Virus record (IMG/VR): IMGVR_UViG_3300042566_001780
Span: 186,001-250,000 of that record
Length of the DNA stretch: 64,000 bases
Strand: one strand, 5' to 3'
Shown: in pieces, positions 1 through 64,000 of the stretch
Numbering within the stretch: position 1 is the stretch's first letter
Layout: each line of letters opens with the position of its first letter
Position numbers and translations under genes: made by a program
Notes under the pieces: generated by a model
What the model saw: the letters and a program-made list of their open reading frames with translations, nothing else
Told to the model about the DNA's origin: nothing
Databases searched by the model: none

Positions 1-634
1 TGCTAATGTAGCACACATTCTTTTCTGTTACTGCTCTCACTTTTCTTCGATAGATTTCAAATTCAGAAATTTGGTCCAGCGGAATCCAGTATCCACGTTC
101 TTCTTGAGTCTTACGTATTTGTGCAGCTTTCTGTTTTGAGTTATTAGAAATCTTTTGTTTAACTTCTGCAGTATGCTTTTTCCCTTTCATTCCACCAACA
201 AAATCTGGGGCACTGCGAATTTTTTCCATTGCTATGCGATGTTTTTCTTTTTGTTCTGGAGTTATTTTTTGCCCTGTTACCTTTTTTCTTATTTTCTCTT
301 TCGTTTCTTCAGACAGTGTTTTGCCCTTCAAATGATTATCCCTAGCAGCAACTCGCTGACGTGCTTCATCTGACCATTCATTTTTGTATCCACTTTTGCC
401 AAAATTCCATGGAATTCTCTTAGTCAGCTTTTTTGATTTTTTTGCTTCCTTCCTCTCTCTTGCTGCTTCTGACATATCTTTTTTAGCAGCACTACGTTTT
501 GCAGCACTTTCTTCACTTTGCATAGGTGCATCTGGGAATTTCTCTAAATACTGGTCCCTTGTTAATCCATGATGCACCAAGTGACGCTTGGTGATAGCGT
601 GAAATTCTCTACCGCAAATTTTGCAAGTTATCAT
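1..634 (-). CDS. Zn-finger/NUMOD3 homing-endonuclease-like protein, truncated by the window edge; missed by the ORF track
   Basis: Manual translation from ATG at 634: MITCKICGREFHAITKRHLVHHG (C2H2-like), then NUMOD3-like LKGKTLSEETKEKI and MKGKKHTAEVKQKIS, then YRRKVRAVTEKN. Open to the edge; the catalytic domain would lie outside the window. Confidence 0.65.
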   Translation of the reverse strand, partial: MITCKICGREFHAITKRHLVHHGLTRDQYLEKFPDAPMQSEESAAKRSAAKKDMSEAARERKEAKKSKKLTKRIPWNFGKSGYKNEWSDEARQRVAARDNHLKGKTLSEETKEKIRKKVTGQKITPEQKEKHRIAMEKIRSAPDFVGGMKGKKHTAEVKQKISNNSKQKAAQIRKTQEERGYWIPLDQISEFEIYRRKVRAVTEKNVCYIS

Positions 635-698
635 TTTGTGTTAAGCAAAAATAGTTAATTAGCTATTTTAACAAATTGTTACAGATTCGTGCAAAAAC

Positions 699-721
699 AA
701 AGGGAGCTAATAGCTCCCTTT
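699..721. terminator. Intrinsic terminator hairpin after the tail tube gene
   Basis: AAAGGGAGCTA-a-TAGCTCCCTTT with A/T tracts on both sides. Confidence 0.8.
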
Positions 722-741
722 TTAATAAGCTTTTTAGCTTA

Positions 742-1338
742 TTAGGCGTTGAAACCGCCAAGTGCAGTACCAAGGCCTTCGCCACCTTCGCTGAGCGAAC
801 GAGCATGATCATAACGCAATGTCAATTGGATAGTAACAGCTTCAGAAGCAGAGTAATCAAGATCAGAGAAGTCGGCAGCTTGAATAAAGCAGCCTTCTAA
901 AATCCAGGTTTCAACCACAGTCTCATCACCATCTAATTGCTCAAGTTTCATGCCAAACTTGTAGTCAGAACCCGTAGCTGCAGTATTGAGCCAACGGCCG
1001 TCAAGATCAACACCAACTAAACGTTGTTGAGTCTCTAATTGACCCTTGACCACTTTAGTAGCTAAACCAGTAATGTCATCTTCAAGAGTAAGGTTAACTG
1101 GAGACCAGGTATGCTTGCCAGATACATATGCCACTGAGTTATAACGGTGGATTGGCACTTCCTCAAATTCGATCTGGGGACGTGTAATTGTCGTTGCTTG
1201 CATGGAAAGGTCTCTGGAATTGACACCAGACACTAGACGACCCATATCTTGGAACGTCACTCTCCACTTGTTTTTCATTTTTGGGTGATATATTCCAGAC
1301 CCAACGCCAGGAATTCCAAAACTTGATAATGTTGCCAT
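742..1338 (-). CDS. gp19: Tail tube protein, T4 gp19-like
   Basis: HPKMKNKWRVTF, RPQIEFEEV, KHTWSPVNLTLEDD, WILEGCFIQAADFSDLDYSASEAVTIQLTLRYD; 198 aa. Confidence 0.85.
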   Translation of the reverse strand: MATLSSFGIPGVGSGIYHPKMKNKWRVTFQDMGRLVSGVNSRDLSMQATTITRPQIEFEEVPIHRYNSVAYVSGKHTWSPVNLTLEDDITGLATKVVKGQLETQQRLVGVDLDGRWLNTAATGSDYKFGMKLEQLDGDETVVETWILEGCFIQAADFSDLDYSASEAVTIQLTLRYDHARSLSEGGEGLGTALGGFNA

Positions 1339-1393
1339 TTTTATTTTCTCCGAGAAATAAAAGCCGGTTGTCTTTCAACCTAATTCTTATAAG

Positions 1394-1400
1394 TATTTAG
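1394..1400 (-). promoter_or_regulatory. Late-promoter-like box CTAAATA for the tail tube gene
   Basis: Recurrent motif upstream of virion genes; resembles T4 late TATAAATA. Confidence 0.6.
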
Positions 1401-1569
1401 CAATTTTGACTTTTTTCTAACGATTTTTCAAAAAGCAATACTCCAGACATATGTATTGGCAATTATAGGAGTCACCCAGGGACACCCAGAGGTGATATCG
1501 CTCTATAAGATGATGGGCTCTAAAGCTAAGTGCCGAAAAATGCCCCCAGGTTCACTAAATGAAACCCAG

Positions 1570-1577
1570 CTAAATAG
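1570..1577 (+). promoter_or_regulatory. Late-promoter-like box CTAAATAG
   Basis: About 30 bp upstream of the 1607 start. Confidence 0.65.
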
Positions 1578-1606
1578 ATTATGACAATTCTCTTTTGGAA
1601 AATTAA

Positions 1607-2908
1607 ATGGCTGATATCTCAAGCTTACTTAAAACGAGCGGTTTAGATTTGGAAAGAACTGCAACTGACATATTTGGCACAGTTGTATCTGATTTTTCCA
1701 AAGGTACTTTAGAACCAGCATTACGCTCAATTACGGGTGTTCCTGCGCAGCCATTACCAGATAGAAATGCTGGCGGGTGGTATGCTACATCATATGCCCA
1801 TTCATTAGCAAATACTAATACTCGACCTAAGCTAAAATTCCTGTTTAAGGTGGAGTTCTTATTTCGTGCAGAGATAATAAATGCTTATCCATCTCTAAAG
1901 GACAATACTTTTGTGTTTTCTATTAAATCAGTTGATAGACCGAAGGTAGACTTTGAGTATGAAGAGGTTAATAGATACAACTTTAGAACAAAAGTGTTGA
2001 AACAAATTAAGCATCGTGAATTAACAATGTCATTTCATGATGATGTTGGTAATCAAGTCTATGAGTTTTTTAGAACTATGATGATGGTGCATTCGCCGAT
2101 CACTAGAAGATCTGCCACTGCTACCCATGATATAGCTTCACAGGCGGCTACATATTCAACCGGTCACGGTATGCTTTTTACTACAGACCCAACAGCCAAT
2201 ACTGATTTTGCTCATCGCGGCGTTATTAACACTGAAATTGGCAATGCAATTCAGGCTATCAAAATAACGCAAATCTTTTTGCAACCACAGAATAATTCAA
2301 TTCAAGATTCAACAAAAGAAGTTGCTTTTTTCTTTATGAATCCCAGAGTTGTATCTTTTGATTTAGATGATGTTTCACACGAATCGTCAGATGCAAACGT
2401 ATTCACTATGCAGTTTGATTACGATTTTATGGTGATGTCTGATGCCTCAGCTCTTAAGAAATTCGATGATTCGAAAAGTTTGGCTGCATTGCCGGGAGCG
2501 CCAAGTGAACCATCTCCAGCAATAGGTGCAAGTACCTCGTCCTCACCTGGTGGCGGATTGGGGAATAAAATAACCGGAATTTTATCTTCAGTTGGTGGAA
2601 GAGCTGTTCAAAAAATAACAAATGAGACTATAGGAAAAGCTTTGCGAAAAGTGCCTGGACTAGATGGATTAGCAAGTACAGTTAGCGGAATTGCTGGTTC
2701 ATTGGCTTCAGGTGGTATATCTTCAGTTAGCAGTTCTTTCCAAAGATTAGCATCATCGCCCACAGGTTTATTTGGATCAGCGAATACTCAATCACCGACA
2801 TCTCAAAGCATATTGACTGACTCTTCTACATTCGGTGATGATTTGGTTGGCTTAAATACATCTAATCAATCATTTCCAAGTGTACCGAGGTTCACTGATC
2901 TAGCTTAA
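1607..2908 (+). CDS. Tail-tube-fold baseplate/tube initiator protein (gp48/gp54-like) with a low-complexity Ser/Gly C-terminus
   Basis: RPKLKFLFKVEF, SVDRPKVDFEYEEVNRYN, LTMSFHDD, SFDLDDVSHE...FTMQFDYD parallel the gp19 motifs. Confidence 0.6.
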   Translation: MADISSLLKTSGLDLERTATDIFGTVVSDFSKGTLEPALRSITGVPAQPLPDRNAGGWYATSYAHSLANTNTRPKLKFLFKVEFLFRAEIINAYPSLKDNTFVFSIKSVDRPKVDFEYEEVNRYNFRTKVLKQIKHRELTMSFHDDVGNQVYEFFRTMMMVHSPITRRSATATHDIASQAATYSTGHGMLFTTDPTANTDFAHRGVINTEIGNAIQAIKITQIFLQPQNNSIQDSTKEVAFFFMNPRVVSFDLDDVSHESSDANVFTMQFDYDFMVMSDASALKKFDDSKSLAALPGAPSEPSPAIGASTSSSPGGGLGNKITGILSSVGGRAVQKITNETIGKALRKVPGLDGLASTVSGIAGSLASGGISSVSSSFQRLASSPTGLFGSANTQSPTSQSILTDSSTFGDDLVGLNTSNQSFPSVPRFTDLA

Positions 2909-2916
2909 GGAATTAC

Positions 2917-3363
2917 ATGAAAAAAGGACCAATGCGGGGTAGATTTATCCCCAAACACCCAGAAAAATATCTAGGTAATGCAGCCAAAATATTTGGGAGA
3001 TCTAGTTGGGAATTTATGCTATTCCGGTATCTTGATTCAACCCCAGCCGTTATTAATTGGGCTAGCGAAGAAATTGCAATTCCATACTTGTCTCCATTAG
3101 ATAATAGAGTCCATCAATATTATCCAGATGCATTTGTCATTTATCGAGACAAATATGGCAATATCAAAAAAGAGATAATTGAGATAAAGCCATACAAAGA
3201 AACTGTATTGACAGAAAAGTCATCAGATAGAGACAAAATAGCAATTGCAGTTAATCATGCAAAGTGGAAATATGCATCAGAGTTTGCAATTAAGCAGGGA
3301 ATGAATTTTCGCATAGTCACAGAAAAAACGCTTTTTAGACCGTTTGGCAAAACCGCTAAATAA
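2917..3363 (+). CDS. gp4: Head completion protein (T4 gp4-like, TnsA-N nuclease fold)
   Basis: GRFIPKHPEKYLG, RSSWE, WASEEIAIPY, YYPD, IEIKP, VNHAKWKYA. Confidence 0.85.
   Translation: MKKGPMRGRFIPKHPEKYLGNAAKIFGRSSWEFMLFRYLDSTPAVINWASEEIAIPYLSPLDNRVHQYYPDAFVIYRDKYGNIKKEIIEIKPYKETVLTEKSSDRDKIAIAVNHAKWKYASEFAIKQGMNFRIVTEKTLFRPFGKTAK
3356..3363 (+). promoter_or_regulatory. Late-promoter-like box CTAAATAA upstream of the GIY-YIG gene
   Basis: Overlaps the gp4 stop codon, about 25 bp before ATG 3388. Confidence 0.5.
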
Positions 3364-3387
3364 GAAATATTATTTCTTTAATCTACG

Positions 3388-4203
3388 ATGTCTAAAACTT
3401 ATACTAAAAAATTTCATATTATTTACAAAATAACCAGATTTGATGGAGCATTTTATATTGGGATGCACAGTACTGATAATTTGGATGATGGTTATTTTGG
3501 ATCAGGAAACAGAATTTCGCGATCTCTTAAATATCACGGCATTCACCAACATACTAAAGAAATTCTTGAATTTTTACCATCTAGAAAAGAATTAGTTGAA
3601 CGCGAAAAACAAATAGTTAATGAAACTCTCCTAGCAGATCCACTATGTCTAAATTTGTGTACTGGTGGTGGTTATGTTGCACGTGCTCCTGACCATCCAG
3701 ATGCTAATAAAAATAGAGCTGAAGGCGTAAGACGATTTTATGCCTCTGAAAAAAGCGTATTAGCAAGACAAAAAATATCTCAAGCAAATAAAGGACGAAA
3801 AGCCTCAGATGAGGCAAAACGAAATATGAGTGCTGCAGCTAAAAAACGAATGCAGGAGCAAAAAGAGTCAGGATTATGGGAAAAAGTTAAATTAAAAAAT
3901 GCAGAAGCGCACCGTGGAAAGCCGCAAAGCGATGAAACTAAGAAAAAACGAGTAGCATCACGAAAAGCAAATTTAAATGGTAGGAAAATAACTTTTTCGG
4001 CGCAAGCGCGCTTAAACATTTCAAAATCCCTTATAGGCAGTGCCAGAAATGTTAAAAAATGGAAAATAATATCTATTATTGATGGTTCTTTTTTCATCAT
4101 TGAAAATAGAGCAAAATGGTTGAGAGAAAATAATTTTGCGGGTCGAGTGAACACGATAAGGGATCAAACTGGAATAATAGTTTACAAAATTGAAAGAGCC
4201 TAA
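3388..4203 (+). CDS. Free-standing GIY-YIG homing endonuclease with NUMOD3 repeats (Seg-like)
   Basis: IIYKITRFDGAFYIGMH...YFGSG; NKGRKASDEAKRNMS and HRGKPQSDETKKK. Confidence 0.85.
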   Translation: MSKTYTKKFHIIYKITRFDGAFYIGMHSTDNLDDGYFGSGNRISRSLKYHGIHQHTKEILEFLPSRKELVEREKQIVNETLLADPLCLNLCTGGGYVARAPDHPDANKNRAEGVRRFYASEKSVLARQKISQANKGRKASDEAKRNMSAAAKKRMQEQKESGLWEKVKLKNAEAHRGKPQSDETKKKRVASRKANLNGRKITFSAQARLNISKSLIGSARNVKKWKIISIIDGSFFIIENRAKWLRENNFAGRVNTIRDQTGIIVYKIERA

Positions 4204-4205
4204 TT

Positions 4206-4664
4206 ATGCAAACACGATTTATTAATCCATTAGATGAATTATTCGAAATAGACCCTAGTTGCAGAAAAATAGAAGATACTACTGATCGTGATGATACTGA
4301 TTATGAAGTAGCTGAAGTCCAAAGTCAACCTGTTGAAGTAGTCAAAGATGAAGAAGATATTGACACTGATCAAAAAATAGATGCAGTATATGATGCAGCG
4401 CTCGAAGCTTACCAAAATCAAACTGCTATGGTTGAATTGCTTGAGCCACGATATGCTGCACGTAATGCAGAGGTGGCAGCTACTTATTTGAATATTGCTT
4501 TACAGGCAGTTACTTCAAAAGCTCGTGTAAAGAATGATAGAAAACGGGTTGGACAGTTTATCCCGGGGGCATCCAATAAAATCACGAATAATACTATTGT
4601 TGCATCCCGGGAAGAAATTCTTAGAATGATTTCAGTTGATGCTGAGACTAAGAAATTATCTTAG
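4206..4664 (+). CDS. Putative terminase small subunit (gp16-like)
   Basis: 152 aa, acidic N-terminus, helical core EPRYAARNAEVAATYL, C-terminal ITNNTIVASREEIL resembling the gp16 layout. Confidence 0.5.
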   Translation: MQTRFINPLDELFEIDPSCRKIEDTTDRDDTDYEVAEVQSQPVEVVKDEEDIDTDQKIDAVYDAALEAYQNQTAMVELLEPRYAARNAEVAATYLNIALQAVTSKARVKNDRKRVGQFIPGASNKITNNTIVASREEILRMISVDAETKKLS

Positions 4665-5842
4665 TAAGTTAGATTAATGTAACCTTCTACATCAATTCCA
4701 TTATTTTCTAATTCTGCTTTTATTTCTGCAGCGCTCTTACCAGCAACTGAGGAATCAAATGGATTTGAGGTTATCAAAACATTCCCGCCGATGTAAGAGG
4801 CAATGCCTGCAAGATTCTTCAACTTATTATTTCTTGCTGAGAAAGAAGCGCCAACATGTTTTGGGGAACCTTTAAGCGACGTTAATTGATTGTTGTCGCT
4901 GTTGAATTGTCTCCCAACAAATCTCGGTCCACCCTCAAGATTTTCTAATTTGTTGTTTTGACAACTGAAGTCTGAACCAACATCCTTCACACATCCTGCT
5001 AAGCTCGTTAGTTTATTTCCACTTAAATCTACAGAACCGCCAACTTCTCTAGGCATTTTTCCAAGTGACATTAGTTTGCAATTCATAGCTGCATAGTTTG
5101 CTCCTACGTACTGTGGGGCAAATTCTAAGGTCTTAAGATTATTTCTTGAGCAATTGAATGAACCTTCAACATGATAAGGACAACCTTCTAAAGAATCCAA
5201 GAATAGATTGCCTTGAATTCTAAAAGATCCACCTATTTTGCCAAATCTGACCGGAATTTTCTTAAGTTTCTTGAATGATAGATCGACGTCACTAGATACG
5301 TCAACAGTCAAATCGTCATTAACAGTGTAGTTGCTAATTTTGTACTTTTTCAATCGCGCAACAACTTCTTCCTTCGAATTAGGAAAATCATTATCATTTT
5401 CTGGCGTATACACCTTTGTGACTAACTTGCCTAATTGTTTGAAAGCAGCATCGTAGATATTGACCAAAATGTCAACTGGAGCGTCGCCCACAATAGAAGG
5501 CTTTGGACTCTTCATCTTGTATGGAGTATCAGATGAAGTACCACGAATTTGACCATTTGCGTAGACAATATAGAAGTCTTTCCATGGACCTAGCCCAAAA
5601 CCGGGTTTTGCAAAGTAAAAAGATCCTCTAACAGCAGCTAGAGGACCTGTCTTATCATAAGCAGAAATGGCTTTGTATGAATCTAAGTCTTTTGCTTTTT
5701 CAATAGCAGCTTTAACGTCAGCTTTTGAAGCACCTATATTCTTGAGCCAAACATTGGTTTTTCCTCGTAGATGCTTTGCTTTATCATCATACCGAATGAA
5801 TTGCTCTAGATCTTTATTTTCAAATAATTGTGCCAACTTCAT
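4661..5842 (-). CDS. Leucine-rich-repeat protein (~22-aa repeats) with an extra N-terminal domain and an MKLAQLFE leader
   Basis: Repeats such as GSFNCSRNNLKTLEFAPQYVG and SDFSCQNNKLENLEGGPRFVG. Confidence 0.7.
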   Translation of the reverse strand: MKLAQLFENKDLEQFIRYDDKAKHLRGKTNVWLKNIGASKADVKAAIEKAKDLDSYKAISAYDKTGPLAAVRGSFYFAKPGFGLGPWKDFYIVYANGQIRGTSSDTPYKMKSPKPSIVGDAPVDILVNIYDAAFKQLGKLVTKVYTPENDNDFPNSKEEVVARLKKYKISNYTVNDDLTVDVSSDVDLSFKKLKKIPVRFGKIGGSFRIQGNLFLDSLEGCPYHVEGSFNCSRNNLKTLEFAPQYVGANYAAMNCKLMSLGKMPREVGGSVDLSGNKLTSLAGCVKDVGSDFSCQNNKLENLEGGPRFVGRQFNSDNNQLTSLKGSPKHVGASFSARNNKLKNLAGIASYIGGNVLITSNPFDSSVAGKSAAEIKAELENNGIDVEGYINLTY

Positions 5843-5865
5843 AGATTTTCCTTTTGAATTTGAAT

Positions 5866-5873
5866 CTATTTAG
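5866..5873 (-). promoter_or_regulatory. Late-promoter-like box CTAAATAG
   Basis: About 24 bp upstream of the 5842 start. Confidence 0.65.
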
Positions 5874-6472
5874 ACGACTTCTTCAAAATTCTCGGCAATT
5901 TGTTTGATATACGAATGCGCTCTAGAGTTTGGTGGAATAAAGTTGCCCAAATACTCCGCTTGCACTGGAAGAATCTTACGCGTCTTCAAAATCAATGCTT
6001 CTGCTCTATTTGGGATATATGGAGCATATAGCAATTGCATACCGGCTTCTTCAAGAAACAAAGAATCCTTCTTGTTGTTATCATACTTGCACGCAGTTAC
6101 CACGTTCATCCAGGTATCTTTTCCACCACGAGACACGGGAATAATATGATCGCGAGACAACTTGTAAGACGGGAATGAATGGCCACAATAAGCGCAAGTA
6201 TAGTTGTCCCGAGCAAACAACTCTTTATTTGTCAGCAATGGGATTTTGTTGCGCTTATATGCATGCGATTCACCACGAATAGCAATAATCGGGGCTGTCT
6301 CAATTTTAGATTGAAGACCACTGATTCGGTTAAGACCACCACGAAAACGAACAAAGTCGGGCTCGCCGAGTTGCCATGCCACCAAGTCTTTAGCATGGTA
6401 GACAATAGCATCTTCATAAGTGCCCCAGTGCAATGGATTACCTTGTTGGTCTAGAATCAAAATCGTGTTCAT
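5870..6472 (-). CDS. HNH endonuclease (McrA/HNH_5-like)
   Basis: LFARDNYTCAYCG...DHIIPVSRGGKDTWMNVVTAC..NNKK. Confidence 0.85.
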   Translation of the reverse strand: MNTILILDQQGNPLHWGTYEDAIVYHAKDLVAWQLGEPDFVRFRGGLNRISGLQSKIETAPIIAIRGESHAYKRNKIPLLTNKELFARDNYTCAYCGHSFPSYKLSRDHIIPVSRGGKDTWMNVVTACKYDNNKKDSLFLEEAGMQLLYAPYIPNRAEALILKTRKILPVQAEYLGNFIPPNSRAHSYIKQIAENFEEVV

Positions 6473-6473
6473 T

Positions 6474-6932
6474 TCATTCTTCCTTAGTTTTGAGCAAATC
6501 TTCTAATTGTTTAACATATTTTTGATGATCTCTTCGACCATCTTTTAAAAACTCTTCACAACTCATCCAAACAGTGTATTCTGTTTCAGAACACCATTTA
6601 TCAAAATTCCATCTATCAATTATCCTAGCAGCATATACAGTCAAGTCATATGTGCCAGATCGCAAGACTACTCTTTCATGTGCCAGTAAAAACGGTGTCT
6701 CTGCAAGATTATATGCTACTAACCCAAGTTCTTCCTCAGCTTCTCTAACAGCGCACCCAAAAGCATCTTCATCTTCTTCAATTTTACCTTTGCTAAGCAT
6801 AGGGCGAGGACCACCCAACTTTGGGTTAGAACTCACCATCATCAGATACTTGTAAGATCCATCTTCATCCTTCAGATAAGGAATTAACCCTGCTCTAGCA
6901 CGCTTCTCATACTGTAATTCATCATGTTCCAT
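6474..6932 (-). CDS. Nudix hydrolase
   Basis: Nudix box GKIEEDEDAFGCAVREAEEELG. Confidence 0.85.
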   Translation of the reverse strand: MEHDELQYEKRARAGLIPYLKDEDGSYKYLMMVSSNPKLGGPRPMLSKGKIEEDEDAFGCAVREAEEELGLVAYNLAETPFLLAHERVVLRSGTYDLTVYAARIIDRWNFDKWCSETEYTVWMSCEEFLKDGRRDHQKYVKQLEDLLKTKEE

Positions 6933-6953
6933 TAAAAACCTCTCGTGACAAAA

Positions 6954-6981
6954 ATAATGGGCCCATAGTAGAGCCCATTAT
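6954..6981 (-). terminator. Terminator-like hairpin at the left junction of the TnpB element
   Basis: ATAATGGGC (6954-6962) / GCCCATTAT (6973-6981), followed by a T tract on the minus strand. Confidence 0.55.
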
Positions 6982-7059
6982 AACTCCTAGGCGAGAAAAA
7001 TGCACAATCTTTAGTTGTGCATATGAATCGCCAAATTTCAAATAAGCGCTCCATTTCTC

Positions 7060-7067
7060 TATAAATA
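7060..7067 (+). promoter_or_regulatory. Exact T4-type late promoter TATAAATA inside the IS left end
   Basis: About 35 bp upstream of the tnpB GTG. Confidence 0.6.
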
Positions 7068-7101
7068 GATTATCAACTTATTTCTATTTAGTATCTATTT
7101 A

Positions 7102-8325
7102 GTGTCTCAAGAATCTTTCATCCGTCAAAATTACCGTATCTATCCGACTAAGGAGCAAGCTGCTTACCTTAATCAAGATATGGGAAATCAACGTTTCATC
7201 TGGAATTACTTTCTAGCAAAGTCGATTGAGCTGTATGAGTTGGAAAAGAAGTTCTGCTTCTTTTTTGAGATGGCTAAGATCTTAACTGATCTAAAGAAAG
7301 ACGAGAACTTTGCATTCCTGAAACTTGGTAATAGTCAAGGTTTACAGATGACTTGTAGAACTTTAGATATCGCACTAAGAGGTTCATTCAAGTCGACAAA
7401 AAATAAGACTAGGAAGGGCTTCCCAAAATTCAAAAAGAAGACAGGAAGCGGATCAGTGACATATCCACAAGGTGTCAAATTGGCGGATGGCAAGTTGCGA
7501 ATTCCAAAATTAGATACTACCATCAAAATCAAAGATAATGGAATGTGTCTTCCTGAAGATTACAATTCAGTCACCATTACTAGATCTGCATCTGGTAAGT
7601 TCTATGCTTCGTTTGTAGTACCTTTTCAGATTCCAGACAAAGTTCAAATCAATGCTGATTCGAAAGCAGTTGGTATTGATTTGAACTCTCAACATATCAT
7701 GGTACTTGATGACGGGTCAGCAGTCGTTAATCCAAAACATCTCCTTGAAAAAGAAAAGAGATTGAAGAGATATCAGCGAGCTTTCTCAAGAAAGCAGAAG
7801 GGATCTGCTAATAAAAATAAAGCTCGTGTTAAACTTGCAAAGTTACATGAAAAAGTAGCAAATTCGCGTAAAGATTTTGATGAAAAACTCACATTGGATG
7901 TCATCAAAAATAACGATATTATCATCATTGAAGATCTTAATGTGAAATCTATGCAGAAGTGGAATGGGCGGATGGTACAATCTGCTCCATTTGGAGCAAT
8001 TCGTTCGAAATTAACTTGGAAAGCCAACAAGTTAGGTAAACATCTAGTTATAATAAACAGGTACACCCCAACCAGTAAGGTTTGTTCCGAATGTGGGCAG
8101 ATACATGAGTTGGATCTGAAGACTAGATGGCTAAGTTGTGATTGTGGAGCTCAGCTCCACAGAGACCATAATGCAGCTATTAACATCCTAAATGCAGGAT
8201 TAAGAAATATTGAGGCGGGGACCGCCTTTCAAGCTTGTGGAGAGACTAAGGTTCATGATCTCGGTAATGAGATTAGGTGGGTCTCGTTGAAGCAAGAAAA
8301 TACACGATCTTTAGTCGTGTATTAG
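7102..8325 (+). CDS. tnpB: RNA-guided endonuclease TnpB
   Basis: N-terminal YRIYPT HTH; RuvC-I VGIDLN, RuvC-II IIIEDLN, Zn ribbon CSECG..CDCG, RuvC-III HRDHNAAINI. Confidence 0.95.
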   Translation: MSQESFIRQNYRIYPTKEQAAYLNQDMGNQRFIWNYFLAKSIELYELEKKFCFFFEMAKILTDLKKDENFAFLKLGNSQGLQMTCRTLDIALRGSFKSTKNKTRKGFPKFKKKTGSGSVTYPQGVKLADGKLRIPKLDTTIKIKDNGMCLPEDYNSVTITRSASGKFYASFVVPFQIPDKVQINADSKAVGIDLNSQHIMVLDDGSAVVNPKHLLEKEKRLKRYQRAFSRKQKGSANKNKARVKLAKLHEKVANSRKDFDEKLTLDVIKNNDIIIIEDLNVKSMQKWNGRMVQSAPFGAIRSKLTWKANKLGKHLVIINRYTPTSKVCSECGQIHELDLKTRWLSCDCGAQLHRDHNAAINILNAGLRNIEAGTAFQACGETKVHDLGNEIRWVSLKQENTRSLVVY

Positions 8326-8350
8326 TTCATAATCAAAAACTACTAATCTA
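8200..8350 (+). ncRNA. Predicted omega/reRNA: scaffold overlaps the tnpB 3' end, guide derives from the flank starting at 8330 (TAATCAAAAACTACTAATCT)
   Basis: Standard TnpB architecture with the right-end hairpin and TTCA end; 5' boundary approximate. Confidence 0.55.
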
Positions 8351-8357
8351 TGTTAGA

Positions 8358-8365
8358 CTATTTAG
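8358..8365 (-). promoter_or_regulatory. Late-promoter-like box CTAAATAG pointing into the IS right end
   Basis: Motif match just after the stop of 8375..9034. Confidence 0.5.
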
Positions 8366-8374
8366 CTTTGAAAA

Positions 8375-9034
8375 TCAGTCAACATTTTTTGCAAAGATTG
8401 TATTCGCTAGTTTTATGCTTTCAAACTTTATATTTTCAACCTCTAATTCTGACATTTTTCTGCTTATCCCTAAAGTAACATATCCTTTAAATGAACCATA
8501 ATACGGCGGCAGCGCAACCCGACATATCACTGGTACCAACGATTTTCCTTCTGGGGAAAGCTTCATATTCAAAGTTTCTTCATACGGATGGCACGCAAAC
8601 TTGCTATTCATCAATTCAACAATTTGTTTATTTTCAATTTCACTAGATGTAAACAATAAATGAGACTTTCCATGTTCATTTACCGATTTCTCATAGAGAA
8701 TATTGCCCATGATTGAATCAGTATAAAAGAAAAAGGTTTCTCTTTGATTAATTGAAATGTTTGTATTAACGACAGCAGCAAATACAATAAGACTGTTTTT
8801 ATCAACCAGATTTTTAATAGCAGTTTTTAGTTCTTGATTTAGTTCAATCTCTTTAACATTTGGAATAGGCGTTTTTATTTTTGGGTCTACATCTAATAGA
8901 AAAGATCTTTGTTCAAATAATGTTATGGAAATTATGAGCGCAGCAGAGAATAGTGCTAATAACAAAACACGTGTAAACGATATCCATGTGAGAATTTTGC
9001 CCAATAATGGAAGGACTTTTTTGAGTAGGTCCAT
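8375..9034 (-). CDS. Holin-T-like membrane protein, paralog 2
   Basis: One N-terminal TM segment and a GAF-like C-domain with two Cys; CRVALPPYYGSFKGYVTLGISR. Start moved to ATG 9034 (AGGGAG RBS). Confidence 0.45.
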   Translation of the reverse strand: MDLLKKVLPLLGKILTWISFTRVLLLALFSAALIISITLFEQRSFLLDVDPKIKTPIPNVKEIELNQELKTAIKNLVDKNSLIVFAAVVNTNISINQRETFFFYTDSIMGNILYEKSVNEHGKSHLLFTSSEIENKQIVELMNSKFACHPYEETLNMKLSPEGKSLVPVICRVALPPYYGSFKGYVTLGISRKMSELEVENIKFESIKLANTIFAKNVD

Positions 9035-9056
9035 TGATTGCTCCCTTATTACCAAG

Positions 9057-9063
9057 TATTTAG
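9057..9063 (-). promoter_or_regulatory. Late-promoter-like box CTAAATA
   Basis: Upstream of ATG 9034. Confidence 0.6.
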
Positions 9064-9083
9064 AGAGCAGGTTGAAAACCGGG

Positions 9084-9734
9084 CTATTTTTGCTTCGTAA
9101 TGTCTCTTAAATAAATTTCCACCGCTAATCGAGAAGCTTCTAATTTAAGAGAATCTTTTTCCATGACATCTGGCATTCTAGATAATCCAAATGTCAAAAT
9201 ACCTACAAATCTTCCGTAAAATGGTGGTATTGCTAACTTGCAAATGACTGGGGTATTTTGAGAATATTTTTCGTAAATTGAATTTTTAGCAGAAGAGCAA
9301 ACAAATTCATTTCCAAGAACCGATACCATTTTATTGGTATTTTCTTGGTTAGCATCAAATACTTGATATGGTAATATTGATGCTGGGTCTGGTAACTGAA
9401 TATTGGTATCAATGTCAGCAAACCAGTATTTTATTTCTTGTCGGTTTAGTTGAAGATCAACTGAATTGACTGCTACTAATTTAACTAATTGGCTATTTGA
9501 AGATAGAGTAACAAGCTCAATAGCTGATTCTTCACTAACTTGCCAATTTGAACTTGCTGATTCTTTACTTCCATGCTGGACAATGTATTTGAAAATATCT
9601 TCACGATTTTCATATCCAACATAAAGTGTAGAAATAAAAATGCCAGAAAGCAGTGTAGCTAGAATTTTTTTGATAGTCAATTTATCTGAAATATCAAAAA
9701 TTATCTTGAGCCAATCAGTAGGTTTTGCAGCCAT
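9084..9734 (-). CDS. Holin-T-like membrane protein, paralog 1
   Basis: One TM segment and two Cys; CKLAIPPFYGRFVGILTFGLSR; paralog of 8375..9034. Confidence 0.45.
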   Translation of the reverse strand: MAAKPTDWLKIIFDISDKLTIKKILATLLSGIFISTLYVGYENREDIFKYIVQHGSKESASSNWQVSEESAIELVTLSSNSQLVKLVAVNSVDLQLNRQEIKYWFADIDTNIQLPDPASILPYQVFDANQENTNKMVSVLGNEFVCSSAKNSIYEKYSQNTPVICKLAIPPFYGRFVGILTFGLSRMPDVMEKDSLKLEASRLAVEIYLRDITKQK

Positions 9735-9763
9735 GATTAATTAAGAATAGAGAATTTGCTACA

Positions 9764-9771
9764 CTATTTAG
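9764..9771 (-). promoter_or_regulatory. Late-promoter-like box CTAAATAG
   Basis: About 30 bp upstream of 9734. Confidence 0.65.
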
Positions 9772-9804
9772 CTTAGACTTTTAGAAGTGAAGTAAAAATA
9801 TGAA

Positions 9805-10473
9805 TTAGTCAGAAAAAGGATCAATTATGACAGGAACATTACCCCGAAGCATGACATTTTCGGGATTAATGTCATTGCCTTGATGATTTAACATCAGATT
9901 AAAAACCAATTCAAAGAATTTTTCGTTTTTGATGATAGCATCCCTAATAGATTCCATAGCATCTTCATCATCTTTGTCAATGTCGCTAGTTGAGGGAATT
10001 GGCAAAGATAATACATAATCAGCTTTATCTTCAATTGATCCTAATAATAATTTGTCTTTGTCTAATTCCTCATTAGACATACCAATAATTTGAATGGCAT
10101 CTGAAAGACTAGAAATTCCATTAACATTTAGCGGCTTTAGCTTCTCTAACTTAACAAATTTGATAGTTGTGTCTTGCACTGGTTTTGCAAATTTTACTTT
10201 TTCTACTCTAACCTTGCTTAAAATTTTTGGAAAATGTTCATTGGGGTTATTTTGCACGAAATCTAAAAATCTTTCATACCCAGGATCTTTTTCCCAAACC
10301 CTCCAAACATAATTGTTTGATGGCTTAATGTCAAAAACCTTAGCATTCATACCGTCCTTAGCAGACACTTTTCTACTGGTTTCAGCATAACGAGAGACAA
10401 AATTAGCTAACTCAGTCTGGTATTTTATGTCTTCACCGCCACCTCTGAATAACAAAATTTCTAATAATTTCAT
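9805..10473 (-). CDS. Protein-kinase-like (PKL/APH fold) protein with an MKLLE leader
   Basis: DGMNAKVF (Gly loop), PNEHFPKI, catalytic DINPENVM, metal-binding IIDP. Confidence 0.65.
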   Translation of the reverse strand: MKLLEILLFRGGGEDIKYQTELANFVSRYAETSRKVSAKDGMNAKVFDIKPSNNYVWRVWEKDPGYERFLDFVQNNPNEHFPKILSKVRVEKVKFAKPVQDTTIKFVKLEKLKPLNVNGISSLSDAIQIIGMSNEELDKDKLLLGSIEDKADYVLSLPIPSTSDIDKDDEDAMESIRDAIIKNEKFFELVFNLMLNHQGNDINPENVMLRGNVPVIIDPFSD

Positions 10474-10943
10474 TTTAGATCCGAATAAATTCTGCCACCA
10501 ACATTGCCAATACCATCAAGAGATTCTAATTGATTGCGCCGACACCAAAAATCTTGGCCAACTTCTTTTGGCGCGCCATCTAAAGATTTTAAATTATTGT
10601 TACTGCAATCAAAACCACCATTAATCTCTCTAGGAGCACCCTTAAGAGAGGTTAATTGGTTGCTGAAGCACGTAAAATCGCGGCCAACTTCTCTAGGAGC
10701 AAATTTAAGAGAAGTCAATTGATTATCACTACAATAAAAGCTTCCACTAACTTCCCAAAATTTGACAGGGATGAAACTTAATCTTTTTCTGCTTAAATCA
10801 ACATCGCCATCAACATCTACCATAAGATTATCTCTTATGGTGTAGTTTCTGATATTCATTTTTTGCAACCATGCCTCAATTTCTTCTCTAGTCCGGAGAA
10901 ATTGATTACTGTCGTTTTCAAGTAGTTGTCTTAGTAGTTTCAT
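10470..10943 (-). CDS. Short leucine-rich-repeat protein with an MKLLRQLLE leader
   Basis: GSFYCSDNQLTSLKFAPREVG-type repeats; paralog of the C-terminal half of 4661..5842. Confidence 0.7.
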   Translation of the reverse strand: MKLLRQLLENDSNQFLRTREEIEAWLQKMNIRNYTIRDNLMVDVDGDVDLSRKRLSFIPVKFWEVSGSFYCSDNQLTSLKFAPREVGRDFTCFSNQLTSLKGAPREINGGFDCSNNNLKSLDGAPKEVGQDFWCRRNQLESLDGIGNVGGRIYSDLK

Positions 10944-10962
10944 TCTATAACCCAAAAATATG

Positions 10963-10989
10963 AAATGGGGAAGAATTTCTTCCCCATTT
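10963..10989. terminator. 13-bp inverted repeat, terminator-like
   Basis: AAATGGGGAAGAA-t-TTCTTCCCCATTT. Confidence 0.7.
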
Positions 10990-10994
10990 TCCTA

Positions 10995-12818
10995 TCACTT
11001 CAACTTCATAGATTCGTCTTCAATTGACATTTTGTTATCAGTCGATGGCCATGCATAGATGTAATTACCAGCATGATCTTGTACTAACAAGAAGGTGTAG
11101 TTAGCAAAAGTGTAAACCTTCATTTCAGCTTTATAGCCAGGAATACGCTCGCTAAACTCCATTGAGGCATCAGTACTCTTAGTACCAAATTTCACTAAGA
11201 AATTAGCAACTGCATTGATTTCCGCAGATGTATTTGGACCCATACCACCTAAACTTGCAATGACTTGAATATCTTCAATCTTAGTAGAGGTGAATGGAGA
11301 AAACACTTGACGACCAATAGCGCGAATACCAGCACTCATATAACCGGGTAGATTCTTAACCATGTGCCAATCAGGATTTTGCATGCCTGCTACTTTCAGC
11401 GCATTACCCATAATAGCAGGAAGATTTGCCGGTTTTGGCTTAGTCACATCATATTGTGGCACTGATACATCGGTAGACGGCTCAGGAATCTCATCAGTAA
11501 GACCACTCAAATCCATATTCATAAAGTAAAGAATAGATTGACGATCTAATTGAACACCCTTCATAGCATCATCAGTTTGACCTTTTGATGCTTGATTAAG
11601 CTTCATTGCTTTTTCTTGCCAACCATCCTTCTTATCAGCCTTTTCATCATCTTTGCGAAGGCCTGGCAACTTATCATTACGATCACCAAAGTTCATATTT
11701 GAAAATGATGACTTGAATGATTGTTTAGTCTTAGTTGGCTTCGGCTGATCATCTTCATCATCTACGACTTCAAAATTTTCATCAAGTTTTGCTTTGGATA
11801 AGTCCGGACTGTCCAAGCCAATAAAACGATAATCTGAAGAACCATATCCAGATGACACGAATTTCATCTTATTGTCTTTGATAAATTCGACAATCTTTTT
11901 ATGGAATTCTGGTTTAATAGGACCATTCTTTGGACCTTTTAATTGCTTGATGGTCTTTTCATCTGATGATAATTCAAATGTAGCTACCGGTAAACCTTCC
12001 TCATCTTGGACGGATAAAATAACAACAGACTTATTATTGACTTGGGAACCATAGGTAGCAACGCAATGCCCCATTGTCTTGCCTTCGCAATCAGTATAAG
12101 AAGAATTCAGCGCGCGAACAATTCTAGAGCCATCTGGGAATTTCTTAACGACTTCAAAATCAGTTCCTTCCTTAAGGCCACGATACATTTGCTTGGACTG
12201 TTCTTTTGAAAGTTTATCTTTTTGACGTTCTAAATACACGTGATAGGAATATGCATTTTCAATAGCATCCACAGGAGAAAGCTTCGTAAGATCACGAACA
12301 AAATAATTATCAGGCATCAACTGATAATTGCGCTCTTCTTGATTGATAGCAACAGCATTTAAATAGTCGATTAGTTCACCTGTGAGTTTTTGTGTGACTG
12401 ATGGTAAGCGAGTTAATCTGCGGCCACCGGCAAAAATCATAGCATTTTCTCTATCATTGCGTATGTATTCTGGGAAGGCAGCCACAATTTCTTCTTCTGA
12501 CATATCGTCAAATTCGTCTTGAAGATCTTCGAGAACCTCAGTGAACTTAGGATATAATGCACTACGGAACTTCTTTTCAGGTGTAAAGCTATTGTGATCA
12601 TCGTAGCCCTTTGCTTCATTCTTTAACCAATTTTTGAAGTTGCCATTGAACCAAGCTATGACTTTCTCTTGACTGGTGCGGGTCTTTACGCTCTTTGTAA
12701 GATATGCTTCGAAGATAGAATTAAAGCTAGCAAGATTTTCAATCACTCGCCCATCTTTATCTTTCAAGTTGATGTCTACGTTACCACCGTTTGCAAAGTT
12801 TGCTTCGAATAAATACAT
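10995..12818 (-). CDS. PcfJ-domain protein fused to a conserved phage C-terminal domain
   Basis: EGKTMGHCVATY...VATFEL...IKQLKGPKN (PcfJ-like); C-terminal PDWHMVKNLPGY domain. Start MYLFEA after a GGAG RBS. Confidence 0.6.
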   Translation of the reverse strand: MYLFEANFANGGNVDINLKDKDGRVIENLASFNSIFEAYLTKSVKTRTSQEKVIAWFNGNFKNWLKNEAKGYDDHNSFTPEKKFRSALYPKFTEVLEDLQDEFDDMSEEEIVAAFPEYIRNDRENAMIFAGGRRLTRLPSVTQKLTGELIDYLNAVAINQEERNYQLMPDNYFVRDLTKLSPVDAIENAYSYHVYLERQKDKLSKEQSKQMYRGLKEGTDFEVVKKFPDGSRIVRALNSSYTDCEGKTMGHCVATYGSQVNNKSVVILSVQDEEGLPVATFELSSDEKTIKQLKGPKNGPIKPEFHKKIVEFIKDNKMKFVSSGYGSSDYRFIGLDSPDLSKAKLDENFEVVDDEDDQPKPTKTKQSFKSSFSNMNFGDRNDKLPGLRKDDEKADKKDGWQEKAMKLNQASKGQTDDAMKGVQLDRQSILYFMNMDLSGLTDEIPEPSTDVSVPQYDVTKPKPANLPAIMGNALKVAGMQNPDWHMVKNLPGYMSAGIRAIGRQVFSPFTSTKIEDIQVIASLGGMGPNTSAEINAVANFLVKFGTKSTDASMEFSERIPGYKAEMKVYTFANYTFLLVQDHAGNYIYAWPSTDNKMSIEDESMKLK

Positions 12819-12848
12819 GTTTGGAATCTCCAATAAATTAAACTCAAT

Positions 12849-12856
12849 CTATTTAG
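12849..12856 (-). promoter_or_regulatory. Late-promoter-like box CTAAATAG
   Basis: About 30 bp upstream of 12818. Confidence 0.65.
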
Positions 12857-12866
12857 TGAAATCATC

Positions 12867-13340
12867 ATGAATATTAAAGATGCCGAGCAGTTTTCCAAGA
12901 TCATTTTCTATGGAACTATTGCAACTTCCTTAGTTCTGTCATTCTATTTTTGGCCAAATTTTCTTTATGTGATTCTCGTTTGGGTCCTAGCAGTACCAAG
13001 TGCTCTTGCTATTGCCTTCATCACTGGGATTATTTTGTCCATGATGGGTGAAGAAAAACTAGATGATCAAGACGAAGAAGATGAAGATCTGAGGGCTTAT
13101 GTCATAGCGCAAGAACAGTTGATCCTTTCAAAATCTGAAGTGATTCTTGGCACATTCAAAGATGAATCTATCTATGAGTGGATTGAAATTGAAAATCCAG
13201 AAACAAAGCAACCATTGAAACTTTGGTTTGATGGTACTTACAACATTGACAATGCTGATAACTTTGAGCCTCCTGAAAATATTTGGTGGGCACTGATTCA
13301 GCCAGGAATTCTTTATGTCGAAAAAGATGCTACCGCATAA
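12867..13340 (+). CDS. Hypothetical membrane protein (two TM segments, acidic C-domain)
   Basis: Hydrophobic aa 11-60. Confidence 0.6.
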   Translation: MNIKDAEQFSKIIFYGTIATSLVLSFYFWPNFLYVILVWVLAVPSALAIAFITGIILSMMGEEKLDDQDEEDEDLRAYVIAQEQLILSKSEVILGTFKDESIYEWIEIENPETKQPLKLWFDGTYNIDNADNFEPPENIWWALIQPGILYVEKDATA

Positions 13341-13542
13341 TCTAACAACTCTGCATCAACAACTCATTACCCTTCATGCTAAAGGCATGTTTGGGGATCC
13401 AAATGATCAACTTATTCTTGATGCCTTCGACGAATTTGTTGATCTTGTGGCCGAAAGTAGTGTACAATCAATCAACATCACGCCAATGCAAAAGATCATG
13501 GGTCAGATGTTCATCCAAATGATTGAAGAGAACTATTCATGA
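13315..13542 (+). CDS. Hypothetical protein
   Basis: 75-aa ORF coupled to its neighbours. Confidence 0.5.
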   Translation: MSKKMLPHNLTTLHQQLITLHAKGMFGDPNDQLILDAFDEFVDLVAESSVQSINITPMQKIMGQMFIQMIEENYS

Positions 13543-14174
13543 AACCGAATTTTGACAAGCTTTTGATTTCTGCACGTTACTGGATTTTGGGGATGGCTCA
13601 GAATGACGAGTCTTACTACAAAGTCTCAGAAGCTCTGGAATTTGCGCTCATCCACCACAACGGCAAACGAAATGGTGGTGATCACGAGTTCATTCACCAG
13701 CTTGGGATTTTTCATAATCTCCGCACTCTCCACCGGCACATTGAAAATCCAGTAAATGTCTACATTCTTGCTTTTCTTCATGATGTAGTTGAAGACAAGA
13801 ATGTACCACTTGAAGAAATCGCTCGTCGTTTTGGGACTGAAATTGCTCAAAAAGTTGATCTTCTGAGCAAGGAAGTTCTTGGCAAAAAGAAAGATAACTA
13901 TTCTTTGAATGCTGCATTTGCAGATGTCGACGCTTCGATTGTCAAAATTGCAGATCGTATCAACAATGTCTCGTCAATGGTTGGTGTCTTTAAACAAGCC
14001 CGGCTTCTCCGCTACTACAATGAAACAAATGAAATCTTCTTCCCGCTCATCAAAGAAGCCCGTCGCAACTTCCCGCACCAGGAAGCCATCTACGAAAACT
14101 TCAAGCTCCAACTGGTTAACCAACTCCTACTGGTCGGGCAGCTTCTCAACTTCATGCCCGATGAGCCAAAATAA
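13539..14174 (+). CDS. HD-domain (p)ppGpp-hydrolase-like protein (small alarmone hydrolase family)
   Basis: ALEFALIHHNGKRNGG..FIH, LHDVVED, IVKIADRINN. Confidence 0.75.
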   Translation: MKPNFDKLLISARYWILGMAQNDESYYKVSEALEFALIHHNGKRNGGDHEFIHQLGIFHNLRTLHRHIENPVNVYILAFLHDVVEDKNVPLEEIARRFGTEIAQKVDLLSKEVLGKKKDNYSLNAAFADVDASIVKIADRINNVSSMVGVFKQARLLRYYNETNEIFFPLIKEARRNFPHQEAIYENFKLQLVNQLLLVGQLLNFMPDEPK

Positions 14175-14231
14175 TCATCAATGGAAATTGCCTTATCTTG
14201 GGCCGATGGCCTGGGATAATGGGAGCAATGG

Positions 14232-14768
14232 ATGATCAGGGCCATTGTAGCAGTTGATGCATCTAACGCCATTGGATGGTCTAATGGCGATTTGCCTTGG
14301 AAGATTCCTTATGATCTGAAAAGATTCAAGGAATTGACTAGTGGCTCTACAATAGCCATGGGATCAAACACCTGGAAGTCCCTGAATCGCCCTGAAGGCC
14401 TTCCTAATAGACGCAATGTGGTTATTAGCTCCCAAGAACGAGAGTCTCTGAATGCTTCTGGTGACATCCAGATAATCAAATCTATTGAAGATCTTTCAGA
14501 GCAAAATGATTACTGGGTAATCGGCGGATCTCAAATCTATGGTAGCTTTTTGGCTCTAGATCTAATTGATGAAATGCACATTACATTTGTCCATGAAAGT
14601 TCAAATGCAGATGTCAAATTTCCAGTTGATTTGTACAATTGGAAATTATTCATGATCCAACAAAGATCAATTGGACGCCCCTGGCAACTAGATGATTTGG
14701 TTATCCCGCAGCTTGGGGTTGACGTACCAATACCAATTACAATTTTGACAGTAAGTAGACAACGCTGA
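14232..14768 (+). CDS. frd: Dihydrofolate reductase
   Basis: AIVAVD..NAIG..GDLPWKIPYDLKRFKELT, MGSNTW.SL, LPNRRNVVIS, VIGGSQIY. Confidence 0.95.
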   Translation: MIRAIVAVDASNAIGWSNGDLPWKIPYDLKRFKELTSGSTIAMGSNTWKSLNRPEGLPNRRNVVISSQERESLNASGDIQIIKSIEDLSEQNDYWVIGGSQIYGSFLALDLIDEMHITFVHESSNADVKFPVDLYNWKLFMIQQRSIGRPWQLDDLVIPQLGVDVPIPITILTVSRQR

Positions 14769-14793
14769 AAAGGGATCCAATTGGATCCCTTTT
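14768..14793. terminator. Perfect 26-bp palindrome, bidirectional terminator between convergent genes
   Basis: AAAAGGGATCCAATTGGATCCCTTTT. Confidence 0.8.
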
Positions 14794-14847
14794 TCATTTG
14801 TGCTTCATTTGTGCTTCATTTGTGCTTCATTTGTGCTTCATTTGTGT
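14793..14847. repeat. 11-bp tandem repeat, 5 copies (TTCATTTGTGC)
   Basis: Read directly; the last copy ends in T. Confidence 0.95.
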
Positions 14848-15555
14848 AAAGCTTAGAGGTTCTGCTCCAGACCCTCGGCAGAATCGGCCTTCATACAAAT
14901 AATACCAATCACCATAATCACCGTCTTCAACATCTGCTACTTCAAGTCTAATATCATATTCGCCCGGTACTGATTTGAGTGAAGTGACACCAATAGCGGC
15001 TAAAGCTTCTTTGACAGATTGGTAGGTGGTCTTATTATCATTTTGCTCTACAATCACGCCCATAATCTCAACAAGATCTGCACCTTGATTAGATGAGTTG
15101 TATGTAGCTAAAACAGTCATTCCGGCCTTCAGCCGTGAGGCCAGGACACTTCCAGCACTAGTGAATGTAGTACCATTAGGTAGCTCTAAATCTTCACCAC
15201 CCTTAGTCACTGAAGCCACTATATCTAAAGCGTTACGAGATTTAGTATAACCAGATCTCATATCAGAAAGTTTAGCTTCTTTGATAGGAGTTGCTCTCTT
15301 AGCAATAGATGAAAATTCATTTATTGAATCAGATAGCAATTGAAACTTTTTAGTCATGTCTTTTAATGACTTTTTCATTTCCATTAATTTTGGATCTTGT
15401 GAAATTGAATTTAATTCAGCTTCAGAAAATGCGTCTTTAAGCTGAAGCTTTGCATTTTCTAATTTATTAGCTAATTGAACTGCAGATGACTCAGCCACTT
15501 GAGTAACAGGCGGCTTAAACAACGCAGCTAATTGACGAAGATTATTAAATGACAT
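14827..15555 (-). CDS. Hypothetical late (probably internal virion) protein
   Basis: Start MSFNNLRQLAALF follows a late box; candidate x-x-E cleavage sites (VAE, IKE). Confidence 0.55.
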   Translation of the reverse strand: MSFNNLRQLAALFKPPVTQVAESSAVQLANKLENAKLQLKDAFSEAELNSISQDPKLMEMKKSLKDMTKKFQLLSDSINEFSSIAKRATPIKEAKLSDMRSGYTKSRNALDIVASVTKGGEDLELPNGTTFTSAGSVLASRLKAGMTVLATYNSSNQGADLVEIMGVIVEQNDNKTTYQSVKEALAAIGVTSLKSVPGEYDIRLEVADVEDGDYGDWYYLYEGRFCRGSGAEPLSFTQMKHK

Positions 15556-15584
15556 TTCGCAAAATCCTAGTAATGAAGACTTAT

Positions 15585-15591
15585 TATTTAG
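15585..15591 (-). promoter_or_regulatory. Late-promoter-like box CTAAATA
   Basis: About 30 bp upstream of ATG 15555. Confidence 0.6.
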
Positions 15592-15618
15592 TAAGTTAAG
15601 AAGACTTTCAACCAAAAA

Positions 15619-16128
15619 TCACTTCTTTAGTGCAATTAATCGCACATCATGCTCTTTGGTGATTAAAAGATCATCAGTGTACAGATAATCTAATGAACAC
15701 CAGATCTCATTGTCTTCAATAAAAACTTGTGATGATTGATCAGTTTTCAAATCGAAAGCATAGATGTCAAAGTTATTTTTTCGTATCAATTTAAACCAAA
15801 AAGCTCTGGCAAATTTTGTTTGTGATTTACCAGAGCTTAAGATTAGATGTTGATCAATTACTATTTGATAGAGCTTTTCTGTTATAGATTTTCCTCGAAA
15901 TCCTTTATCAACCCAAACATAATCAACTTCCCAATAGTAGGTATTTTTGGGATTTCGTAGAATCAAAAAACCAATTAATTTTGAATTTGAAAACTTGAAT
16001 GTGACTAAACGTCTTGGATTCAAATAATGAAAGCCATAACTATTCTTTAAATGCTGAATCTTTTTCAATAACCACTTTTTTGCATCTTCAGCATTTGAAA
16101 TAGTAATGGCTCTCTCAAGAATCAACAT
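15619..16128 (-). CDS. GNAT-fold acetyltransferase-like protein
   Basis: EVDYVWVDKGFRGKSITEKLY (motif A), SQTKFARAFW. Confidence 0.65.
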   Translation of the reverse strand: MLILERAITISNAEDAKKWLLKKIQHLKNSYGFHYLNPRRLVTFKFSNSKLIGFLILRNPKNTYYWEVDYVWVDKGFRGKSITEKLYQIVIDQHLILSSGKSQTKFARAFWFKLIRKNNFDIYAFDLKTDQSSQVFIEDNEIWCSLDYLYTDDLLITKEHDVRLIALKK

Positions 16129-16129
16129 C

Positions 16130-16546
16130 TTAGATTCTTCTACGCAATAATCCAGATTTCAGATCTTTCAGCATCTCTTCAGTCACTAGTTGATCACCGC
16201 CTTTGTTGTAGGCTGGAGCAACCATGAATTTCTTAGATTTTGCTTCAAGTTCACGCCTCAACATTTCCGGATCATCCTTAAATTGAATTTCGGGACGATC
16301 AACTGGTTTTGTAGCGGTACCAAATGATGTAGACTTTGGTGCTGTAGCAAGGCGCGATTCATCAATGAAAACAGTCTTTACGACTGGATCAATTTTCTTT
16401 GTTGTCTTTTTGGTTGGCTTCCCGTGACCAAGTGTCATAGAGTTAACACTAGTCAGCCATTTTTGGTAATCTTCTTGTTCTTTTTGCCAACCTGGCTTTT
16501 TCTTAGTCTTGGCTTTCTTAGAAAAGACTTTAATAATTTGCGTCAT
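16130..16546 (-). CDS. Conserved hypothetical basic protein of T4-like phages
   Basis: C-terminal VAPAYNKG motif. Confidence 0.55.
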   Translation of the reverse strand: MTQIIKVFSKKAKTKKKPGWQKEQEDYQKWLTSVNSMTLGHGKPTKKTTKKIDPVVKTVFIDESRLATAPKSTSFGTATKPVDRPEIQFKDDPEMLRRELEAKSKKFMVAPAYNKGGDQLVTEEMLKDLKSGLLRRRI

Positions 16547-16980
16547 TGATCAGACTCAGAAGTTTCGACAGTTGGCCAAATTATATCATATGGGAATCCT
16601 GGCTGAGCGGTGATATCGCGAAGAGCTTGACGATAAGTTGCCCATGCTACTCGATCAACTGGTGCATCTAATACCTGTGTCCAATCTGACTCTGATAAAA
16701 GTCTATTTCTAAAGTCTCGTGCAGACTGAGCCACTATCTGTTCTTCTAAAGCTAATTCTTCTTCAGTCTTTGAAACTATTGACCAAGTCAATGATACAGA
16801 ATCCCATTCTAGTTTTTCACTAGGAGAATTAACAATTGGTGGGTTTTCAACTAAAACATACCCGGCGTCTGCTAATTCTTCACTAGTGAATGTAGCCGGA
16901 TCTGTACGGGTAGTCCCATTAGATAAAGTAATTCTAAATGGAAGTTGACGTGGATATTGATTATTAAGTGAGTATAGCAT
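16543..16980 (-). CDS. Tail-fibre assembly chaperone
   Basis: RNRLLSESDWTQVLDAP...WATYRQALRDITAQPGFPYDIIWP. Confidence 0.85.
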   Translation of the reverse strand: MLYSLNNQYPRQLPFRITLSNGTTRTDPATFTSEELADAGYVLVENPPIVNSPSEKLEWDSVSLTWSIVSKTEEELALEEQIVAQSARDFRNRLLSESDWTQVLDAPVDRVAWATYRQALRDITAQPGFPYDIIWPTVETSESDQ

Positions 16981-16987
16981 AATTAGT

Positions 16988-17827
16988 TCATATGTAAAAT
17001 AGCGCGGCAACTAAAGTCATAGTTCCACTATTAACTCCGCCGCCTGCAGTAATAGAATATGTCGATAGCCCGGGGGTTATTTGATTAATGTCACCGTAAC
17101 TAGTCAAGTATGCATTGTTACTAGCTAAATTTCCAGATGATTGTGTTACCGCATTAGAATCTGTTAGGTTTTCAGAATTAACAGAAATGAAACCTGGCAA
17201 CGATGATCCACGTCTGGCAGAGGCTATGATAATGCCACGATTGACTGTTGCAGATGGTGTAATATTTGCACTTATTGATACAGGTGTTCCCGTTAATCCA
17301 TTGCTATTTGCGCTATGCTGTATTGAAGATTCTAAATTTATTGCAAATACATCAATGATACAATCTTGCCCGGTGCCAGAAAGAGTAACAACTATAGATG
17401 CTTCAGATATACTATTAGGAACATTCAAATAATGTATGGCTGAACCAACCGTAGTTCCAGGCCTCGCTACAGCGACTGTTGCTGCAATACCATCAATAGT
17501 TACACCACTTACCACAATAGAGGATGCAGAAATAAAACTGCTAACCACTACAACATATCTGTTCGCAAATGATTCGCCGATATTAACTTTCGTGAATGTA
17601 TAGGCGCTAGAATCAGTGTTGCTAATTCGTCTGTCGACTTGGGATATAGTTTGTATACTTTTAGGAAAAGAAGTAGTTGATCTTAAATTCCAAATACCCT
17701 GAGCTGTGGTATAATCAAAATTGGTTATTTGCGCAGGTTCAGGTGCTGTTGGTCTACTGGCTGTTTTTCTATCTTCCCAAACAGAAAATAATTTCCTAGT
17801 TCTAAAACCACCATATCTGTTAATCAT
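16988..17827 (-). CDS. Fibre/receptor-binding-type structural protein
   Basis: Ser/Thr-rich beta protein; GIWNL motif shared with 17824..19389; followed by a chaperone. Confidence 0.55.
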   Translation of the reverse strand: MINRYGGFRTRKLFSVWEDRKTASRPTAPEPAQITNFDYTTAQGIWNLRSTTSFPKSIQTISQVDRRISNTDSSAYTFTKVNIGESFANRYVVVVSSFISASSIVVSGVTIDGIAATVAVARPGTTVGSAIHYLNVPNSISEASIVVTLSGTGQDCIIDVFAINLESSIQHSANSNGLTGTPVSISANITPSATVNRGIIIASARRGSSLPGFISVNSENLTDSNAVTQSSGNLASNNAYLTSYGDINQITPGLSTYSITAGGGVNSGTMTLVAALFYI

Positions 17828-19389
17828 AATGGATTTGTTCCCCATTTAGCCTGAAGATATTTTCTGATGGTAAATCGTTGCTCTGCTGTTAAAATACCTT
17901 CATACACGAGGATTTCGCCAAAGGCGCCACCGGCAGTGTAGCGTGTATCTGAAGTACCTATAACCCGATATCCTAAGGTACTTGGGGATGCCCCTGAAGC
18001 AGAAGTTGGCGTCACTGTAACACCATCAATTGCAAATGAAGAGGTTGTTGTATTTGTATTGAATATCATTTCAACAATGCTAGCATCACCCTCCACAACT
18101 CCATTGCTGGCTGCATATGAATATGCCGTACTCGATGTAGCAATTTGTGGTAATCCATTTAGTCCAGTAGATGTAAACAAAACTGCATATGGGACACCGG
18201 TGGCGCTTTGCAATGCAGTAGTTGTGTCTGCTGATAAAATGCCGATACTTTTATATCCTGATACTGTATACCATGAGGCAACAAAAAATATTGTTTGCGG
18301 GGTACTAATAGTTGTTGGTGTTGCCGTTTTTAGATAGCTAACTGTAGCACTTGGGAAAGCCACAGCAGGTTTAATTAATCCATTAACGGTGGTGAGTGTG
18401 GGTATACTTGCAGATCCTGTAGTATAAACAACACCATTCTTCTTATCTTTCCAGGAAGAAATACTATTTCCCGAGCTAAATGTTAATGTGGCTGAATCAT
18501 TTGCGTCCATCCAAAGTTGCAAACCTGGTACGTTGTTTGGAATGTTCTTATTTGCAGCTTCAATTGCTGATTGCAATGACCATATTCCAGAATTCTTGTA
18601 ATTCCCATACACTGGAACTGTTGTTAATGCAGGCTTGAGTGCTAATGATACACCCGTCCAAGAATCATTTGTTGTAGATCCAGTAATTGAAAATGCAGTG
18701 GGTGTAAAGGTGCCAGATACCCATTCGTTATAACCAACGCCTAATGCGCCGTCATATGTGTCACTTCCAGAAGTCGATACAAATCCAGTCAAGTTGCCGC
18801 CGGCACTAAACGCGTAAACTGTACCAGAATATGCAGTTGCTCCTATGCTCATAATAATAGCATTTTCTGTTACTGGAGTTATTGGAGGGGGAACTGCTAA
18901 TCTACCATTTATCCCGCTAGATGTTTGCGTAGTGACATCGAGCGGGGTTGAGGCATCTGCACCACGCCAAACATACACTATCATCATCTGTGAATTTGAC
19001 GTCGACAACGCAGATGGGACAGGAAAAGTTGTATCGGGGGTACTTCCCATTACTTTATAGCTGACGTTCAATACTGAATCATATGTGTCATTAGCTGACA
19101 CTTGAGTGATTATTGTATAGCCTGAAGGTGTAGAAGGAAATGTAGTAAGGTTGGCACCTAATGCCATTGCCAGGATTACAATATCTCCTGCTTGCGGGGT
19201 ACTATTAATTCCGCCTGTTAACGCAAATGTAACATTAGTAGCAGAAGTTGATCCTGCGCGGTTATAAGTTTGACTCCCAACTAATATAGGTCGCAGATAT
19301 TGTTGGTTTTGCCCCACCACATATCTCTCTACGGATGTAAAATCTAGAGTAGCACCTATCATACCACCATTAAGAAATACACTTTCCAT
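17824..19389 (-). CDS. Two-domain adhesin-like structural protein with a C-terminal LamG/ConA-like domain
   Basis: LQLWMDANDS...ISSWKDKKNG...GEILVYEGILTAEQR..IRKYLQAKWG. Confidence 0.65.
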   Translation of the reverse strand: MESVFLNGGMIGATLDFTSVERYVVGQNQQYLRPILVGSQTYNRAGSTSATNVTFALTGGINSTPQAGDIVILAMALGANLTTFPSTPSGYTIITQVSANDTYDSVLNVSYKVMGSTPDTTFPVPSALSTSNSQMMIVYVWRGADASTPLDVTTQTSSGINGRLAVPPPITPVTENAIIMSIGATAYSGTVYAFSAGGNLTGFVSTSGSDTYDGALGVGYNEWVSGTFTPTAFSITGSTTNDSWTGVSLALKPALTTVPVYGNYKNSGIWSLQSAIEAANKNIPNNVPGLQLWMDANDSATLTFSSGNSISSWKDKKNGVVYTTGSASIPTLTTVNGLIKPAVAFPSATVSYLKTATPTTISTPQTIFFVASWYTVSGYKSIGILSADTTTALQSATGVPYAVLFTSTGLNGLPQIATSSTAYSYAASNGVVEGDASIVEMIFNTNTTTSSFAIDGVTVTPTSASGASPSTLGYRVIGTSDTRYTAGGAFGEILVYEGILTAEQRFTIRKYLQAKWGTNPL

Positions 19390-19748
19390 TAGCTAATTTC
19401 CTCATAACTGCATACTGCTTGTAAATCAGCATCAGCGCTTGCTAAACATCTAATCGCATCACCTTCCTCAAGATAAATTGCTGTGTCTTTTGAGACAACC
19501 ACTAACGTGGCATCAGCTGGAATCGTGATAGTGCTTGCTAATTTATAAGACGTAGATGATCTAAAAATATCAATGGTGATATCTGCAGAGTTAGTGCCAT
19601 CAATGTTAGATACGATCAGTGAATTAATCTTGAATATCTTTCCAGATGCAACTGAGTTCGTCACAATTGCCGTAAGAGTAGTCGTTACATCTAGTACCGA
19701 TGTTTTGCCTAGAATGTTGGTGACGTTTACTATGTTCGGGTTTGCCAT
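19389..19748 (-). CDS. Small virion structural protein
   Basis: MANPNIVNVTNILGKT...IPADATLVVV...YLEEGD. Confidence 0.6.
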   Translation of the reverse strand: MANPNIVNVTNILGKTSVLDVTTTLTAIVTNSVASGKIFKINSLIVSNIDGTNSADITIDIFRSSTSYKLASTITIPADATLVVVSKDTAIYLEEGDAIRCLASADADLQAVCSYEEIS

Positions 19749-19757
19749 TATTGTTCC

Positions 19758-20066
19758 TTAACCAAATACTATTGCCATTGCTATGGCCTTACCTGTTGTT
19801 ACATCTCCCGGTACTCCTTGAGATCCCGTATATCCTATTGCAGCATAAGCGCCTGAAGATCCAGTATACCCAGTATCTCCACGAGAACCTGTAAAACCTG
19901 CTCCCTGAGAACCCGTATAACCTAGTGATCCCGTATATCCTATTGGCGAGTTTGCATAATTTGTTACTATCCAACTATTTTTAGTGGATGAATATGTATA
20001 AAAAACCCCATTTAAGGTGTATGTTTGCCCATCAACGGGGCTTGACGGGAAGTTTAAAGCTGCCAT
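19758..20066 (-). CDS. Short collagen-like structural protein
   Basis: LNFPSSPVDGQTYT N-terminus, GYTGS repeats, TTGKAIAMAIVFG end. Confidence 0.7.
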   Translation of the reverse strand: MAALNFPSSPVDGQTYTLNGVFYTYSSTKNSWIVTNYANSPIGYTGSLGYTGSQGAGFTGSRGDTGYTGSSGAYAAIGYTGSQGVPGDVTTGKAIAMAIVFG

Positions 20067-20542
20067 TAATTATTCTCCGGTTTTAGTGGCCAAGTTATAT
20101 TAAATGGAAAACCGTCTTGACTAGGTAAATCCCTAAGCCCCTGTCTATAAATCTGCCATTTAGATGATACAGGCTCTTGAACATCTTTTAATTGTGTCCA
20201 ATCACTTTCTGCTAATAATTTATTCCGTCGTTCTCTAATATTTTGTGTAAATTCAAATAATTTTAAATTTTTCTCTTCATCCGAATATTCAATAATGTCA
20301 TATCCTAAAACCCACTGGTTGTTTAAATAAACTGGTTGCTCATGCCTTGTGCATTTATAATTAGTTGAATCATAAGACATGGCTTCTAATATTTCAACAG
20401 AAAAAATATTGTTTTCTTCTAAAATAGTTGAAGGTATTTTGGCAGGCAGAATAATATGCTTGAATTGATTTCTGAGTTCCTGCAAATCATATGGATATTT
20501 AATAGATCCATCACTATTTATTTTTACATATTGCATATTCAT
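20066..20542 (-). CDS. Tail-fibre assembly chaperone
   Basis: RRNKLLAESDWTQL...WQIYRQGLRDLPSQDGFPFNITWP. Confidence 0.85.
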   Translation of the reverse strand: MNMQYVKINSDGSIKYPYDLQELRNQFKHIILPAKIPSTILEENNIFSVEILEAMSYDSTNYKCTRHEQPVYLNNQWVLGYDIIEYSDEEKNLKLFEFTQNIRERRNKLLAESDWTQLKDVQEPVSSKWQIYRQGLRDLPSQDGFPFNITWPLKPENN

Positions 20543-20545
20543 TCC

Positions 20546-21364
20546 TTAAACATCAGCTGTATTGGTAGATGGGTATGCTCTACCAGGCCCCCACATAATT
20601 CTTATAGCGCCGCCGGTGCCTGCTCCACCAGCACTAGAAAATGTTATTGATCCCCATCCGCCAGCTCCTCCACCACCGTAATTACCCCCAGCTCCACCTG
20701 GCGTTGTGCTATCGCCATCACCACCATTTATACCTCCACTCCCACCAGCACTTGATACTGTCCCTGACGTACCCTCCCCCCTAGGGCCAACACCTCCTCC
20801 GCCGTCAGCGCGAACGCCGCTTTTACCGCTGCCACCTAAGCCGCTGTCACCATTAGCAGAATATCCGGCCGCCCCGCCACCCTGCCCGCCTGATGTTAAT
20901 GATCCACTAGAATCCCCACCATTAGCTCCGGAATATGCAGCATCGCCAATACACAAACTTGCTAATCCACCTAGCCCACCTGCCGGATTTGATCCCGATG
21001 CAGACGCTCCGCCAGTAGCGCCCGGCGCTGCAAATAGTAAGGTTTGAACATTACCCTGCCTCGAGAGTGTTGATCCTGCTGATGATATGAACACCCTAAT
21101 TCTCTCACCCGGAATAACAGGTATATTATTAGCATATGCAAGTGCTCCACCCCCACCCCCTGCGCCGCCACCATATATTGACCCAGCGCCTCCAGCCCCA
21201 CCGCTCCCTATAGCTACGGCGCATATTTTAGTAACTCCTAAAGGCACGGTAAAGATATTATTAACTGTTCCATTTCTCGTGGTGGTGGCATATATTATCT
21301 GCCCACTTTGACCAGAGTCTATTGTGTTTAGGGCATTTAAAAGGCCCTTCATAGCTTGTTTCAT
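20546..21364 (-). CDS. Glycine-rich fibre-tip protein
   Basis: FTVPLGVTKICAVAIGSGGAGG...GGGGGALAYANNIPVIPGE; GGAIRIMWG. Confidence 0.7.
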   Translation of the reverse strand: MKQAMKGLLNALNTIDSGQSGQIIYATTTRNGTVNNIFTVPLGVTKICAVAIGSGGAGGAGSIYGGGAGGGGGALAYANNIPVIPGERIRVFISSAGSTLSRQGNVQTLLFAAPGATGGASASGSNPAGGLGGLASLCIGDAAYSGANGGDSSGSLTSGGQGGGAAGYSANGDSGLGGSGKSGVRADGGGGVGPRGEGTSGTVSSAGGSGGINGGDGDSTTPGGAGGNYGGGGAGGWGSITFSSAGGAGTGGAIRIMWGPGRAYPSTNTADV

Positions 21365-23544
21365 TATGATACATTAACCATAGAAAGGACACCAAACCAA
21401 TTAACGCCACCATCATTTGTTAAAAACGTTAGCACATCAGTACCAGTTGCAGTTAATGATGGGGCAATTCCATTACTCCATTTTACAGAAGCTGGAAAAG
21501 TCATAGTAAATGATCCGCCATTTGTTATATAGATAACTATCTCATCAAATGTTAGCGGGTTAGTAAATGAAAAAGTTACATTACCATTAGCCGTAATCAC
21601 GAAAGATTCCGCAACGGTACAATCTAACGTTTTTGCCCCGCTAGTTGTTCCTAAATTAGATCCAGGTGTAGTATTATTTCCACTCGATCCTATAAAACCT
21701 TGGCTTCCTGTAAATCCCCTAGATCCAACGAAACCTGTGTTACCAAATGAGCCAGTAAATCCGGTAATTCCAATATCACCTTTTGACCCAGTATACCCTA
21801 TATCACCCCTAGATCCAGTATAACCTATTTGCGGTGTTGACGTTTCCACCCACTGATTACTGGTTCCATCATTGTAATAGACATAAAGTTTACCTAATTC
21901 AGAATCCCACCAAAGATCACCATCAACTGGTGTTAAAGGCGCAGTAGTAGATACAGTAACAGAAGCTCCGCCCCCGGAAATGCTAGTCCAAATAGTGTCA
22001 TAATCTGTGGCACTATTTTTAGTAAGCACTTGACCTGTAATACCACCTACTGCAATACCTGCACCAGCACTGCCAGTAAATCCACGTGATCCAGTAAATC
22101 CGGCAGTTCCTTGACTTCCGGTGTATCCTATGATACCTTGAGATCCAGTGAAACCAACATCTCCTTTAGAGCCAGTGAAACCTAAGTTTCCTTGAATTCC
22201 TTGGGATCCAGTAAATCCAATCAATCCCTGGCTACCAGTAAAACCAATGTCACCATTAGATCCAGTAAATCCTGCCGCGCCCGGGATGCCCTGCGATCCT
22301 GTAAAACCTGCGCCTTGGCTTCCTGTGTATCCTAACGAGCCAGCAGGACTAAATGTTAGATACAGGTTTTCTAAATATGTTGGCAATGAACCATAAATGT
22401 ATGATACATTTAAAGTGATATACTCAGTTTGTTCAGATAATGACAGAACATTGAATATGCCCCAAGAGCCATACGATGACGTGAATGATGATAAATGTAA
22501 TTGGCCTTTGCCCTGAGATACACCATCATCAAAGCTTAATAGCCACTGGGTGTAATCAGTAATCCCCAAAGCGCTAGTTTTAGCAAGATAAATTTCAGTT
22601 ACACTAGAAATCGTTGCGTTGTTATAGCGAACTGTGCCGGATATTGGACCAATACCAGGGGTAGTTGTAGTGTCAAAACTATATCGTATGCCCTCTCTAA
22701 GTCCCTGTGATCCTGTAAAACCCTGTGATCCTGTAAAACCAGTTGCGCCTCTAGACCCAGTAAAACCCTGAGATCCCGTATAGCCCTGTAAACCCTGCGC
22801 GCCGCGCGATCCAGTAAAACCAATTGCACCCTGGCTACCAGCAAAACCAATCACACCTGCGGATCCGGTGAAACCCACCCCTTGGGAGCCAGTGAAACCA
22901 ATTTCTCCATTTGATCCAGTGTATCCATAAGAACCAGTAAAACCAATTGCACCTTGGCTACCAGTGTATCCAATATTACCCTGACTACCAGTATAACCAA
23001 GTGGGCCCGCTTGCCAAGTACCATCACCTCTAAGCCAGGTTGTACTATTTGCAGTACCAGTTCCTAATCGTGCAGGTGAAGCTGTGCCAGTAGCATTACC
23101 TAAATCTAGATAATAACTGCCATGTTGCCCATCTAGTAGATCAGCATTTAGATTAGCGACTAGTGTAGTAGAAGTTATAGTTAATGGAGCTGTTCCTGTT
23201 GCTACAGAAGAAATAAATGCTAATGCTGAAACATTACCATTCACTTGAAGCTTATTTCCATTGTCTGTAGCAGAACCGAGTACTACATTCCCGCTATATT
23301 GAGCTATTTTGACTAAGCCAGTATCTAATATTTCTAACGATGGAATTCCTGAAATATCATTTACTGAGAAAATAGTGCCGGACATATTATCAGAAATACT
23401 GAATAATTGTCCATTTGTACCTTCTACTGATAGTGTAGAATCATTTGATAGCGAAATAGCAAGAGTTTTCGTCTCATCTAAAGAAACAAAATCAATATTC
23501 TGGGTTTGCAACCCATTTTTGGTAATAAATTTTTTAGTAGCCAT
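21364..23544 (-). CDS. Collagen-like fibre protein
   Basis: Three G(F/Y)TGS(Q/R/K) tracts; N-domain paralogous to 33995..37930. Confidence 0.8.
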   Translation of the reverse strand: MATKKFITKNGLQTQNIDFVSLDETKTLAISLSNDSTLSVEGTNGQLFSISDNMSGTIFSVNDISGIPSLEILDTGLVKIAQYSGNVVLGSATDNGNKLQVNGNVSALAFISSVATGTAPLTITSTTLVANLNADLLDGQHGSYYLDLGNATGTASPARLGTGTANSTTWLRGDGTWQAGPLGYTGSQGNIGYTGSQGAIGFTGSYGYTGSNGEIGFTGSQGVGFTGSAGVIGFAGSQGAIGFTGSRGAQGLQGYTGSQGFTGSRGATGFTGSQGFTGSQGLREGIRYSFDTTTTPGIGPISGTVRYNNATISSVTEIYLAKTSALGITDYTQWLLSFDDGVSQGKGQLHLSSFTSSYGSWGIFNVLSLSEQTEYITLNVSYIYGSLPTYLENLYLTFSPAGSLGYTGSQGAGFTGSQGIPGAAGFTGSNGDIGFTGSQGLIGFTGSQGIQGNLGFTGSKGDVGFTGSQGIIGYTGSQGTAGFTGSRGFTGSAGAGIAVGGITGQVLTKNSATDYDTIWTSISGGGASVTVSTTAPLTPVDGDLWWDSELGKLYVYYNDGTSNQWVETSTPQIGYTGSRGDIGYTGSKGDIGITGFTGSFGNTGFVGSRGFTGSQGFIGSSGNNTTPGSNLGTTSGAKTLDCTVAESFVITANGNVTFSFTNPLTFDEIVIYITNGGSFTMTFPASVKWSNGIAPSLTATGTDVLTFLTNDGGVNWFGVLSMVNVS
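21690..23005 (-). repeat. Gly-X-Y collagen-like tracts (GFTGSQ units), boundaries approximate
   Basis: Visible GATCCAGTAAAACC-type repeats on the plus strand. Confidence 0.8.
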
Positions 23545-23582
23545 TAATTCCCCTTGGTTCCACTATCCCCAAGCGTATATGT

Positions 23583-23590
23583 CTATTTAA
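23583..23590 (-). promoter_or_regulatory. Late-promoter-like box TTAAATAG
   Basis: About 40 bp upstream of 23544. Confidence 0.45.
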
Positions 23591-23838
23591 GCAATTATGG
23601 ATTCTGCACTCCACTCATTTGAAGAAAGAATAGTTATCATTTCTTCATGAGTGAATGGGCCCTGTTTTGAATTAAGAAGGGCAATGCAAGATGGTTCATC
23701 GCCATTCCATTTCACAAAAGTTTTAGATCTATCAACTGAACGACGAACTGTTTCTGCTGACGTTTCTAGTACTTGTGAAAAGTCAATTTTGTCAAGTTCT
23801 TCAGTTGAGAAGATAATGTAGTTTCTATTTTCGTACAT
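23587..23838 (-). CDS. Small conserved hypothetical protein associated with the LamG array
   Basis: IDFSQVLETSAETVRRSVD..KTFVKW. Confidence 0.6.
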   Translation of the reverse strand: MYENRNYIIFSTEELDKIDFSQVLETSAETVRRSVDRSKTFVKWNGDEPSCIALLNSKQGPFTHEEMITILSSNEWSAESIIA

Positions 23839-23840
23839 AA

Positions 23841-25058
23841 TTAGATTCCATAACGCGAACGTGTTGCTTCGAAGTTTTGAGAGATTTCTTCATTGGATAA
23901 CTCTCGATTGTATATTTTGAAAAATCCTAAGTCCATTGACATTCGATATTGAGTACTATTCATCCAACCTGAAATTCTTCCTAAACCTGTAGTGAATGTT
24001 CTAGCTGATGGATGTTGAATGCCGGCAGTTTGTGTTAATGCTTGATTTACACCATTCACATATATCTTATTGTTTGTATACGGATTTGTGTTGATAGATG
24101 TGGTATTAACCATTTTAAAACATAAATGTTTCCAATTATTGAAAATACCTAGATTGGTAGTTTGCGTTGGAGTTAGCCCATATCTATCAGAATTACCTGT
24201 ATTGAATCCAAGCTCTCCATTCCCACCAAAAACATTATAGGAAGTGAACCCAAATGGCATCAAGGCATTAGTGCTTTTTAATTTTACAAACATTTCAACA
24301 GTGATTACACTTCCTAAAGTCCCAGCAAAAAAATCAGAATAATTATTGACTCCATCAAATGTTAAAAAGGTATTTCCAAATGTGGGATTAGCAAAAAGTG
24401 CAGTATTTGCTTGCGGATAAAGACTGGCCCAATTAACTCTATTTTGATTATATTTTGGGTTATAGATAGAAATATTGGATGCCAATTCTACTTGGAGTCC
24501 GTCCCACCAAATAGTTGTGCCTGCGCCATTAGCATTTGGACCATCTAATCTTATTTGTATGAATGCAACTTCAGCATTACTGAATGTGATGAAATGATCA
24601 AATCTCTGCCATTCAGGCGTCACTGTTATGGTTTTTGCAGAAATTCCATACCATCCACCTCCAGCTATTGCCGCATTTCCTAAACTATTTGCTCCAAATA
24701 GGTACAGTTCGCAATTGTTTAAAGTGACTGATGATTTAGCATAAACACTAACTCGCCATGTCTGACCATTAGCTGCAGTTGAGATATTCCATTTAGCTTC
24801 ATTGTAGGATCCGATATGCGCGTCATTTCCAGTAACACTCATTTTCAGCGGAATTCCATTAGCAGGAGATTTGGAAGTTAATAAATCTCGATCTACTGTA
24901 CAACTATTTCCACTATTGTTTCCCCTAGTAGAAACATACCAATCATAAATGTCATTTCCTTTTGGAAATGTGTTTGGGCTAAAACTTCTTGGATTTGCTG
25001 CATCTAAATGAAGCACTAATCCAGTATTAGGAATTTCTGGTCCAGAAAATACTGCCAT
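23841..25058 (-). CDS. LamG/ConA-like lectin protein 5, with an inserted CBM-like domain
   Basis: GLVLHLDAANPRS...IYNRELSNEEISQNFEATRSRYGI. Confidence 0.8.
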   Translation of the reverse strand: MAVFSGPEIPNTGLVLHLDAANPRSFSPNTFPKGNDIYDWYVSTRGNNSGNSCTVDRDLLTSKSPANGIPLKMSVTGNDAHIGSYNEAKWNISTAANGQTWRVSVYAKSSVTLNNCELYLFGANSLGNAAIAGGGWYGISAKTITVTPEWQRFDHFITFSNAEVAFIQIRLDGPNANGAGTTIWWDGLQVELASNISIYNPKYNQNRVNWASLYPQANTALFANPTFGNTFLTFDGVNNYSDFFAGTLGSVITVEMFVKLKSTNALMPFGFTSYNVFGGNGELGFNTGNSDRYGLTPTQTTNLGIFNNWKHLCFKMVNTTSINTNPYTNNKIYVNGVNQALTQTAGIQHPSARTFTTGLGRISGWMNSTQYRMSMDLGFFKIYNRELSNEEISQNFEATRSRYGI

Positions 25059-25060
25059 AA

Positions 25061-25738
25061 TTAGATTCCGTAACGACCACGAAGGGCCTCAAAGTTTTGC
25101 TTTATTTCTGAATCAGCAAGTGTTCTATTGTAAAGCAAAACAAATCCCATATTCACTACGTGGTTTCCAGATGGTGACAAATCTAACCTATTCAAATTAC
25201 CATATCCAGTAAGATCTTGAGTAATAGTGTCAGTATATAAAAGATCTCCATTTTTATAATTTTTTATTTGCGTGCCATTCAACGAACATGCATAAATTTT
25301 CCATGGAAAATTTGCATAATCTGTTAATGACAACATCTGCCTGGTCCACCATGAGTTTAAATTAAAATCTTTAATATAGTGTAAAACATTTGGAGTCGCA
25401 ATTTCACGAGTATCACTAAAGAAAAATGAATTTCCACTGACATCACGAATTCTTAAAATTCCTCGGTAATTAGAAATAGGGGTACCAGTTGGGCGGGCTG
25501 AATAAATAATAGTCCAATTATTCTTTGATATTTCTGGAAATGTTATTGTCGAAGCAGATGATGCATTGAAATCAATATAAGAATTGATGATAGACAATTG
25601 ACTAAATGAAGCTGTTGGCGACGTTTTACTTAAATCATTCATTATTAGCCCAGCACCAGGATATGACTTCACATTAGCTGCATCTAATTGAAGAATTAAT
25701 CCACTATCACTAATTGTTACACCATGCCCTAGACTCAT
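25061..25738 (-). CDS. LamG/ConA-like lectin protein 4
   Basis: GLILQLDAANVKSY...LYNRTLADSEIKQNFEALRGRYGI. Confidence 0.8.
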   Translation of the reverse strand: MSLGHGVTISDSGLILQLDAANVKSYPGAGLIMNDLSKTSPTASFSQLSIINSYIDFNASSASTITFPEISKNNWTIIYSARPTGTPISNYRGILRIRDVSGNSFFFSDTREIATPNVLHYIKDFNLNSWWTRQMLSLTDYANFPWKIYACSLNGTQIKNYKNGDLLYTDTITQDLTGYGNLNRLDLSPSGNHVVNMGFVLLYNRTLADSEIKQNFEALRGRYGI

Positions 25739-26955
25739 AAACCATATCTCCTACGGCATGCATTAAAATTTTCACGAATTTCTATTTCAGAAAGCTCTCT
25801 ATCATATATTGATAGTTGTCCTATCTTTCCCGAGAAATATTCTGATGAGGCATTATGAGCTCGTCTAGCAATAGTAAATTGCGGAGCTGTATTATTAGTT
25901 ATAGTTTGAGTAATACTTCCAGTATTTACACCATTAATGTATCCTTTAGAACCAGTTGGATTAGAAGTGATAACTAAGTGATACCAAATATTTGGCAAAA
26001 TAGAATTTGCCGGGGTAACTGCATAATCACTATTACTATTTCTAAACTGTAACTGATTATTTGTAATAACCATACCGTATGCAAAACTTAAACCAGATTG
26101 GCCTAATGTAAAAATAGTTCTTTTAGCAACTGGATCTGTTACATTTATCATTGCAATAATAGTAACCGCAGTCTGATTAACGTAACTCCCAAATGTTCCA
26201 TATAGATAGTCATTAGTTCCATCAAATGTTAAACACCTAGTTGGGTCATTAGTATGCGATGGCTGATTAATGTAATCAAAATTTATCGAAGAATTTATTA
26301 GATTTTTTGATTTTACAAAGGCATTTGGGTTTGGTTGAAATTCTGATGGCTGATTTCTAAATTCAAATTGTGGTGCAGAAATATAAAAATACTCTCCAGC
26401 ATTTGGATAATATGGAACAGTTCCGGCCCCAGCATCTGCATTACCAGTATAATTAGTCATATAAAGTGCAAAACACTTTAATGAATAAGTATCATTTACC
26501 CTAATTCTGGAAATTCTAATCCACCCGTCATCTAACATGTCAATTTTAAAATTTTCATATGTAGTTGAATAGGGTTTTCTAATGACAACTCCTGTTTCTA
26601 AATCTACTGTCACACCGTCAGCATTAGATGCAATAGATGGAGACAATCTGGCATACTTATAGGTACCGGCTTTGACATATATTGAAGAGCACCACGTCAA
26701 TTGAGCTTGGAATCTTTGATAACCCTGAACCAGGTATGAAGATCCAACACCGCTAGATGTTAACTTATATACTTTTTCGCGTGTAGGAGAAACTATAGAT
26801 ATATCTTCTTCTAGGGTTAATCCAGATTTAACCCATGTTGATTGTGCTAGATCATCAGTTCTGTATATTGCATTAACAAAAGATTTAGAATTTCCATCAT
26901 CTAAACATAATATCAACCCATTAGTAGCTATTTTTGCTCCATGCCCTAAACTCAT
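25735..26955 (-). CDS. LamG/ConA-like lectin protein 3, with an inserted domain
   Basis: GLILCLDDGNSKSF...IYDRELSEIEIRENFNACRRRYGL. Confidence 0.8.
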   Translation of the reverse strand: MSLGHGAKIATNGLILCLDDGNSKSFVNAIYRTDDLAQSTWVKSGLTLEEDISIVSPTREKVYKLTSSGVGSSYLVQGYQRFQAQLTWCSSIYVKAGTYKYARLSPSIASNADGVTVDLETGVVIRKPYSTTYENFKIDMLDDGWIRISRIRVNDTYSLKCFALYMTNYTGNADAGAGTVPYYPNAGEYFYISAPQFEFRNQPSEFQPNPNAFVKSKNLINSSINFDYINQPSHTNDPTRCLTFDGTNDYLYGTFGSYVNQTAVTIIAMINVTDPVAKRTIFTLGQSGLSFAYGMVITNNQLQFRNSNSDYAVTPANSILPNIWYHLVITSNPTGSKGYINGVNTGSITQTITNNTAPQFTIARRAHNASSEYFSGKIGQLSIYDRELSEIEIRENFNACRRRYGL

Positions 26956-27665
26956 AATCCATATCTCCTACGAGTAGCTTCGAAGTTTTGTTTGATTTCT
27001 TGTGAGGAGAGCGCGCGGCTATATTCTTTTACAGATGAAATTTGTCCTCCAAATATATCTGTAGCATTAGCATCTAATCTAATACCTATGTATCCTTGGT
27101 TAACAATAGTAGCTTTAGCCGCTTTACCTGTTTTTTCTATTGATAGATTGCCGTTAATATATATTTTTGATATGCTGTTATCTAATGTAGCGGATACGTT
27201 GAACCATTTGTTTGCGGATATTAAACCATTAGCTGTAGCTAAAGTTTCATTTCCATTGTCGGTAGTGAAATACTGAAAATGTATTAGATCTCCTGCTATG
27301 TGAATACCGTGTCTTTGCTGATAGGTGTAAACTGCTAAAGTCGGCGGATTTTGTTGTTGTGTATACAGATATTGTCTAATAGCAATATTAGTTGATACTG
27401 ATGTGGTGTTAAACCACACATCTAAGGTGGTAGATGTACCTCGATTTATTGGTACTACAGAACAGTAATCATTTACTTTATCAAATGTGAAACTACCTTT
27501 GTTATTTGTGTTATACACGGCACCGTTGATCAACGTTCCATCATTTCCACTTTCAGATAAATCTGTCCATAAAGTTCCGTTGCCTGGATAACTTCTTATA
27601 TTCCCTGCATCTAAACAAAGAACTAATCCATCTTCTACAATATTAGGTCCACAATGAGCGCTCAT
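26952..27665 (-). CDS. LamG/ConA-like lectin protein 2
   Basis: DGLVLCLDAGNIRSYPGNG...YSRALSSQEIKQNFEATRRRYGL. Confidence 0.85.
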   Translation of the reverse strand: MSAHCGPNIVEDGLVLCLDAGNIRSYPGNGTLWTDLSESGNDGTLINGAVYNTNNKGSFTFDKVNDYCSVVPINRGTSTTLDVWFNTTSVSTNIAIRQYLYTQQQNPPTLAVYTYQQRHGIHIAGDLIHFQYFTTDNGNETLATANGLISANKWFNVSATLDNSISKIYINGNLSIEKTGKAAKATIVNQGYIGIRLDANATDIFGGQISSVKEYSRALSSQEIKQNFEATRRRYGL

Positions 27666-28351
27666 ATGCCGTATCTTCCCTTAGTCGCTTCAAAGTTTTG
27701 GCGAATTTCTTGGGCAGAAAGCGCACGATTGTAAATTTGAGCTAAAGAAATTTTTCCCGAAAATGTACGATCAATAGCATTAGATCTATTGCCTAGCCGC
27801 AATTCATATAACGTCGTAATAGCACTTGGCAATCCAGTAGTCCCAGTGCTATTAACTACACCGTTTATGTAGATTATTGCACTGCCAGTACTAATAACCG
27901 ATACTGAAACATTAGTCCATTTTGTATATGGCACGGAATTAGCTGTTGAATTAACTGCTGCACCATTGTTTACAGTAATTGTCACATTTGGACTATTGGA
28001 GAAGTAAAAAGATATTCCACCCGCAGACCCAGTGTTATTATTAGTTTTATCAAAAATTCGACCATATCCACCCCCTCCAGCAGAAGCTGGATTAACCCAG
28101 GCAGATAACGTAAAACCATTTGACAAGTAAGAATTATCGGTAAATGTGTGGCAATAATCATCAACACCATCAAAAGTCAAACTACCTTTATTATCACTGC
28201 TATATCCAACACCATTCATTAATGTCCCATTATTTCCATTTCCACTCAAATCTGTCCATACTGTCCCAGATCCGGGGTATGACTTTACATTAGCTGCATC
28301 TAAATGCAGCACTAATCCATCTCTAACAATTGAAGGGTTATAAGCTATCAT
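27662..28351 (-). CDS. LamG/ConA-like lectin protein 1
   Basis: DGLVLHLDAANVKSYPGSG...IYNRALSAQEIRQNFEATKGRYGI. Confidence 0.85.
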   Translation of the reverse strand: MIAYNPSIVRDGLVLHLDAANVKSYPGSGTVWTDLSGNGNNGTLMNGVGYSSDNKGSLTFDGVDDYCHTFTDNSYLSNGFTLSAWVNPASAGGGGYGRIFDKTNNNTGSAGGISFYFSNSPNVTITVNNGAAVNSTANSVPYTKWTNVSVSVISTGSAIIYINGVVNSTGTTGLPSAITTLYELRLGNRSNAIDRTFSGKISLAQIYNRALSAQEIRQNFEATKGRYGI

Positions 28352-28524
28352 TTGATGTATTGCTTTACGTAACTTTCAGCGGCTTTTCCCATTACAAATT
28401 GGATGTAATCAGAATCAGTCTCAATTATTTCTGAATCAATTGGCAAATTTTCATTGTATGCTTGTCTAGCTAATGAAATTGCAGCCAATTGTTGCTCATC
28501 ATTTATCTCTATTGTGAAAATCAT
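28348..28524 (-). CDS. 58-aa hypothetical protein missed by the ORF track
   Basis: MIFTIEINDEQQLAAISLARQAYNEN...YVKQYIK; AGGA RBS; ATGA overlap with the next gene. Confidence 0.65.
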   Translation of the reverse strand: MIFTIEINDEQQLAAISLARQAYNENLPIDSEIIETDSDYIQFVMGKAAESYVKQYIK

Positions 28525-28532
28525 AATCTTCC

Positions 28533-30602
28533 TTAAGCTGAAATAAGAGTTTCAGAAACTTTATATTGTGTAGAATTTGCAGTAGCTCGAGTAGCTAATA
28601 GTCTAACATTGCCAGTATTAATATCGACATCAAATGTGGCTAGTGCAGAGGCACCAGTAAAAACAACGCCATATTCTGTTACAAATGCAGCAGTTCCATT
28701 ATGCGCCACTAACAATTCCGAAATTTGAACTTCACTTGTTACTGAATCAAATGCTTGTACTATTAATTTAGCAGATCTAAATGATGCTGCGGTGAATGAT
28801 GCTACTTGAGTTTGAGTAGTGGAAGCTACGGTAGTAGCTTCAATTGATAAAGTCAGCGCATTTGAAAGACGAACTGCACCGGTGTATGACACATTAAAAA
28901 CATTAGTCTCATCAGACTGACGACATTGGAAAATATTTGTTGCAGTGGCTGGGGCCAAAATATCAACAATGCTACCACTAGAGCCCGAAGAAGTGCCCCC
29001 ATTGGAATCGGTGCTAAATCTATGAATACCCTGCCCGCTAACCCCAACACCAGCATGAGCATATCCGAGTGCTTTATTTGCTGTATAAAATGCAGTTATT
29101 CGAGTATTATCTTGCTGATTACCTATAGCAAGTGCACCTAATAAAATACCACCAGTTCCTGCGCCAACATTTACTATTTTTAAAGCAGGAATATTGGTTC
29201 TAGAGGCTCCATCAATTGTCGTTGTGTAATTTAATCGGAGTTCTCTGCGTGTTCCTGTTCCTGCCGACTCAGTCCCCAATGTTAATGTATTTGCATTAGA
29301 AACCCAGTCAAAAATACCACGTTCATAATTAGACGCATCGGTATAGGTGTTATATACTCTCAGTGTCTGTGGATTTACGCCATTTCTTTGAGCAAGAATA
29401 TTAGCTGCATCACGGTACAGATATAAATCTGGGCTATATAAGCTAGCCCCAAAAGCCATGTTTTGTAAAAACGTAGCTCCTGCACCTGTTGATATGTTTA
29501 ATTTTTCTTGACCGGCAGTTGCAAATAGTAAGTTATTTCCGTTTCTATAAAATCCGCTGTATGATGTGCTTAATCCAACTGCTATTCTTCCAGATTCAGT
29601 GTTAATGCTTCCAGTTTTCGTGATTTGCACTTTACTAACGCCGCCAACTTGCAAATCCATCAATAATGAAGAGGCGCTACTTGCAGTATCCGTTACATTC
29701 AACTTTATTGCTGTTGGAATTCCAGTAGTGTTCCAGGTCTGTGCTAAGTTGATTAGTGATCCAGCTAATGACCCAGAACCCGCTAATGCTGTATCAAGAA
29801 TGTCTAGTTTAGCTATCGGCGATGCTACGTTTATTCCCAATGACCCAATTACTGTTAGGAAATTATTCGTCTTATCCCAAGTAAGATCAGAATCACCAGC
29901 AGTTACACCAGAGTCGTTAAAAAGCACCTGGGTGTTTGCCCCGCCTATCGGGCCAACTGATCCTGTATAGCCTATATCACCCTTAGATCCGGTGTAACCG
30001 GTGACACCCTGGATGCCTTGGGAGCCTGTATACCCAGTTAATCCGATATCTCCTTTAGATCCGGTAAAACCTGCTGTGCCTTGTGAGCCAGTATATCCAC
30101 GAGAACCGGTAAAACCTATTGCACCTTGAGATCCAGTAAAACCGATTTCTCCTTGGCTACCAGTGTATCCAGTTAATCCTTGAAAACCTTGGGATCCTTG
30201 ACTACCAGTGTATCCAATTACACCCTGCGATCCAGTAAAACCAATATCACCTTTTGACCCCGTGAATCCTTGACTACCCGTAAAGCCGGCGGCTCCAGCA
30301 ACACCTTGGCTACCAGTGTATCCAATAACACCTTGCACGCCTTGAACACCTTGGCTACCAGTAAATCCTGTAGCTCCACGTGATCCAGTGTATCCTGCCG
30401 ATCCAGTATACCCCTGTGAACCAGTGTATCCAAACTTACCAATTGTTGTGATCGACTCGGTTCCACCAGTGCTCGTTGTATCTTGCTTAATATACAATAC
30501 GCCGTCGTAGGTGTTTATTGCTAATTCGCCTAATACTAGATCACTTGTTAGTGGAATCTTTCCAGGTACAGCACTTCTTTTAATACGAATAGTATTAGCC
30601 AT
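28533..30602 (-). CDS. Collagen-like fibre protein with an Mtd-N-like N-terminus
   Basis: MANTIRIKRS...LGELAINTYDG.LY; about 165 aa of uninterrupted Gly-X-Y; C-domain paralogous to 37998..38915. Confidence 0.8.
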   Translation of the reverse strand: MANTIRIKRSAVPGKIPLTSDLVLGELAINTYDGVLYIKQDTTSTGGTESITTIGKFGYTGSQGYTGSAGYTGSRGATGFTGSQGVQGVQGVIGYTGSQGVAGAAGFTGSQGFTGSKGDIGFTGSQGVIGYTGSQGSQGFQGLTGYTGSQGEIGFTGSQGAIGFTGSRGYTGSQGTAGFTGSKGDIGLTGYTGSQGIQGVTGYTGSKGDIGYTGSVGPIGGANTQVLFNDSGVTAGDSDLTWDKTNNFLTVIGSLGINVASPIAKLDILDTALAGSGSLAGSLINLAQTWNTTGIPTAIKLNVTDTASSASSLLMDLQVGGVSKVQITKTGSINTESGRIAVGLSTSYSGFYRNGNNLLFATAGQEKLNISTGAGATFLQNMAFGASLYSPDLYLYRDAANILAQRNGVNPQTLRVYNTYTDASNYERGIFDWVSNANTLTLGTESAGTGTRRELRLNYTTTIDGASRTNIPALKIVNVGAGTGGILLGALAIGNQQDNTRITAFYTANKALGYAHAGVGVSGQGIHRFSTDSNGGTSSGSSGSIVDILAPATATNIFQCRQSDETNVFNVSYTGAVRLSNALTLSIEATTVASTTQTQVASFTAASFRSAKLIVQAFDSVTSEVQISELLVAHNGTAAFVTEYGVVFTGASALATFDVDINTGNVRLLATRATANSTQYKVSETLISA
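29941..30440 (-). repeat. Uninterrupted Gly-X-Y tract dominated by G(F/Y)TGS(Q/K/R)
   Basis: Read from the translation; boundaries approximate. Confidence 0.85.
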
Positions 30603-30664
30603 GTGGCTTTATTTCCTATGAAATTGTCTAATGTTAGACTAGGTCGCTAAAAAGCATCAATATC

Positions 30665-30672
30665 CTATTTAG
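30665..30672 (-). promoter_or_regulatory. Late-promoter-like box CTAAATAG
   Basis: In the 78-bp divergent spacer, pointing to the collagen gene. Confidence 0.6.
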
Positions 30673-30680
30673 AAAAACCA

Positions 30681-33600
30681 ATGAAACCAACTATAGCAAT
30701 TATTGACATTATTGGGTTAACATATGATGGAAATACTCTTAACTTGCGAGGATTAGGTGGATCAGAATCTGCGGTGATTCTGCTTTCAAAAGAGCTATCT
30801 TTATGCGGGTTTGATGTTACAGTGTTCAATAATTGCATTGATAAACATGCGAGTCCTGGTGTTTATGCCGGTGTCAAATATGTTGATATATCCAAAATAG
30901 ATTCTGTTGAGAAAAATTTTGATATTGTCATCTCTTCGAGGACAGTAATACCTTTTATTACAGAAGATTTGCATCCATATTTCTTCCAGTTCGACCCAGC
31001 GAGATTCAAGCAATTAGCGCAAACAGCCAAATTTAAAGCTGTTTGGATGCATGACACTTTTTGTAAAGGTGATGAATTTCTAGAAAGGCTTCTACTTAAC
31101 GGGTCAATTGACGAGATTTTTACTCTGTCCGATTTCCACACTACATATGTCAGTACCGCAGACCATGGGCATCGCAGAATGCCCGAGGTTCTCAAAAACA
31201 AAATATTTATGACTCGAAATGGAGCCGTAAACTATTTTCCAGAAGTCAACATTTCTAAAAAAGACAGAAACTTATTTGTCTACAATGCATCAGTAACAAA
31301 AGGTATGCTGCCATTGGTCAAAAACATTTGGCCCCTCTTCAAATCGTTAAGACCAAATGCTCGATTAAAAGTGATCGGTGGATATTACCGATTTAGAGAA
31401 AACGCTGCACCTGATGAACAAGAAAAAACCTGGCGAGAACTTGTCAATGATCCGATCTACAAAACTTTGGATGTAGAGTTCACCGGAATTTTGAGGCAAC
31501 AAGAAATAGCAGAAATATTATCATCTGCTTCATTTATGGTTTATCCTGGCGCATTCCCAGAAACCTTTGGTATTTCTACTCTTGAATCTTTACTATACAA
31601 TACTCCACTGATTACGACCCGATTTGGTGCATTAGAAGAAACTGCAATTGATTCTGCATGCTATAAGATTGATTATTGTATTGAGCCTAATGGTTTATTT
31701 CCAAATATTTCTTTAGATGACCAATCTAAGAAGTTTGTTCAATTAATGTTGTCTGCGTATGATAATACATATTTGCACCAACAAAAAATGTATGCTTGCA
31801 ATGCAGTCAAAACTATAGCAGGCTGGGATAGTGTGGCATTGCAATGGAAGCAACATCTTTTTAAGAAGCTTGGTCTGTATTTGCCAGCATCAGATTACCA
31901 AAAAATAACTTCTATTAATGCTGAAGTTAAAGAAGTTTTTGGCAGAAGATTTAGCAATCCAGAAGAAAATTATCTTCCGCGAAATACCCAGCAGCATATA
32001 ACAGTCATTACCCCAGTATTCAACGCCGAGAAATACATAGAGCAATGTGTCCAATCTGTTATTACACAAGATTATGATAATTGGGACATGTACATTATTG
32101 ATGATTGCTCTACTGATTGTACTTCTAAAATTCTAGATGAATTGTCGGAATTAGATTCTCGCATCCATATCATTCATCAAACCTATAATGCCGGTGCGGT
32201 CAAAAATCAGGTAGTTACTATTAAAAAGATATGTTCGCCAGATGACATTATTCTGTTGTTAGATGGCGATGATGCACTTGTGAATGACAATCAAATTTTC
32301 CATTTTTACAACAATCTTTATACTAATGACCAAACTGAATTTACATATGGTTCGTGCTTCTCATTAGTTGATAAAATTCCATTAGTTGCTCAGCCATATC
32401 CAGAAGAAATTAAGAAATCTAAAAGATATCGAGATCATAAGTTCAACTGGAATATGCCATATACACATCTGAGAACCTTTAGAGCAAGATTAATGCTGAA
32501 TATCCCAGATGATAAATTTAAAGATGCGAATGGAAATTGGTATAAAGCTGGTGGTGACAATGCTACTTTTTATGAAGTAATTGAGCGCGCTGATCCAAAT
32601 AAAGTAAAAGCTATTTCTAGGATTAACTATCTCTACAATGACCTAAATCCAATCAATGATTGGAAAGTTAATGGACACGAACAAACAGCTAATGCAAAGT
32701 TTATCGGTAAATCAAATCTCAAATCTATGAAAACTATCTTAATCGCTATCCCAACTGCCAAGTACATTGAACCAGAAACCTTTAAGTCAATTTATGACTT
32801 AGAAGTTCCTGAAGGTTATAGGACTGAGTTTCAGTATTTTTTTGGGTACGCCCTGGAACAGGTACGCAATTTAATATCTGATTGGGCTCAGCGTTACGAT
32901 TATCTTTTTGCTGTAGACTCTGATATGAGCTTCAAACCGGATACATTGAAGCGATTATTGTCTCATGACAAAGATGTTGTCAGTGGGCTATACATCCAGC
33001 GGAAACCAGGTGAGCATATCTTGGAACTTTACCGCAATGGGCATAATATTCCATATGGTGATATTAAAAATCTGGGTCTAGTTGAAATTGATGCATGTGG
33101 ATTTGGTTGTGTATTAGTCAAGTCTAAAGTATTTTCTACCATTGGATATCCACAATTTGTATACAAATCAGCTTTAGATCATAAAGATACCGTATCAGAA
33201 GATGTGTACTTCTGCATGAAAGCAAAGCAATTTGGTTTCTCAATTTATGCAGATACGAATGTCATTTGCGATCATATTGGATCAACGAAATTTGTTGTAG
33301 ATCAAACTATTACTAAAAAGCAATCTGCATTTGATAGGCTTCTTGAATTGAGCAATACACGTTTGCTTCCAAGCAAACATGTTGAATATCTCTATGATAT
33401 GTCAAAGTCCCAGAATATCAAACCAAAAGTCATTTTTGATATAGGAGCATGTGTCCTGCACTGGACTCGAGAAGCGGTGAATGTTTGGCCGGATGCTAAG
33501 TTTTTTGCTTTTGAAGCTATGCAAGAATCAGAGCTTATTTTCAAACATTTTGGTGTCCCGCACTTTATTGGTGTATTAAGCGATCAAGACAATAAGGAAG

Positions 33601-33998
33601 TGAGCTTCTACAAAAATGTCACACACCCAGGCGGAAATTCATATTACCGAGAGAATGACGAGATAGTAAAAAATGCGTCCGCTTATTTCAATGAAGGAAA
33701 CAAAGAAATTCGCAAAACAGTCACTCTTGATACGCTAATGAAATCTGCTAATTTGCCACAACCAGATTTAATCAAGATGGATGTTCAAGGTGCAGAGCTA
33801 GATATTTTGAAAGGCGGTTTGTCTACTTTAACTAAATGTCAAGATGTTATTCTTGAATTGCAAAAAATTGAGTATAACAAAGGAGCTCCATTGAAAGACG
33901 AAGTCATCCAATTTATGCTTGAGCGGGGATTTAAATTAATATCTGGTCCATTCTGTGATAACGGACCAGACGGTGATTATCATTTTTCTAGAATTTAG
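30681..33998 (+). CDS. Four-domain enzyme: GT4 (GT-B) + GT2 + GT2-like + FkbM methyltransferase
   Basis: GLGGSESA and YPGAFPETFGISTLES (GT4); VITPVFNAEKYIEQC and LLDGDD (GT2); YLFAVDSD, GFGCVLVK, SEDVYFC (GT-A); IFDIGA and IKMDVQGAELDILKG (FkbM). Confidence 0.9.
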   Translation: MKPTIAIIDIIGLTYDGNTLNLRGLGGSESAVILLSKELSLCGFDVTVFNNCIDKHASPGVYAGVKYVDISKIDSVEKNFDIVISSRTVIPFITEDLHPYFFQFDPARFKQLAQTAKFKAVWMHDTFCKGDEFLERLLLNGSIDEIFTLSDFHTTYVSTADHGHRRMPEVLKNKIFMTRNGAVNYFPEVNISKKDRNLFVYNASVTKGMLPLVKNIWPLFKSLRPNARLKVIGGYYRFRENAAPDEQEKTWRELVNDPIYKTLDVEFTGILRQQEIAEILSSASFMVYPGAFPETFGISTLESLLYNTPLITTRFGALEETAIDSACYKIDYCIEPNGLFPNISLDDQSKKFVQLMLSAYDNTYLHQQKMYACNAVKTIAGWDSVALQWKQHLFKKLGLYLPASDYQKITSINAEVKEVFGRRFSNPEENYLPRNTQQHITVITPVFNAEKYIEQCVQSVITQDYDNWDMYIIDDCSTDCTSKILDELSELDSRIHIIHQTYNAGAVKNQVVTIKKICSPDDIILLLDGDDALVNDNQIFHFYNNLYTNDQTEFTYGSCFSLVDKIPLVAQPYPEEIKKSKRYRDHKFNWNMPYTHLRTFRARLMLNIPDDKFKDANGNWYKAGGDNATFYEVIERADPNKVKAISRINYLYNDLNPINDWKVNGHEQTANAKFIGKSNLKSMKTILIAIPTAKYIEPETFKSIYDLEVPEGYRTEFQYFFGYALEQVRNLISDWAQRYDYLFAVDSDMSFKPDTLKRLLSHDKDVVSGLYIQRKPGEHILELYRNGHNIPYGDIKNLGLVEIDACGFGCVLVKSKVFSTIGYPQFVYKSALDHKDTVSEDVYFCMKAKQFGFSIYADTNVICDHIGSTKFVVDQTITKKQSAFDRLLELSNTRLLPSKHVEYLYDMSKSQNIKPKVIFDIGACVLHWTREAVNVWPDAKFFAFEAMQESELIFKHFGVPHFIGVLSDQDNKEVSFYKNVTHPGGNSYYRENDEIVKNASAYFNEGNKEIRKTVTLDTLMKSANLPQPDLIKMDVQGAELDILKGGLSTLTKCQDVILELQKIEYNKGAPLKDEVIQFMLERGFKLISGPFCDNGPDGDYHFSRI

Positions 33999-36900
33999 AA
34001 AGTGCCGCCATCAATTTCGCCCCAAACCGGAAGACCTTGATCATTTGCTTGCAGAATTTGCCCATTCGTTCCAATTGGCAATTTTGCAACTGTATTGGTG
34101 GCGCTAGCATACAACATATCCCCTTTAGTATATGAAGATACGCCAGTGCCACCATGATCAAATGAAAGTATTCCAGTTATATTGGCATGACCAACGTCAA
34201 CTGCAGTTACTGGGATAGTAATATTTGCAGATCCATTAAAGCTCGTAGCAGTGCCTGTCACTGGCCCGCTAATAGCAATAGTTCTGGAAGTCTGCAGGGT
34301 GCTAGCAGTTGTTGCATTTCCGGAGAATGATGTAGCAGTTATTGTGCCAGGTACAGTCAGATTTGCTACACCCTGGGAAATAACATCTAATTCCATTGCG
34401 CTGAATACTGTACCACCGGATGGCGTAAATCTCCATCTCCAAGTATCAGTCTGCGATGAATCGTCTGCTAAATTGAAGTCAAAAAATGTATTAGATCCAG
34501 AAACTGAAGTAGAGATAGATGCATTATCTGTTGCCTCTGCAGCAAATGCAATTGACGTTACTCCAGTCAACGTTGTATGATTGTGACTATTGTCGACGAC
34601 TTGCGCAGTTAATGTGCCTGACGTCAATCCGGTTAAGGTAACAGAACCAGTCAAATCTCCAGCTAGTGTAATAACTGGGCTAGGCTTATTTTGTATTTCA
34701 GACCAGTCTATACTAGTGTCATTTGCGCTAATAGTGATTGTAGCAGAATCATTCCTGGTAATAGATACGTTTGTACCTGCAACCAGTGTAACTGTATCAG
34801 ATAGCGCATTTGACCCTGTCAGTTTTATACCTGCACCAGAAGCCGATGTTTCAGCAGATAACACATATGTCGTATTGGTATCAACAACAGTTTCAGTTGC
34901 AGTAGAAACTGCAGTGACGTGTCCGAATGTGTCAAATGTTAATCCAGTGACGTAGGTTCTGGCAGTTGCTGATAGATTTGCTACGCTTGATGTATCGGCA
35001 TGGCTAAACTGCGTGCCTACTAAAGTTAATCCAGAACCAGCAGTATAGGTGGTATTGACTGAACTAATGCTAATAGTATTAGCGTCAACATAAGCTACTG
35101 TTACGTTACTGCCTGATGAGAGCTTAATTGTGTCAGTACCTGATCCAGATCCACCGGCATTTAGGTTAAAGTTTGCTCCGCCTGTAGTTGCCTCTGCACT
35201 AATATTGTAGGTTGTATTTGTGTCTACAATATTGACAGTTGGCAATGTTAAAGTAACTGAACCTTTTGCCGTGACGTGGCCCTGAGCATCATATGTGACA
35301 CTCGGCACTGAGAATGAATCACCAAAAGCAAGATTTCTAGTAACTCCGCCTTCTGAAGCAGTTCCAGCAACCACCACATTTGAGTGATTAAATGTAGTCC
35401 CAGAAAGCGATAATCCAGTACCTGCAGAGTATGTAGTATTAGTGTCAACTACAGTTTCGGTGCCTGTTGAATATCCAGTCACATGGCCAAAAGTGTCAAA
35501 GGTTAATCCTGTGACATAGGTTCTACCATTAGCAGCCAAATTACTTACACTTGATGTATCAGTATGACTAAATTGAGTGCCAGTTAAGGTTAATCCACCT
35601 CCCGCTGTATATGTGCCAACACCTGAAAATTGTGTCCAATTTATAGCGGTAGTGCCTACAGTCATTGGTAATGTTGGAACTACTGCTACCCATCCTGTAT
35701 TTGCCTGTGTTGTCCCTTCCTGCACAAACACATAACCAGAAGGTATTTCAGATGCTTCATCGCAATACCCACAACGGGTTAATACCCATGGCGTAGAAGC
35801 AGAGCCTAAGTCTGATATGTAATAACGACCGTTATGCGCAGCATTTGTTTGGTTCTTAACTAAAATACCAGTTAATGTAGTTGTAAAAGTAACACCATCA
35901 ATATCTGGAATAACACCATTTACTGTAGCTGTAAGGGTTGCACCTACTCCTAAAGTCCCATTATTGTATGTTGCTGATAAGTTTCCTGTGGTAGCAGCTT
36001 TTACTGCAGGCTTTGCAGCAATGCCTTGAGCTACCTCGTCGACATACTGCTTAGTGGCAGCATGCAGAGCTTGAGATGGGCCACTGTGTAATGTTAAGAA
36101 ACCTGTTAACGTATCACCGCTAACATTAACAAATAAATTATCGACTTCTGATTTCTGATAATAGCGTGTGTCCAGATCTATTGAGCCTGTAGTAATAGCA
36201 GTGACGTGCCCAAAAGTATCAAATGTAACTGAGATGTCCTGGAGCACATTAGCGCCAGAATTATCTATTGCCAGATTAGTGACAGATGAAGTATCTGTGT
36301 GGGAAATAGTTGGGGTCCAACCTTCACCAGCAGTTCCTGTAATTGTTATTCCTGATCCAGCTGTGATACCTGCTACGTAATTTCCAGTAGTGTCAGTTCC
36401 AAGTGCAACAGAATTTGCAGCAATAGTCGTGGTAATAGACACATTACCTAAGTTAGTCATTGTAGCAGAACCGGTGACATCACCAGTCAAGGTAATAGTT
36501 GGATCAGCTACATCAAAATTAAGTTTACCGGTTGCATCATCATACGTGACTGAAATTCCAGATTCAGTATTTGAAGATACCATATTTCCGACAGTATCCT
36601 GAATTGATTCCACATTTATAGAAACTGCTCCAGCCGTTACTGTAAAATCTGTTGCACTAAATGAAGCAATACCTTTTGTAGAAGCGGATGCATCTGCAAT
36701 AGAAATTGATACGGTATTGTTAGTGATTGCTGTATTGACAGGGTCGGTACCAACAAATGAAAGGGTATCAGTTAGTAATGATACGCTATCTGTACCTGAA
36801 TCTCCAGAAATGTTCAGGGAAGATGATACAGGTGAATTTTGCCATCTTGAGTTTGCAGCACTCCAAGATAATACCTGGCCGTCTGTTACCCCATTTATTC

Positions 36901-37930
36901 TAACATCATGAAGATCATATAGATGATACCCGAAGTCAGGTCTAACAAGCAAAATACCGTTTTGCGCAGAAGGCGATGTAGATTGGCGTAGAACCGCAGC
37001 TACTACTATTTTTGGATTGGGTGATGTAGGCTCAACTGAAGTAAAACCACCAGGAACAGTGGGATTTAGATAGAGTATCGTACCAGCCGGATAATCATAT
37101 AAAAGCAGATCCCGAACTTTACCTAATGTTGTTACATATCCCCATTCATTATTCAGAATGTTTTGGGTGGCAATACCTATAACCCAACGTGGTTGGAATC
37201 CAATGGCAGTAACATCAGCTTTCGTGAATAATGCTTGGTCACCTTGCGCACCAGCAAACATCACTACTTCACCGTTTAGAATGTCACCAACTGCTCTTCC
37301 ATAAAAATGCTGTTCTTGAAAAATTTGACCGGTGACCCCATTCATTAATGAAAAGTCGTAGGTCTTATCGGTTTCATTCCATTTAAGAACATCTAGCGGA
37401 GTATATCCAACTTCATTGGTTGTTATTCTTAACCCGGATACAGATACTAAATTATTACTATCTCGTACTGGTACAGTTGACGGCGCATTTGAAGTAGATG
37501 ATTGATAACCGTCAAGTAAATCTGCATTGAGGTTAGTGACAACGGTGGCAGATGCTACTTGAAGTGGTGCAGTGCCTACAGGAATAGTTGATTTAAGTAC
37601 TGTTGCACTCAAACTTCCGCTGATTTGCAATTTGTCAACACCGTTGTCTATACTCGTGCCAATAAGCACGTTACCAAACAACTCGGCTAACTGGATTTTA
37701 CCAGTATCATAAATCTCTATGCTTGGGACACCAGAAATGTCATTGACGGCAAAAATGAGGCCAGTTAGACTATCAGTGATTGAAAATAATTGACCACTAT
37801 TTCCTGTGACAGAAAGCGTATCAGAATCGAGCATACTAATTTGAATAGTATGCGTAGTCGAATCAGAAACAAAACTAATATTCTGTGTTTCTAATCCATT
37901 TTCAACTACAAATCTTTTGTTATTTGCCAT
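33995..37930 (-). CDS. Large modular fibre protein
   Basis: Thr/Ser/Gly-rich; repeated HTDTSSV...FDTFGHVT modules; N-domain shared with 21364..23544. Confidence 0.8.
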   Translation of the reverse strand: MANNKRFVVENGLETQNISFVSDSTTHTIQISMLDSDTLSVTGNSGQLFSITDSLTGLIFAVNDISGVPSIEIYDTGKIQLAELFGNVLIGTSIDNGVDKLQISGSLSATVLKSTIPVGTAPLQVASATVVTNLNADLLDGYQSSTSNAPSTVPVRDSNNLVSVSGLRITTNEVGYTPLDVLKWNETDKTYDFSLMNGVTGQIFQEQHFYGRAVGDILNGEVVMFAGAQGDQALFTKADVTAIGFQPRWVIGIATQNILNNEWGYVTTLGKVRDLLLYDYPAGTILYLNPTVPGGFTSVEPTSPNPKIVVAAVLRQSTSPSAQNGILLVRPDFGYHLYDLHDVRINGVTDGQVLSWSAANSRWQNSPVSSSLNISGDSGTDSVSLLTDTLSFVGTDPVNTAITNNTVSISIADASASTKGIASFSATDFTVTAGAVSINVESIQDTVGNMVSSNTESGISVTYDDATGKLNFDVADPTITLTGDVTGSATMTNLGNVSITTTIAANSVALGTDTTGNYVAGITAGSGITITGTAGEGWTPTISHTDTSSVTNLAIDNSGANVLQDISVTFDTFGHVTAITTGSIDLDTRYYQKSEVDNLFVNVSGDTLTGFLTLHSGPSQALHAATKQYVDEVAQGIAAKPAVKAATTGNLSATYNNGTLGVGATLTATVNGVIPDIDGVTFTTTLTGILVKNQTNAAHNGRYYISDLGSASTPWVLTRCGYCDEASEIPSGYVFVQEGTTQANTGWVAVVPTLPMTVGTTAINWTQFSGVGTYTAGGGLTLTGTQFSHTDTSSVSNLAANGRTYVTGLTFDTFGHVTGYSTGTETVVDTNTTYSAGTGLSLSGTTFNHSNVVVAGTASEGGVTRNLAFGDSFSVPSVTYDAQGHVTAKGSVTLTLPTVNIVDTNTTYNISAEATTGGANFNLNAGGSGSGTDTIKLSSGSNVTVAYVDANTISISSVNTTYTAGSGLTLVGTQFSHADTSSVANLSATARTYVTGLTFDTFGHVTAVSTATETVVDTNTTYVLSAETSASGAGIKLTGSNALSDTVTLVAGTNVSITRNDSATITISANDTSIDWSEIQNKPSPVITLAGDLTGSVTLTGLTSGTLTAQVVDNSHNHTTLTGVTSIAFAAEATDNASISTSVSGSNTFFDFNLADDSSQTDTWRWRFTPSGGTVFSAMELDVISQGVANLTVPGTITATSFSGNATTASTLQTSRTIAISGPVTGTATSFNGSANITIPVTAVDVGHANITGILSFDHGGTGVSSYTKGDMLYASATNTVAKLPIGTNGQILQANDQGLPVWGEIDGGTF

Positions 37931-37956
37931 AATTCAGGTTCCATCGCACGTATAAC

Positions 37957-37964
37957 CTATTTAT
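37957..37964 (-). promoter_or_regulatory. Late-promoter-like box ATAAATAG
   Basis: About 27 bp upstream of 37930. Confidence 0.6.
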
Positions 37965-37997
37965 GGACGATGTCTAGAACGGAGAATAATTGCCAAA

Positions 37998-38915
37998 TTA
38001 CGCAGACATTAGTGTATACAAAGTTTTATATACGGTCGAAACTGATGATAATGGAGTCAGTATTACGCGAACAGAAGAACTGAGAATATCTACTTCAACC
38101 GTGAATAATCGATTTCCAGTTATTAGCACAGCATATTCAGTAGCAATTGCTGTCACCGTATCATGAACAACTAGAATTTTGGTGATTTGGCGAGAGGTAC
38201 CTTGTGTACCCTGAATAACAAATTCCCCACTGCCAATAGTAGCTGTAGCAAATGTGGTTAGAACAATAGGCGTTGTACTGGTGGATGTGACTGATGCTGA
38301 ATCGATGTTAGCATTTGCATCTACGTTAATCGACGTAGTATTAATCGTACCAGTGAATGTAGTGCCTGCTACGTTTGCTGGAGTGTATCCGAGTGATGCA
38401 ATAATGTCAGCTGATCCCACAACCGAAGAAGCAGTTACTAATCCCTTGCCGTTCACCGTAATTTTTCTAAATGAATCAGACACTGGTGAAGCGTTTACTG
38501 TTGTTAATGTTAGCACGGCTGTTACGTTAGCTGATCCATTAAATGATACCGTCCATGAAGCATCTCCAGTAGCAGAGATGCTTCTAAAAGTTGTCAGAGT
38601 TGGTGCTGATCCCGTTATACTTATTGGCCAGGTACCGGTAGCATTACCCCCAGTCAAAGCTGCCGCACCAATAGTATTGTATGAAATAACCCTTTGTGTA
38701 GATCCATCAAATGATGTACCAACTGCATCACCAGTACCTGAATTGGTAAATGACAATGTATTAGCAACTTTATCTGCTGTGCCATCCAAATTGCCAATAA
38801 ATGTTGTAGCCGTTACATTTCCGGTAACAATTACGCTAGTATCAATATCTAAAGTGGCAGCTGCAGACTTTAATGTAACATTTGCTAGCCCAGTGTGGTC
38901 TAAATTTATTGCCAT
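37998..38915 (-). CDS. Short fibre/adaptor protein
   Basis: RSISATGDASW..FNGSAN module; C-domain shared with 28533..30602. Confidence 0.7.
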   Translation of the reverse strand: MAINLDHTGLANVTLKSAAATLDIDTSVIVTGNVTATTFIGNLDGTADKVANTLSFTNSGTGDAVGTSFDGSTQRVISYNTIGAAALTGGNATGTWPISITGSAPTLTTFRSISATGDASWTVSFNGSANVTAVLTLTTVNASPVSDSFRKITVNGKGLVTASSVVGSADIIASLGYTPANVAGTTFTGTINTTSINVDANANIDSASVTSTSTTPIVLTTFATATIGSGEFVIQGTQGTSRQITKILVVHDTVTAIATEYAVLITGNRLFTVEVDILSSSVRVILTPLSSVSTVYKTLYTLMSA

Positions 38916-38921
38916 TTTGAA

Positions 38922-41900
38922 TTATCCCTTGACTTCAACTAAGTTAATCTTTGCTACCCACCGAATATTTTTACCATTTTCGCCAGTAACTAATATTCGT
39001 AATGAACCTGCAGTAGTATCTATTGCAACGACTGCTTGCCATGCAGATGTATCTCTTGCTATTATCTGGACATTTGGCGATCCAACAAAAGCAGTACTGC
39101 TGGCCAAGGCATTTCTATCTGCACAACCACTTATTTTCCAAGCAGCAGATTCATTGTCGATATCAGTTCGACGAGCTACTAGATCGATATCGAAAAATAC
39201 TGTGGAGTCAGAGTCAATAGTCACAGTATTTTGAGATGTGATAGCAGATCCGTCAAAAGTTAATTCTGTTTGGACATTTGTTGTAGTAATAGCTCGCGCG
39301 ATGCATAGCATAGATTGAGCATCACCCTGGGAAGAGAAACTTCCAGATGCATAAGCAAAAGCCCCAGTCTTGTTTTTGGTAGTGGATGAATTGCCCAGAG
39401 CAGTAGAATAATTTCCAGATGCAGTGTTATTGAATCCAGCAGAAATTGCATGAGTACCACTTGAAGTATTATTTTCACCACCCAAAATTATTGATTTAGA
39501 TCCAGATGCCACCATAGTAGCCGAAGATCTTGCTACTTGCAAATCAACTGCATTTGCACCACGCTTATTTCCACCAGCACTTGTCGCATCAGCTATGTCA
39601 GTTGCAAAAGAACCTGCACCCTTCGGTCCAATAACTACATCGACATCAGCAAATGCTGTATATGTTGAAGTCAAAGCAGCAATTGGCACTGAAGCGTTGA
39701 TTCCAGTTTCACTTATAGTCTCTTCAAAATAATATAAGTCACTCCCGCCCACATCAATGTCTACCATAGTGGCAGCAGTTATACGGCCTTTAGCATCTAC
39801 AGTAAAAGTTGGTATTTGGGTTGAAGAACCATACGTGCCAATATTGGAGTTGACAGAGGTTAAAGTTAGTGACGATGTTGCATTTGCAGATCCATCAAAT
39901 GTGACTGACCATGAAGCGTCGCCAGTAGCAGATATTGATCTAACAGTCTCTAATTTTGTTGCAGTGGATGCATTACCTGTGAGTGCGCCTGAAATTAATG
40001 GGATAGAAACGACACCGGTAGCACGATCTGCTGATAGCACTGGTCCAATCAATAACCCAGCATTATCATAACGATTGATAACAAAATGATCTGTTATGGC
40101 CGCAGATGAAATATCCCAAACAGATAAGTTGTTTGTTGCTAATATAATCTGGGATTTATTCCCTTCAACGTTAGCTTTATGAATAATTAGATTGGAATTT
40201 CCAGATGCAGTAGAAATCTCTAAACTGCCAGACATCGTATCGCCAGCTTTGTTCACTGGCGTAAATCCTAATGCAGTAGTGATATCAGATGATAAAACTG
40301 TTGAGAGACCAGTCACTAATCCTTTGCCATTTACAGTTATTCTCTTAAATGCATTTGATTCAGGAGAAGAATTCACCGTAGCTAATGTTAGCGCCGCAGA
40401 TACGTTTGCAGTGCCATTAAAATCGACTGTCCACGAAGCATCACCAGTGGCAGTAATTGACCTAGAGGTTTCTAGCTGTGCTGCTTTTGATACAGTACTA
40501 TCAAGATAAGCAATTGTTTTTGTTGTCCATGAAGTTGCTGCAGGTGCAGCATACTTATGATAAATGAGCTGCGATGCTTTACTAAAATAAAGTGAATTCA
40601 TTGATCCGCCAGATGAATCAGTCCATGTAGACAAATCAATCACATCTGCGTATGGGGCATTGTTGTTATCTTCTAATGCCGAGAATCGAACTCGTGCGCC
40701 TTTAGTAAATCCAATTCCTGTACTTGGATTGGACAAATTTCTAACGTCATCAGCTCGTATTGAACCAACTGAAGTACCAGTCAAAAAGTTTGTTTGCGCA
40801 CGTTGTGTAGCATCAGTTAATCCATAACCTGCTATTGTAGTTGGGTTGGTACCACTCGTGACTCTGCCATAAGCATCAGTAGTAACTGAGCGGTAGGAAC
40901 CAGCAGTACCCGCAGTGGCTAAGTCAATAGCATCTGCATTAACCACTATTCTGCCAGAAGTACCAACTGCATCTATTTGGTTGCCAGTTTTTGTTAGACC
41001 TGATCCAGCAATAACTTGTCCAAGGCCATTGAATTGTGTGAAGTTTAATGCTGTGGTACCAATTGCAATTGGATCAGAAGTGGTTAATACCCATCCGCTA
41101 TTTGCATTTTGAGTTCCACCAGTCACAAAAGTATAAAGGCCTGCAGTAACTTCAGCCGAAGCATTTGCATCCAGAGAACGTGTCCATAATCCAGAAGCTA
41201 CTATGTAAATTCCATTCTCAGATGCTGTAGTCTGATTTTTTACCAAGACTCTGTCGCCGGCAACTAATAATATTCCATCTACAGTCTGAATGCCAGACAA
41301 AGTAATATTTGCTGTAGTGGCAACACGCACTGATTGTTTTGTATCTAATCCAGTAATTGCATTGTCAATCGATTGATCAACATATTGCTTGGTAGTAGCA
41401 TGACTAGCAGTTAAAGGTTCAGCAACTGTAACCGGAGAATTAAATTGCCATGAGCCAGTAACACTTGCGGTTGAAGAAACAAATGCTAAATTACCAGCAA
41501 CGGTATTCGTAGAATCAGTTACTGAAAATTCCCATGAATTAATTGAAGGCGTTTTAACTTGTAATTTAGTTATAGAGCCAGCATAATCTGATGGTTGCAA
41601 CTTCAAATAAGGAGTATTTGAAGAAGATGCTCCACTTGTAATAGATTCGGAACCTAATATGGAAATGGTATTACCTTGTAATACCAAAGTACCATTTCCT
41701 GCAGTTGAAGTACCGCCAGTTGCATAGATTTTTGAATCATTACTAACAGAATTTCCACTTGAATGAAAATTGATAGTCGGAGTTCCAATTACTGATAATG
41801 AACCTATGTCAATAGTTGAATCATTATCTGATAATGACATATTGCCAGATAGAGAAATATCGGTTGCACTGAAACTCCCAGTGGCATCTCGTAATACTAT

Positions 41901-43553
41901 TGTATTAGCCGTATTTGTAGATGTAGCATTTGACCCAAGCGTAATTGTATTTGCCGTATCATTATAGGTAGCAGTAATTCCGCCCCCATTCACAAAAACC
42001 GCCCCAACAACATCTTGAACAGATTCAGTAAAATTACTTACTTGGGATGACGTGATGGAAATTGGTGAAGTAGATATTGCAGTCACTAAACCTTTGGCAT
42101 TCACGGTAACAGTCAGGCTGTTTGCCACTCCGCCAAAAGATCCAGTATTTGAGTTGACTGTAGCTAAAGTAATTGGCGAACTCACATTGGCTGATCCGTC
42201 AACTGAAAGTGAAGCTGTTGCATCTCCAGTTAAACTTAGTGTTCTTGCTGTAGACCATTTATCTGCAGTTGCAACATTTCCGGTAGTAGTAGCAATATTG
42301 ACACCGTTGATAGTTGGGGTGAATTTGAAATCAACAATATTGGTAGTTCTTGGAATCGATAATACTAAAGTTTCTGTAGTGCCATTATCTGCCACAGAAA
42401 TTAAATTGAAATTAGAACCAGCATTTGCGCCAGATTCGGCAATGTTATTGACACGCAACACCCATCGTGACAATGTATTTGTGTCAAAAGTAATTTGTCT
42501 ATTTGTTGAAGTAGCTCCGCGAATTCTAAGTTGATTATTAGCCCCGCTTAATGTAGTTACATCACTTGCAGATAATGTCGTAAAAGCACCAGATGAAGCA
42601 GTAGTTGCACCAATTGGCGAATTGTTTATGGTCAATCCAGTAGCAGATCCCCCGGTAATTGTTACAGCATTAGCATCTTGAAATGCCATTGAACCCAAAT
42701 TGACTGTCGTAATAGATGTAGTTCTTCCCTTTGCATCTATAGTGATATTAGGAAAAGATGTTGAGGTGCCATATGTTCCAGCAGTGGCTACAGTAGACAG
42801 TGTCAATATTCCTGCAGCATTTGCAGAACCATCAAAACTAGTTGACCAGGTGGCGTCTCCTGATACGGAAATCGTTCTAGCTGTAGCTAATTTTGTAGCA
42901 GTTGCGGCATTACCAGTAACACTGATCCCATAAGTACCAGTTAATCTTGCAGATGGTACTGTTCCTGATGAGAGATTATCTGCATTCAACGCAGTTACTG
43001 GAATAGTGATGTTGGCAGAACCATTGAAACTTGTAGCCGTGCCAGTAGCAGCTCCAGATAGCGCTATTGTTCTTGCAGTTGCCAGTGTTGCAGCAGTAGT
43101 AGCTGCAATGGATGCGCTATTTGAAACTGCAGTAATTCTACCTTTTGCATCTACAGTAAGAATAGGGATGGCAGATGTAGATCCAAAAGAACCAACATTA
43201 GAATTGACCGTAGCTAATGTGGTAGTAATTGCTGTGGATCCAGAACCAGAAATATCACCGCTAAGTGTAATGTTTTGATTGGCAGTTAAGTAGACATTAG
43301 TGTCTAATACCCAAGTATTAGCACCAGATTTCTTTAAGAATCCAGAAGTACCAGCTAATGCAGCTATAGCATTAAGGTCGGCATCGTATTCCTGAAGCTG
43401 CACCCATCCGCCGTTATAAATAAATAAAGCAGTGAGATCAGTTCTGTAGAATAATTCTCCAAAGCTTGGGATGCTTGGAAAATCTACTCCACCCGCCACA
43501 ACGGCGTTAATAATGCTAGAGCCTTCAATGAGCTTTAAACCATCTGAAAACAT
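38922..43553 (-). CDS. Very large modular fibre protein (1543 aa)
   Basis: Five ARTI..GDA.W..FDGSAN modules; KQSVRVATTANITLSG..DG..LVAGDRVLVKNQ domain. Confidence 0.8.
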   Translation of the reverse strand: MFSDGLKLIEGSSIINAVVAGGVDFPSIPSFGELFYRTDLTALFIYNGGWVQLQEYDADLNAIAALAGTSGFLKKSGANTWVLDTNVYLTANQNITLSGDISGSGSTAITTTLATVNSNVGSFGSTSAIPILTVDAKGRITAVSNSASIAATTAATLATARTIALSGAATGTATSFNGSANITIPVTALNADNLSSGTVPSARLTGTYGISVTGNAATATKLATARTISVSGDATWSTSFDGSANAAGILTLSTVATAGTYGTSTSFPNITIDAKGRTTSITTVNLGSMAFQDANAVTITGGSATGLTINNSPIGATTASSGAFTTLSASDVTTLSGANNQLRIRGATSTNRQITFDTNTLSRWVLRVNNIAESGANAGSNFNLISVADNGTTETLVLSIPRTTNIVDFKFTPTINGVNIATTTGNVATADKWSTARTLSLTGDATASLSVDGSANVSSPITLATVNSNTGSFGGVANSLTVTVNAKGLVTAISTSPISITSSQVSNFTESVQDVVGAVFVNGGGITATYNDTANTITLGSNATSTNTANTIVLRDATGSFSATDISLSGNMSLSDNDSTIDIGSLSVIGTPTINFHSSGNSVSNDSKIYATGGTSTAGNGTLVLQGNTISILGSESITSGASSSNTPYLKLQPSDYAGSITKLQVKTPSINSWEFSVTDSTNTVAGNLAFVSSTASVTGSWQFNSPVTVAEPLTASHATTKQYVDQSIDNAITGLDTKQSVRVATTANITLSGIQTVDGILLVAGDRVLVKNQTTASENGIYIVASGLWTRSLDANASAEVTAGLYTFVTGGTQNANSGWVLTTSDPIAIGTTALNFTQFNGLGQVIAGSGLTKTGNQIDAVGTSGRIVVNADAIDLATAGTAGSYRSVTTDAYGRVTSGTNPTTIAGYGLTDATQRAQTNFLTGTSVGSIRADDVRNLSNPSTGIGFTKGARVRFSALEDNNNAPYADVIDLSTWTDSSGGSMNSLYFSKASQLIYHKYAAPAATSWTTKTIAYLDSTVSKAAQLETSRSITATGDASWTVDFNGTANVSAALTLATVNSSPESNAFKRITVNGKGLVTGLSTVLSSDITTALGFTPVNKAGDTMSGSLEISTASGNSNLIIHKANVEGNKSQIILATNNLSVWDISSAAITDHFVINRYDNAGLLIGPVLSADRATGVVSIPLISGALTGNASTATKLETVRSISATGDASWSVTFDGSANATSSLTLTSVNSNIGTYGSSTQIPTFTVDAKGRITAATMVDIDVGGSDLYYFEETISETGINASVPIAALTSTYTAFADVDVVIGPKGAGSFATDIADATSAGGNKRGANAVDLQVARSSATMVASGSKSIILGGENNTSSGTHAISAGFNNTASGNYSTALGNSSTTKNKTGAFAYASGSFSSQGDAQSMLCIARAITTTNVQTELTFDGSAITSQNTVTIDSDSTVFFDIDLVARRTDIDNESAAWKISGCADRNALASSTAFVGSPNVQIIARDTSAWQAVVAIDTTAGSLRILVTGENGKNIRWVAKINLVEVKG

Positions 43554-43580
43554 ATTGCTAATTCCTTCATCAATCAGTAC

Positions 43581-43588
43581 CTATTTAG
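43581..43588 (-). promoter_or_regulatory. Late-promoter-like box CTAAATAG
   Basis: About 28 bp upstream of 43553. Confidence 0.65.
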
Positions 43589-43601
43589 AAGAAACGTCGT
43601 C

Positions 43602-44486
43602 ATGAAACTTACACTTAAACAATTTCTAACTGAAGGCGGTAAAGCTACTGCTCATTTAGGTACGTCTCGAGCTTCGCAATCTGATATTCAGGAAGCTCTT
43701 AAAGTATTGGCTCCAATAATGGATACAACACCAGATAAGTTGAAAGAGCACATTCTTGGCTCTGGTCGATTGACTTTGGTGGGAAAGCAAAAAGATTCTG
43801 GGGATCTTGATATTGCAGTCATATCTAAAGACCCGGAATCTTTAGTGAGTGACATCTCAAAAGTGGTGAAGTCTGAACCACGAAAGATAGGTTCATCTAC
43901 TTATTCTTTTGCCGTACCTGTACTTGGTTCAAAAAAGATTCAAGTAGACATTATGTTTGTACCAAGTCTTGATTGGGCAGCATTTTCTCACTATGCCTCA
44001 GAAGATTCAAAGCATAAAAGTGGGGTTCGAAATGAACTATTGCATGCTACATTGAAGCATTCTGCAGAACCCGGAAAAGACTTGATATTACGAGATAAAG
44101 ATGGCAACTTGATCGTTCGAGTTAGCCGATCTTACGATTTGATCAATGGTGTCAAACGTGTTTTTAAAATTGCCAAGAAACGTAAAGACGGTAAAGGTCG
44201 CGTCAAAGGACTTGACCACGTAAGCCCTGAAGAAGTTGAGAGCACGCTGAAAGAACTTGGAATAGTTGATCAATTCAGCAAAGAAGCTGACATAATTCTT
44301 GATCCAAAGAGATTTGCAGAAATGTTATTTGGACGCAATACTCAAATAGCAGATCTTGGAAGCACAGAGAGTTTGATAAAACTAATATCTGCCAGAAAAG
44401 ATAAAAATGAAATCTTTAAGGATGCAGTATCTGGAATAAAAGATCGGGGATTTGTTGTCCCCGATGAGTTAAAACAATTTAGTTAA
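43602..44486 (+). CDS. Pol-beta-superfamily nucleotidyltransferase with an MKLTLKQFLTE leader
   Basis: ILGSG...SGDLDIAV and third-carboxylate strand IQVDIMF. Confidence 0.7.
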   Translation: MKLTLKQFLTEGGKATAHLGTSRASQSDIQEALKVLAPIMDTTPDKLKEHILGSGRLTLVGKQKDSGDLDIAVISKDPESLVSDISKVVKSEPRKIGSSTYSFAVPVLGSKKIQVDIMFVPSLDWAAFSHYASEDSKHKSGVRNELLHATLKHSAEPGKDLILRDKDGNLIVRVSRSYDLINGVKRVFKIAKKRKDGKGRVKGLDHVSPEEVESTLKELGIVDQFSKEADIILDPKRFAEMLFGRNTQIADLGSTESLIKLISARKDKNEIFKDAVSGIKDRGFVVPDELKQFS

Positions 44487-44800
44487 GCTGGATCAGGATA
44501 TCGTTCTTTAATTTCCTGAATTTTATCTAACCACTCTTGCATTGTGGCTTCACCTCTTTGTGCCTTAAAAAATAAGGGATCGGCTTCTTTTTTATAAGCA
44601 TGAAATCTTAATGCGTCTATTTGTTCTGACGTTTTAACAGGCGCATAATATACCCAAGAGCTATTTTCCCACTCATATCCTTCACCCGGTTTTAGCGGGA
44701 CTTCAATATATCCACTTGGATATGATGCTAATATTTCAGCAGAAGGTTGATTTGTCGTCTGCCAATAGCCTATACTAGGATGATAAAAACCTTTTTCCAT
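44483..44800 (-). CDS. Tail-fibre assembly chaperone
   Basis: IEVPLKPG...W.W; AYKKEADPLFFKAQRGE...WLDKIQEIKERYP. Confidence 0.75.
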   Translation of the reverse strand: MEKGFYHPSIGYWQTTNQPSAEILASYPSGYIEVPLKPGEGYEWENSSWVYYAPVKTSEQIDALRFHAYKKEADPLFFKAQRGEATMQEWLDKIQEIKERYPDPA

Positions 44801-44818
44801 TAATTGCCTCTTTTAAAA

Positions 44819-46735
44819 TTACCGTAATTCGTGCCAAGCTCTAATTGGGCCATCTGGCAAATTATACCAGTGGTTAGGTGGAACCACGGTAGTAATATGT
44901 TCCCATTCTCCAGAATCACCGTCTGCCTGGTACATGTTAACATAGGTGGTTGTTGAAACCCCGACATAAATATTACCCGATCCACCAACATCAATCCAAA
45001 TATTTAAAGCAATAGTTCTTCCCGTAGTATTCTGATACCACGTTCCTGCAGATCTAGTCACAGCTTGCCAAGTTTGTCCAACCCCCAATGCATTAGCCGC
45101 TGTTCCTGCAGTTAGCGCGTTACCTGCATTAGTGGCATATGTGGCATTTGCACTGTTGCCAGTAATATCTATATCCCAGGTGCCACTTGCTCCGGTGCCG
45201 GTAAGACTAGGAGCACCAATAGTGTTGTAGCTGACTGTTCTTGCAGTATTTCCATTAAAGGTAGTACCACTTGCTACACCAGCTCCGCTATTATTAAATG
45301 TTAACGCTGCACTAGTTTGCGCGGTTATTGTTATGTTAGCACTTCCATTAAAACTTACACCATTAATGGTTCTAGCGTTAGCTAACACGTTTGCAGTATT
45401 AGCGGCGATTGATGTCTGCGTAGATACTGCAGTAATTCTGCCTTTACCGTCAACTGTAATCACCGGGATTGCAGACGCAGATCCAAAAGTCCCATTATTT
45501 GCATTGACTGTTGTCAATGTCAACGTGCCGCTAACGTTTGCTGCCCCGTTAAAGCTGACTGACCAAGCTGCATCACCGGTGGCAGCTATGGTTCTTGCGG
45601 TTGTTAGCTGATTTGCAGTATCGGCAATAGCAGCCGTTGAAATAGGAACTTGTACAACACCAGTTACCCGACCTTTATTGTCGACAGTGAGTTGCGGTAT
45701 CAGCGTAGACGATCCGAAAGTACCAGCATTAGCATTTACGGTGTTCAATACCAAGTCAGAGCTGACATTTTCAGATCCATTAAAATTAACAGACCAAGCA
45801 GCATCACCAGTAGCAGCTATGTTTCTAGCTGTTGCGAGTGAATTTGCTGTAGCTGCAGTGACGGAAGTAGTAGAAACACCGGTAACTCTACCTTTACTAT
45901 CGAGCGTAATGACTGGTATTAAGGATGAAGAACCATATGTACCAGCAGTTGCTACTTCAGCTAGTGTGAGAGCTGAAGAGGCATTTGCTGAGCCGTCGAA
46001 TGTAGTAGACCAAGTACCGTCGCCTGTTATTGAAATCGTTCTTGCTGTAGCAAGTTTAGTGGCATTCGTGGCATTTGTTGCTGTTGATGCAGATGTTGCT
46101 GAACCTACTGCCAGAGTTGATTGAGATGCCCAGGTTGGGGCTCCAGTGCCACCAGATAACAGAACCTGTCCTGATGCTCCGACACCGCTAATTGCATATG
46201 TAGATGCTGCGCTATATACAATTGCTCCTGCAGCAACCGAAGTAGAACCGGTACCGCCCTTTGCAACTGACAGGGTACCACCAATATTAGAAAGATTTAA
46301 GTTCGCCTCAACTACATCTAGAATCGGGTTACCAGAAACACCAGATGGATTCGTAATACTAAGACGAGAAGAACCAGATACCAGGGTTCTAGATGCTGAA
46401 GTACCGACACCGGTTTTGACATAAAAACCAGTTACTGCTTGATTGATTAATGCTGATAATTCTGCATTGACCTGTTGGTAGGCTGAAGCTGGTAATCCAC
46501 CTAGAGTGTCGGCGCCAATTTGGGAGCTGATTGATCTAACCCATCCCAAAGCAGGTTGATCACCAAATCCAGCATTAGCGTCTGGCAGCAAACCAAAGAA
46601 ATACAGACCTGCCGATCCTTCTACCGAGTCTACAGTTTTATAGAACAGTGATCCATCGAAAGTTAAAGCGGGTTCTGGCAGTACAGATCCGTATGGTATA
46701 ATCGCGCCGCCGTTAAAGGTTTTATTTGTCGTCAT
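44819..46735 (-). CDS. Tail fibre / receptor-binding protein
   Basis: Four ARTI-type modules; tip LGVGQTWQAVTRSAGTWYQNTTGRTI...VVPPNHWY; followed by a chaperone. Confidence 0.8.
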   Translation of the reverse strand: MTTNKTFNGGAIIPYGSVLPEPALTFDGSLFYKTVDSVEGSAGLYFFGLLPDANAGFGDQPALGWVRSISSQIGADTLGGLPASAYQQVNAELSALINQAVTGFYVKTGVGTSASRTLVSGSSRLSITNPSGVSGNPILDVVEANLNLSNIGGTLSVAKGGTGSTSVAAGAIVYSAASTYAISGVGASGQVLLSGGTGAPTWASQSTLAVGSATSASTATNATNATKLATARTISITGDGTWSTTFDGSANASSALTLAEVATAGTYGSSSLIPVITLDSKGRVTGVSTTSVTAATANSLATARNIAATGDAAWSVNFNGSENVSSDLVLNTVNANAGTFGSSTLIPQLTVDNKGRVTGVVQVPISTAAIADTANQLTTARTIAATGDAAWSVSFNGAANVSGTLTLTTVNANNGTFGSASAIPVITVDGKGRITAVSTQTSIAANTANVLANARTINGVSFNGSANITITAQTSAALTFNNSGAGVASGTTFNGNTARTVSYNTIGAPSLTGTGASGTWDIDITGNSANATYATNAGNALTAGTAANALGVGQTWQAVTRSAGTWYQNTTGRTIALNIWIDVGGSGNIYVGVSTTTYVNMYQADGDSGEWEHITTVVPPNHWYNLPDGPIRAWHELR

Positions 46736-46779
46736 AGGTCAATCTGCCCTGGTAAGCATTCTAATCGAGGTGTTTCATT

Positions 46780-46787
46780 CTATTTAG
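46780..46787 (-). promoter_or_regulatory. Late-promoter-like box CTAAATAG
   Basis: Head of the minus-strand fibre operon. Confidence 0.65.
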
Positions 46788-46864
46788 CAATTTTTGAAAG
46801 AAAAACCCTAAAGCTAGACATTGTGGTCTGCTCCTAAAATGAAGAACTTCTAGGTATCTGTGCA

Positions 46865-46873
46865 TGTTAAAAT
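46865..46873 (+). promoter_or_regulatory. Extended -10 element TGTTAAAAT
   Basis: Upstream of the AGGAG RBS and ATG 46901. Confidence 0.5.
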
Positions 46874-46900
46874 TGCTTTTTGCACTTACAAGGAGAACCT

Positions 46901-47881
46901 ATGACAGTGAATGCACAAGCTATCAACCCAACCTTCGAGCTCAACGCAGATTACCAAAAAGCCATATCTGATCTCATGAATCATGGCTACGAATCTGCTC
47001 CCCGCGGCCAAAAGACCAAAGAAATCATCAACTATTCATTCTCGCTGGTCAACCCACGCAATCGAATTGTTCATTTTCCAGATCGTAAAACTAGTCTAAA
47101 GTACCTACTTGGTGAGTTTATCTGGTACATTTCCGGCAGTGCAGACCCAAAGGGTATTCTTCCCTATGCAAAATTCTGGGACTCTATTCGCAATCCCGAT
47201 GGTACAGTAAATTCCAACTATGGTACTCGATTGTTTGGTCATCATCAAGACAGTCTGGTGACACGCGATGGACAAAAGATGTCTCAATGGCAAGCTGTCA
47301 TTAATATCCTCACTAAGGATAACGATAGCCGTCAAGCTATCGTGAATATTCATATGCCCAGCGATCGCTGGGATGGGAATAAAGATGTTCCATGCACCAT
47401 CTCGCTGCAATTCCTAATTCGTGATTGGCGTCTGCATATGATCGTCACTATGCGAAGTAATGATGTCATTATGGGTACTTCAAATGACATCTTCCAGTTT
47501 ACTATGCTGCAGGAAGCTTTGGCATTGGAGCTTCGTAAAACTATGCCTGCTTTGGAACTCGGTTATTACTACCATAACGCTGGGTCTCTCCATATCTACG
47601 AGCGTCACTTTGAAATGGCCAAAGGAATCATGGAAGATAATCGAAAGCTTGAGCTTTCAATGCGGCCAATGGATTCATTCTCGGATAATGTGCTGACCGG
47701 ATTGGTTGGTGTTGAAGCAGCTTGGCAACATGCTGGAGCACCCAAAGATTTTGACTTTGCTAAAGTTGGAGCATGGCAATTGCTAACTCCATACTGGCAA
47801 GATCTCGTTTTGATGTGTTTTGCTGATGATCATTCTGCAATGCATCGAGTTTTTGCTATTCCGGAAGACGAGGAACATTGA
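46901..47881 (+). CDS. Thymidylate-synthase-fold enzyme of the dCMP-modifying type (gp42-like)
   Basis: KDVPCT, QFLIRD, MRSNDVIMGTSND (Asp where ThyA has Asn), GSLHIYERH. Confidence 0.75.
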   Translation: MTVNAQAINPTFELNADYQKAISDLMNHGYESAPRGQKTKEIINYSFSLVNPRNRIVHFPDRKTSLKYLLGEFIWYISGSADPKGILPYAKFWDSIRNPDGTVNSNYGTRLFGHHQDSLVTRDGQKMSQWQAVINILTKDNDSRQAIVNIHMPSDRWDGNKDVPCTISLQFLIRDWRLHMIVTMRSNDVIMGTSNDIFQFTMLQEALALELRKTMPALELGYYYHNAGSLHIYERHFEMAKGIMEDNRKLELSMRPMDSFSDNVLTGLVGVEAAWQHAGAPKDFDFAKVGAWQLLTPYWQDLVLMCFADDHSAMHRVFAIPEDEEH

Positions 47882-47882
47882 A

Positions 47883-48149
47883 ATGTCAGGTGGATCCTTT
47901 GACTATGCTTATTACAAAATTTCAGATTTTGGTGATAGTCTTGAAGCTAAACTTCTTGCTTATGATCCAGATGATTGGAACACAGAATTTGTCAAGTCAC
48001 TGGATCCATCTACTGTAGCACTTTTGAAACAGATTGCTAAAGAAGCCCAAACGCTTGGACCAAAGGCAAGAGCAGTCGAATGGCTATTTTCCGGTGACTA
48101 TGGAGAGCAAACTTTTCTTGATGTCATTAGCAAAATTGAACAAAAATGA
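47883..48149 (+). CDS. Conserved phage hypothetical protein (MSGGSFDY)
   Basis: Typical N-terminus and VEWLFSGDYGE. Confidence 0.65.
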   Translation: MSGGSFDYAYYKISDFGDSLEAKLLAYDPDDWNTEFVKSLDPSTVALLKQIAKEAQTLGPKARAVEWLFSGDYGEQTFLDVISKIEQK

Positions 48150-49885
48150 ATTACGAAAAACAAATTCTTGAAGCTTATGATTTTCTAGGCTTCAAACCTC
48201 GGGGAAATCAGGTTGACAACATCAGTGAAATTGTAACAGCATTTCGAGATGATGGGTTTAGCTCTGTTACGTTATCCGCCCCAACTGGTACTGGTAAATC
48301 CATTATTGGTGCAGTAACAGCTGAAGTTTTGCATAAGCTCGAAAGTCCTGACCTCCATGTTGGTGCTAGCTTTCTGTTGTCACCAACCAATATTCTTAGC
48401 GAGCAATATTTCAAGACCTTCCAAGAAGGCCGTGACCCTCTTGATACTCGATTTCGAATGATTAAAGGCGCAGCTAATTTCCCGTGCGCTGCACTTTCTA
48501 CAGATACTGAGCCACAAACTGCAGAGATGTGCGCGCTTCGATTGTTCCAAAAGTCTGGTGAACAATCAATGATTGACACCTTTTGCAATGGATGTGAATA
48601 TGCATTGCAGAAACGACTGCGCGATCGTTCTCGCCACTTGATCACAAATTATGCATACTATTTCATTGATAGAATGTATACACAGATGATGGCTAAAAGA
48701 ACTGTTTGCGTATATGATGAAGCACATTTGATCAATGATCTTTTTACTGAGCACAATGCCATTTATGTCAGTGACTCTCGGTTAAAGAAGATGTCGGAAG
48801 AAATTCTTGCAAATCTTTCTATTAGCGATGTTGGTGTATTCAAAAAGATCAAAGATGTCACTAACCTCGTCAAAGAAGGTAAGGTGGCAAAATCCAATTA
48901 CAAAGATGTGCTGCTAACTCTTGCAGAAGTTTATGGCATCGTAACTGAACTTGCTCAGAATGCTGCAGATGCAGCAGGAAATGATCATAAGCGCTATATT
49001 GCCATGTCAAAGTTGTCCAAGAAATACTTTGGACTCGGTTGTAAAATTGGCGATTTGTTTGAATACAACTACGATCATGCATTTGATTTCAAACCGGCCA
49101 ATCCAAAATATAATCAATCTGAAAATGAGCTGAGTGTAAAGCCTATCTTTGTAGCTGACATGTTTGGGGTGCTGAATAATGCAAAGTACAATTTGTTGAT
49201 GTCTGGCACACTTGGCGAAGTTTATGCTAATCGTACTCTGACTCTAGAAAATAACAAACACATTCGCTTGGCACCAACTTTTCCAACTGAGAATAAGAAG
49301 GTCGTATTCTACAAACCACAGGCATTAAGCAAAGATTCTCTGCAGTTGAATCAGGTAGCAACTAAACTAAAAGCTGCGTGCCAAGAGATTGTCAAATATC
49401 ATACTGACAAAAAAGAGCGAGGTATTATTTTGACTCCGTCATTTGCGTTGTCTGAAATGATTGCCGATATGATTTCAAAAGCAAATCTTCCAGTTAGAAT
49501 TTTTGAACATCATAAAGGCGATAAACTTAGCCTTGCGCTGAACAGATTTAAAGATTATTCTGGTGGTCCAGCTGTTATGATCACTGCTTCTGGCTTTGAA
49601 GGCATGGACCTGCCTGGTGATTTGAGCCGCTATCAGATTTTAGTGAAAGCTCCGTATGCATCATTAGGAGAAGCACGTGTTAAATTGATCTTGGAAAAAT
49701 ACCCAGATCTTTATAAGCTGCTTTGTCTAATGAAGATGGTGCAAGGTGCAGGTCGTAGTGTGCGTTCGCCGACTGACTATGCTACTACGTACATCCTTGA
49801 TTCAAATGCCCAGCGCATTTGGACTGATAAGATCAACGAGTGGCGTGATGAATTCTCTATCAGCTTCACCTCCATCCTAGAATGA
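48146..49885 (+). CDS. DinG/Rad3-like SF2 helicase with probable Fe-S Cys residues
   Basis: APTGTGKS, DEAH, LMSGTL, EGMDLPGD, QGAGRSVRS. Confidence 0.9.
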   Translation: MNYEKQILEAYDFLGFKPRGNQVDNISEIVTAFRDDGFSSVTLSAPTGTGKSIIGAVTAEVLHKLESPDLHVGASFLLSPTNILSEQYFKTFQEGRDPLDTRFRMIKGAANFPCAALSTDTEPQTAEMCALRLFQKSGEQSMIDTFCNGCEYALQKRLRDRSRHLITNYAYYFIDRMYTQMMAKRTVCVYDEAHLINDLFTEHNAIYVSDSRLKKMSEEILANLSISDVGVFKKIKDVTNLVKEGKVAKSNYKDVLLTLAEVYGIVTELAQNAADAAGNDHKRYIAMSKLSKKYFGLGCKIGDLFEYNYDHAFDFKPANPKYNQSENELSVKPIFVADMFGVLNNAKYNLLMSGTLGEVYANRTLTLENNKHIRLAPTFPTENKKVVFYKPQALSKDSLQLNQVATKLKAACQEIVKYHTDKKERGIILTPSFALSEMIADMISKANLPVRIFEHHKGDKLSLALNRFKDYSGGPAVMITASGFEGMDLPGDLSRYQILVKAPYASLGEARVKLILEKYPDLYKLLCLMKMVQGAGRSVRSPTDYATTYILDSNAQRIWTDKINEWRDEFSISFTSILE

Positions 49886-49901
49886 TCTCGGTTCATTCTT
49901 C

Positions 49902-49917
49902 AAAGCAGTGTACAATT
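49902..49917 (+). promoter_or_regulatory. Early-promoter-like motif AAAGCAGTGTACAATT
   Basis: Shared with sites at about 56941 and 60731. Confidence 0.6.
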
Positions 49918-49941
49918 TCATTTTGAAATTAATGGAAACCT

Positions 49942-51117
49942 ATGTCGGAAGATATTGATGATTTTATAAGTGGGCTTTTGTCTTCTTCAAGACCATCAAA
50001 AAGCCAAAGATCTGGCATTCGAGGTATTCGTTCTGCAGATGAGCGAGCAGTTAAAACGCGAAGATATCGAACTGCGGGAATGTCAAAAATTGGTTTACCG
50101 ACTGCGTTAGACGACCCACAATTTTTTAAGGCTGGTATGGAAAACAAAGACTCTGTTATTTTTGGTGCGTATGGTGTAGATGATTGGCTAAGCAGCACAT
50201 TCCTGCAACAAAGCATTCGAGATGGTATTACGACCATCATGAAGTCCGGCACCTGGATTATTCCAGCTAACTGGGATTTTGTTACATGGTGCGCTACTAT
50301 TTCTCCACGGTACAACTTCATTAGCGCCAATCGTGCAATGATCTTTACAAATTGGGGCCAAATTGAAGTTGGTCTCGGCCGCCAAAAGATTGAAGTCGAG
50401 ATCAACGGTAAAATCAAAGAAGTCAATCAGTTTATTGACTTGCTGCATACTCAGTTCAAGCAGGCAGAAAACCTAATTGAATGGGTCTATGGCCAACGCG
50501 GTGAAAGCATCAGCGTGCCACTGAATTACCGTCCTGCTATTAATGAGGCGTACCCTTGGATCAATGGTGGGCTCGACGCCTATATTGATGCCTACATGAA
50601 TTCTGATGCCAGTGTTCTTATTCTTATTGGGGCACCGGGAACTGGTAAGACAACGTTTGTTAAAAACCTTATCCATCGCTCTGGTGCAGATGCAAAGGTT
50701 ACCTATGATGTCAACGTCATGCAGAGTGATGGCATCTTTGCGTCTTTCATTGAAGGTCGTGAAAAATTCATGATCATGGAAGATGCTGATGCCTTCCTCA
50801 AGAGTCGGGCTGATGGCAATACTATGATGCACCGTTTCCTGAACGTGTCAGATGGTCTCATCTCTGCATCAAATAAGAAGCTGGTGTTTAGCACGAATCT
50901 TCCATCGGTGCGTGATATTGATGATGCTCTTATGCGTCCAGGCCGGTGCTTTGATGTGATGGAGTTCCGACCTCTTACTCGAGATGAGGCTATTGCAGTG
51001 TGTGACAAGACTGGCCGTCCCCATCCAGGTGATGGTTCCAGTTTCACTCTTGCATCTCTCTTTGGGGATTCTCCAAATACTTCTAAAGTTAAAACGAAGA
51101 AAGTTGGTTTTGTGTAA
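49942..51117 (+). CDS. AAA+ ATPase (BCS1-like, conserved in large phages)
   Basis: GAPGTGKT, IMEDAD, FLNVSDG, STN, DALMRPGRCF. Confidence 0.9.
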   Translation: MSEDIDDFISGLLSSSRPSKSQRSGIRGIRSADERAVKTRRYRTAGMSKIGLPTALDDPQFFKAGMENKDSVIFGAYGVDDWLSSTFLQQSIRDGITTIMKSGTWIIPANWDFVTWCATISPRYNFISANRAMIFTNWGQIEVGLGRQKIEVEINGKIKEVNQFIDLLHTQFKQAENLIEWVYGQRGESISVPLNYRPAINEAYPWINGGLDAYIDAYMNSDASVLILIGAPGTGKTTFVKNLIHRSGADAKVTYDVNVMQSDGIFASFIEGREKFMIMEDADAFLKSRADGNTMMHRFLNVSDGLISASNKKLVFSTNLPSVRDIDDALMRPGRCFDVMEFRPLTRDEAIAVCDKTGRPHPGDGSSFTLASLFGDSPNTSKVKTKKVGFV

Positions 51118-51674
51118 TGAAGAACTTTATTATTGAAGGTCTCGATAGACTTGGTAAAGATACGCTGATTAAAAATATCCAGCACAAAACTGGATATAAG
51201 ATGGTGTGTCATCGATCTAAGCCTCTTGCCCTTGATTATTATCGCAAAGAAAATAATAGTCTGCTTCGATTCCAACAAGAGTGTTTTGCAAATGATATGC
51301 GTCTTCTTTGGATGTCTGAAGATACATCGGCATTTGACGGTGTTATCTTCAATCGTTCGTGGTTAGGCGAATTTGTATATGCGCCCATGTATCGGGGGTA
51401 TTCTGCGGAATACATTTTCGATTATGAAAATGTATATTCTCTTGAGAAGCTCAAACAAACTACGCTCGTGCTTTTGACTGAAGATTTTTCTAAGTCAAAG
51501 CATTTTATTGATGATGGGTTGAGCTTCGATATTTCAAAGCGCGTAGAAGAACAAAATAGCTTTGAACTTGCATTTGAGCGTTCGCGAATTCCTTGTAAGA
51601 AAAAGATTAGTGTTACTGCAGATAATGGCAGTTTCAAAGATCCACTTTCTATTTTGTCTGAAGTTTTTGTTTGA
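51117..51674 (+). CDS. dNMP/thymidylate-kinase-like P-loop kinase
   Basis: IIEGLDRLGKDT; FNRSWLGEFVYAPMYRG. Confidence 0.75.
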   Translation: MKNFIIEGLDRLGKDTLIKNIQHKTGYKMVCHRSKPLALDYYRKENNSLLRFQQECFANDMRLLWMSEDTSAFDGVIFNRSWLGEFVYAPMYRGYSAEYIFDYENVYSLEKLKQTTLVLLTEDFSKSKHFIDDGLSFDISKRVEEQNSFELAFERSRIPCKKKISVTADNGSFKDPLSILSEVFV

Positions 51675-51685
51675 AGGAAAATGTC

Positions 51686-52129
51686 ATGTTGATTAATCAA
51701 ATCAAAAAAGATCAAGTTGAAGCTCGCAAAAACAAAGATTCTGTGAAAGCCAATCTACTCACTACGCTAATTGGTGAAGCTGAAATGGTTGGCAAAAACA
51801 ATGGCAACCGTGCTCCATCAGATGCTGAAGTACAAGTAGTAGTTAAGAAGTTCATTAAGGGAATTGATGAAATTCTGACTCTGACTTTTGACAAAGACAT
51901 TCAGAATTTCTTGACTGAGCTAGAAATCCTCAAGTCATATTTGCCAGAACAGCTGAGCCAAGAGCAACTTGCATTTGAGATTAGCAAAATCATCGGCTCT
52001 CTTACTGTTGCAAATCCTTCTCAGGCAATTGGTGTTGTGATGAAGGAGCTTAATGCAAAGTTCTCTGGGAAATTTGATTCCAAACAAGCTTCCATTTTGA
52101 TCAAAGAAAATCTGGTACCCCAATCATGA
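51686..52129 (+). CDS. GatB/YqeY-domain protein
   Basis: IKKDQVEARK...LLTTL; ELEILKSYLPEQLSQE; IGVVMKEL. Confidence 0.85.
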   Translation: MLINQIKKDQVEARKNKDSVKANLLTTLIGEAEMVGKNNGNRAPSDAEVQVVVKKFIKGIDEILTLTFDKDIQNFLTELEILKSYLPEQLSQEQLAFEISKIIGSLTVANPSQAIGVVMKELNAKFSGKFDSKQASILIKENLVPQS

Positions 52130-52764
52130 TCGTCTTTGGTCAACCCACGTTGATCACGTTAACCAGCCCATCTTGCGGTGGAAAAAGCTGGTTAATGGAG
52201 CATCTGATTGCTGAATGGAATTTTCAAAGAATCATCAGCACTACTGATAGAGCTCCACGAGTTGGAGAAGTCGACAAGGTGCATTATTTCTTTATGACTA
52301 CTGAAGAATCTAAGGAGCTAGAGAAGCAAAAGAAATTTGCTGAGCTAGTCACTTATAATGGCGTTCGTTATGGTGTTACTCATGACGAAATGGTTCGCAA
52401 AGTAGCAAAGCCAAATAGCGCTCCTCCTATTGTTATTCTTGAACCTTCTGGATTGAAGGAATACGAGAAGTATTGCAAGAAAAACAATTGGAGAATGTTC
52501 AAGATCTTTGTTGACACTCCAGAAGAAATTCGCATTCTTAGACTCGCAGATCGCACAACAAAAGACATCATTGCTAAACCAAATGCTTCTTATGAAGAGG
52601 TCAAGCAATGCATAGTGTCAAACAATAGTCGGTTGCAGGCAATAATTGAAAAAGAGCGTTCTTGGTATAAGAAAAGTAACTGGGATTTGATTGTACCAGG
52701 CACTTCACTAAGCGATGCAAAACATCTTATTCTAGACGCAGCAAAAAGGTTTAACAATGATTGA
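52126..52764 (+). CDS. Guanylate-kinase-like protein
   Basis: SPSCGGKS, STTDRAPRVGEVDKVHYFF, YNGVRYG. Confidence 0.85.
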   Translation: MIVFGQPTLITLTSPSCGGKSWLMEHLIAEWNFQRIISTTDRAPRVGEVDKVHYFFMTTEESKELEKQKKFAELVTYNGVRYGVTHDEMVRKVAKPNSAPPIVILEPSGLKEYEKYCKKNNWRMFKIFVDTPEEIRILRLADRTTKDIIAKPNASYEEVKQCIVSNNSRLQAIIEKERSWYKKSNWDLIVPGTSLSDAKHLILDAAKRFNND

Positions 52765-53269
52765 AGTTCAAGCGCCAAATAAGTTCAAAGTTAAGATGGC
52801 ACACTGGACCGTTTTTCTTGCTGGGTCCATTGAAATGGGTGCTGCTGTTAAATGGCAAAATGAAGCTGTTGAGCAACTTAAACCATACAATGATGAGTTG
52901 GTGTTGTTCAATCCTAGACGAGATGATTGGGATTCTTCTTGGGTTCAATCGATTGATAATCCCCAATTTGCTGAGCAAGTGAATTGGGAAATTGAACACA
53001 TCACTAAATCAGACATTGTGTTCTTCTATTTTGCTGGTGACACAAAATCTCCAATCACTCTAATGGAGCTCGGCATTATTGCGGGAATGCATATGCGATA
53101 TGCGACATCAGATGTCATTGTTGTTTGTGAACCAAATTTTTGGCGAAAAGGAAATGTCGACATTCTCTGTGATACAATCAATGTACCGCTTTATGATAAT
53201 CTAAAAGATGGTCTAAGTCATCTTGAAAATTATCTTGTCACTAATGGTGGGTTCATTCCTGGAGCGTGA
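52757..53269 (+). CDS. Nucleoside 2-deoxyribosyltransferase-like protein
   Basis: VFLAGSIEMG..WQ, FNPRRDDWD, QVNWE, SPITLMELG. Confidence 0.85.
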   Translation: MIEVQAPNKFKVKMAHWTVFLAGSIEMGAAVKWQNEAVEQLKPYNDELVLFNPRRDDWDSSWVQSIDNPQFAEQVNWEIEHITKSDIVFFYFAGDTKSPITLMELGIIAGMHMRYATSDVIVVCEPNFWRKGNVDILCDTINVPLYDNLKDGLSHLENYLVTNGGFIPGA

Positions 53270-53270
53270 A

Positions 53271-53408
53271 ATGGAAAAAGACGTCAATGATAATCAAGGT
53301 AGAAATCCTGATCGACCAGCAAATGTAAAAACAGATTTGATTTCACTTGGTGTAGTTGCAGTGCTGATGGCTCTTTCTTACGGCATTATCAAATTTTTTG
53401 AACTATGA
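53271..53408 (+). CDS. Small membrane protein
   Basis: C-terminal hydrophobic segment. Confidence 0.5.
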   Translation: MEKDVNDNQGRNPDRPANVKTDLISLGVVAVLMALSYGIIKFFEL

Positions 53409-53749
53409 GTGACTGTGACTTTCGAATCAAAGCTGAACATATTTGTGAAGATTGCGGACATGTTCAGATGGTTCATGGACTAGTAACGTCTGACAATGGC
53501 GTCTATTTTGGCAGTGCCCATAATTGGTGTGATGTTTGTGATACGGGATTGCCGAAGTTTAGTTGGAAGATTGTTGTTCCCGCAGGGAACATTGACATCA
53601 CCTTCTTCATGAAAGGTCTTCCGAAAAAGATGGCATTTCAAATCGGCAATCAAATTTTCACCTTGGACTATGAACCTGAAGAACCATCTGAGTTTTTCTT
53701 TATGGCCAAAATGTTGACAAATGCTATGAAAAAGATTGGCGTAAACTAA
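53405..53749 (+). CDS. Hypothetical protein with a CxxC...CxxC Zn site
   Basis: CEDCGH and CDVC. Confidence 0.55.
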   Translation: MSDCDFRIKAEHICEDCGHVQMVHGLVTSDNGVYFGSAHNWCDVCDTGLPKFSWKIVVPAGNIDITFFMKGLPKKMAFQIGNQIFTLDYEPEEPSEFFFMAKMLTNAMKKIGVN

Positions 53750-54582
53750 TGGGACGTCTTACTGATAATGACAAACGGTTTTGGATTTTTACATATGGAA
53801 AATCCAACTACAATCCTTGGAGAATGATTCTTTCAAGTGGCGGGGGCTATGATGAACCAGCAAAAACTAATCTGACTTGCTACGGATTTGGTTATGTTTT
53901 TCGTGTTCATTTTCCAAATTTCATAAAACCTTTCCGTGAATGGCACGAATTTCGATTTGAGAAACTTGCAGATGGTAGAAAAGGTTATTGGGAAGAGCAT
54001 CCTCGAGAATTTGGTTTTTCTCTTGATGAAGGTTTCTTAACTTTCTATCATGGGCCACAAACTCATGACAGTATAACGACAAAATCAACTAGCTTCTTTC
54101 TTCCGTGGACACAGTGGTTCTTCAATCGCTATAGCGTCTATGGTTTGAATGGCGAACATTTGAAAAGCTGGATTTCTGAACGAAGTTTGTTCAAGAAAAA
54201 GAAGCCGTTTAATGAGTATGAAGAACAACGACAGTTCAAAGATCAGCAGGTACCAAAAGCCAAGTTTTTGATTCACGATGCTGATGGTACTGCGGTTATT
54301 GCAACAACTTATATCCAAGAACGTGAATGGACGTTTGGAGAAGGCTGGTTTCAATGGCTTCGATTCTTCAAAAAGAATCTGGTACAACGTACACTTGACA
54401 TTGAATTTTCCCAAGAAGTCGGTCATGACAAAGGTTCATGGAAGGGCGGGTTGATGGGTACCTCGATTGAGATGAATCCAAATGACCTTCATGAATCTGC
54501 ATTTAAGCGATTCTGCGACCAAGAACATCGTTCAAAGAATGGCAAGTTCAAGATAAAATTCATAAAACAAATCGAGGAGTAA
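53749..54582 (+). CDS. Hypothetical aromatic-rich protein
   Basis: 277-aa ORF in the operon. Confidence 0.7.
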   Translation: MGRLTDNDKRFWIFTYGKSNYNPWRMILSSGGGYDEPAKTNLTCYGFGYVFRVHFPNFIKPFREWHEFRFEKLADGRKGYWEEHPREFGFSLDEGFLTFYHGPQTHDSITTKSTSFFLPWTQWFFNRYSVYGLNGEHLKSWISERSLFKKKKPFNEYEEQRQFKDQQVPKAKFLIHDADGTAVIATTYIQEREWTFGEGWFQWLRFFKKNLVQRTLDIEFSQEVGHDKGSWKGGLMGTSIEMNPNDLHESAFKRFCDQEHRSKNGKFKIKFIKQIEE

Positions 54583-54585
54583 GCA

Positions 54586-54810
54586 ATGCTAGTAGAAAAA
54601 TTCAACGAAGTCAATAGTCACATTATCAATCTGCTTCTTCGTCACCGTGAAGAACGCGTCGACATCACCTATCAAGATGTTTTTGACATTCAACAACGGT
54701 TGGACAAATTGATTGTTGATGTTGCTGCGGCAGAAATTGTCATCAATGAGCTGGATGTGGCACCAAAGAAATCTTGTGGTGGCAACTGCTCTGAGTGTGC
54801 ATGTCATTAA
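54586..54810 (+). CDS. Hypothetical protein with a Cys-rich tail (CGGNCSECACH)
   Basis: RBS and operon position. Confidence 0.55.
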   Translation: MLVEKFNEVNSHIINLLLRHREERVDITYQDVFDIQQRLDKLIVDVAAAEIVINELDVAPKKSCGGNCSECACH

Positions 54811-55028
54811 TGAAATTCCCAGGCATTTTCATCAGTCATCATGGTTCAGCCGATATTGACGCGTTAAGCAAAGAAACCCATGAATGGGAAGTTCGAGCTT
54901 CTAAAGGTGAATGTGCCTGGATTTGTTCAGATTGTTGTGTCACTTTCCCAGATGGAATGCCTGCAAAATGCGAACATGGTCATGAAGGCTGTACCAAAAT
55001 CATTGAAAGTTTCCGAAATGAAAAGTGA
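54810..55028 (+). CDS. Small Cys/His-rich hypothetical protein
   Basis: CAWICSDC...CEHGHEGC. Confidence 0.5.
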   Translation: MKFPGIFISHHGSADIDALSKETHEWEVRASKGECAWICSDCCVTFPDGMPAKCEHGHEGCTKIIESFRNEK

Positions 55029-55332
55029 TGCCCAAATTAGCTATGATTTAGCTTTAGCCATCGGTTGGACTAAAGCAGATTTGGTTATTGCAGAAAACAA
55101 AGTTTTTGTTTGGCGCGGAAATAATTGGCGTGAATTCTCTTACACTGATCCCACAGTCATCTGGCCTATTGCTGTTCGCTTTAGAAAAATGCCAAGTGAA
55201 GTTTGGTACAGAGCTGCACCTAAGAAAGAATGGTATGTCGCAATGCCAGATGGTCCAGGTACTTGGTGTATGTATGCCGATTCCCCTGAAAAAGCAGTAG
55301 CTCTTGGGGTTATCTCAGAGGTCGCAGAATGA
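55018..55332 (+). CDS. NinX/DUF2591-like phage protein
   Basis: LALAIGW...FSYTDPTVIWPIA...DSPEKAVAL. Confidence 0.5.
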   Translation: MKSDAQISYDLALAIGWTKADLVIAENKVFVWRGNNWREFSYTDPTVIWPIAVRFRKMPSEVWYRAAPKKEWYVAMPDGPGTWCMYADSPEKAVALGVISEVAE

Positions 55333-55805
55333 ATTTGCCCAAACCAAAAGTCTTTGTGAAAAGTTCCGAGTGGAATGATGCTCTTCTCAAGAGATGTTCA
55401 TTCAATGGATGGCGTCATGATTATGGTGATTGCGACATGCGGCTCTACACTGAAGAGCAATTGCATGAATTTGCAAAATCGCAAATTGAAGAAGTGCTAG
55501 GTTTAGTGTTCACTAATTTGGTCAACATTGCAAAAACCAAAGAATTGGCGAAAGACATAGACCAAACATGGTGCGCTGCAGCACAAGGCATGCATCGTTT
55601 GGCAAATGAAGCTTTGAAAAAAGTTGATCATCTTGAGCCAACTGAAAAAGCTTCTCCTGAAAAATTAGAAGAAGCTCTGGAAGAAGCTTATTGGATCTTC
55701 GATGCCAAACGAAAAGGTTATTCCATGTGGCACGACCCAATGTCTGAGCGTGATGCATTCAAAACCACTATTCGAAAATTGTTGAAAGATTCAAATGGCG
55801 ACTAG
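55329..55805 (+). CDS. Hypothetical protein
   Basis: LYTEEQLHEFA; EEAYWIFDAKRKG...SERDAFK. Confidence 0.6.
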   Translation: MNLPKPKVFVKSSEWNDALLKRCSFNGWRHDYGDCDMRLYTEEQLHEFAKSQIEEVLGLVFTNLVNIAKTKELAKDIDQTWCAAAQGMHRLANEALKKVDHLEPTEKASPEKLEEALEEAYWIFDAKRKGYSMWHDPMSERDAFKTTIRKLLKDSNGD

Positions 55806-56019
55806 AACTCGTGAAGTTGTTGTATCTAACAAAGCACAATGCAAATTGTGCAATGATGTTATTGAATCAAAATCTGGCCATGACTTCAAGTACTGTAGTT
55901 GTGGCGAAATTTTTGTAGATGGCGGAAACGAATATCTTCGTCGCGGTGCAAAGAACTTCGACAATTTCATTGAGCTAAGTGAGATTGAGGAGATTGTTGA
56001 GGATAGCGCGAATGAATAA
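55795..56019 (+). CDS. Small conserved Zn-binding protein
   Basis: CKLCNDVIESKSGHDFKYCSCGEIFVDGG..YLRR. Confidence 0.7.
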   Translation: MATRTREVVVSNKAQCKLCNDVIESKSGHDFKYCSCGEIFVDGGNEYLRRGAKNFDNFIELSEIEEIVEDSANE

Positions 56020-56617
56020 CCTGATGATTCGGTGGCTCACGCTTGTGAATGGGCATATCAATGATGGCTGGAAATTCCTTTGGAGTTGTTATGGCAACAA
56101 TGCCAGGAGCCTCGAGGGTGTCATTTGGGACAATGGAATCCAAGAGATGACTAGCACTATTTGCTATGACACCAAGACTTTTGAGGTTTACAACATCAGC
56201 GTTCACTGCTTTGATTCTAATAGTTTAGACAATAGTCGGAGCAAAGCTGCTATTTTCTTCACAGATGAAAAGCATAAGAAAGTCTACGTCGAAGAATCTA
56301 ATAAGCATGATGCTGCATGGGATCAAGCATGGTCGGGTGTCCTCTATGAAGAGGTGAAGTCATTTGATGATCTGGTGAAATTCATTCATGATTCTCATTA
56401 CCAGAAACTTGATGATCCTGAAGAGTTTGACGTAGTTGTTGACACCCTGAAAAAGCATCATGACAAGCTTTGGCAAATGACTCAACGAAACATGAATTCT
56501 GAATTTGTTGGAATGAACATTATGGATGACATTCGCATTGAACAGATGAGTGAATTGAAGCAAGCTATGCAACTGTGGAAAGATTTCAAAAATGGAAAAG
56601 CTTTTAGGCAAAATTGA
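56012..56617 (+). CDS. Hypothetical protein
   Basis: ORF coupled to its neighbours. Confidence 0.6.
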   Translation: MNNLMIRWLTLVNGHINDGWKFLWSCYGNNARSLEGVIWDNGIQEMTSTICYDTKTFEVYNISVHCFDSNSLDNSRSKAAIFFTDEKHKKVYVEESNKHDAAWDQAWSGVLYEEVKSFDDLVKFIHDSHYQKLDDPEEFDVVVDTLKKHHDKLWQMTQRNMNSEFVGMNIMDDIRIEQMSELKQAMQLWKDFKNGKAFRQN

Positions 56618-56930
56618 ATCGGTGAAATTTGGCTATGTTGGCTACCAAGACATGCAATTTGGTCTGCAGGTGTCATTCACCGGAAAAGACGGCTGGGGAG
56701 TTTCGGCCACCATCGCAAATGCTTGGTCTTTGGACATGGAATGCCCGTATAATCATGCATGGACTGAAGACGACCGGGATTCTGGTTTCGCAAAGACTAT
56801 GCGCAAAATCAACCAAGTTATGAATGATGCTAAGGTGACTGACATCTATCAACTGAAGGGTGTTCCAGTTGAAGTGATCTTCGAAGGAAGCGTGTTGAAG
56901 GATTGGAGAATTTTGACTGAAGTTTTGTGA
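56592..56930 (+). CDS. Conserved phage hypothetical protein
   Basis: LGKIESVKFGYVGYQDMQFGL...GVPVEVIFEG..LKDWRILTEVL. Confidence 0.65.
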   Translation: MEKLLGKIESVKFGYVGYQDMQFGLQVSFTGKDGWGVSATIANAWSLDMECPYNHAWTEDDRDSGFAKTMRKINQVMNDAKVTDIYQLKGVPVEVIFEGSVLKDWRILTEVL

Positions 56931-56940
56931 AAAGCTCCAA

Positions 56941-56955
56941 AAACAGTGTACAATT
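56941..56955 (+). promoter_or_regulatory. Early-promoter-like motif AAACAGTGTACAATT
   Basis: Motif shared with 49902 and 60731. Confidence 0.6.
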
Positions 56956-56956
56956 G

Positions 56957-56997
56957 AACCTAAGATGAAAACATAAGCAGATCATCTTAGGTTTTTT
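56957..56997 (+). terminator. 12-bp hairpin plus T tract immediately after the promoter
   Basis: AACCTAAGATGA / TCATCTTAGGTT, then TTTT. Confidence 0.6.
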
Positions 56998-57002
56998 ACT
57001 AT

Positions 57003-57222
57003 TTGGAACTTTGATCATGACTCGGCATTTTAATAACCAGGACTTTTTCAAAGGGTTTAGCGCTGTGAAGCCAAGCATGGTTGATGATCTACTCATTTTG
57101 CCTAGCAAATTATCACAGGATGATTGCGGTGAGCAAAAAATACAAGTGAAAATCCTGAAAGCTAGATCTGCTGACAATCAACGCGTTTCTTTTCAACTTA
57201 CTTGGAACTTTGATCATGACTC
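57003..57222 (+). repeat. 21-bp direct repeat TTGGAACTTTGATCATGACTC at 57003-57023 and 57202-57222
   Basis: Exact match; each copy holds an RBS-like GGA and an ATG. Confidence 0.9.
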
Positions 57223-57226
57223 TTGA
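57017..57226 (+). CDS. Hypothetical protein between the direct repeats
   Basis: ATG in the first repeat; stop just after the second. Confidence 0.4.
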   Translation: MTRHFNNQDFFKGFSAVKPSMVDDLLILPSKLSQDDCGEQKIQVKILKARSADNQRVSFQLTWNFDHDS

Positions 57227-57455
57227 AACTATTCGTACCAATCTCATCAAGACCATTGAGGGCAAACAGCTCTATCTTGATGAAGTCATCAAAGCTCGGC
57301 AACAAGCAAATGGCACTCTTGATGCAGTGTTTTTTGCTCAAGAAGAATTCCTGAAGATCAATATTGCCGAGCTCAATGCCATCCTTGATGATGTTGAAAA
57401 GCTCATTCAACCGACAGCTCCATTTACTGGTGAAATCTTTCATCATCCGGTGTAA
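57216..57455 (+). CDS. Hypothetical coiled-coil protein
   Basis: ATG in the second repeat. Confidence 0.6.
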   Translation: MTLETIRTNLIKTIEGKQLYLDEVIKARQQANGTLDAVFFAQEEFLKINIAELNAILDDVEKLIQPTAPFTGEIFHHPV

Positions 57456-57457
57456 TC

Positions 57458-57691
57458 ATGGTTGAATGGGGCAAAATGTTCTTGCAACTCGTGGTGCAAG
57501 AGAAAAGTAGCAATGATTATCGTGCTTTCTTGACCTGGCGCGATGTCGATAGTGATGGCATTTTTGAATTGCGGGGCTATGGCAAAGATGGTGCCTTGGC
57601 TGCAGCCGATGCATGGCACAAATTTGTGACTGATGCCGAATTTCATAGCTACTGGTCAGGTCATTATTTGGAGCAGAAATCTCATGGTTGA
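57458..57691 (+). CDS. Hypothetical protein
   Basis: Operon position. Confidence 0.55.
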   Translation: MVEWGKMFLQLVVQEKSSNDYRAFLTWRDVDSDGIFELRGYGKDGALAAADAWHKFVTDAEFHSYWSGHYLEQKSHG

Positions 57692-57896
57692 TCATTTGAC
57701 AGTCATTCTCTATTTGTGGACCTCTGTTGTTGCAGCTGGGACCGCTTCTTCACTCAAAGTCGAGAAAGACTGGCGCCCAATTGGCGAGTATCATTCGTGG
57801 CAACGTGGTGGTCCTAGTGGAATGACACTATGTGAAAACGCGGCAAAGCAACTTGGTCTTGAGAAGACGCGTTATCGTTGCGTTATTTCAAAATGA
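57684..57896 (+). CDS. Small exported or membrane protein
   Basis: Hydrophobic N-terminus; C..AA..LG motif. Confidence 0.5.
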   Translation: MVDHLTVILYLWTSVVAAGTASSLKVEKDWRPIGEYHSWQRGGPSGMTLCENAAKQLGLEKTRYRCVISK

Positions 57897-58150
57897 TTTC
57901 GAAAACTACTCGCCTTACTATTGCAAACATCTGCTATGCAAATGTGGCAGGTCAATTTGCATTGTTCAGCAACCCAAAGTTCCGTGGACCAAACTTCACA
58001 TGGAAAGAATTTCCAGCCATGTGTGAGAAGCAAGCGGATATTTGGATGATCCTCAACAGTGTACGTGGTAACAAAGAAGAAATCAATAGTGTTGCTCGTC
58101 AAGTGGCAAAAGAAATTGCTACTACTTTGGTGTGGCATTTGGAGAAATGA
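57893..58150 (+). CDS. Hypothetical protein
   Basis: ATGA coupling. Confidence 0.5.
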   Translation: MISKTTRLTIANICYANVAGQFALFSNPKFRGPNFTWKEFPAMCEKQADIWMILNSVRGNKEEINSVARQVAKEIATTLVWHLEK

Positions 58151-58515
58151 AAATGGTACGAAAAGTGAAGCTCATTGATAGAAACACGATGCTGGACTAC
58201 AATGATGTAGACTACCATCATGATATGTTTATGGCTCTAGAGCGAGCCTCAAAACTGGGATGGACCTTTTCATGTCGTGATAATCATGTTCGAATTGACA
58301 GGCATGACGGCGCTAGGAAAACGGAAATACCATGGAGCCTTGCATATGCAGTCTCGATCTATGGAGAAAATGATTTCGATGCTCCTATTGAAGATCTCGA
58401 GCGTGCTATTGATTTCTGCGAACATGAGCGTCAAGAGGCAATCATTAAGACGCAAAAAATTAATGCTGCTTTGGCCAAATTGACTGATGAAGAAAAGAAA
58501 CTTTTAAAATTGTGA
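58147..58515 (+). CDS. Hypothetical protein
   Basis: GGAG RBS; C-terminal ALAKLTDEEKKLL. Confidence 0.6.
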   Translation: MKMVRKVKLIDRNTMLDYNDVDYHHDMFMALERASKLGWTFSCRDNHVRIDRHDGARKTEIPWSLAYAVSIYGENDFDAPIEDLERAIDFCEHERQEAIIKTQKINAALAKLTDEEKKLLKL

Positions 58516-58523
58516 AGGAAATT

Positions 58524-58964
58524 ATGTCTAAGAAAATTGCATTCTATGTGAATTTTGCTGTTAAGCAATCTGTGCTTAACTACATTGCCGAAAGCATGAT
58601 TGAAACTCTTCTTGACGAAATTGACGATTTCTATGATGAAGACTTCTTAAAATTTGCCAACATAGATCTAGATGAGCTCGCAACCTCAATTGCTAATTTT
58701 GAACCGTTTCAAACGGCCTTCAAAAAAGAAATTGAAGATCTTGGAACGTGGGCTGTTGATGATCCCCATTGGATTTGGGGCCACAAAATTCTCAAACATC
58801 CTGAATGGAAAAAGATTGTAAGCCATATCAAATTTATGGATAAAATCTATCAGGATATCGAGAAATCAGAAAATAGCAAAAACGAAAAGCAGAAAGCCGT
58901 TGATTCTGCTATTGATCTTTTGCAAAAATCTGGGTACACTGTTCTTAAGCAACCTAATTTTTGA
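58524..58964 (+). CDS. Hypothetical acidic protein
   Basis: AGGA RBS. Confidence 0.6.
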   Translation: MSKKIAFYVNFAVKQSVLNYIAESMIETLLDEIDDFYDEDFLKFANIDLDELATSIANFEPFQTAFKKEIEDLGTWAVDDPHWIWGHKILKHPEWKKIVSHIKFMDKIYQDIEKSENSKNEKQKAVDSAIDLLQKSGYTVLKQPNF

Positions 58965-58966
58965 AA

Positions 58967-59167
58967 ATGAGCTGGAACAACGTAATCCCATGGTTCATCT
59001 ATGAAATGCGTCGAGAGAAAGATGAAGCTATGATGTTAGGCGCAACTGCCGAAGAACTTAACTCTGGTTGGGTTCGAAGTTGTCCAAAGCAATTCATTCA
59101 AATGGATCTTAGTTTCAGCCGAAGAGAAGATCGAAAGCTCTATAGTTTGGGCGTGCAAATTTTTTGA
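58967..59167 (+). CDS. Hypothetical protein
   Basis: Operon position. Confidence 0.45.
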   Translation: MSWNNVIPWFIYEMRREKDEAMMLGATAEELNSGWVRSCPKQFIQMDLSFSRREDRKLYSLGVQIF

Positions 59168-59198
59168 TGGCATTGTGGTTTTCATGATGATTTTAGGT

Positions 59199-59204
59199 TA
59201 GAAT
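59199..59204 (+). promoter_or_regulatory. -10-like TAGAAT enclosed by TGATGA/TCATCA
   Basis: Intergenic, upstream of 59235. Confidence 0.45.
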
Positions 59205-59234
59205 AGCTTCATCACCAAAACAAACTTAAACATC

Positions 59235-59843
59235 ATGAACCACTTTGCAAAATTTGAAAAAGCCCATCAAGAAGCTCTGGCGATGATCCAGTCTTGTCTT
59301 GACAATGTTGATGAACCTGAGCTGCAGGCAATCACTAAGTACTTGCTTGAGACTGATGCAAATCCGTATAGCTTCTTGCCTGATGGTTGGGCGGGTTGTA
59401 TGACGACGTCTACCGGTTTCCAAAGTCTTCTTCATATGATTCATCATGCACTGTATGATGACGGTGACATTAGCTTTCCGATCGTTAACGGCGAACCTCG
59501 TATGTCCTTCGTTTGGAAAAATGAAGAGAACTATGCAAATGAGGTTCTTAATTCGACTGAAAAAGATTTTCAAAAACGGCGAGGAAATGTCTATGAAGTT
59601 GAGCAATGCAAAGACATTTTTGACTTCATTGAAAAGCACAAAGAATACCATCGAAAAGACGTGAAGCGCTTTTTCATTATGGACGCAGTTATGCATGGTT
59701 GGGAATATTCTGTTGAACACAATTCCAAATACGCCAACTTCGATCCTGACTGGGAATTTGATGAAGAAGTGATTGCTGAAGTTGAGAAGAAGAAAGCATT
59801 GCGTGAAAAGATGGGTCTTGCTCTGAAAGGCCATTCCAAATGA
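59235..59843 (+). CDS. Hypothetical protein
   Basis: 202-aa ORF. Confidence 0.65.
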   Translation: MNHFAKFEKAHQEALAMIQSCLDNVDEPELQAITKYLLETDANPYSFLPDGWAGCMTTSTGFQSLLHMIHHALYDDGDISFPIVNGEPRMSFVWKNEENYANEVLNSTEKDFQKRRGNVYEVEQCKDIFDFIEKHKEYHRKDVKRFFIMDAVMHGWEYSVEHNSKYANFDPDWEFDEEVIAEVEKKKALREKMGLALKGHSK

Positions 59844-59983
59844 TGACACTTCAGTTGGTTTTGCTAGTACTCAACTCAATTGTCAGCTACAAGTGTTTTG
59901 TGAATGAATCTAGCTTTTGGGGTTGGGCAAATCTCGTAGCAAGTGCAAACATGTTTGCAAACATCATGGCCAAATTGGTCTGA
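59840..59983 (+). CDS. 47-aa membrane peptide missed by the ORF track
   Basis: MMTLQLVLLVLNSIVSYKC...; ATGA coupling. Confidence 0.5.
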   Translation: MMTLQLVLLVLNSIVSYKCFVNESSFWGWANLVASANMFANIMAKLV

Positions 59984-59987
59984 AATC

Positions 59988-60557
59988 ATGCCAAAAATTC
60001 AAAACATTTCGAAGGCTGCAGCAAAATCCGGCAGCCATTTTTTCACTGGTGATAATTCCATACTGATCCAGATTGTGGATCCGGCCACCGAGTTTCCAGT
60101 TCCTGCCCAAAAATTTCAAGAGATTCATCAATTTGAATTTCTGGATGTTGAAGATGACGGGGTCACAAACTTTGGTGATGGGCGTATGGTGGACATGAGT
60201 GAGTTTGCCATTACCAAAGATCAAGCAAAACAGCTCGTGCAGATTTTGCAAAGTGCAAAAGAACGAGACATGAATGTCGTCGTTCATTGTCATGCCGGGA
60301 TTTGTCGTAGCGGGGCTGTGGTTGAAGTTGGCGTCATGATGGGTTTTGACGATCCAAAAGTATTTCGCAGCCCTAATCTGCTTGTCAAGCATGAGATGAT
60401 GCGGGCACTTGGCTGGACTTATGATAGTGATGAACCTCATACCATCAACGGGCAACCTATTGCCATGGAGTGGAATTCATTTGTTGACAAAGTTTGGTTT
60501 TTGAGAGAAGCGCGTAGGCATCACAATGAATCTCAAGAACGTGAAGGAGATGTTTGA
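59988..60557 (+). CDS. CX5R protein-tyrosine/dual-specificity phosphatase-like protein
   Basis: VVVHCHAGICRSGAV; FEFLD general-acid loop. Confidence 0.8.
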   Translation: MPKIQNISKAAAKSGSHFFTGDNSILIQIVDPATEFPVPAQKFQEIHQFEFLDVEDDGVTNFGDGRMVDMSEFAITKDQAKQLVQILQSAKERDMNVVVHCHAGICRSGAVVEVGVMMGFDDPKVFRSPNLLVKHEMMRALGWTYDSDEPHTINGQPIAMEWNSFVDKVWFLREARRHHNESQEREGDV

Positions 60558-60713
60558 ATGGAACTGAAATGGCTTTTCATTTTTGCCGGAGTTGTCATCA
60601 CCGCAGGTGTTTCGGGTGAAGCTTTCATGCAATGGCAGGAACAGAAGTGCGTTGTTGAAGCTACCAAAAATTCTTCCTTTTCAGCAGATGAAATTATGAA
60701 AATGTGCAAGTGA
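60558..60713 (+). CDS. 51-aa membrane peptide missed by the ORF track
   Basis: MELKWLFIFAGVVITAG...C...C K. Confidence 0.55.
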   Translation: MELKWLFIFAGVVITAGVSGEAFMQWQEQKCVVEATKNSSFSADEIMKMCK

Positions 60714-60730
60714 TTTTGGGTTGAGTGCAA

Positions 60731-60746
60731 AAAGCAGTGTATAATT
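60731..60746 (+). promoter_or_regulatory. Early-promoter-like motif AAAGCAGTGTATAATT within a 10-bp inverted repeat
   Basis: Arms GGTTGAGTGC (60719-60728) and GCACTCAACC (60755-60764). Confidence 0.65.
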
Positions 60747-60777
60747 CATTTAACGCACTCAACCTTGGATCTAAATC

Positions 60778-61128
60778 ATGAGCATGAACATTCTGATTAC
60801 TGCTAGTCGCAAGATCACCTTCAAAAAGAAGGACGGAAAACGTAGCGGTAGTGTTCAAAACATCAAGTTTGATGAGATTCAAACCCCAACAGTAATCACT
60901 CGTCAAATCCTGGCCAGCAAAGATCCGGTTAAAGCCTACAAGGATTATGTTGCTACTTTGAGTCATGTCGAAAAAGTTGCGGTCTATGAAAAAGATGATC
61001 TTTTTGAAGAAGGCCCGGTCCTCTTCTATGAAGATTTTGATTGGACAAAAGATCATCTTGAAAAATTTGATCTGTGGATTGAGTTCTGCAATCAAGAAGG
61101 ATTCACTGTCAAATTTGAAGAAATGTGA
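60778..61128 (+). CDS. Hypothetical protein
   Basis: QTPTVIT..IL...DP..AY motif. Confidence 0.6.
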   Translation: MSMNILITASRKITFKKKDGKRSGSVQNIKFDEIQTPTVITRQILASKDPVKAYKDYVATLSHVEKVAVYEKDDLFEEGPVLFYEDFDWTKDHLEKFDLWIEFCNQEGFTVKFEEM

Positions 61129-61136
61129 GAACCAAA

Positions 61137-61325
61137 ATGGACATTATTGAAGCATTCATTGAGACTATCATTGCCATTATGTGGCTTGCATTCGGGATTG
61201 GATTTGCAGGATGTATGCTTTTTGCAATCTTCTGTTTCACTCAGGGCAGTTTGCTGTACGGGTTTTCTTCACTGGTTGCCTCGGTTATTTTTGGCACTTT
61301 CTCAACTTACCTTTTTCACAAATGA
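61137..61325 (+). CDS. Small two-TM membrane protein
   Basis: Hydrophobic throughout. Confidence 0.55.
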   Translation: MDIIEAFIETIIAIMWLAFGIGFAGCMLFAIFCFTQGSLLYGFSSLVASVIFGTFSTYLFHK

Positions 61326-61564
61326 GCACTTATCAAGAATGCCTTTTTGCAGGCAAAGAAGTTATCGTTGTATCGATGGTCAGCAAAGGAAATCGCATCC
61401 ATTCCTCTGTGAAGCCGTACATTGGGCATGTTGGAATCGTTGAACGAGAAGCAAAGAATGGCATGCTTCTCGTCAAGTTCACCTATTCTTGGTGTCATTA
61501 CGATCATTACCGTGCTATCCCTGCAGGATGTGTTAAAATTCTCGAAACTGTGAAATTTGCTTAA
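61322..61564 (+). CDS. Small SH3/KOW-like hypothetical protein
   Basis: YIGHVGIV...LLVKF...AIP..CV. Confidence 0.5.
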   Translation: MSTYQECLFAGKEVIVVSMVSKGNRIHSSVKPYIGHVGIVEREAKNGMLLVKFTYSWCHYDHYRAIPAGCVKILETVKFA

Positions 61565-61581
61565 CTTTAGGATTTTCAAAA

Positions 61582-62343
61582 ATGGAACAAGACCAAATCG
61601 ACCAACAAATTTCTGAAACTGCTCGCGGCAGTCTTCCCAAGTGGCCGCAAATGATTGTGAGTGGTGAGAAGGTTACTGAAGAACAAGCATTTGAAATCAT
61701 CTTTCGTACTGATGAATTTTTGACCTCTGCTCATAGTTACAGTGGTGGCAACAATCGCCAATTCAATGAGTGGTACCGTGAGGCCGCTGATTTGAACAAA
61801 CTTCAAGTCACCCGGAAGTACCCAGAGGGACATGAATACAAAGACGTTGATTGGCACCTTCAAGAAAAGCTTCGTGAAGCCCTGAAGGTCATTTCGACTG
61901 AGTATGTCCATAACACTTGGGCCAGCAGTTCTTTCATCTTTGGTCCTCATGGTTGGTGTCATCCTGATGGTGCTATTAGCTACACTGACAATGTTGGGAA
62001 ATGGCCATCTATTCGCGAAGTCTACAACGACTGGGAAAAGCTGGCAAAAGCGTTTCCATTTCTTGATGTTCATGTGACTCTCATGAGTGGTGAGCAATCT
62101 GAAGATGTGAGTCAAGCAGTCATTAATTTCCACGTTCATGATGGTGTGGCTGACATCTGCTCCCCAGATGAAAGTGTCCACAATGTAGCATCTCGGGATT
62201 TTTCTGATTCTGGGCTGATGTCTTCTTTTCTGACACGAAGTGAACAAGGTCTTCCTTTCTCTTGGTGTGGTCGTGCAGCAGATCTGGTCAAAGACCAGGT
62301 TCAAAAAATTTTGGAAAATCATGTCGAAGAAATCGCTGATTGA
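61582..62343 (+). CDS. Conserved-looking hypothetical protein
   Basis: LPKWPQMIV.G..V; GPHGWCHPDG; NVGKWPS. Confidence 0.65.
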   Translation: MEQDQIDQQISETARGSLPKWPQMIVSGEKVTEEQAFEIIFRTDEFLTSAHSYSGGNNRQFNEWYREAADLNKLQVTRKYPEGHEYKDVDWHLQEKLREALKVISTEYVHNTWASSSFIFGPHGWCHPDGAISYTDNVGKWPSIREVYNDWEKLAKAFPFLDVHVTLMSGEQSEDVSQAVINFHVHDGVADICSPDESVHNVASRDFSDSGLMSSFLTRSEQGLPFSWCGRAADLVKDQVQKILENHVEEIAD

Positions 62344-62860
62344 AAAACTGGAGTGGTTCTTGGAAAGAACAAGAACCACTCCTATTATGTCCATCTTCAC
62401 GTCTCCGGAGATGATTGCTCTTCTGGAAGAAACGATTGGGCATTTAAAGAGGACACCTAGTGTAGAAATTGAGTTGCCTGAAGGTGATGAGAGACTAGCT
62501 AAGGTTCGCTTCACTAAATGGGATGTAGACACTAAGCATCTTCATGTTTGTCTTTCAGTTTCTGAAATTGCATCTAGATTGAATGACTCATTGGACGTAG
62601 AGCCCTCGGCTTGGGCGTGCTGGTCTGATCAACAAGACCCAACCAAAGACAAACCTGGAATCACGTCTTTTGAGCCAATGGCGTATGCAAAAAGGCTGCC
62701 ACTTTTTTCTTTTGCGCAAATTGGAAAAATTGAACTTTCTATGGTACAATTCATCCAAGATGTTGCACAGCAGAAACCAGAAAAGCCAGATTATTGGTCA
62801 GCTTGTGGTCAATGCGAAAGAAACATCTCACGCGCTGAAGATCTAATTCAAGGAAAATGA
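62321..62860 (+). CDS. Hypothetical protein
   Basis: Ends with PDYWSACGQC (Zn-ribbon-like). Confidence 0.55.
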   Translation: MSKKSLIEKLEWFLERTRTTPIMSIFTSPEMIALLEETIGHLKRTPSVEIELPEGDERLAKVRFTKWDVDTKHLHVCLSVSEIASRLNDSLDVEPSAWACWSDQQDPTKDKPGITSFEPMAYAKRLPLFSFAQIGKIELSMVQFIQDVAQQKPEKPDYWSACGQCERNISRAEDLIQGK

Positions 62861-63150
62861 AAATGGCTGTTTCTACCAAAGTTCTGATTGATCTCGTCCA
62901 TCATTTTGACGACGATAGTCGTACTGTGTTCATTGATGGTGAAGACACCGGCATCAAATTTGACAGTTCTCTTGGTGTTCATCTTCATGGAATAATGATT
63001 GGACATTTGAGCAGCCGTGATAAAACTTGGGTCTTTGAATCGCTGGATGCTGAAAAGTTTGATAGCGGAATTTTGGTGAATGATTACCATTGGAAGAATT
63101 TGGAATTTGCTGAAATGAAGGTGGCAGAATTCATCCATGCGAAAGGTTGA
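62857..63150 (+). CDS. Hypothetical protein
   Basis: AGGA RBS; ATGA coupling. Confidence 0.55.
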   Translation: MKMAVSTKVLIDLVHHFDDDSRTVFIDGEDTGIKFDSSLGVHLHGIMIGHLSSRDKTWVFESLDAEKFDSGILVNDYHWKNLEFAEMKVAEFIHAKG

Positions 63151-63155
63151 AAATC

Positions 63156-63341
63156 ATGATTGAAACCAATTTGAAAGTGTTGCTGTCCTATTTTGTTGAT
63201 GGCACTGAGTTGTCTCAGGATCAGATGCAAATGCTAGTTGATGCCCAATTTGTGACATTTTGCCCTGAGGTCATTAAGGGGAAGAAATTCAACGGTTTTG
63301 AATTGACTCAAGCTGGTCGAATTGCATTGGTGTCAAAATGA
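63156..63341 (+). CDS. Small winged-helix-like hypothetical protein
   Basis: GFELTQAGRIAL. Confidence 0.45.
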   Translation: MIETNLKVLLSYFVDGTELSQDQMQMLVDAQFVTFCPEVIKGKKFNGFELTQAGRIALVSK

Positions 63342-64000
63342 GTCAACCTAGAGCTTTGCAACTTGCAAATTGGCTTCAGCATCGAGCCATGGGTGGAATT
63401 ACACCAAAAGATATTGAAGCATCTGAAGAACTGCGCCGACAGCATGCTGAAATCGAGAGGCTGAATCAGTTGCTCTCAATTGAGCAAGGTAAAACGCATC
63501 AGTGGAAAGTGCTAGCTGAGTCGCAAAATGCTCAAATTAGCATGAAGACGCCAGATGCTTGTCGCGAATGGTTGAAAGAGCATCAATGGTCCAGCGGCAA
63601 TTACAATCAAGAAGGAGATTGGGAAAGTGATTGCCCAGAATGTGGTGGTTGGAAAAGCCAGGGCCATACCAAAGAGTGTAAGATTACTGCTATGCTTTCA
63701 GAAGAACCACAGACTGTCACTGGCATAATGTCTTTGCAACATCGCGTTAGAGTGCATCTAGCTAATCGGTATTCTTACTCCCACCGAGAGTTTTGTGAAA
63801 AGCTTGAAGAAATCTTGCATGAGAATGTTTCAATGAACCAGTTGCAGCTGCCAATTGCTGCTTCACCTACCGTAATACACCAATGGCGAAAGCCGCATTG
63901 CTTTGACTGGCATGATGGACACCCAGATATCACTGACGGGGGAGGACCATATGAGACCCGGGTTTTGTTCACGAGCCCAGTTTACGTCGCAGAGTTGTTA
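63338..64000 (+). CDS. Hypothetical protein, truncated at the window edge; missed by the ORF track
   Basis: MSQPRALQLANWL...EELRRQHAEIERL...CPECGG; open to the end. Confidence 0.6.
   Translation, partial: MSQPRALQLANWLQHRAMGGITPKDIEASEELRRQHAEIERLNQLLSIEQGKTHQWKVLAESQNAQISMKTPDACREWLKEHQWSSGNYNQEGDWESDCPECGGWKSQGHTKECKITAMLSEEPQTVTGIMSLQHRVRVHLANRYSYSHREFCEKLEEILHENVSMNQLQLPIAASPTVIHQWRKPHCFDWHDGHPDITDGGGPYETRVLFTSPVYVAELL

Follow-up and report, generated by a model that had tools for sequence, protein, structure and literature searches.

Proteins of many unrelated families in a jumbo phage begin with one of a few short peptides, called leaders here, which probably mark about 25 late proteins for packing into the head and for cutting by the head protease. 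The leaders are strongly enriched at the very start of proteins, they are exchanged as modules between orthologues, their genes stand in a late context, the same genome has a gene for a gp21-type protease, and the peptides resemble the capsid-targeting peptide of T4 (CTS). We consider it fairly likely that they act as propeptides which target proteins to the capsid in the manner of the T4 CTS.

A T4-style leader had been proposed in an earlier note on the same DNA, which listed six N-termini; all six were found where the note had placed them. The proposal has gained from the S77 protease, from the match of one leader type to T4, from the junction in one protein family, from the late context of the genes and from a virion band of the relative RsoM2USA, and it has lost the loose motif by which leaders had been recognised and, probably, the membership of a GNAT protein. 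Coordinates below are those of the window, i.e. the whole stretch of 64,000 nucleotides that was analysed, unless they are given as genome positions.

The phage and its head genes

The genome of this T4-related jumbo phage has 292 kb and 370 genes, and the phage is only a distant relative of T4. Profile search located a Peptidase S77 (gp21-type) domain, PF03420, at genome 70265-70729 (E 5.6e-28), in a prohead protease gene at genome 70256-70864, and the gp23-type major capsid gene was recognised by PF07068 (E 2e-89). Genes of the head module follow the order portal, protease, small protein, scaffold, capsid. The capsid protein is nearest to that of RsoM2USA (53%), then to those of XacN1 and 121Q (40%); a megablast search of the window against isolate phages gave no match. 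RsoM2USA, a cultured relative, bears the same leaders as this phage, and neither leader pattern is present in the relative XacN1. Complex prediction for the S77 protease and residues 1-30 of an LRR protein returned a score of 0.00, which is no answer and speaks neither way.

Leader types and their enrichment

Three types of leaders were distinguished. Type A, M-K-L-x-x-L-[F/L]-E, has 8 residues and is the commonest form in this genome; type B, M-x-T-F-K-Q-F-L-x-E, has 10 residues; type C, M-I-L-R-E-L-L-x-L-x-E, is longer than both. The pattern M[KR][LIV]xx[LF][LFY]E at residue 1 opens 12 genes of this genome, where 0.03 are expected (P ~1e-27), and the type A leader opens 17 genes of a relative (G003), with the same expectation of 0.03. 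The ending [LF][LFY]E falls precisely at residue 8 in 13 genes, compared with 0-3 genes for neighbouring positions. Leaders are enriched at the N-terminus ~400-fold over their internal rate.

The mark used in the earlier note, L/I-x-E near the start, does not distinguish these proteins. Within the first 14 residues [LI]xE occurs in 81 of the 370 genes (22%), therefore some 10 of the ~45 genes in the interval covered by the note would match it, and it was dropped as a marker. Counted over the genome, the loose motif stays at chance level, and it is the tight leaders that are enriched.

Leader-bearing genes number about 25 in the genome, mostly outside the window. They code for an LRR family of about 13-16 members, a nucleotidyltransferase (NTase) of Pol-beta fold, a kinase-fold protein and a PcfJ fusion, and further for an amidoligase, a protein resembling GNATs and an ATPase of the AAA class; across four genomes, leaders are found on at least 30 unrelated families. 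That unrelated proteins start alike holds at this scale, and less well for the examples first given for it: the two LRR proteins among them are paralogues, and in the case of GNAT a canonical leader stands on a paralogue. Most type A copies are paralogues as well, so independent events are fewer than the gene count.

The constraint acts on the peptide, because leader codons differ both within this genome and in a relative of 57% GC. Type A recurs with different codons in related jumbo phages of 45-57% GC, and the peptide is kept from 40% to 57% GC. Leader genes have no upstream DNA in common, and many of them lie within operons, where their start codon overlaps the stop codon of the gene before. 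In orthologues of the NTase, the amidoligase, the AAA protein and the 166791 family, a hydrophobic-x-E junction stands before the conserved mature start, and leaders are swapped or doubled ahead of such fixed starts.

Leader-bearing proteins have 156-607 aa and a median pI of 5.8, compared with 5.9 for other genes, and basic cargo of the kind of T4 internal proteins was not found in this comparison. As they are not small and highly basic, they are not homologues of IPI-III and would be at most Alt-type cargo.

Probable late promoters of leader genes

The box CTAAATAG has 10 copies in the window where 2.5 are expected, and its late class is deduced from its placement ahead of structural genes. 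The copies at 5866-5873 (-), 31 nt upstream of an LRR gene start (5842), and at 12849-12856 (-), 38 nt ahead of the start of the PcfJ fusion gene, confirm the late boxes that had been claimed before the first LRR gene and the PcfJ-LRR-kinase cluster. The hairpin said to separate PcfJ from the LRR gene is also present; it is terminator-like, lies in the gap between the two genes at 10963-10989 (-), and has a 12-bp stem with 5 GC pairs and a T-rich tail. Another copy of the box, at 43581-43588 (-), serves a gene for a 1543-aa fibre and not the NTase, for which a late box of its own was not found in this genome or in the relative G001.

Of 19 leader genes, 17 fall in late transcription units, as do 125 of the 351 remaining genes (odds ratio 15, P 3e-6); the leader genes without such a unit are the NTase and the one at genome 257232. 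As read from the placement of boxes, most leader genes lie in late operons. With the exact box CTAAATA[GA], late enrichment of leader genes was not found in the relatives G001-G003; with the relaxed box [CG]TAAATA, which was picked after inspecting G003, it appears in all four genomes, a result to be taken with reserve. The sequence TATAAATA was rejected as a late promoter, having just 16 copies, mostly ahead of mobile-element genes.

Candidate leader-bearing proteins of the window

The NTase (294 aa, 43602-44486, +) starts with MKLTLKQFLTE (43602-43634), and its cut is predicted before GGKAT. Assignment was based on G-[GS], D-x-[DE] about 13 residues on, a third carboxylate and the Pol-beta palm fold; 30 sequences share G53-S54, D68, D70 and D116 without exception, and for the AF2 model (pLDDT 92) Foldseek found Pol lambda and Pol beta (probability 1.0, TM 0.31-0.38). 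The protein has no hit in Pfam, its profile gave no match in RsoM2USA and XacN1 and nothing among PDB sequences, and tblastn against isolate phages yielded one weak match. Homologues number 157. In 110 of them the junction follows exactly the (L/I)-x-E rule that had been put forward: the Glu before GGxAT (P1) is present in 110/110, P3 is L or I in 109/110, and P2 is free, with 14 different residues. Type A, type B or doubled leaders stand ahead of GGKAT in this family, and the doubled forms keep the adjacent L-x-E. The leader of the NTase is well supported.

Equally well supported are the leaders on both LRR proteins of the window, which belong to the one paralogue family. The larger (393 aa, 4661-5842, -) has the type A leader MKLAQLFE in codons 5819-5842; the smaller (157 aa, 10470-10943, -) has a 9-aa type A variant, MKLLRQLLE (10917-10943), a form that occurs also at genome 75025, 75558 and 288926. 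LRR proteins were defined by tandem 22-23-aa repeats, L-x-x-L-x-x-N-x-L, recognised by LRR models. Both window copies score under the Pfam cutoff, with repeats visible in the sequence, and a paralogue at genome 167384 reaches 32.6 bits (cutoff 27). In one member of the family a muramidase domain (GH19) is fused on. Conservation in the family alignment peaks in the leader columns and is lower over the next 10 residues.

The kinase-fold protein (222 aa, 9805-10473, -) begins with MKLLE (10459-10473), and the start of its gene overlaps the stop of the LRR gene. Hallmarks of the protein-kinase-like or APH fold are D-x4-N in the catalytic loop, an Asp that binds metal, a conserved Lys of strand β3 and the Glu of helix C. 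The family alignment shows no variation at M1, E5, E67, D201, N206 and D218. Most members have Arg at the β3 position, and this protein stops just past the metal-binding Asp. Foldseek placed APH(2'')-Ia on top for the AF2 model of pLDDT 79 (probability ~1, TM ~0.32), and a search for related loci with this protein alone found nothing. The reading of MKLLE as a leader is moderately supported, the family retaining just M-x-[LI]-x-E-[LI], often with Gly at the position of the type A Glu. Residues 1-9 of the NTase model and 1-15 of the kinase-fold model fall below pLDDT 50; with the conservation of the leader in the LRR family, these models indicate that the leader stands outside the fold.

The leader of the two-module PcfJ fusion (607 aa, 10995-12818, -), the minimal MYLFE at 12804-12818, is well supported. 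The PcfJ domain lies in the N module, at residues 197-310 (PF14284, 43.4 bits with a cutoff of 25, E 3.9e-11). Homologues have the fixed start (A/S/G)N[FI][AV]NGG, which is preceded by MYLFE, MILTE, MITFKDFLLLE, MKLLLELLTPLFE or MKMLAELLFE. The C module (~350-607) represents a widespread uncharacterised family with no match in Pfam, the protein atlas or, by sequence profile, the PDB; its stand-alone homologues have a leader-like start in 59 of 85 cases.

For the GNAT acetyltransferase (169 aa, 15619-16128, -) the reading as a leader was not upheld. The protein is recognised by Pfam Acetyltransf_1 (26 bits, cutoff 20.7), with FRGKSI for the R/Q-x-x-G-x-G/A motif. MLILE (16114-16128) probably forms the β1 strand: it is invariant down to 33% identity, the G002 homologue having MFFLE, and weak GNAT matches in the PDB align at an offset of ~3 residues, so the protein has no N-terminal extension.

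Comparison with the CTS of T4

The CTS of T4 is MKTYQEFIAE (PMC8442874), of which residues 4 and 7 are needed for targeting and residues 8 and 10 for processing (PMC9026906). Type B has F4, F7, L8 and E10, all four of these mapped residues; type A, with hydrophobic residues 3, 6 and 7 and E8, matches in part. As in T4, where IPI, IPII, IPIII and Alt are served by gp21, a short N-terminal peptide with an (L/I)-x-E end is borne by unrelated proteins, and counterparts of the T4 head machinery, a protease of the gp21 type (S77), a scaffold and a capsid protein of the gp23 type, are encoded in this phage. Type B (MITFKQFLxE, in RsoM2USA MKTFKQFLSE) is as long as the T4 peptide, whereas the commonest leader here is the shorter, 8-aa MKLxxL[F/L]E. 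Leaders of 5-6 aa have a precedent, because T4 Alt is cut at ITE-6 (PMC5694885). In contrast to T4, predicted cargo amounts to ~25 genes and not a handful, it is not basic, and its LRR arrays and enzymes are not known from the heads of T4. The presumed late promoter also differs, being here CTAAATAG and not TATAAATA.

On the T4 model, cargo genes would be transcribed from late promoters (CTAAATAG), and the leader, amphipathic with hydrophobic residues at i and i+3, would dock the protein onto the prohead scaffolding core, around which the capsid shell would then close. The S77 prohead protease would cut after Glu of (L/I/F)-x-E and free the mature protein inside the head, and mature cargo would later exit the head with DNA. 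Packaging of leader proteins is plausible; docking to the core, cleavage, ejection and any effector role in the host, takeover or anti-defence among them, are what we infer.

For one leader-bearing homologue, presence in virions is reported, the sole source being the published gel/MS of RsoM2USA. Its ORF89 is an LRR homologue starting with MKTFKQFLSE, a type B leader in place of the type A of this genome; it is listed among ten major virion bands, in assignments phrased as "most likely correspond" (PMC8504454).

Alternative explanations

The leaders may target the prohead while many of the cargoes are core or scaffold filler, like gp67 and gp68 of T4, to be degraded and expelled as the head matures, or stay as structural components of the head; they would then not be delivered as enzymes acting in the next host. 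Several properties agree with it: some leader proteins are acidic, of low complexity or coiled (genome 43897, pI 4.4; 158804; 61817), in some, L-x-E occurs more than once close to the N-terminus (e.g. genome 61817), and some leader genes lie in or adjoin the head module. T4 gp21 cuts core proteins into fragments (PMC5694885), and ORF89 of RsoM2USA is abundant enough for a Coomassie band. Filler has, however, little reason to keep catalytic residues, which are kept both in the NTase (G-S...D-x-D...D) and in the kinase-fold protein (D...N...D), and GH19, amidoligase and AAA domains are also detected among the cargoes. We regard filler as unlikely.

Improbable in our view is that the leader is another signal, for a phage chaperone, another virion part or stability, and is left uncut by the prohead protease. 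Conservation and modularity prove a function and not which one, the kinase-fold family with its M-x-[LI]-x-E-L often has Gly in place of the type A Glu, the NTase is not visibly late, and the cargoes are not basic. Against these points stand the junction, which fits the exact gp21 rule (P3 L/I, P2 free, P1 E), the match of type B to all four mapped CTS positions, the L-x-E retained beside the mature start in doubled leaders, the late context of leader genes and the leader-bearing homologue reported in virions.

The absence of any signal, by chance, descent of one paralogous family, mobile 5' DNA cassettes or selection on translation of the first codons, is already disfavoured and hardly credible: the loose L/I-x-E is at chance level, most type A copies here are on LRR paralogues and Lys as residue 2 is commonplace, as it is generally, yet the ~400-fold positional enrichment, the synonymous codons varying under a constant peptide, the differing upstream DNA with starts inside operons, the occurrence on families without detectable homology and the exchange of leader types between orthologues all speak against it.

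Relation to other head-loading systems

Capsid targeting by a cleaved leader remains our preferred reading, and related processing is known outside T4-like phages. In phiKZ-like giant phages (proteases phiKZ gp175 and SPN3US gp245), many proteins inside the head are trimmed by a relative of gp21, which cuts after the Glu of a short motif, and their propeptides are thought to target proteins to the prohead (PMC5694885). This processing after Glu is the likeness to our case; their propeptides, however, mostly have 80-130 residues, the motif is S/A/G-x-E and the protease is S80, whereas leaders here have 5-12 residues and an aliphatic P3 as in T4. Polymorphic internal proteins of T-even phages form, as Repoila et al. 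(1994) are related in PMC9026906, a variable set with only the leader in common, which by that account suggests an evolvable loading of the head. That set comes from close T4 relatives and consists of small basic proteins; here we deal with uncultivated jumbo phages, whose cargoes are large, have several domains and include a much expanded LRR family.

Whether a portable 8-10-residue capsid-targeting code has been kept both in T4 and in a large clade of T4-related jumbo phages, most of them uncultivated, is a wider claim, which we advance tentatively and doubt slightly more than we believe. If true, a head-packaged and probably injected set of ~25 proteins, dominated by LRR proteins, could be read from sequence, and this pre-made cargo would be far larger and more varied than in the T4-like phages known so far. 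If the leaders work like the CTS of T4, the proteins inside the heads of jumbo T4 relatives would become predictable from genomes and metagenomes, and enzymes and LRR binders that may be injected could be selected for studies of phage-host conflict. The CTS principle, which has already served to load foreign proteins into T4 heads, would then hold for more phages than before. As RsoM2USA bears the same leaders, the prediction is directly testable.

Proteins of the polyvalent or PcfJ type have been proposed to travel with phage or plasmid DNA. The PcfJ-domain fusion described here resembles them in that it bears a leader and in that its C module recurs as part of very long proteins with many domains, the longest having 1372 aa; it differs in its two-module build, and the proposed route into the head by a CTS-type leader is specific to this case.

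Phage identity

The source of the window is a single contig of 291,687 bp with 40% GC (the window being its bases 186001-250000). It encodes a prohead protease of the gp21 type (PF03420, E 5.6e-28) and a major capsid protein of the gp23 type (PF07068, E 2e-89), and its head module follows the order portal, protease, small protein, scaffold, capsid. Its capsid protein is most similar to its counterparts in jumbo myoviruses, namely Ralstonia phage RsoM2USA (53%), Stenotrophomonas CM1/RAS14, Xanthomonas Xoo-sp13 and XacN1, and E. coli 121Q/PBECO4 (40%). Judged by these sequences, the phage is a jumbo, distant relative of T4, and the question of gp21-type processing is therefore legitimate.

N-terminal leader motif

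Motifs were counted over 370 genes of our own calling (91,473 residues). The six N-termini singled out by an earlier note, those of two LRR proteins, a kinase-fold protein, a PcfJ fusion, a GNAT and an NTase (window 4661-44486), were all found as described. The loose [LI]xE taken there as their mark does not distinguish them: it lies within the first 14 residues of 81 of the 370 genes (22%), and six per 40 kb does not exceed chance. Its peaks are modest: 11 genes have it ending at residue 5 and 22 genes at residue 8, over a background of 4.9 per position. Much more sharply defined among the same N-termini is a run of genes starting with M-K-L-x-x-L-[F/L]-E (type A leader). In all residues together, [KR][LIV]xx[LF][LFY]E has 19 matches, 12 of them at residue 2, where 0.03 would be expected (P about 1e-27). 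An [LF][LFY]E ends at exactly residue 8 in 13 genes and at neighbouring positions in 0-3. Codons of the leader vary from copy to copy and the leader genes have no common upstream DNA; the constraint therefore acts on the peptide. Thus redefined, the leader finding is real.

Common descent of the carriers could also produce such sharing. When the first 12-14 residues are left out of the clustering, most type A copies of the genome fall in one LRR family with 13 leader-bearing paralogues. Five of these form an array (genome 167384-171615) that follows the leader gene 166791; others come directly behind the capsid gene or lie at 257-262 kb. In this family the leader columns are the best conserved and the following ~10 residues the least. 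Proteins with no detectable resemblance to this family also carry type A leaders (genome 5872, 180553, which is GNAT-like, 288926 and 166791), and other leader forms are present on the non-LRR NTase, AAA ATPase (261837), 61817 and 158804. As far as sequence comparison can tell, paralogy accounts for part of the leader sharing, not for all of it.

Leaders in related phages

The NTase has 157 homologues on phage contigs from metagenomes, the longest of 343 kb. Three whole records found through them were compared: G001 (311 kb, 45% GC), G002 (332 kb, 54%) and G003 (343 kb, 57%, with terminal repeats). In G003 the type A leader begins 17 genes against an expectation of 0.03 and is encoded by GC-rich codons; G002 has three such genes and G001 one. 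In the four genomes taken together, leaders occur on at least 30 unrelated families. Orthologous families keep the hydrophobic-x-E junction right before the conserved mature part, while leader type and length vary. Examples, with a slash at the predicted junction, are LFE/ARNPKL, ILAE/ARQPDL and QLAE/SRQSDF in the 166791 family; FLVE/EQFSSDD, FLAE/AQFSDDD and YLVE/ATVNDDN in the AAA family; and MITFKEYLLE/K, MISFKQFLAE/K and, in this genome, MKLSE/AKM in amidoligases. Neither leader pattern was found in the relative XacN1; the code is therefore not shared by the whole clade.

MKLKQLFEN starts small proteins in two unrelated IMG/VR contigs, one of which also encodes a cytidylyltransferase-like protein starting with MTKTFKQYLIEE; the genes concerned lie at L023 548-892 and at L024 1803-2090 and 3786-4571. 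These starts suggest that leader-like N-termini may be widespread in T4-like phages.

Apparent late promoter

The T4 box TATAAATA was rejected as late promoter of this phage: it is rare (16 copies in the genome) and mostly precedes mobile-element genes. By its position, CTAAATAG is the apparent late promoter. Most of its 42 genomic copies lie 30-60 nt before start codons, often with a GC-rich hairpin upstream, and it precedes the protease, scaffold, giant structural and fibre genes; in the window it occurs at 1570-1577, 5866-5873, 9764-9771, 12849-12856, 30665-30672, 43581-43588 and 46780-46787. Strict leader genes belong to transcription units behind CTAAATAG in 17 of 19 cases; for the remaining genes the figure is 125 of 351 (odds ratio 15, P 3e-6). 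The exact box is not enriched at leader genes in G001-G003. A relaxed box, [CG]TAAATA, gives odds ratios of 4.5, 6.1 and 6.8 there, having been chosen post hoc after GTAAATAG and CTAAATAT were noticed before structural genes in G003. Boxes of the relatives are CTAAATAG, GTAAATAG or CTAAATAT, even at 57% GC.

Leaders of the individual proteins

By sequence comparison, the NTase family bears the clearest leader signature. The usual start is MITFKQFL-x-E followed by GGKAT, with the variants MLLKELLLE/GGKAT and MKLYELLCE/GGKAT and with doubled leaders, such as MITFKTFLTEHFLLE followed by GGKAT. Among the 110 homologues with a GGxAT start, to which the junction count was limited, the preceding residue (P1) is Glu in every one, P3 is Leu in 106, Ile in three and Met in one, P2 takes 14 different residues, and the modal leader length is 10. 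This junction (P3 L/I, P2 free, P1 E) is the published gp21 rule. Residues 1-9 are the sole low-confidence stretch of the AF2 model (pLDDT 92), whose Foldseek matches, Pol lambda and Pol beta, indicate a Pol-beta-like fold; the G-S...D-x-D...D motif is invariant. The leader is strongly supported. The gene (window 43602-44486) lies on the plus strand, wedged among minus-strand tail-fibre genes, at the same place in all four genomes; no late box was found for it in this genome or the relatives examined.

Both LRR leaders are well supported. The LRR-family member at window 4661-5842 has a canonical type A leader and its own late box; that at 10470-10943 has a 9-aa variant common to three other genes and a terminator-like hairpin upstream, lacks its own late box and is putatively expressed by read-through.

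A HMMER search returned 1318 relatives of the PcfJ fusion. Homologues of its N-module have a fixed start, (A/S/G)N[FI][AV]NGG, preceded by MYLFE, MEYLFE, MILTE, MITFKDFLLLE, MKLLLELLTPLFE or MKMLAELLFE; MYLFE thus belongs to this leader series, as a minimal form of it. The C module (window 10995-12050; C-terminal 260 aa) belongs to a large uncharacterised family (1318 matches) with conserved motifs PEWH-x-VKNLPGY and F-x-LVKDFAG-x-YIYSWP, found also inside very long multi-domain proteins. Stand-alone C-module proteins have a leader-like start in 59 of 85 cases, often followed by a TKTK-rich linker.

For the kinase-fold protein the leader is moderately supported. All homologues, at 23-93% identity, share M1 and E5; conservation is absent from residues 6-20, and relatives start with MKLQELAG, MRLDELAG, MKIQELLG or MLLSEL. 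The model has low pLDDT at residues 1-15. None of the three catalytic residues (D, N and D) varies, and aminoglycoside phosphotransferases rank highest among the fold matches.

MLILE of the GNAT is invariant (MFFLE in the G002 homologue). It is unlikely to be a leader, because, set against small GNATs, the protein is not extended at its N-terminus, and its sequence reads like strand β1 and then helix α1. The GNAT paralogue at genome 180553 has a canonical leader, MRLKELFE.

Comparison with T4 and interpretation

The capsid-targeting sequence (CTS) of T4, MKTYQEFIAE, is cut once and is sufficient for packaging foreign proteins (PMC8442874; PMC3012670). Suppressor analysis assigned targeting to residues 4 and 7 and processing to residues 8 and 10, and other T-even phages carry CTS-like leaders on variable proteins (PMC9026906). 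The type B leader (M-I-T-F-K-Q-F-L-x-E) has F4, F7, L8 and E10. Very short leaders are not absurd, since T4 Alt is shortened by no more than six residues, at ITE-6 (PMC5694885). Unlike T4 internal proteins, the cargoes here are not basic and are therefore not IP-like DNA-associated proteins.

In the cultured relative RsoM2USA, type B leaders are present on ORF61, 89, 90, 254, 255, 258 and 385, while ORF87 and ORF88 begin with short MKL-type peptides. ORF89, which begins with the CTS-like MKTFKQFLSE, aligns from residue 1 with an LRR paralogue of this genome (E 1e-8). The sole wet-lab evidence is that ORF89 (28.57 kDa) and the neighbouring ORF86 are among ten major virion bands (SDS-PAGE, LC-MS/MS), an assignment cautiously worded (PMC8504454); their predicted sizes agree with the GenBank ORFs.

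The best explanation, and a fairly probable one, is that this distant jumbo relative has a capsid-targeting and propeptide system of the T4 type, to which the leaders belong. Leader-bearing proteins would dock to the prohead core, the leader would be cleaved off and the protein retained in the filled head; the cargo would then be ejected and act in the host. We place less confidence in the cargoes being injected effectors than in packaging and cleavage, and some acidic, low-complexity leader proteins may be core filler. New with respect to T4 are the leader variants and a predicted cargo that is much larger and more diverse. The CTS principle itself is not new; the papers searched appear not to describe its extension to this clade or a set of this size.

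Neighbouring genes and mobile elements

A TnpB gene (OrfB_IS605 / Cas12f-like TNB; window 7102-8325, plus strand) lies between late boxes, with CTAAATAG copies around it at 7084-7091, 7095-7102 and 8358-8365 (minus); it appears to split a late promoter from the downstream NUDIX-HNH-LRR genes. Another TnpB gene and its IS607-type partner (genome 258683-260548) adjoin leader-bearing LRR genes. Genes of mobile elements, namely TnpB (box at window 7060, for example), an IS607-like recombinase and homing endonucleases of the GIY-YIG and other types, have TATAAATA 27-42 nt upstream, which looks as though the elements brought their own promoter.

Outside the window, one leader-bearing LRR paralogue (genome 170116-171615) has a C-terminal GH19 (chitinase/lysozyme) domain, through which a separate 205-aa GH19 protein (genome 111443-112060), which may be the endolysin, clusters with it. 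Ordinary accessory genes around the leader genes (window 5870-6932, minus; 13539-14768, plus) encode an HNH endonuclease, a NUDIX hydrolase, an HD-domain protein and a dihydrofolate reductase. Directly downstream of the kinase-fold gene, two adjacent paralogues of 216-226 aa (window 8375-9734, minus), for which no family match was found, have their own late box at 9764-9771. Within the tail-fibre cluster, a gene on the opposite strand (window 30681-33998, plus) encodes a 1105-aa fusion of glycosyltransferase family 1, glycosyltransferase family 2 and FkbM methyltransferase domains. Between fibre genes lie five tandem paralogues of 225-406 aa (window 23841-28351, minus) with the common N-terminus G-L-[IV]-L-x-L-D-A-A-N-x-K-S, one of which weakly matches a sialidase N-terminal (lectin-like) domain.

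What the first reader, a model, noticed from the sequence alone, without database searches (positions are those of the whole stretch)
6978..8350. Solo TnpB element whose left end carries a phage late promoter and a start-occluding hairpin
Seen: intact tnpB with matched end hairpins sharing the loop TCTTTAG, and no tnpA. An exact TATAAATA lies at 7060-7067. Its overlapping arm TAAATAGA (7062-7069) is complementary to two TCTATTTA copies (7083-7090, 7094-7101), the second abutting the GTG. Established: T4 I-TevI and gene e are silenced in read-through transcripts by a hairpin whose 5' arm is missing from late-promoter transcripts. Inference: this TnpB is domesticated as a late-expressed RNA-guided homing endonuclease. 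The predicted target is the empty site TTAT|TAATCAAAAACTACTAATCT in co-infecting relatives.
Basis: partly seen in the sequence, partly recalled or inferred. Interest (0 to 1): 0.65.

Follow-up and report, generated by a model that had tools for sequence, protein, structure and literature searches.

The report
Phage TnpB insertion with late promoter
A 1,349-bp transposase-less TnpB insertion sequence sits in front of a NUDIX gene of a large T4-like-transcribing phage and carries that phage's late-promoter motif in its left end, but the proposed start-hiding RNA hairpin is weak and better read as two more late promoters facing the other way.

Summary
The element is an IS200/IS605-type, tnpA-less TnpB insertion at window 6982-8330. 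Its ends are fixed in two ways. First, the cleavage and guide tetranucleotides covary across sister copies (TTAT/AAAA on the left, TCAT/GAAA on the right). Second, a near-identical empty allele in two other metagenomes skips exactly 1,349 bp and reads CCCATTATAATCAAAAAC.

The phage is a 292-kb metagenomic record that encodes a gp55 homologue. It uses (G/T)CTAAATAG(A) as its late-type promoter; 41 of 61 TAAATAG cores lie upstream of genes, including tail genes. The TnpB site TATAAATAGA is a variant of this motif. The block is conserved in five of six sister elements although synonymous divergence is about 1, so late expression is likely but not shown.

The hairpin is 8 AU-rich pairs, no more stable than shuffled sequence, and not conserved. 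Its 3' arms are two exact CTAAATAGA consensus promoters on the minus strand, pointing at the NUDIX gene, which the insertion cut off from its own promoter at 8358-8365. TnpB keeps D193/E277/D355 and is under purifying selection. This is a phage-adapted member of a known kind, not a domesticated gene.

The parts
6474..6932 (-). NUDIX hydrolase gene. It is the left neighbour and lies downstream of the insertion in minus-strand transcription.
   Evidence: Pfam NUDIX, E 6.5e-10. A 67%-identical orthologue in a 332-kb relative has no TnpB upstream.
6954..6981 (-). Hairpin with a T-run in the NUDIX 5' leader. The insertion lies exactly at its foot.
   Evidence: Terminator-like scan finds 11 pairs. 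The relative L057 has a hairpin at the same place, between promoter and ATG.
6978..6981 (+). TTAT: left cleavage/target tetranucleotide (C_L). It is flank, not element, and is the predicted TnpB TAM.
   Evidence: TTAT/TTAG/TTAA in sister copies covary with AAAA/AAAC/AAAT 5' of the LE hairpin. The empty-allele joint agrees.
6982..8330 (+). The insertion sequence: 1,349 bp, IS200/IS605 type, tnpB only.
   Evidence: A contig in run X3 (1 mismatch in about 1,250 flanking nt) and one in X2 skip exactly 1,349 bp. The joint is ambiguous over the 4 shared letters ATAA. Alignments diverge beyond these ends.
6996..6999 (+). AAAA: left guide tetranucleotide (G_L), immediately 5' of the LE hairpin.
   Evidence: Covaries with C_L across sister elements. 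The IS608 rule is taken from PMC3201880.
7000..7022 (+). LE subterminal hairpin ATGCACAA-TCTTTAG-TTGTGCAT. On the minus strand a T-run follows it, so it looks like a terminator.
   Evidence: It starts 18 nt after the cleavage site (19 nt in IS608).
7052..7069 (+). CATTTCTC-TATAAATAGA: late-type promoter for tnpB. The predicted start is about 7073.
   Evidence: Member of the genome-wide TAAATAG family. The block is invariant in five of six sister elements although dS is about 1 in the adjoining ORF. The T4 rule of -13 to -6 comes from PMC1524935. No RNA data.
7083..7091 (-). CTAAATAGA: exact consensus late promoter on the minus strand, predicted start about 7079.
   Evidence: CTAAATAGA is among the top upstream 9-mers, with 17 of 26 copies upstream of genes.
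7094..7102 (-). Second CTAAATAGA on the minus strand, predicted start about 7090. It is an 11-nt tandem duplicate of the first and overlaps the G of the GTG.
   Evidence: There is one copy in L053/L054 and none in L055, L056, L064 or L066.
7102..8325 (+). tnpB, 407 aa, with a GTG start and no Shine-Dalgarno. Both traits are conserved in the sister copies.
   Evidence: Pfam. ISDra2 TnpB structures 8H1J and 8EXA match at E about 1e-48. D193, E277 and D355 are invariant and dN/dS is 0.07-0.10.
8176..8330 (+). Predicted omegaRNA (reRNA) scaffold, overlapping the 3' end of tnpB and the RE.
   Evidence: Consensus fold has 41 pairs, 16 with compensatory changes. A sub-threshold RAGATH-18 match lies at 8234-8298 (30.3 bits against a gathering score of 44.9). 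Read depth peaks at 8140-8313 across many elements.
8296..8299 (+). GAAA: right guide tetranucleotide (G_R).
   Evidence: GAAA pairs with TCAT in nine copies and GAAG with TCAC in L055 and L066.
8300..8322 (+). RE subterminal hairpin ATACACGA-TCTTTAG-TCGTGTAT. It looks like a terminator on the minus strand.
8327..8330 (+). TCAT: right cleavage tetranucleotide (C_R) and the last bases of the element.
   Evidence: Covariation with G_R. Loose ends of other copies begin at 8329/8330.
8331..8346 (+). Predicted guide AATCAAAAACTACTAA. Its length is assumed by analogy with ISDra2. The target is TTAT plus this sequence in the empty allele.
   Evidence: Inferred from the RE boundary and from the empty allele CCCATTATAATCAAAAAC.
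8358..8365 (-). CTAAATAG: probably the original late promoter of the NUDIX gene, now cut off by the insertion. It fires into the RE, antisense to the guide.
   Evidence: With the element removed it lies 76 nt before the NUDIX ATG, against 79 nt for CCTAAATAC in relative L057.

Best explanation
Window 6982-8330 is a non-autonomous (tnpA-less) IS200/IS605-family element. It encodes an intact RNA-guided nuclease TnpB and its 3' omegaRNA.

- **Insertion site.** It inserted 3' of a TTAT, at the foot of a hairpin in the 5' leader of a late-transcribed NUDIX gene of a roughly 300-kb phage. That phage uses a gp55-type late sigma factor.
- **Lineage.** The element belongs to a TnpB lineage found so far only on phage-like contigs.
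- **Expression.** Its left end carries a conserved copy of the T4-type late promoter (TATAAATAGA; the phage's own consensus is CTAAATAGA). TnpB and, by read-through and self-processing, the omegaRNA are therefore most likely made late in infection, when many phage genomes are present.
- **Action.** The TnpB-omegaRNA complex would then cut genomes carrying the empty site TTAT|AATCAAAAACTACTAA. These could be excision products or co-infecting relatives. Recombinational repair would copy the element in.
- **The TCTATTTAG repeats.** The two repeats before the GTG are most likely two consensus late promoters on the opposite strand. They form a face-to-face divergent pair with the tnpB promoter and point at the NUDIX gene, which the insertion separated from its own promoter. 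They are probably not arms of a translational hairpin.

*Shown here:* identity, ends, the empty allele, motif statistics, conservation, the intact catalytic triad.

*Inferred:* promoter activity and timing, nuclease activity, homing, and any function of the minus-strand motifs.
For: **Identity**
- Pfam domains.
- ISDra2 TnpB structures match at E about 1e-48.
- D193/E277/D355 are invariant and dN/dS is 0.07-0.10 against six sister genes.
- The 3' RNA fold has 16 compensatory pairs.

**Ends**
- C_L/G_L and C_R/G_R covary, following the IS608 rule (PMC3201880).
- A 4,437-nt contig in an independent freshwater run, and a second in a wastewater run, join 6979-6983 to 8329-8333. They skip exactly 1,349 bp with no duplication.

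**Late promoter**
- gp55 homologue: phrog_234 at E 8e-31 and T4 gp55 at E 2e-9.
- TAAATAG is upstream of genes in 41 of 61 copies, typically 15-40 nt before the start. These include the tail-tube and tail-fibre genes.
- The motif is absent from the replication module at window 46.8-64 kb.
- CTAAATA is a published late motif of the T4-like phage Aeh1 (PMC1524935).
- The block CATTTCTCTATAAATA is invariant in five of six sister LEs while dS is 0.8-1.3.
- The sister whose contig lacks the motif altogether (L056) has a degenerate copy.

**Phage-resident lineage**
- Relatives at 65% identity or more all lie on metagenomic contigs with phage genes such as a T4 portal, sheath and tRNAs.
- The best cellular genome match is 41%.

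**Minus-strand promoters**
- They are exact CTAAATAGA copies.
- The same face-to-face geometry occurs at two native divergent gene pairs, genome 65185/65218 and 284173/284223.
- Sister L068 also has two minus-strand TTAAATAG motifs, facing a portal gene.
- T4 seg/mob genes are known to embed promoters for downstream genes (PMC2988022).
Against: - **No RNA data.** Only contigs could be laid, so no transcription start or timing is shown.
- **Weak translation signals.** The GTG start has no Shine-Dalgarno, so TnpB output may be very low.
- **Only 8 of the 61 cores carry the TATAAATAG form** (16 exact TATAAATA octamers in all). All 8 precede mobile-element-type or unknown genes. They could therefore be a separate promoter class with different timing.
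- **Obstacles for the minus-strand promoters.** They lie 151 and 162 nt from the NUDIX ATG. Two terminator-like hairpins stand in between, at 7022-7000 and 6981-6954.
- **L053/L054 counter-example.** These copies carry one TCTATTTAG although their upstream genes are co-oriented. In that context a minus-strand promoter has no obvious gene to drive.
- **No TnpA in this genome.** The source of the transposase is unknown.
- **Homing is not the only route to the polymorphism.** Filled and empty alleles would also arise from TnpA insertion or excision alone.
Confidence: 0.72

Rival explanations
1. Read-through transcripts fold TAAATAGA (7062-7069) onto one of the TCTATTTA copies and hide the GTG. 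Late transcripts starting near 7073 lack the 5' arm and are translated, as for T4 I-TevI and gene e.
For: - The geometry fits the T4 rule: the 5' arm lies upstream of the predicted start and the second copy abuts the GTG.
- This phage does use such hairpins elsewhere. Read-through forms fold at -20 to -28 kcal/mol against about 0 for late transcripts at genome 272429, 20867, 165406 (a homing endonuclease), 60272 and 101611.
- T4 precedent is described in PMC2988022.
- L053, which has co-oriented upstream genes, keeps one complement copy.
Against: - The stem has only 8 AU-rich pairs, worth about -5 kcal/mol. The whole leader folds at -8.8, z = -1.4, and 16 of 200 shuffles do as well.
- The L053 version has z = -0.46.
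- The complement is absent from L055, L056, L064 and L066, while the promoter and the GTG are conserved.
- There is no Shine-Dalgarno to sequester.
- At this locus both neighbours are on the opposite strand, so there is no co-oriented upstream unit to read through from.
- The complement is an exact consensus promoter. In the genuine hairpins the complement is imperfect as a promoter and extends 13-18 bp.
Confidence: 0.12
2. The TCTATTTAG repeats have no function. A few substitutions in an AT-rich leader, followed by an 11-nt slippage duplication, produced them. The tnpB promoter block is the only selected feature of the leader.
For: - Sister leaders read ...GCTATTCT-GTG or ...GCTATCCC-GTG, which is 2-3 changes from TCTATTTA-GTG.
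- The leader between the promoter and the GTG varies in length and sequence.
- The window's two copies are a perfect 11-nt tandem apart from the last base.
Against: - Outside upstream regions, only about 9 copies of the 9-mer CTAAATAGA occur in 583 kb of both strands. A chance exact match in a 30-nt leader is therefore improbable, at roughly 1e-3.
- The copy points at a gene that has just lost its promoter.
Confidence: 0.25
3. The element is immobile and has been domesticated by the phage, for example as an RNA-guided weapon against competing phages or as a regulator. On this view it no longer behaves as a transposon.
For: - There is no tnpA in the record.
- TnpB is under strong purifying selection.
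- It has phage-type expression signals.
- Sister L068 has lost its LE and is fixed between portal and tail-tube genes.
Against: - Both ends are intact, with covarying cleavage and guide tetranucleotides.
- Sister copies at 84-89% identity sit at different loci with retargeted TTAT/TTAG/TTAA sites.
- The locus is polymorphic filled/empty in nature.
- The guide matches the element's own empty site and no other gene.
- A Y1 TnpA exists on a related viral contig.
Confidence: 0.1

Closest known systems
IS200/IS605 family, tnpB-only elements. Examples are ISDra2 and IS608 for mechanism, and ISCaje1-3 in the T4-like Campylobacter phages CP220 and CPt10 (PMC2853527).
   Same: - Subterminal hairpins at both ends, no inverted terminal repeats and no target duplication.
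- Insertion 3' of a fixed tetranucleotide that is read by a guide tetranucleotide 5' of the hairpin.
- TnpB with a RuvC D-E-D triad and a 3' omegaRNA that runs into the flank.
- tnpB-only copies in T4-like phages have been described since 2010.
   Different: - The left end carries the resident phage's gp55-type late promoter, conserved across a phage-restricted sub-lineage.
- The start is GTG with no Shine-Dalgarno.
- Two outward-facing consensus late promoters lie in the leader.
- The second zinc-finger pair is CxC rather than CxxC.
TnpB as a transposon-encoded homing endonuclease (Meers et al. 2023, PMC10055086), and 'non-restorative homing' into co-infecting phages or plasmids (PMC13565253).
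   Same: The predicted target is the element's own empty site, TAM plus right flank. Filled and empty alleles co-circulate, which is the situation the model needs.
   Different: Nothing has been tested here. The phage setting with late-promoter timing is proposed in the review only as a theoretical case.
T4 homing-endonuclease regulation: I-TevI/II/III, segB and Aeh1 mobE use a late promoter inside a stable RBS-sequestering hairpin, and seg/mob genes embed promoters for downstream genes (PMC2988022).
   Same: - A selfish nuclease gene is driven by a late promoter.
- Promoters for the displaced downstream gene lie inside the mobile element.
- The same phage has genuine T4-type hairpins at other mobile-element genes.
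   Different: At the TnpB the hairpin is marginal and not conserved. The nuclease is RNA-guided, not protein-guided.
Late promoters of T4-like phages: TATAAATA in T4 and CTAAATA in Aeromonas phage Aeh1 (PMC1524935).
   Same: A short AT-rich -10-like element with no -35, a gp55 homologue in the genome, and positions upstream of structural genes.
   Different: The consensus here extends to CTAAATAG(A). The phage is only remotely related to any isolate (helicase about 25% identical).

Membership tests
IS200/IS605 insertion sequences | Subterminal imperfect palindromes at both ends and no terminal inverted repeats | tested here: met
   Hairpins at 7000-7022 and 8300-8322 share the loop TCTTTAG. 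They are conserved with compensatory stem changes in sister copies.
IS200/IS605 insertion sequences | Insertion 3' of a specific tetra- or pentanucleotide, without target-site duplication, and with seamless empty sites | tested here: met
   The empty allele skips exactly 1,349 bp and reads CCCATTAT|AATCAAAAAC with no duplication.
IS200/IS605 insertion sequences | Cleavage sites recognised by guide tetranucleotides 5' of each hairpin (the IS608 C/G rule) | tested here: met
   TTAT:AAAA, TTAG:AAAC and TTAA:AAAT on the left; TCAT:GAAA and TCAC:GAAG on the right. The rule comes from PMC3201880. The right-end change is a single evolutionary event, shared by L055 and L066.
IS200/IS605 insertion sequences | A Y1 (HUH) TnpA transposase, in cis or available in trans | tested here: not met
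   PF01797 finds nothing in the 292-kb record, which is 82% complete. None adjoins any sister copy. A Y1 TnpA is present on the related viral contig of L003. The element is therefore a non-autonomous member.
TnpB (OMEGA) RNA-guided nucleases | HTH/WED-REC-RuvC-TNB architecture with the RuvC D-E-D triad | tested here: met
   Pfam. Alignment to 8H1J and 8EXA. D193, E277 and D355 are invariant in 8 relatives.
TnpB (OMEGA) RNA-guided nucleases | A structured omegaRNA overlapping the 3' end of the gene and the RE, with the guide taken from the flank | tested here: inconclusive
   A conserved fold with 16 compensatory pairs and a sub-threshold RAGATH-18 match. No RNA has been observed.
TnpB (OMEGA) RNA-guided nucleases | TAM-dependent, guide-dependent DNA cleavage | not testable with these tools
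   Needs a cleavage or interference assay.
gp55-dependent (T4-type) late promoters | A phage-encoded gp55 sigma factor | tested here: met
   G000 10187-10609(-): phrog_234 at E 8e-31 and T4 gp55 at E 2e-9. gp33 and gp45 were not searched.
gp55-dependent (T4-type) late promoters | A short TATAAATA-like motif enriched 15-40 nt upstream of late (structural) genes | tested here: met
   with gene functions.
gp55-dependent (T4-type) late promoters | Transcription starts about 6 nt downstream of the motif, late in infection | not testable with these tools
   Only contigs of public runs were available, and the reads tool was used once.
T4-type RBS/start-sequestering hairpin control | A very stable hairpin that buries the RBS or start and whose 5' arm lies upstream of the late start | tested here: not met
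   -8.8 kcal/mol with z = -1.4. There is no Shine-Dalgarno. It is not conserved. Genuine examples in this genome reach -20 to -28 kcal/mol.

The most novel reading that the evidence does not exclude
A phage-restricted lineage of tnpA-less TnpB elements has taken the gp55 late promoter into its left end. It spreads among T4-like and jumbo phages by RNA-guided homing during co-infection. It secures its retention by carrying outward-facing late promoters that restore expression of the gene it interrupts. In effect this is the RNA-guided counterpart of the T4 seg/mob homing endonuclease genes. The co-circulating filled and empty alleles found here would make it directly testable.
Probability: 0.3. 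Interest if true: 0.7.

Novelty: new member of a known kind. Interest (0 to 1): 0.5.

Why it matters
TnpB-only insertion sequences in T4-like phages and TnpB 'homing' are each known. Homing between co-infecting phages is so far only a theoretical case (PMC13565253).

This locus supplies what a test needs:
- exact ends;
- an exact TAM and target;
- naturally co-occurring filled and empty alleles;
- a plausible late-expression signal under selection.

It also shows that a mobile element can adapt its regulatory end to the transcription system of a viral host. In this phage, homing endonucleases, IS607 transposases and TnpB all share the same TATAAATAG promoter variant.

Tried and rejected
- **DNA searches against isolated phages.** The 2.6-kb region found nothing, near or distant.
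- **Rfam.** It gave only a sub-threshold RAGATH-18 hit in the window and nothing for the omegaRNA region in sister loci.
- **Conserved omegaRNA 23-mer.** It was absent from genome contigs and viral contigs. An exact match is stringent, so this is weak evidence.
- **P0007 (86% identical, 110-kb contig).** No DNA could be fetched.
- **Relative with the NUDIX orthologue (L057).** It is too diverged (54% GC) for a base-level empty-site comparison. Only gene order and promoter spacing could be compared.
- **T4-exact TATAAATA as the phage's late promoter.** I first considered this. It has only 16 copies against roughly 7-15 expected. I rejected it in favour of the TAAATAG core after k-mer enrichment.
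- **L043, the 417-aa partner of an IS607-type TnpA.** It shows only a marginal RuvC-I-like match to TnpB (E 0.2) and is left open.
Full report
**1. The observation**

- An ORF at 7102-8325 (GTG start, 407 aa) carries the three TnpB Pfam domains.
- Two hairpins share the loop TCTTTAG: ATGCACAA/TTGTGCAT at 7000-7022 and ATACACGA/TCGTGTAT at 8300-8322.
- TATAAATA lies at 7060-7067.
- TAAATAGA (7062-7069) is complementary to TCTATTTA at 7083-7090 and 7094-7101.
- The second copy abuts the GTG.

The window is bases 186001-250000 of a 291,687-bp IMG/VR virus record that CheckV rates 82% complete. That record has no Y1 transposase. It holds a second, 35%-identical TnpB that belongs to an IS607-type element.

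**2. The genome**

- No isolated phage matches at the DNA level. The helicase is about 25% identical to its best isolate match.
- Structural genes (tail tube, tail fibres, decoration-like proteins) fill much of the window.
- The genome encodes a homologue of the T4 late sigma factor gp55 at G000 10187-10609. It matches phrog_234 at E 8e-31 and T4 gp55 itself at E 2e-9.

**3. The promoter**

Exact TATAAATA is not notably frequent: 16 copies against roughly 7-15 expected. Half of them, however, lie 20-35 nt upstream of a start codon.

An unbiased k-mer test showed what the real signal is. The core TAAATAG occurs 61 times, 41 of them within 80 nt upstream of genes (p about 1e-38). The commonest form is (G/T)CTAAATAG(A).
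- It precedes the tail-tube gene, both tail-fibre genes and the 1311-, 1543- and 638-aa structural genes.
- It is absent from the nucleotide-metabolism and replication block at window 46.8-64 kb.
- CTAAATA is the published late motif of the T4-like phage Aeh1. T4's TATAAATA occupies -13 to -6 (PMC1524935).

The TnpB site (TATAAATAGA) is the 'TA' variant of this family. It predicts a start at about 7073.

All eight TATAAATAG sites in the genome precede mobile-element-type or unknown genes. These are two IS607-type serine-recombinase TnpAs, a homing endonuclease, an HNH-like gene, the TnpB, and three unknowns.

**4. Sister elements**

The word search found relatives at 84-89% identity on other metagenomic contigs, each at a different locus.
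- Their neighbours are phage-like: tRNAs, SbcCD-like genes, an ADP-ribosyltransferase. In L068 they are a T4 portal, tail tube and sheath.
- The best match in 185,579 species-representative cellular genomes is only 41% identical.
- Among six sisters dN/dS is 0.07-0.10 with dS 0.8-1.3, and D193, E277 and D355 are invariant.
- Despite that synonymous divergence, the non-coding block CATTTCTC-TATAAATA is identical in five of six left ends.
- The exception is L056, which lies on a contig with no TAAATAG motif at all.
- The GTG start and the absence of a Shine-Dalgarno are conserved too.

This is good comparative evidence that the promoter block is functional. It also shows that the block is a property of the element lineage, not of this one copy. 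The more distant L003-L005 group (58-59% identical) lacks this segment. It carries a CTAAATA(A/G)G of its own about 35 nt before its ATG.

**5. The ends and the empty site**

*Right end.* All copies agree through ...TAGTTCA(T/C) and diverge afterwards.

*Left end.* Similarity begins after TTAT (window, L053, L003-5), TTAG (L055) or TTAA (L056).

*Covariation.* These last bases covary with the four bases 5' of the left hairpin: AAAA, AAAC and AAAT. The right-end TCAT/TCAC covaries with GAAA/GAAG 5' of the right hairpin.

*The IS608 rule.* This is the rule established for IS608, where the cleavage sites TTAC and TCAA are read by guide tetranucleotides 5' of each hairpin (PMC3201880). Spacings are similar too. 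The left cleavage site lies 18 nt from the hairpin foot, against 19 in IS608.

*Boundaries.* The element is therefore 6982-8330.

*Reads.* Laying public contigs on 6400-9000 confirmed this independently.
- A 4,437-nt contig from a freshwater metagenome of another study matches both flanks with one mismatch and skips exactly 1,349 bp.
- The joint is ambiguous only over the shared letters ATAA.
- A wastewater run shows the same joint.
- Other copies' contigs break away at 8329/8330.

*Correction.* The empty allele reads CCCATTATAATCAAAAAC. The guide starts at 8331 (AATCAAAAACTACTAA...) and the TAM is TTAT.

**6. The hairpin**

Several lines argue against a start-occluding hairpin here.
- *Stability.* The proposed stem is eight AU-rich pairs. 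The leader's MFE is -8.8 kcal/mol (z = -1.4; 16 of 200 shuffles are as good). The L053 version is no better (z = -0.46).
- *Conservation.* Four of six sister leaders lack the complement.
- *No read-through source.* Both neighbouring gene blocks are on the opposite strand, so no co-oriented upstream transcript exists for the hairpin to silence.
- *Comparison within the genome.* The phage does use T4-style occlusion elsewhere. Five genes, among them a homing endonuclease and a 3,128-aa gene, have hairpins of -20 to -28 kcal/mol. These span the promoter and bury the SD or start, and they vanish in transcripts begun at the promoter.

It is simply not what the TnpB leader looks like.

**7. What the repeats are instead**

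TCTATTTAG is the reverse complement of CTAAATAGA, the top-ranked consensus promoter. The leader therefore holds two exact late promoters on the minus strand, with predicted starts at about 7079 and 7090. They point at the NUDIX gene.

A further minus-strand CTAAATAG lies at 8358-8365, just outside the right end. With the element removed it would sit 76 nt before the NUDIX ATG. In the 332-kb relative L057, which has no TnpB here, a CCTAAATAC lies 79 nt before the orthologous ATG, with a hairpin in between in both phages. So the insertion cut the NUDIX gene off from its late promoter, and the element now offers two replacements.

Supporting parallels:
- The same face-to-face geometry of divergent late promoters occurs at two native gene pairs.
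- Sister L068, wedged between portal and tail-tube genes, also has two minus-strand TTAAATAG motifs facing the portal gene.
- T4 seg and mob genes are known to embed promoters for displaced downstream genes, which favours their retention.

Caveats:
- Two terminator-like hairpins lie between these promoters and the NUDIX ATG.
- L053 keeps one copy although its upstream genes are co-oriented.
- The window's two copies are an 11-nt tandem duplication, and sister leaders are only 2-3 substitutions away.

I put functional outward promoters at about 0.5, a neutral by-product at about 0.25, and the hairpin at about 0.12.

**8. The protein and its RNA**

- TnpB aligns end to end with ISDra2 TnpB (8H1J, 8EXA; E about 1e-48).
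- The second zinc-finger pair is CxC rather than CxxC.
- The last 155 nt of the element fold into a conserved structure with 16 compensatory pairs across seven copies. A sub-threshold RAGATH-18 match lies at 8234-8298.
- Read depth peaks over 8140-8313, showing that many elements share this scaffold.
- One wastewater contig joins 7032 to 8288. Another carries left-end leader-like letters in front of 8178. These hint at tnpB-less miniature derivatives.

**9. Comparison with what is known**

- TnpB homologues occur in 419 phage records.
- tnpB-only IS200/IS605 elements in T4-like Campylobacter phages were described in 2010 (PMC2853527).
- TnpB-driven homing is established in bacteria (PMC10055086).
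- Homing into co-infecting phages is listed as a theoretical mode (PMC13565253).
- No paper in the library combines TnpB with a phage late promoter.

The element passes the membership tests for a non-autonomous IS200/IS605 element and for TnpB. It is not domesticated in any sense the data support.

**10. Verdict**

This is an ordinary kind of element with a well-supported and modestly new regulatory adaptation. The locus is unusually well defined for experiment.
- the late promoter, the TAM and the empty allele hold;
- the hairpin and the domestication do not;
- the target is one base off.

Noticed in passing
Whole genome G000; in the window for example 1571 (+), 5866 (-), 9764 (-), 12849 (-), 23583 (-), 30665 (-), 37957 (-), 43581 (-), 46780 (-): The genome-wide late-type promoter is (G/T)CTAAATAG(A), 15-40 nt before start codons of structural genes. 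A gp55 homologue lies at G000 10187-10609(-). The phrog_234 match there runs through one TAA stop.
   Followed up: yes
G000 84111, 101611, 156675, 157290, 163914, 165406, 193062 (= window 7062), 258646: All eight TATAAATAG-variant promoters precede mobile-element-type or unknown genes. These are two IS607-type serine-recombinase TnpAs, a homing endonuclease, an HNH-like gene and the TnpB. None precedes an identified structural gene.
   Followed up: partly
G000 272429 (+), 20867 (+), 165406 (+), 60272 (-), 101611 (+): Very stable hairpins (-20 to -28 kcal/mol) span the late promoter and bury the SD or start codon. They disappear in transcripts begun at the promoter. This is T4 gene e / I-TevI-type control at five other genes, including a 3,128-aa gene.
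   Followed up: partly
G000 258683-260431 (L047 plus L002), and G000 155393-157264 (L044 plus L043): There are two IS607-like units. One is a serine-recombinase TnpA followed by a 364-aa TnpB. The other is a TnpA followed by a 417-aa protein with no Pfam hit and only a marginal RuvC-I-like motif (E 0.2).
   Followed up: partly
window 5870-6472 (-): An HNH endonuclease gene lies directly downstream of the NUDIX gene, so this neighbourhood collects selfish nucleases.
   Followed up: no
window 8353-8292 (-), predicted: The cut-off NUDIX promoter at 8358-8365 should fire antisense across the omegaRNA guide (8331-8346). It would run into the RE hairpin plus T-run, which looks like a terminator on that strand. 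A short antisense RNA to the guide is therefore possible.
   Followed up: no
window 7032->8288 joint and a loose end at 8178 (run X2): Some wastewater contigs join left-end leader sequence to the omegaRNA/RE region and skip most of tnpB. These may be miniature (tnpB-less) derivatives of the element.
   Followed up: no
L068:2326-3760: A 69%-identical TnpB sits in a 190-kb T4-like contig, antisense between the Portal_T4 and tail-tube/sheath genes. Its RE is intact but it has no recognisable LE hairpin. Only 93 nt of divergent promoter-like motifs separate it from the portal start.
   Followed up: partly
L150 (G001 33734-37093): The 41-kb viral contig that carries the 59%-identical TnpB (L003) also encodes a Y1 TnpA (E 9e-34), flanked by 383- and 377-aa ORFs. 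Phage-borne transposases that could act in trans therefore exist in this group.
   Followed up: partly
L055:276-359, 1213-1315, 2777-2850, 4277-4349: The sister element in L055 is embedded in a phage tRNA gene cluster. A tRNA gene starts about 50 nt after its right end.
   Followed up: no
window 30681-33998 (+): A 1,105-aa multidomain protein combines glycosyltransferase, GtrB-like and methyltransferase-like regions, and lies among tail-fibre genes.
   Followed up: no
P0048, P0063, P0070 and others: Many relatives at 55-58% identity are labelled Nanoarchaeota MAGs by their sources. They could be mis-binned viral contigs or a real archaeal reservoir.
   Followed up: no

What the first reader, a model, noticed from the sequence alone, without database searches (positions are those of the whole stretch)
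28533..33998. Candidate phage fibre-glycosylation system: a GT4-GT2-GT2-FkbM enzyme set head-to-head with a Thr-rich collagen fibre gene
Seen: a 1105-aa protein with a GT-B (GT4) domain, two GT-A (GT2-type) domains and an FkbM methyltransferase. It lies on the opposite strand inside the ~30-kb fibre locus, 78 bp from the gene with the longest G(F/Y)TGS collagen tract. Established: chains of GTs plus a methyltransferase build and cap oligosaccharides. O-glycosylated Thr in the Yaa position stabilises hydroxyproline-free collagen (vent-worm cuticle collagen), and Bacillus BclA collagen carries methylated glycans on Thr. Inference: this one polypeptide builds a methyl-capped glycan on the phage's own fibres, giving a glycan coat that stabilises or shields them.
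Basis: partly seen in the sequence, partly recalled or inferred. Interest (0 to 1): 0.82.

Follow-up and report, generated by a model that had tools for sequence, protein, structure and literature searches.

The report
Phage fibre-locus four-domain glycan-building enzyme
A giant phage encodes one 1105-residue protein with three sugar-adding domains and a methyl-adding domain, placed back-to-back with a threonine-rich collagen tail-fibre gene; it most likely sugar-coats the phage's own fibres, but the same phage also seems to make modified cytosine DNA, so a DNA target is not excluded.

Summary
ORF 30681-33998(+) is an intact 1105-aa GT-B/GT4 + GT2 + second GT-A + FkbM protein. All catalytic motifs are invariant across relatives, and there is no membrane segment. 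It lies 78 bp head-to-head with a 689-aa G(F/Y)TGS collagen fibre gene, inside a minus-strand fibre module.

The family is large, modular and essentially phage-only: 376 clusters at 50% identity and at least 581 IMG/VR contigs.

In 117 non-redundant loci:
- A Thr-rich collagen gene is the immediate upstream neighbour in 30 of 104 (10 expected), 29 of them divergent.
- This state looks ancestral on the enzyme tree.
- Another 13 loci sit just downstream of giant lectin/glycine-rich fibre-like proteins.

Fibre glycosylation is therefore the best reading (about 0.5), with collagen Thr the favoured acceptor.
1. The window also encodes a predicted dCMP hydroxymethylase 13 kb away, so 5hmC-DNA glycosylation is a live rival. 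That gene is never within 10 kb of the enzyme in 193 loci.
2. The FkbM domain is missing in many collagen-adjacent relatives.
3. The window's late-promoter motif faces every fibre gene but not this gene.

No acceptor is shown. I rate it a new variant of known virion-glycosylation systems.

The parts
30681..33998 (+). Four-domain enzyme, 1105 aa. Approximate domains: GT-B/GT4 (residues 1-420), GT2 GT-A (440-680), second GT-A (684-880), FkbM methyltransferase (917-1105).
   Evidence: Pfam, PHROG and NCBIfam hits. AF2 model with pLDDT 89.5. Foldseek matches: MshA/BshA for the GT-B part; PmHS2/K4CP tandem GT-A polymerases; Moumouvirus FkbM at TM 0.94. Invariant E294/E302, D528-D531, D746/D748 and E840-D841, and near-invariant D920/G922. 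No TM segment.
30603..30680 (.). 78-bp divergent intergenic gap. CTAAATAGG at 30664-30672 on the minus strand faces the collagen gene. No copy faces the enzyme gene.
   Evidence: In relatives the motif faces the collagen gene in 25 of 30 gaps and the enzyme gene in 14 of 30.
28533..30602 (-). 689-aa tail-fibre protein. It has a 168-aa Pro-poor G(F/Y)TGSx collagen tract (Thr in every second Yaa position) and a C-terminal domain shared with cyanophage tail fibres. It is the proposed acceptor.
21364..23544 (-). Second collagen fibre protein, 726 aa, with four G(F/Y)TGS tracts (237 aa, 25 motifs). It is a further candidate acceptor.
19758..20066 (-). Small 102-aa protein with two short GYTGS tracts.
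23841..28351 (-). Run of five small genes downstream of the collagen fibre gene. The first three (229, 237 and 406 aa) have concanavalin-A-like Laminin_G_3 lectin domains. The 225-aa ORF has no Pfam hit. The 405-aa ORF has only a sub-threshold Sialidase N-terminal hit.
33995..43553 (-). Large fibre-like genes (1311, 305 and 1543 aa) convergent with the enzyme gene. The 1311-aa gene overlaps its stop codon by 4 bp.
46880..47881 (+). Predicted dCMP 5-hydroxymethylase, a ThyA-fold protein. It is the basis of the DNA-glycosylation rival and is not shown to be part of the system.
   Evidence: Best PDB matches are MilA (8e-32) and T4 dCMP hydroxymethylase (5e-19), both ahead of any thymidylate synthase. 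It falls below all NCBIfam ThyA cutoffs. Invariant Cys172, Asp195 and Asp203, read with the residue rules in PMC13326640.

Best explanation
The protein is a soluble, cytoplasmic, one-polypeptide glycan assembly line made by the phage. The GT4-type domain and the two GT-A domains add sugars in turn from nucleotide sugars. The FkbM domain then O-methylates a sugar with SAM, probably the terminal one.

The product is most likely an O-linked glycan on the phage's own fibre proteins, added as they are made. The favoured acceptor is Thr in the Yaa position of the Pro-poor G(F/Y)TGSx collagen tracts of the neighbouring fibre genes.

Shown here:
- the domain architecture;
- conservation of every catalytic motif;
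- restriction of the family to phages;
- its conserved placement in fibre loci.

Inferred:
- the acceptor;
- the order of the steps, the sugars, and whether the product is an oligosaccharide or a polymer;
- any stabilising or shielding effect.
For: 1. Four intact catalytic domains with invariant motifs across 50 relatives of 45-68% identity.
2. No TM segment or signal peptide, so the enzyme acts in the cytoplasm, where phage proteins fold.
3. The family is essentially viral:
   - 376 clusters at 50% identity with E<=1e-30;
   - at least 581 IMG/VR contigs;
   - only 2 hits in 185,579 species genomes, both MAG contigs with the same phage-like collagen-fibre gene neighbourhood;
   - Atlas clusters labelled Uroviricota.
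4. Gene context in 117 non-redundant loci:
   - a Thr-rich collagen gene is the immediate upstream neighbour in 30 of 104, against 10.1 expected;
   - 29 of those 30 are divergent;
   - 13 more loci lie directly downstream of giant Laminin_G_3/Gly_rich_2 fibre-like proteins.
5. 26 of 37 loci with at least 8 kb on both sides hold a Thr-rich collagen gene. The figure is 0 of 31 for hydroxymethylase loci, which also include fibre genes.
6. On the enzyme tree the collagen-adjacent state is a deep paraphyletic grade. It is kept while the adjacent fibre gene varies from about 270 to 2621 aa.
7. T4-late-like promoter motifs face the collagen gene in 25 of 30 gaps (shuffles: mean 4.3). They face the enzyme gene in 14 of 30 (shuffles: mean 3.1, maximum 8).
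8. P4H-like 2OG-Fe(II) oxygenase genes (PF13640) abut the enzyme gene in 6 of 117 lineages.
9. Precedents:
   - SgtA, encoded next to bclA3, puts O-GlcNAc on Thr of GPT collagen repeats (PMC7157674);
   - PBCV-1 A064R is a GT-GT-methyltransferase that builds the methylated end of the capsid glycan (PMC9614988);
   - mycobacteriophage capsid and tail-tube subunits are glycosylated (cited in PMC12619734).
Against: - No result identifies the acceptor.
- The adjacency may be inherited synteny. The tree fits one ancestral arrangement followed by losses, so the 30 loci are not independent events.
- Three derived clades are not next to collagen. The about-1580-aa clade with two GT4 domains sits after an SNase gene and near DNA ligase, RNR and NT5C genes.
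- In this window, the YTAAATAGR motif that precedes the fibre genes does not face the enzyme gene. The gene is on the same strand as the nucleotide-metabolism genes.
- Tail-fibre regions are known hot spots for unrelated cargo genes (my own knowledge).
- Collagen-like tracts occur in 883 phage records in the collection searched. Only 130 records there show any match to the enzyme, none covering 80% of it. The enzyme is therefore not required for phage collagen in general.
- The window encodes a predicted 5hmC pathway enzyme.
Confidence: 0.5

Rival explanations
1. DNA hypermodification. The phage replaces cytosine with 5-hydroxymethylcytosine, and this enzyme builds a (methylated) oligosaccharide on 5hmC in phage DNA to block host nucleases.
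For: - A predicted dCMP hydroxymethylase lies 12.9 kb downstream. MilA and T4 gp42 are its best matches, and it has Asp at the cytosine-specifying position (residue rule from PMC13326640).
- A guanylate-kinase-like protein (possibly a dNMP kinase) and a Nuc_deoxyri_tr2 protein lie nearby. A NUDIX protein is also encoded somewhere in the window but was not mapped.
- No other glycosyltransferase was found in the 64-kb window.
- Known phage DNA glycosyltransferases are GT4-like GT-B or GT-A enzymes related to LPS and teichoic-acid enzymes. They can sit beside structural genes (bioRxiv 10.1101/2023.12.21.572611; PMC13326640).
- The enzyme gene is on the same strand as the DNA-metabolism genes and lacks the late motif.
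- The clade with two GT4 domains sits next to SNase, ligase and RNR genes.
Against: - The hydroxymethylase is within 10 kb of the enzyme in 0 of 193 loci. No domain of the enzyme is within 10 kb of the hydroxymethylase in 0 of 31 loci. The only contig on both lists is the window's own.
- A 190-kb relative carrying the hydroxymethylase has no such enzyme within 20 kb on the fibre side.
- The relative on the 63-kb contig (L002, enzyme 64% identical) has a terminase, not a hydroxymethylase, beyond the fibre module.
- The papers read here contain no mention of a methyltransferase-fused or multi-domain DNA glycosyltransferase.
Confidence: 0.15
2. Virion glycosylation, but of proteins other than the collagen tracts. 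Candidates are the giant lectin/glycine-rich fibre proteins, other fibre domains, or capsid and decoration proteins. On this reading the collagen adjacency is incidental.
For: - Thirteen lineages have the enzyme directly downstream of, and co-directional with, giant Laminin_G_3/Gly_rich_2 proteins. Most of these have no collagen gene within 10 kb.
- A 42-kb podovirus has a GT/methyltransferase cluster right after its capsid gene, with a GT-B domain 25% identical to this one.
- Mycobacteriophages glycosylate capsid and tail-tube subunits (via PMC12619734).
Against: - The collagen neighbour is the commonest arrangement and apparently the ancestral one.
- Thr in regular G-X-T repeats is a proven O-glycosylation substrate elsewhere.
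Confidence: 0.15
3. Host-directed or free glycan synthesis. The enzyme remodels a host envelope glycan (an LPS or EPS precursor), for example to block superinfection, or it makes a free methylated polysaccharide. It sits in the fibre region only because that region tolerates cargo genes.
For: - The tandem GT-A part matches bifunctional polysaccharide polymerases most closely: PmHS2 at 2e-16, and K4CP.
- The closest NCBIfam and PDB names are teichuronic-acid, colanic-acid, PNAG and teichoic-acid enzymes.
- GT chains combined with a terminating methyltransferase resemble ABC-transporter-type O-antigen synthesis (my own knowledge).
- The gene lacks the late promoter motif in this window.
Against: - No membrane segment.
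- No flippase, ABC transporter, lipid-carrier or sugar-nucleotide gene was found in the window ORFs scanned.
- Virtually no cellular homologues share the conserved motifs.
- The head-to-head pairing with collagen genes is conserved, and half of those gaps carry a late-type motif facing the enzyme gene.
Confidence: 0.12

Closest known systems
Clostridioides difficile SgtA / BclA3, and Bacillus BclA glycosylation
   Same: - The glycosyltransferase gene lies immediately next to the gene for a Pro-poor collagen-like surface fibre with Thr in G-X-T repeats.
- The Thr residues are O-glycosylated in the cytoplasm.
- The BclA glycan ends in a 2-O-methylated sugar, anthrose (PMC7157674; PMC6222408).
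   Different: - SgtA is a 358-aa GT-A plus TPR protein that adds only the first GlcNAc. Here there is no TPR, and three GT domains plus a methyltransferase are fused.
- The repeat is G(F/Y)TGSx, not GPT.
- This system is encoded by a phage.
- Homology to SgtA was not tested, because no SgtA sequence was available from the tools.
Chlorovirus PBCV-1 A064R
   Same: A virus-encoded, soluble, single polypeptide with two glycosyltransferase domains and a C-terminal methyltransferase. It builds and methyl-caps the end of the glycan on the virus's own structural protein (PMC9614988).
   Different: - A064R is 638 aa, extends N-linked capsid glycans and belongs to a eukaryotic virus.
- Its domains are of other families, and it was not among the top 50 viral fold matches.
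- The resemblance is therefore of design, not of descent.
Mimivirus L230 and giant-virus fibril glycosylation clusters
   Same: - The virus encodes both collagen-like proteins and the enzyme that glycosylates them.
- Giant viruses carry many multi-domain GT2/GT4/FkbM proteins. The FkbM domain here superposes on a Moumouvirus FkbM protein at TM 0.94 with 38% identity (PMC9614988).
   Different: - L230 is a lysyl hydroxylase plus a GLT25D1-like GT that acts on hydroxylysine. The tract here has only 3 Lys, and the enzyme has no hydroxylase domain.
- P4H-like oxygenases occur as separate neighbours in only 6 of 117 lineages and not in this window.
Mycobacteriophage virion glycosylation (Freeman et al. 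2023)
   Same: Phage-encoded glycosyltransferases placed among structural genes decorate virion proteins with O-glycans (as summarised in PMC12619734).
   Different: - There the acceptors are the C-termini of the capsid and tail-tube subunits, and the enzymes are separate small proteins.
- No collagen link is described.
- The paper itself was not available to read.
Phage DNA glycosyltransferases (T4 alpha/beta-GT; 5hmC and 5hoC glycan writers)
   Same: GT-B/GT4-like and GT-A enzymes in phages that also encode a ThyA-like hydroxymethylase. The same PDB neighbours recur (7fg9/8x3q, 7qsg, BGluT, MshA, BshA).
   Different: - Those are single-domain enzymes, usually clustered with the base-modifying gene.
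- Here four domains are fused, none is clustered with the hydroxymethylase, and a sugar methyltransferase is attached.

Membership tests
GT4-type GT-B glycosyltransferase (Pfam Glycos_transf_1 / Glyco_trans_1_4) | Profile match above the curated cutoff | tested here: met
   35.7 and 36.2 bits against cutoffs of 26.4 and 27, residues 193-326.
GT4-type GT-B glycosyltransferase (Pfam Glycos_transf_1 / Glyco_trans_1_4) | Two-Rossmann GT-B fold and the E-x7-E motif | tested here: met
   AF2 model. Foldseek matches MshA, BshA, PimA and tll1591 at target TM 0.63-0.70. E294 and E302 are invariant in 50 sequences.
GT2 GT-A glycosyltransferase (Pfam Glycos_transf_2), first GT-A domain | Profile match above cutoff, and a DXD motif | tested here: met
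   86.1 bits against 23.3. D528-G-D530-D531 and D475 are invariant. Best PDB match is 5hea at 9.5e-16.
GT-A glycosyltransferase, second GT-A domain (residues about 684-880) | Match to a curated GT family above cutoff | tested here: not met
   Only Anp1, at 18.4 bits against a cutoff of 28.8. STIV A197 at E 0.098.
GT-A glycosyltransferase, second GT-A domain (residues about 684-880) | GT-A-like fold with DXD and acidic catalytic motifs | tested here: met
   phrog_1574 at 3e-21 and phrog_34859 'glycosyltransferase'. Alternating strand/helix secondary structure with high confidence in the model. The tandem GT-A region matches PmHS2/K4CP. D746, D748, E840 and D841 are invariant.
FkbM-family SAM-dependent methyltransferase | Profile match above cutoff, Rossmann methyltransferase fold, SAM motif | tested here: met
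   Pfam 68 bits against 22.7. TIGR01444 54.2 bits against 37.7. Moumouvirus FkbM at TM 0.94, rmsd 1.2. The D920-I-G922 motif is near-invariant.
Collagen triple-helix repeat protein (the 689-aa fibre) | Long uninterrupted G-X-Y repeat and a Pfam Collagen match | tested here: met
   88.7 bits against 27.2. 168-aa uninterrupted tract. Triple-helix formation itself cannot be tested with these tools.
Virus-encoded virion glycosylation system | Glycan covalently attached to a virion protein by the viral enzyme | not testable with these tools
   Needs glycoproteomics or an in vitro assay.
Virus-encoded virion glycosylation system | Enzyme gene embedded among structural genes and conserved there | tested here: met
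   Collagen or giant fibre protein is the immediate neighbour in 43 of 104 non-redundant loci. A collagen gene lies within 10 kb in 26 of 37.
BclA/SgtA-type collagen Thr O-glycosylation | G-X-T collagen acceptor with the GT gene adjacent | tested here: met
   78-bp gap. 17 G[FY]TGS motifs.
BclA/SgtA-type collagen Thr O-glycosylation | SgtA architecture (GT-A plus TPR) | tested here: not met
   No TPR hit in the Pfam scan. The architecture is different.
Phage DNA (5hmC) glycosyltransferase system | The phage encodes a 5hmC-forming enzyme | tested here: met
   Predicted dCMP hydroxymethylase at 46880..47881. This is a prediction only.
Phage DNA (5hmC) glycosyltransferase system | GT clustered or co-distributed with the base-modifying gene | tested here: not met
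   0 of 193 enzyme loci and 0 of 31 hydroxymethylase loci within 10 kb. The two genes are 12.9 kb apart in the window. One shared contig only.
Phage DNA (5hmC) glycosylation system | Glycosylated base in virion DNA | not testable with these tools
   Needs nucleoside LC-MS.
ABC-transporter-type polysaccharide synthase with methyl terminator (WbdA/WbdD-like) | Associated transporter, lipid-carrier and membrane-anchoring components | tested here: not met
   None found among the window ORFs scanned, and no TM segment.

The most novel reading that the evidence does not exclude
Aquatic jumbo phages have evolved their own version of 'sweet is stable'. A single fused enzyme, GT4-GT2-GT-A with or without FkbM, O-glycosylates Thr at the Yaa position of proline-poor G(F/Y)TGSx collagen fibres and substitutes for hydroxyproline in stabilising the triple helix. 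The lectin-domain proteins encoded just downstream may dock on, or work with, that glycan coat. This would be the first collagen-glycosylation system in bacteriophages. It would be widespread, given the hundreds of viral contigs that carry the enzyme.
Probability: 0.35. Interest if true: 0.8.

Novelty: new variant of a known kind. Interest (0 to 1): 0.62.

Why it matters
If the enzyme does glycosylate the fibres, three things follow:
- Phage receptor-binding organelles would carry phage-made glycans. That bears on host recognition, resistance to proteases and grazers, particle stickiness in water, and antibody recognition of therapeutic phages.
- It would give a compact, soluble, self-contained enzyme for putting defined methylated glycans on simple G-X-T peptide repeats.
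- It would show that hydroxyproline-free collagen stabilisation by Thr glycosylation arose in viruses of bacteria.

If the target is instead 5hmC DNA, this would be the first fused, methyl-capping DNA glycan writer. Either way, a family of several hundred clusters in uncultivated large phages has no assigned function at present.

Tried and rejected
- **Near-identical DNA in cultured phages:** none found. Protein matches in cultured phages are only to single domains.
- **Sigma-70 promoter and terminator scans of 27.5-38.5 kb:** no more hits than in shuffled sequence.
- **Sequence search of PDB with the FkbM domain and the second GT-A domain:** nothing useful.
- **Names for NCBI-sourced family members:** none given.
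- **Cellular homologues:** only two MAG contigs, and both look like phage. No cellular context could be used.
- **Walking along contigs:** covered only about 10 kb per look-up. The remaining 227 kb of the window's own 291.7-kb contig was not seen, so other glycosyltransferases may exist there.
- **COLGALT1 (collagen galactosyltransferase):** it appears among the fold matches, but only at rank 47 and with low TM. I treat that as generic tandem GT-A similarity, not as evidence.
- **P4H-like oxygenase neighbours:** considered as a collagen-modification signature, but they occur in only 6 of 117 lineages and not in this window.
- **Freeman et al. 2023 and the published Cell Reports version of Pyle et al.:** neither was available.
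- **Host-serotype conversion (Gtr-type):** rejected, because there are no membrane proteins.

Full report
**What is there**

The window is part of a 291,687-bp viral contig, IMGVR_UViG_3300042566_001780, so this is a jumbo phage. ORF 30681..33998 on the plus strand is intact and encodes 1105 residues.

Pfam places three domains above the curated cutoffs:
- a GT4-type GT-B domain, Glycos_transf_1, at residues 193-326;
- a GT2 domain at 441-549;
- an FkbM methyltransferase at 920-1086.

A fourth region, about 684-880, reaches only a sub-threshold Anp1 hit. It does match two PHROG families, one annotated as glycosyltransferase, at 3e-21.

An AlphaFold2 model built on 50 relatives is confident (mean pLDDT 89.5). 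It shows four separate alpha/beta domains with a disordered linker only at residues 678-681. The fold matches are as follows:
- The first domain matches retaining GT4 enzymes (MshA, BshA, PimA).
- The two central domains together match bifunctional tandem GT-A polymerases (heparosan synthase PmHS2, chondroitin polymerase K4CP).
- The last domain matches a Moumouvirus FkbM protein at TM 0.94.

The catalytic signatures are invariant or nearly so in relatives down to 45% identity. They are E294-x7-E302, D528-G-D-D531, D746-S-D748, E840-D841 and the D920-I-G922 SAM motif. There is no hydrophobic segment long enough to span a membrane.

Seventy-eight base pairs upstream, on the other strand, starts a 689-residue fibre protein. 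Its features are:
- a phage-fibre N-terminus;
- one uninterrupted 168-residue G-X-Y tract with 17 G[FY]TGS motifs and a single proline;
- a C-terminal domain shared with a cyanophage tail fibre.

One qualification applies: the 726-residue fibre at 21364..23544 holds more collagen in total.

**The surroundings**

From about 14.8 to 46.7 kb almost every gene is on the minus strand and fibre-like. The set includes:
- two collagen fibres and a small collagen protein;
- three concanavalin-A-like (Laminin_G_3) small proteins, in a run of five small genes just downstream of the collagen fibre;
- fibre-like proteins of 1311 and 1543 residues.

Two tail-fibre assembly chaperones are also encoded in the window but were not mapped.

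A motif YTAAATAGR, which resembles the T4 late promoter, occurs 9 times against 3.4 expected. Every copy is intergenic and faces a gene start, and five fibre genes carry it or a close variant. No copy faces the enzyme gene.

From 46.9 kb onward the genes are on the plus strand and deal with nucleotides and DNA. They include a ThyA-fold protein, a helicase, a guanylate-kinase-like protein and a deoxyribosyltransferase-like protein. DHFR and NUDIX proteins are also encoded in the window, but their positions were not mapped.

**An unexpected rival**

The ThyA-fold protein at 46880..47881 is not an ordinary thymidylate synthase.
- Its best solved relatives are CMP hydroxymethylase MilA (8e-32) and T4 dCMP hydroxymethylase (5e-19).
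- It falls far below every NCBIfam thymidylate-synthase cutoff.
- It keeps the catalytic Cys. It has Asp at the position that specifies cytosine (E. coli N177). It keeps Asp at E. coli position 169, which argues against the 5-hydroxycytosine class (using the rules in PMC13326640).

The phage therefore probably makes 5-hydroxymethylcytosine DNA. Phages that do so usually glycosylate it (my own knowledge). Known DNA glycosyltransferases are GT4-like or GT-A enzymes, and they can sit near structural genes. No other glycosyltransferase was found in the 64 kb examined.

**Comparative test: family size and make-up**

The enzyme belongs to a large family:
- more than 1,900 hits in the 90%-clustered collection;
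- 376 clusters at 50% identity with E<=1e-30;
- at least 581 IMG/VR contigs and at least 471 metagenome contigs.

Among 185,579 species genomes only two hits appeared. Both are MAG contigs whose flanks look like phage, with the same collagen-fibre gene context.

The family is modular. Forms seen include:
- a core GT4-GT2-GT-A protein of about 870-950 aa without FkbM;
- the about-1100-aa form found here;
- about-1340-aa forms;
- about-1580-aa forms with a second GT4 domain;
- about-1800-aa forms with a second FkbM domain;
- split versions, GT4-GT2 plus GT-A-FkbM.

**Comparative test: gene context**

I collected 193 loci with up to 10 kb on each side. They reduce to 117 after merging enzyme genes that are about 90% identical or more at the DNA level.
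- Of 104 with an upstream gene, 30 have a Thr-rich collagen gene as the immediate neighbour, and 29 of those are head-to-head as here. Drawing the neighbour at random from the genes of the same locus would give 10.1.
- In those loci the fibre gene ranges from about 270 to 2621 residues, with up to about 1,500 residues of G(F/Y)TGSx repeat.
- Thirteen further lineages have the enzyme directly downstream of giant proteins built of Laminin_G_3 and glycine-rich domains.
- Of 37 loci with at least 8 kb on both sides, 26 contain a Thr-rich collagen gene.

The 31 loci centred on homologues of the hydroxymethylase also include fibre genes on one side. None of them contains a Thr-rich collagen gene or any domain of the enzyme. 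None of the 193 enzyme loci contains the hydroxymethylase. The only contig on both lists is the window's own.

Two walks outward along contigs gave further data:
- A 190-kb relative carrying the hydroxymethylase has neither the enzyme nor collagen within 20 kb on the fibre side.
- The relative on the 63-kb contig (L002, enzyme 64% identical) has a terminase rather than a hydroxymethylase beyond its fibre module.

**How much the association proves**

A maximum-likelihood tree of 74 enzymes shows that the collagen-adjacent state is not scattered at random. It forms a deep paraphyletic grade, with at least six changes. It is lost in three derived clades: the clade with two GT4 domains that follows an SNase gene, the 'giant protein' clade, and a small third one.

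The simplest reading is one ancient head-to-head pairing, kept over enzyme divergence to about 52% identity and over large changes in the fibre gene. That fits functional coupling, but it is not a set of independent events. Fibre regions are also known to collect cargo genes (my own knowledge).

The divergent gaps add something. The late-type motif faces the collagen gene in 25 of 30 distinct gaps (shuffles: mean 4.3). It faces the enzyme gene in 14 of 30 (shuffles: mean 3.1, maximum 8). It faces the hydroxymethylase in 0 of 26. In about half of the lineages, then, the enzyme seems to be a late gene transcribed back-to-back with the fibre. In this window and its two closest relatives the copy facing the enzyme is missing, so its timing here is open.

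**Most likely mechanism**

The protein is a cytoplasmic, soluble enzyme with three glycosyltransferase sites and one methyltransferase site.
- The GT4 domain (predicted to be retaining) and the two GT-A domains add sugars from nucleotide donors.
- The resemblance of the GT-A pair to alternating co-polymerases leaves open a repeating polymer rather than a short chain.
- The FkbM domain methylates a sugar hydroxyl. In other systems that step caps or terminates a chain (A064R; O-antigen terminators, my own knowledge).

The acceptor I consider most likely is Thr in the Yaa position of the G(F/Y)TGSx tracts of the adjacent fibre and of the 726-residue fibre. These tracts have almost no proline, so hydroxyproline cannot stabilise them.

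The direct precedent is SgtA. It is encoded next to bclA3 and O-GlcNAcylates Thr in GPT collagen repeats.

The architecture, conservation, viral restriction and gene context are shown. The acceptor, the sugars, the order of steps and any effect on stability or shielding are inferred. I put fibre glycosylation at about 0.5, and within that the collagen Thr acceptor at about 0.35.

**Rivals**

1. DNA 5hmC glycosylation, about 0.15. It is supported by the hydroxymethylase, by the lack of another GT in the window, by the strand and by the missing late motif. It is weakened by the complete lack of co-localisation or shared contigs elsewhere, and by the unprecedented fused methyltransferase.
2. Glycosylation of other virion proteins, about 0.15. 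It is supported by the giant-protein clade and by a podovirus whose GT/methyltransferase cluster follows the capsid gene.
3. Host envelope or free polysaccharide synthesis, about 0.12. It is supported by the polymerase-like fold and by the names of the nearest bacterial families. It is weakened by the absence of membrane or export parts and of cellular homologues.

**Comparison with what is known**

- In design, the protein works like PBCV-1 A064R (GT-GT-methyltransferase on the virus's own structural protein).
- In gene context, it resembles SgtA/BclA3.
- In theme, it resembles Mimivirus L230, a viral enzyme for viral collagen.
- It is a member of none of these. Its domains belong to GT4, GT2, an unclassified GT-A group and FkbM. 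It has neither TPR nor hydroxylase domains.
- Virion glycosylation by phage enzymes is established in mycobacteriophages. Neither paper search returned a collagen-linked case or this four-domain enzyme family.

I therefore rate it a new variant of a known kind. Interest is 0.62. The family is large and unassigned, and the hypothesis is testable by simple co-expression. The acceptor remains unproven, and a credible DNA alternative sits in the same window.

Noticed in passing
window 46880-47881 (+), with 52126-52764 and 52757-53269: A predicted dCMP 5-hydroxymethylase. It is MilA/T4 gp42-like, with Asp at the cytosine-specifying position and Asp kept at the position that marks 5-hydroxycytosine synthases. 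A guanylate-kinase-like protein and a deoxyribosyltransferase-like protein lie nearby. The phage probably has 5hmC DNA. The order 'fibre module, then hydroxymethylase, then helicase' is conserved in about 30 jumbo-phage contigs.
   Followed up: partly
window, 9 sites: 1570, 5865, 7083, 7094, 12848, 23582, 30664, 43580, 46779: The motif YTAAATAGR (like the T4 late promoter TATAAATA) occurs 9 times against 3.4 expected. Every copy is intergenic and faces a gene start. It is probably this phage's late promoter. Related motifs lie in the enzyme/collagen gaps of relatives.
   Followed up: partly
window 7102-8325 (+): A TnpB/IS605 OrfB-type protein (OrfB_IS605, Cas12f1-like TNB and HTH domains) inside a jumbo phage genome. 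Two copies of the late-like motif lie just upstream on the other strand.
   Followed up: no
window 53749-54582 (+): A strong match to the CBASS inhibitor Acb3 (Pfam PF25187, 5.9e-56). It is an anti-defence gene in the nucleotide-metabolism block.
   Followed up: no
window 23841-28351 (-): A run of five small genes right after the collagen fibre gene. The first three (229, 237 and 406 aa) are concanavalin-A-like lectin-domain (Laminin_G_3) proteins; the other two gave no hit above cutoff. They could be fibre-tip or glycan-binding parts. Giant proteins with the same domain precede the enzyme in another clade.
   Followed up: partly
L045 13341-13673 (-) and 25 other loci: A conserved ORF of 105-114 aa lies just downstream of the enzyme gene on the opposite strand in 26 loci. 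It has a weak LtfC-like beta-sandwich hit. It is absent from this window, where a 1311-aa fibre gene takes its place.
   Followed up: partly
L045 13685-14275, L085 9429-9986, L103 9423-9992 and others: Prolyl-4-hydroxylase-like 2OG-Fe(II) oxygenase genes (PF13640) abut the enzyme gene in 6 of 117 lineages. They may be a second protein-modifying activity. None is present in the window.
   Followed up: partly
L047, L049, L107, L131 and others (about-1580-aa enzyme clade): In the clade with two GT4 domains, the enzyme gene always follows a staphylococcal-nuclease-like (SNase) gene and lies near DNA ligase, RNR or NT5C genes. This is a different and unexplained context.
   Followed up: no
L055 (MW202524.1, 3147-11978): A 42-kb podovirus from Manatee Spring carries a 761-aa GT, two further GTs, a hyaluronan-synthase-like GT2 and two methyltransferases, all directly after its major capsid gene. 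This looks like a separate candidate virion-glycosylation cluster.
   Followed up: no
window 10995-12833 (-), and unmapped ORFs among those of alignment A3: A PcfJ-like protein lies at 10995-12833. DHFR, NUDIX, HD, a TnsA-like endonuclease N-terminal domain, GNAT, HNH and two tail-fibre assembly chaperone domains were detected among the window's smaller ORFs. They were not mapped to individual ORFs.
   Followed up: no
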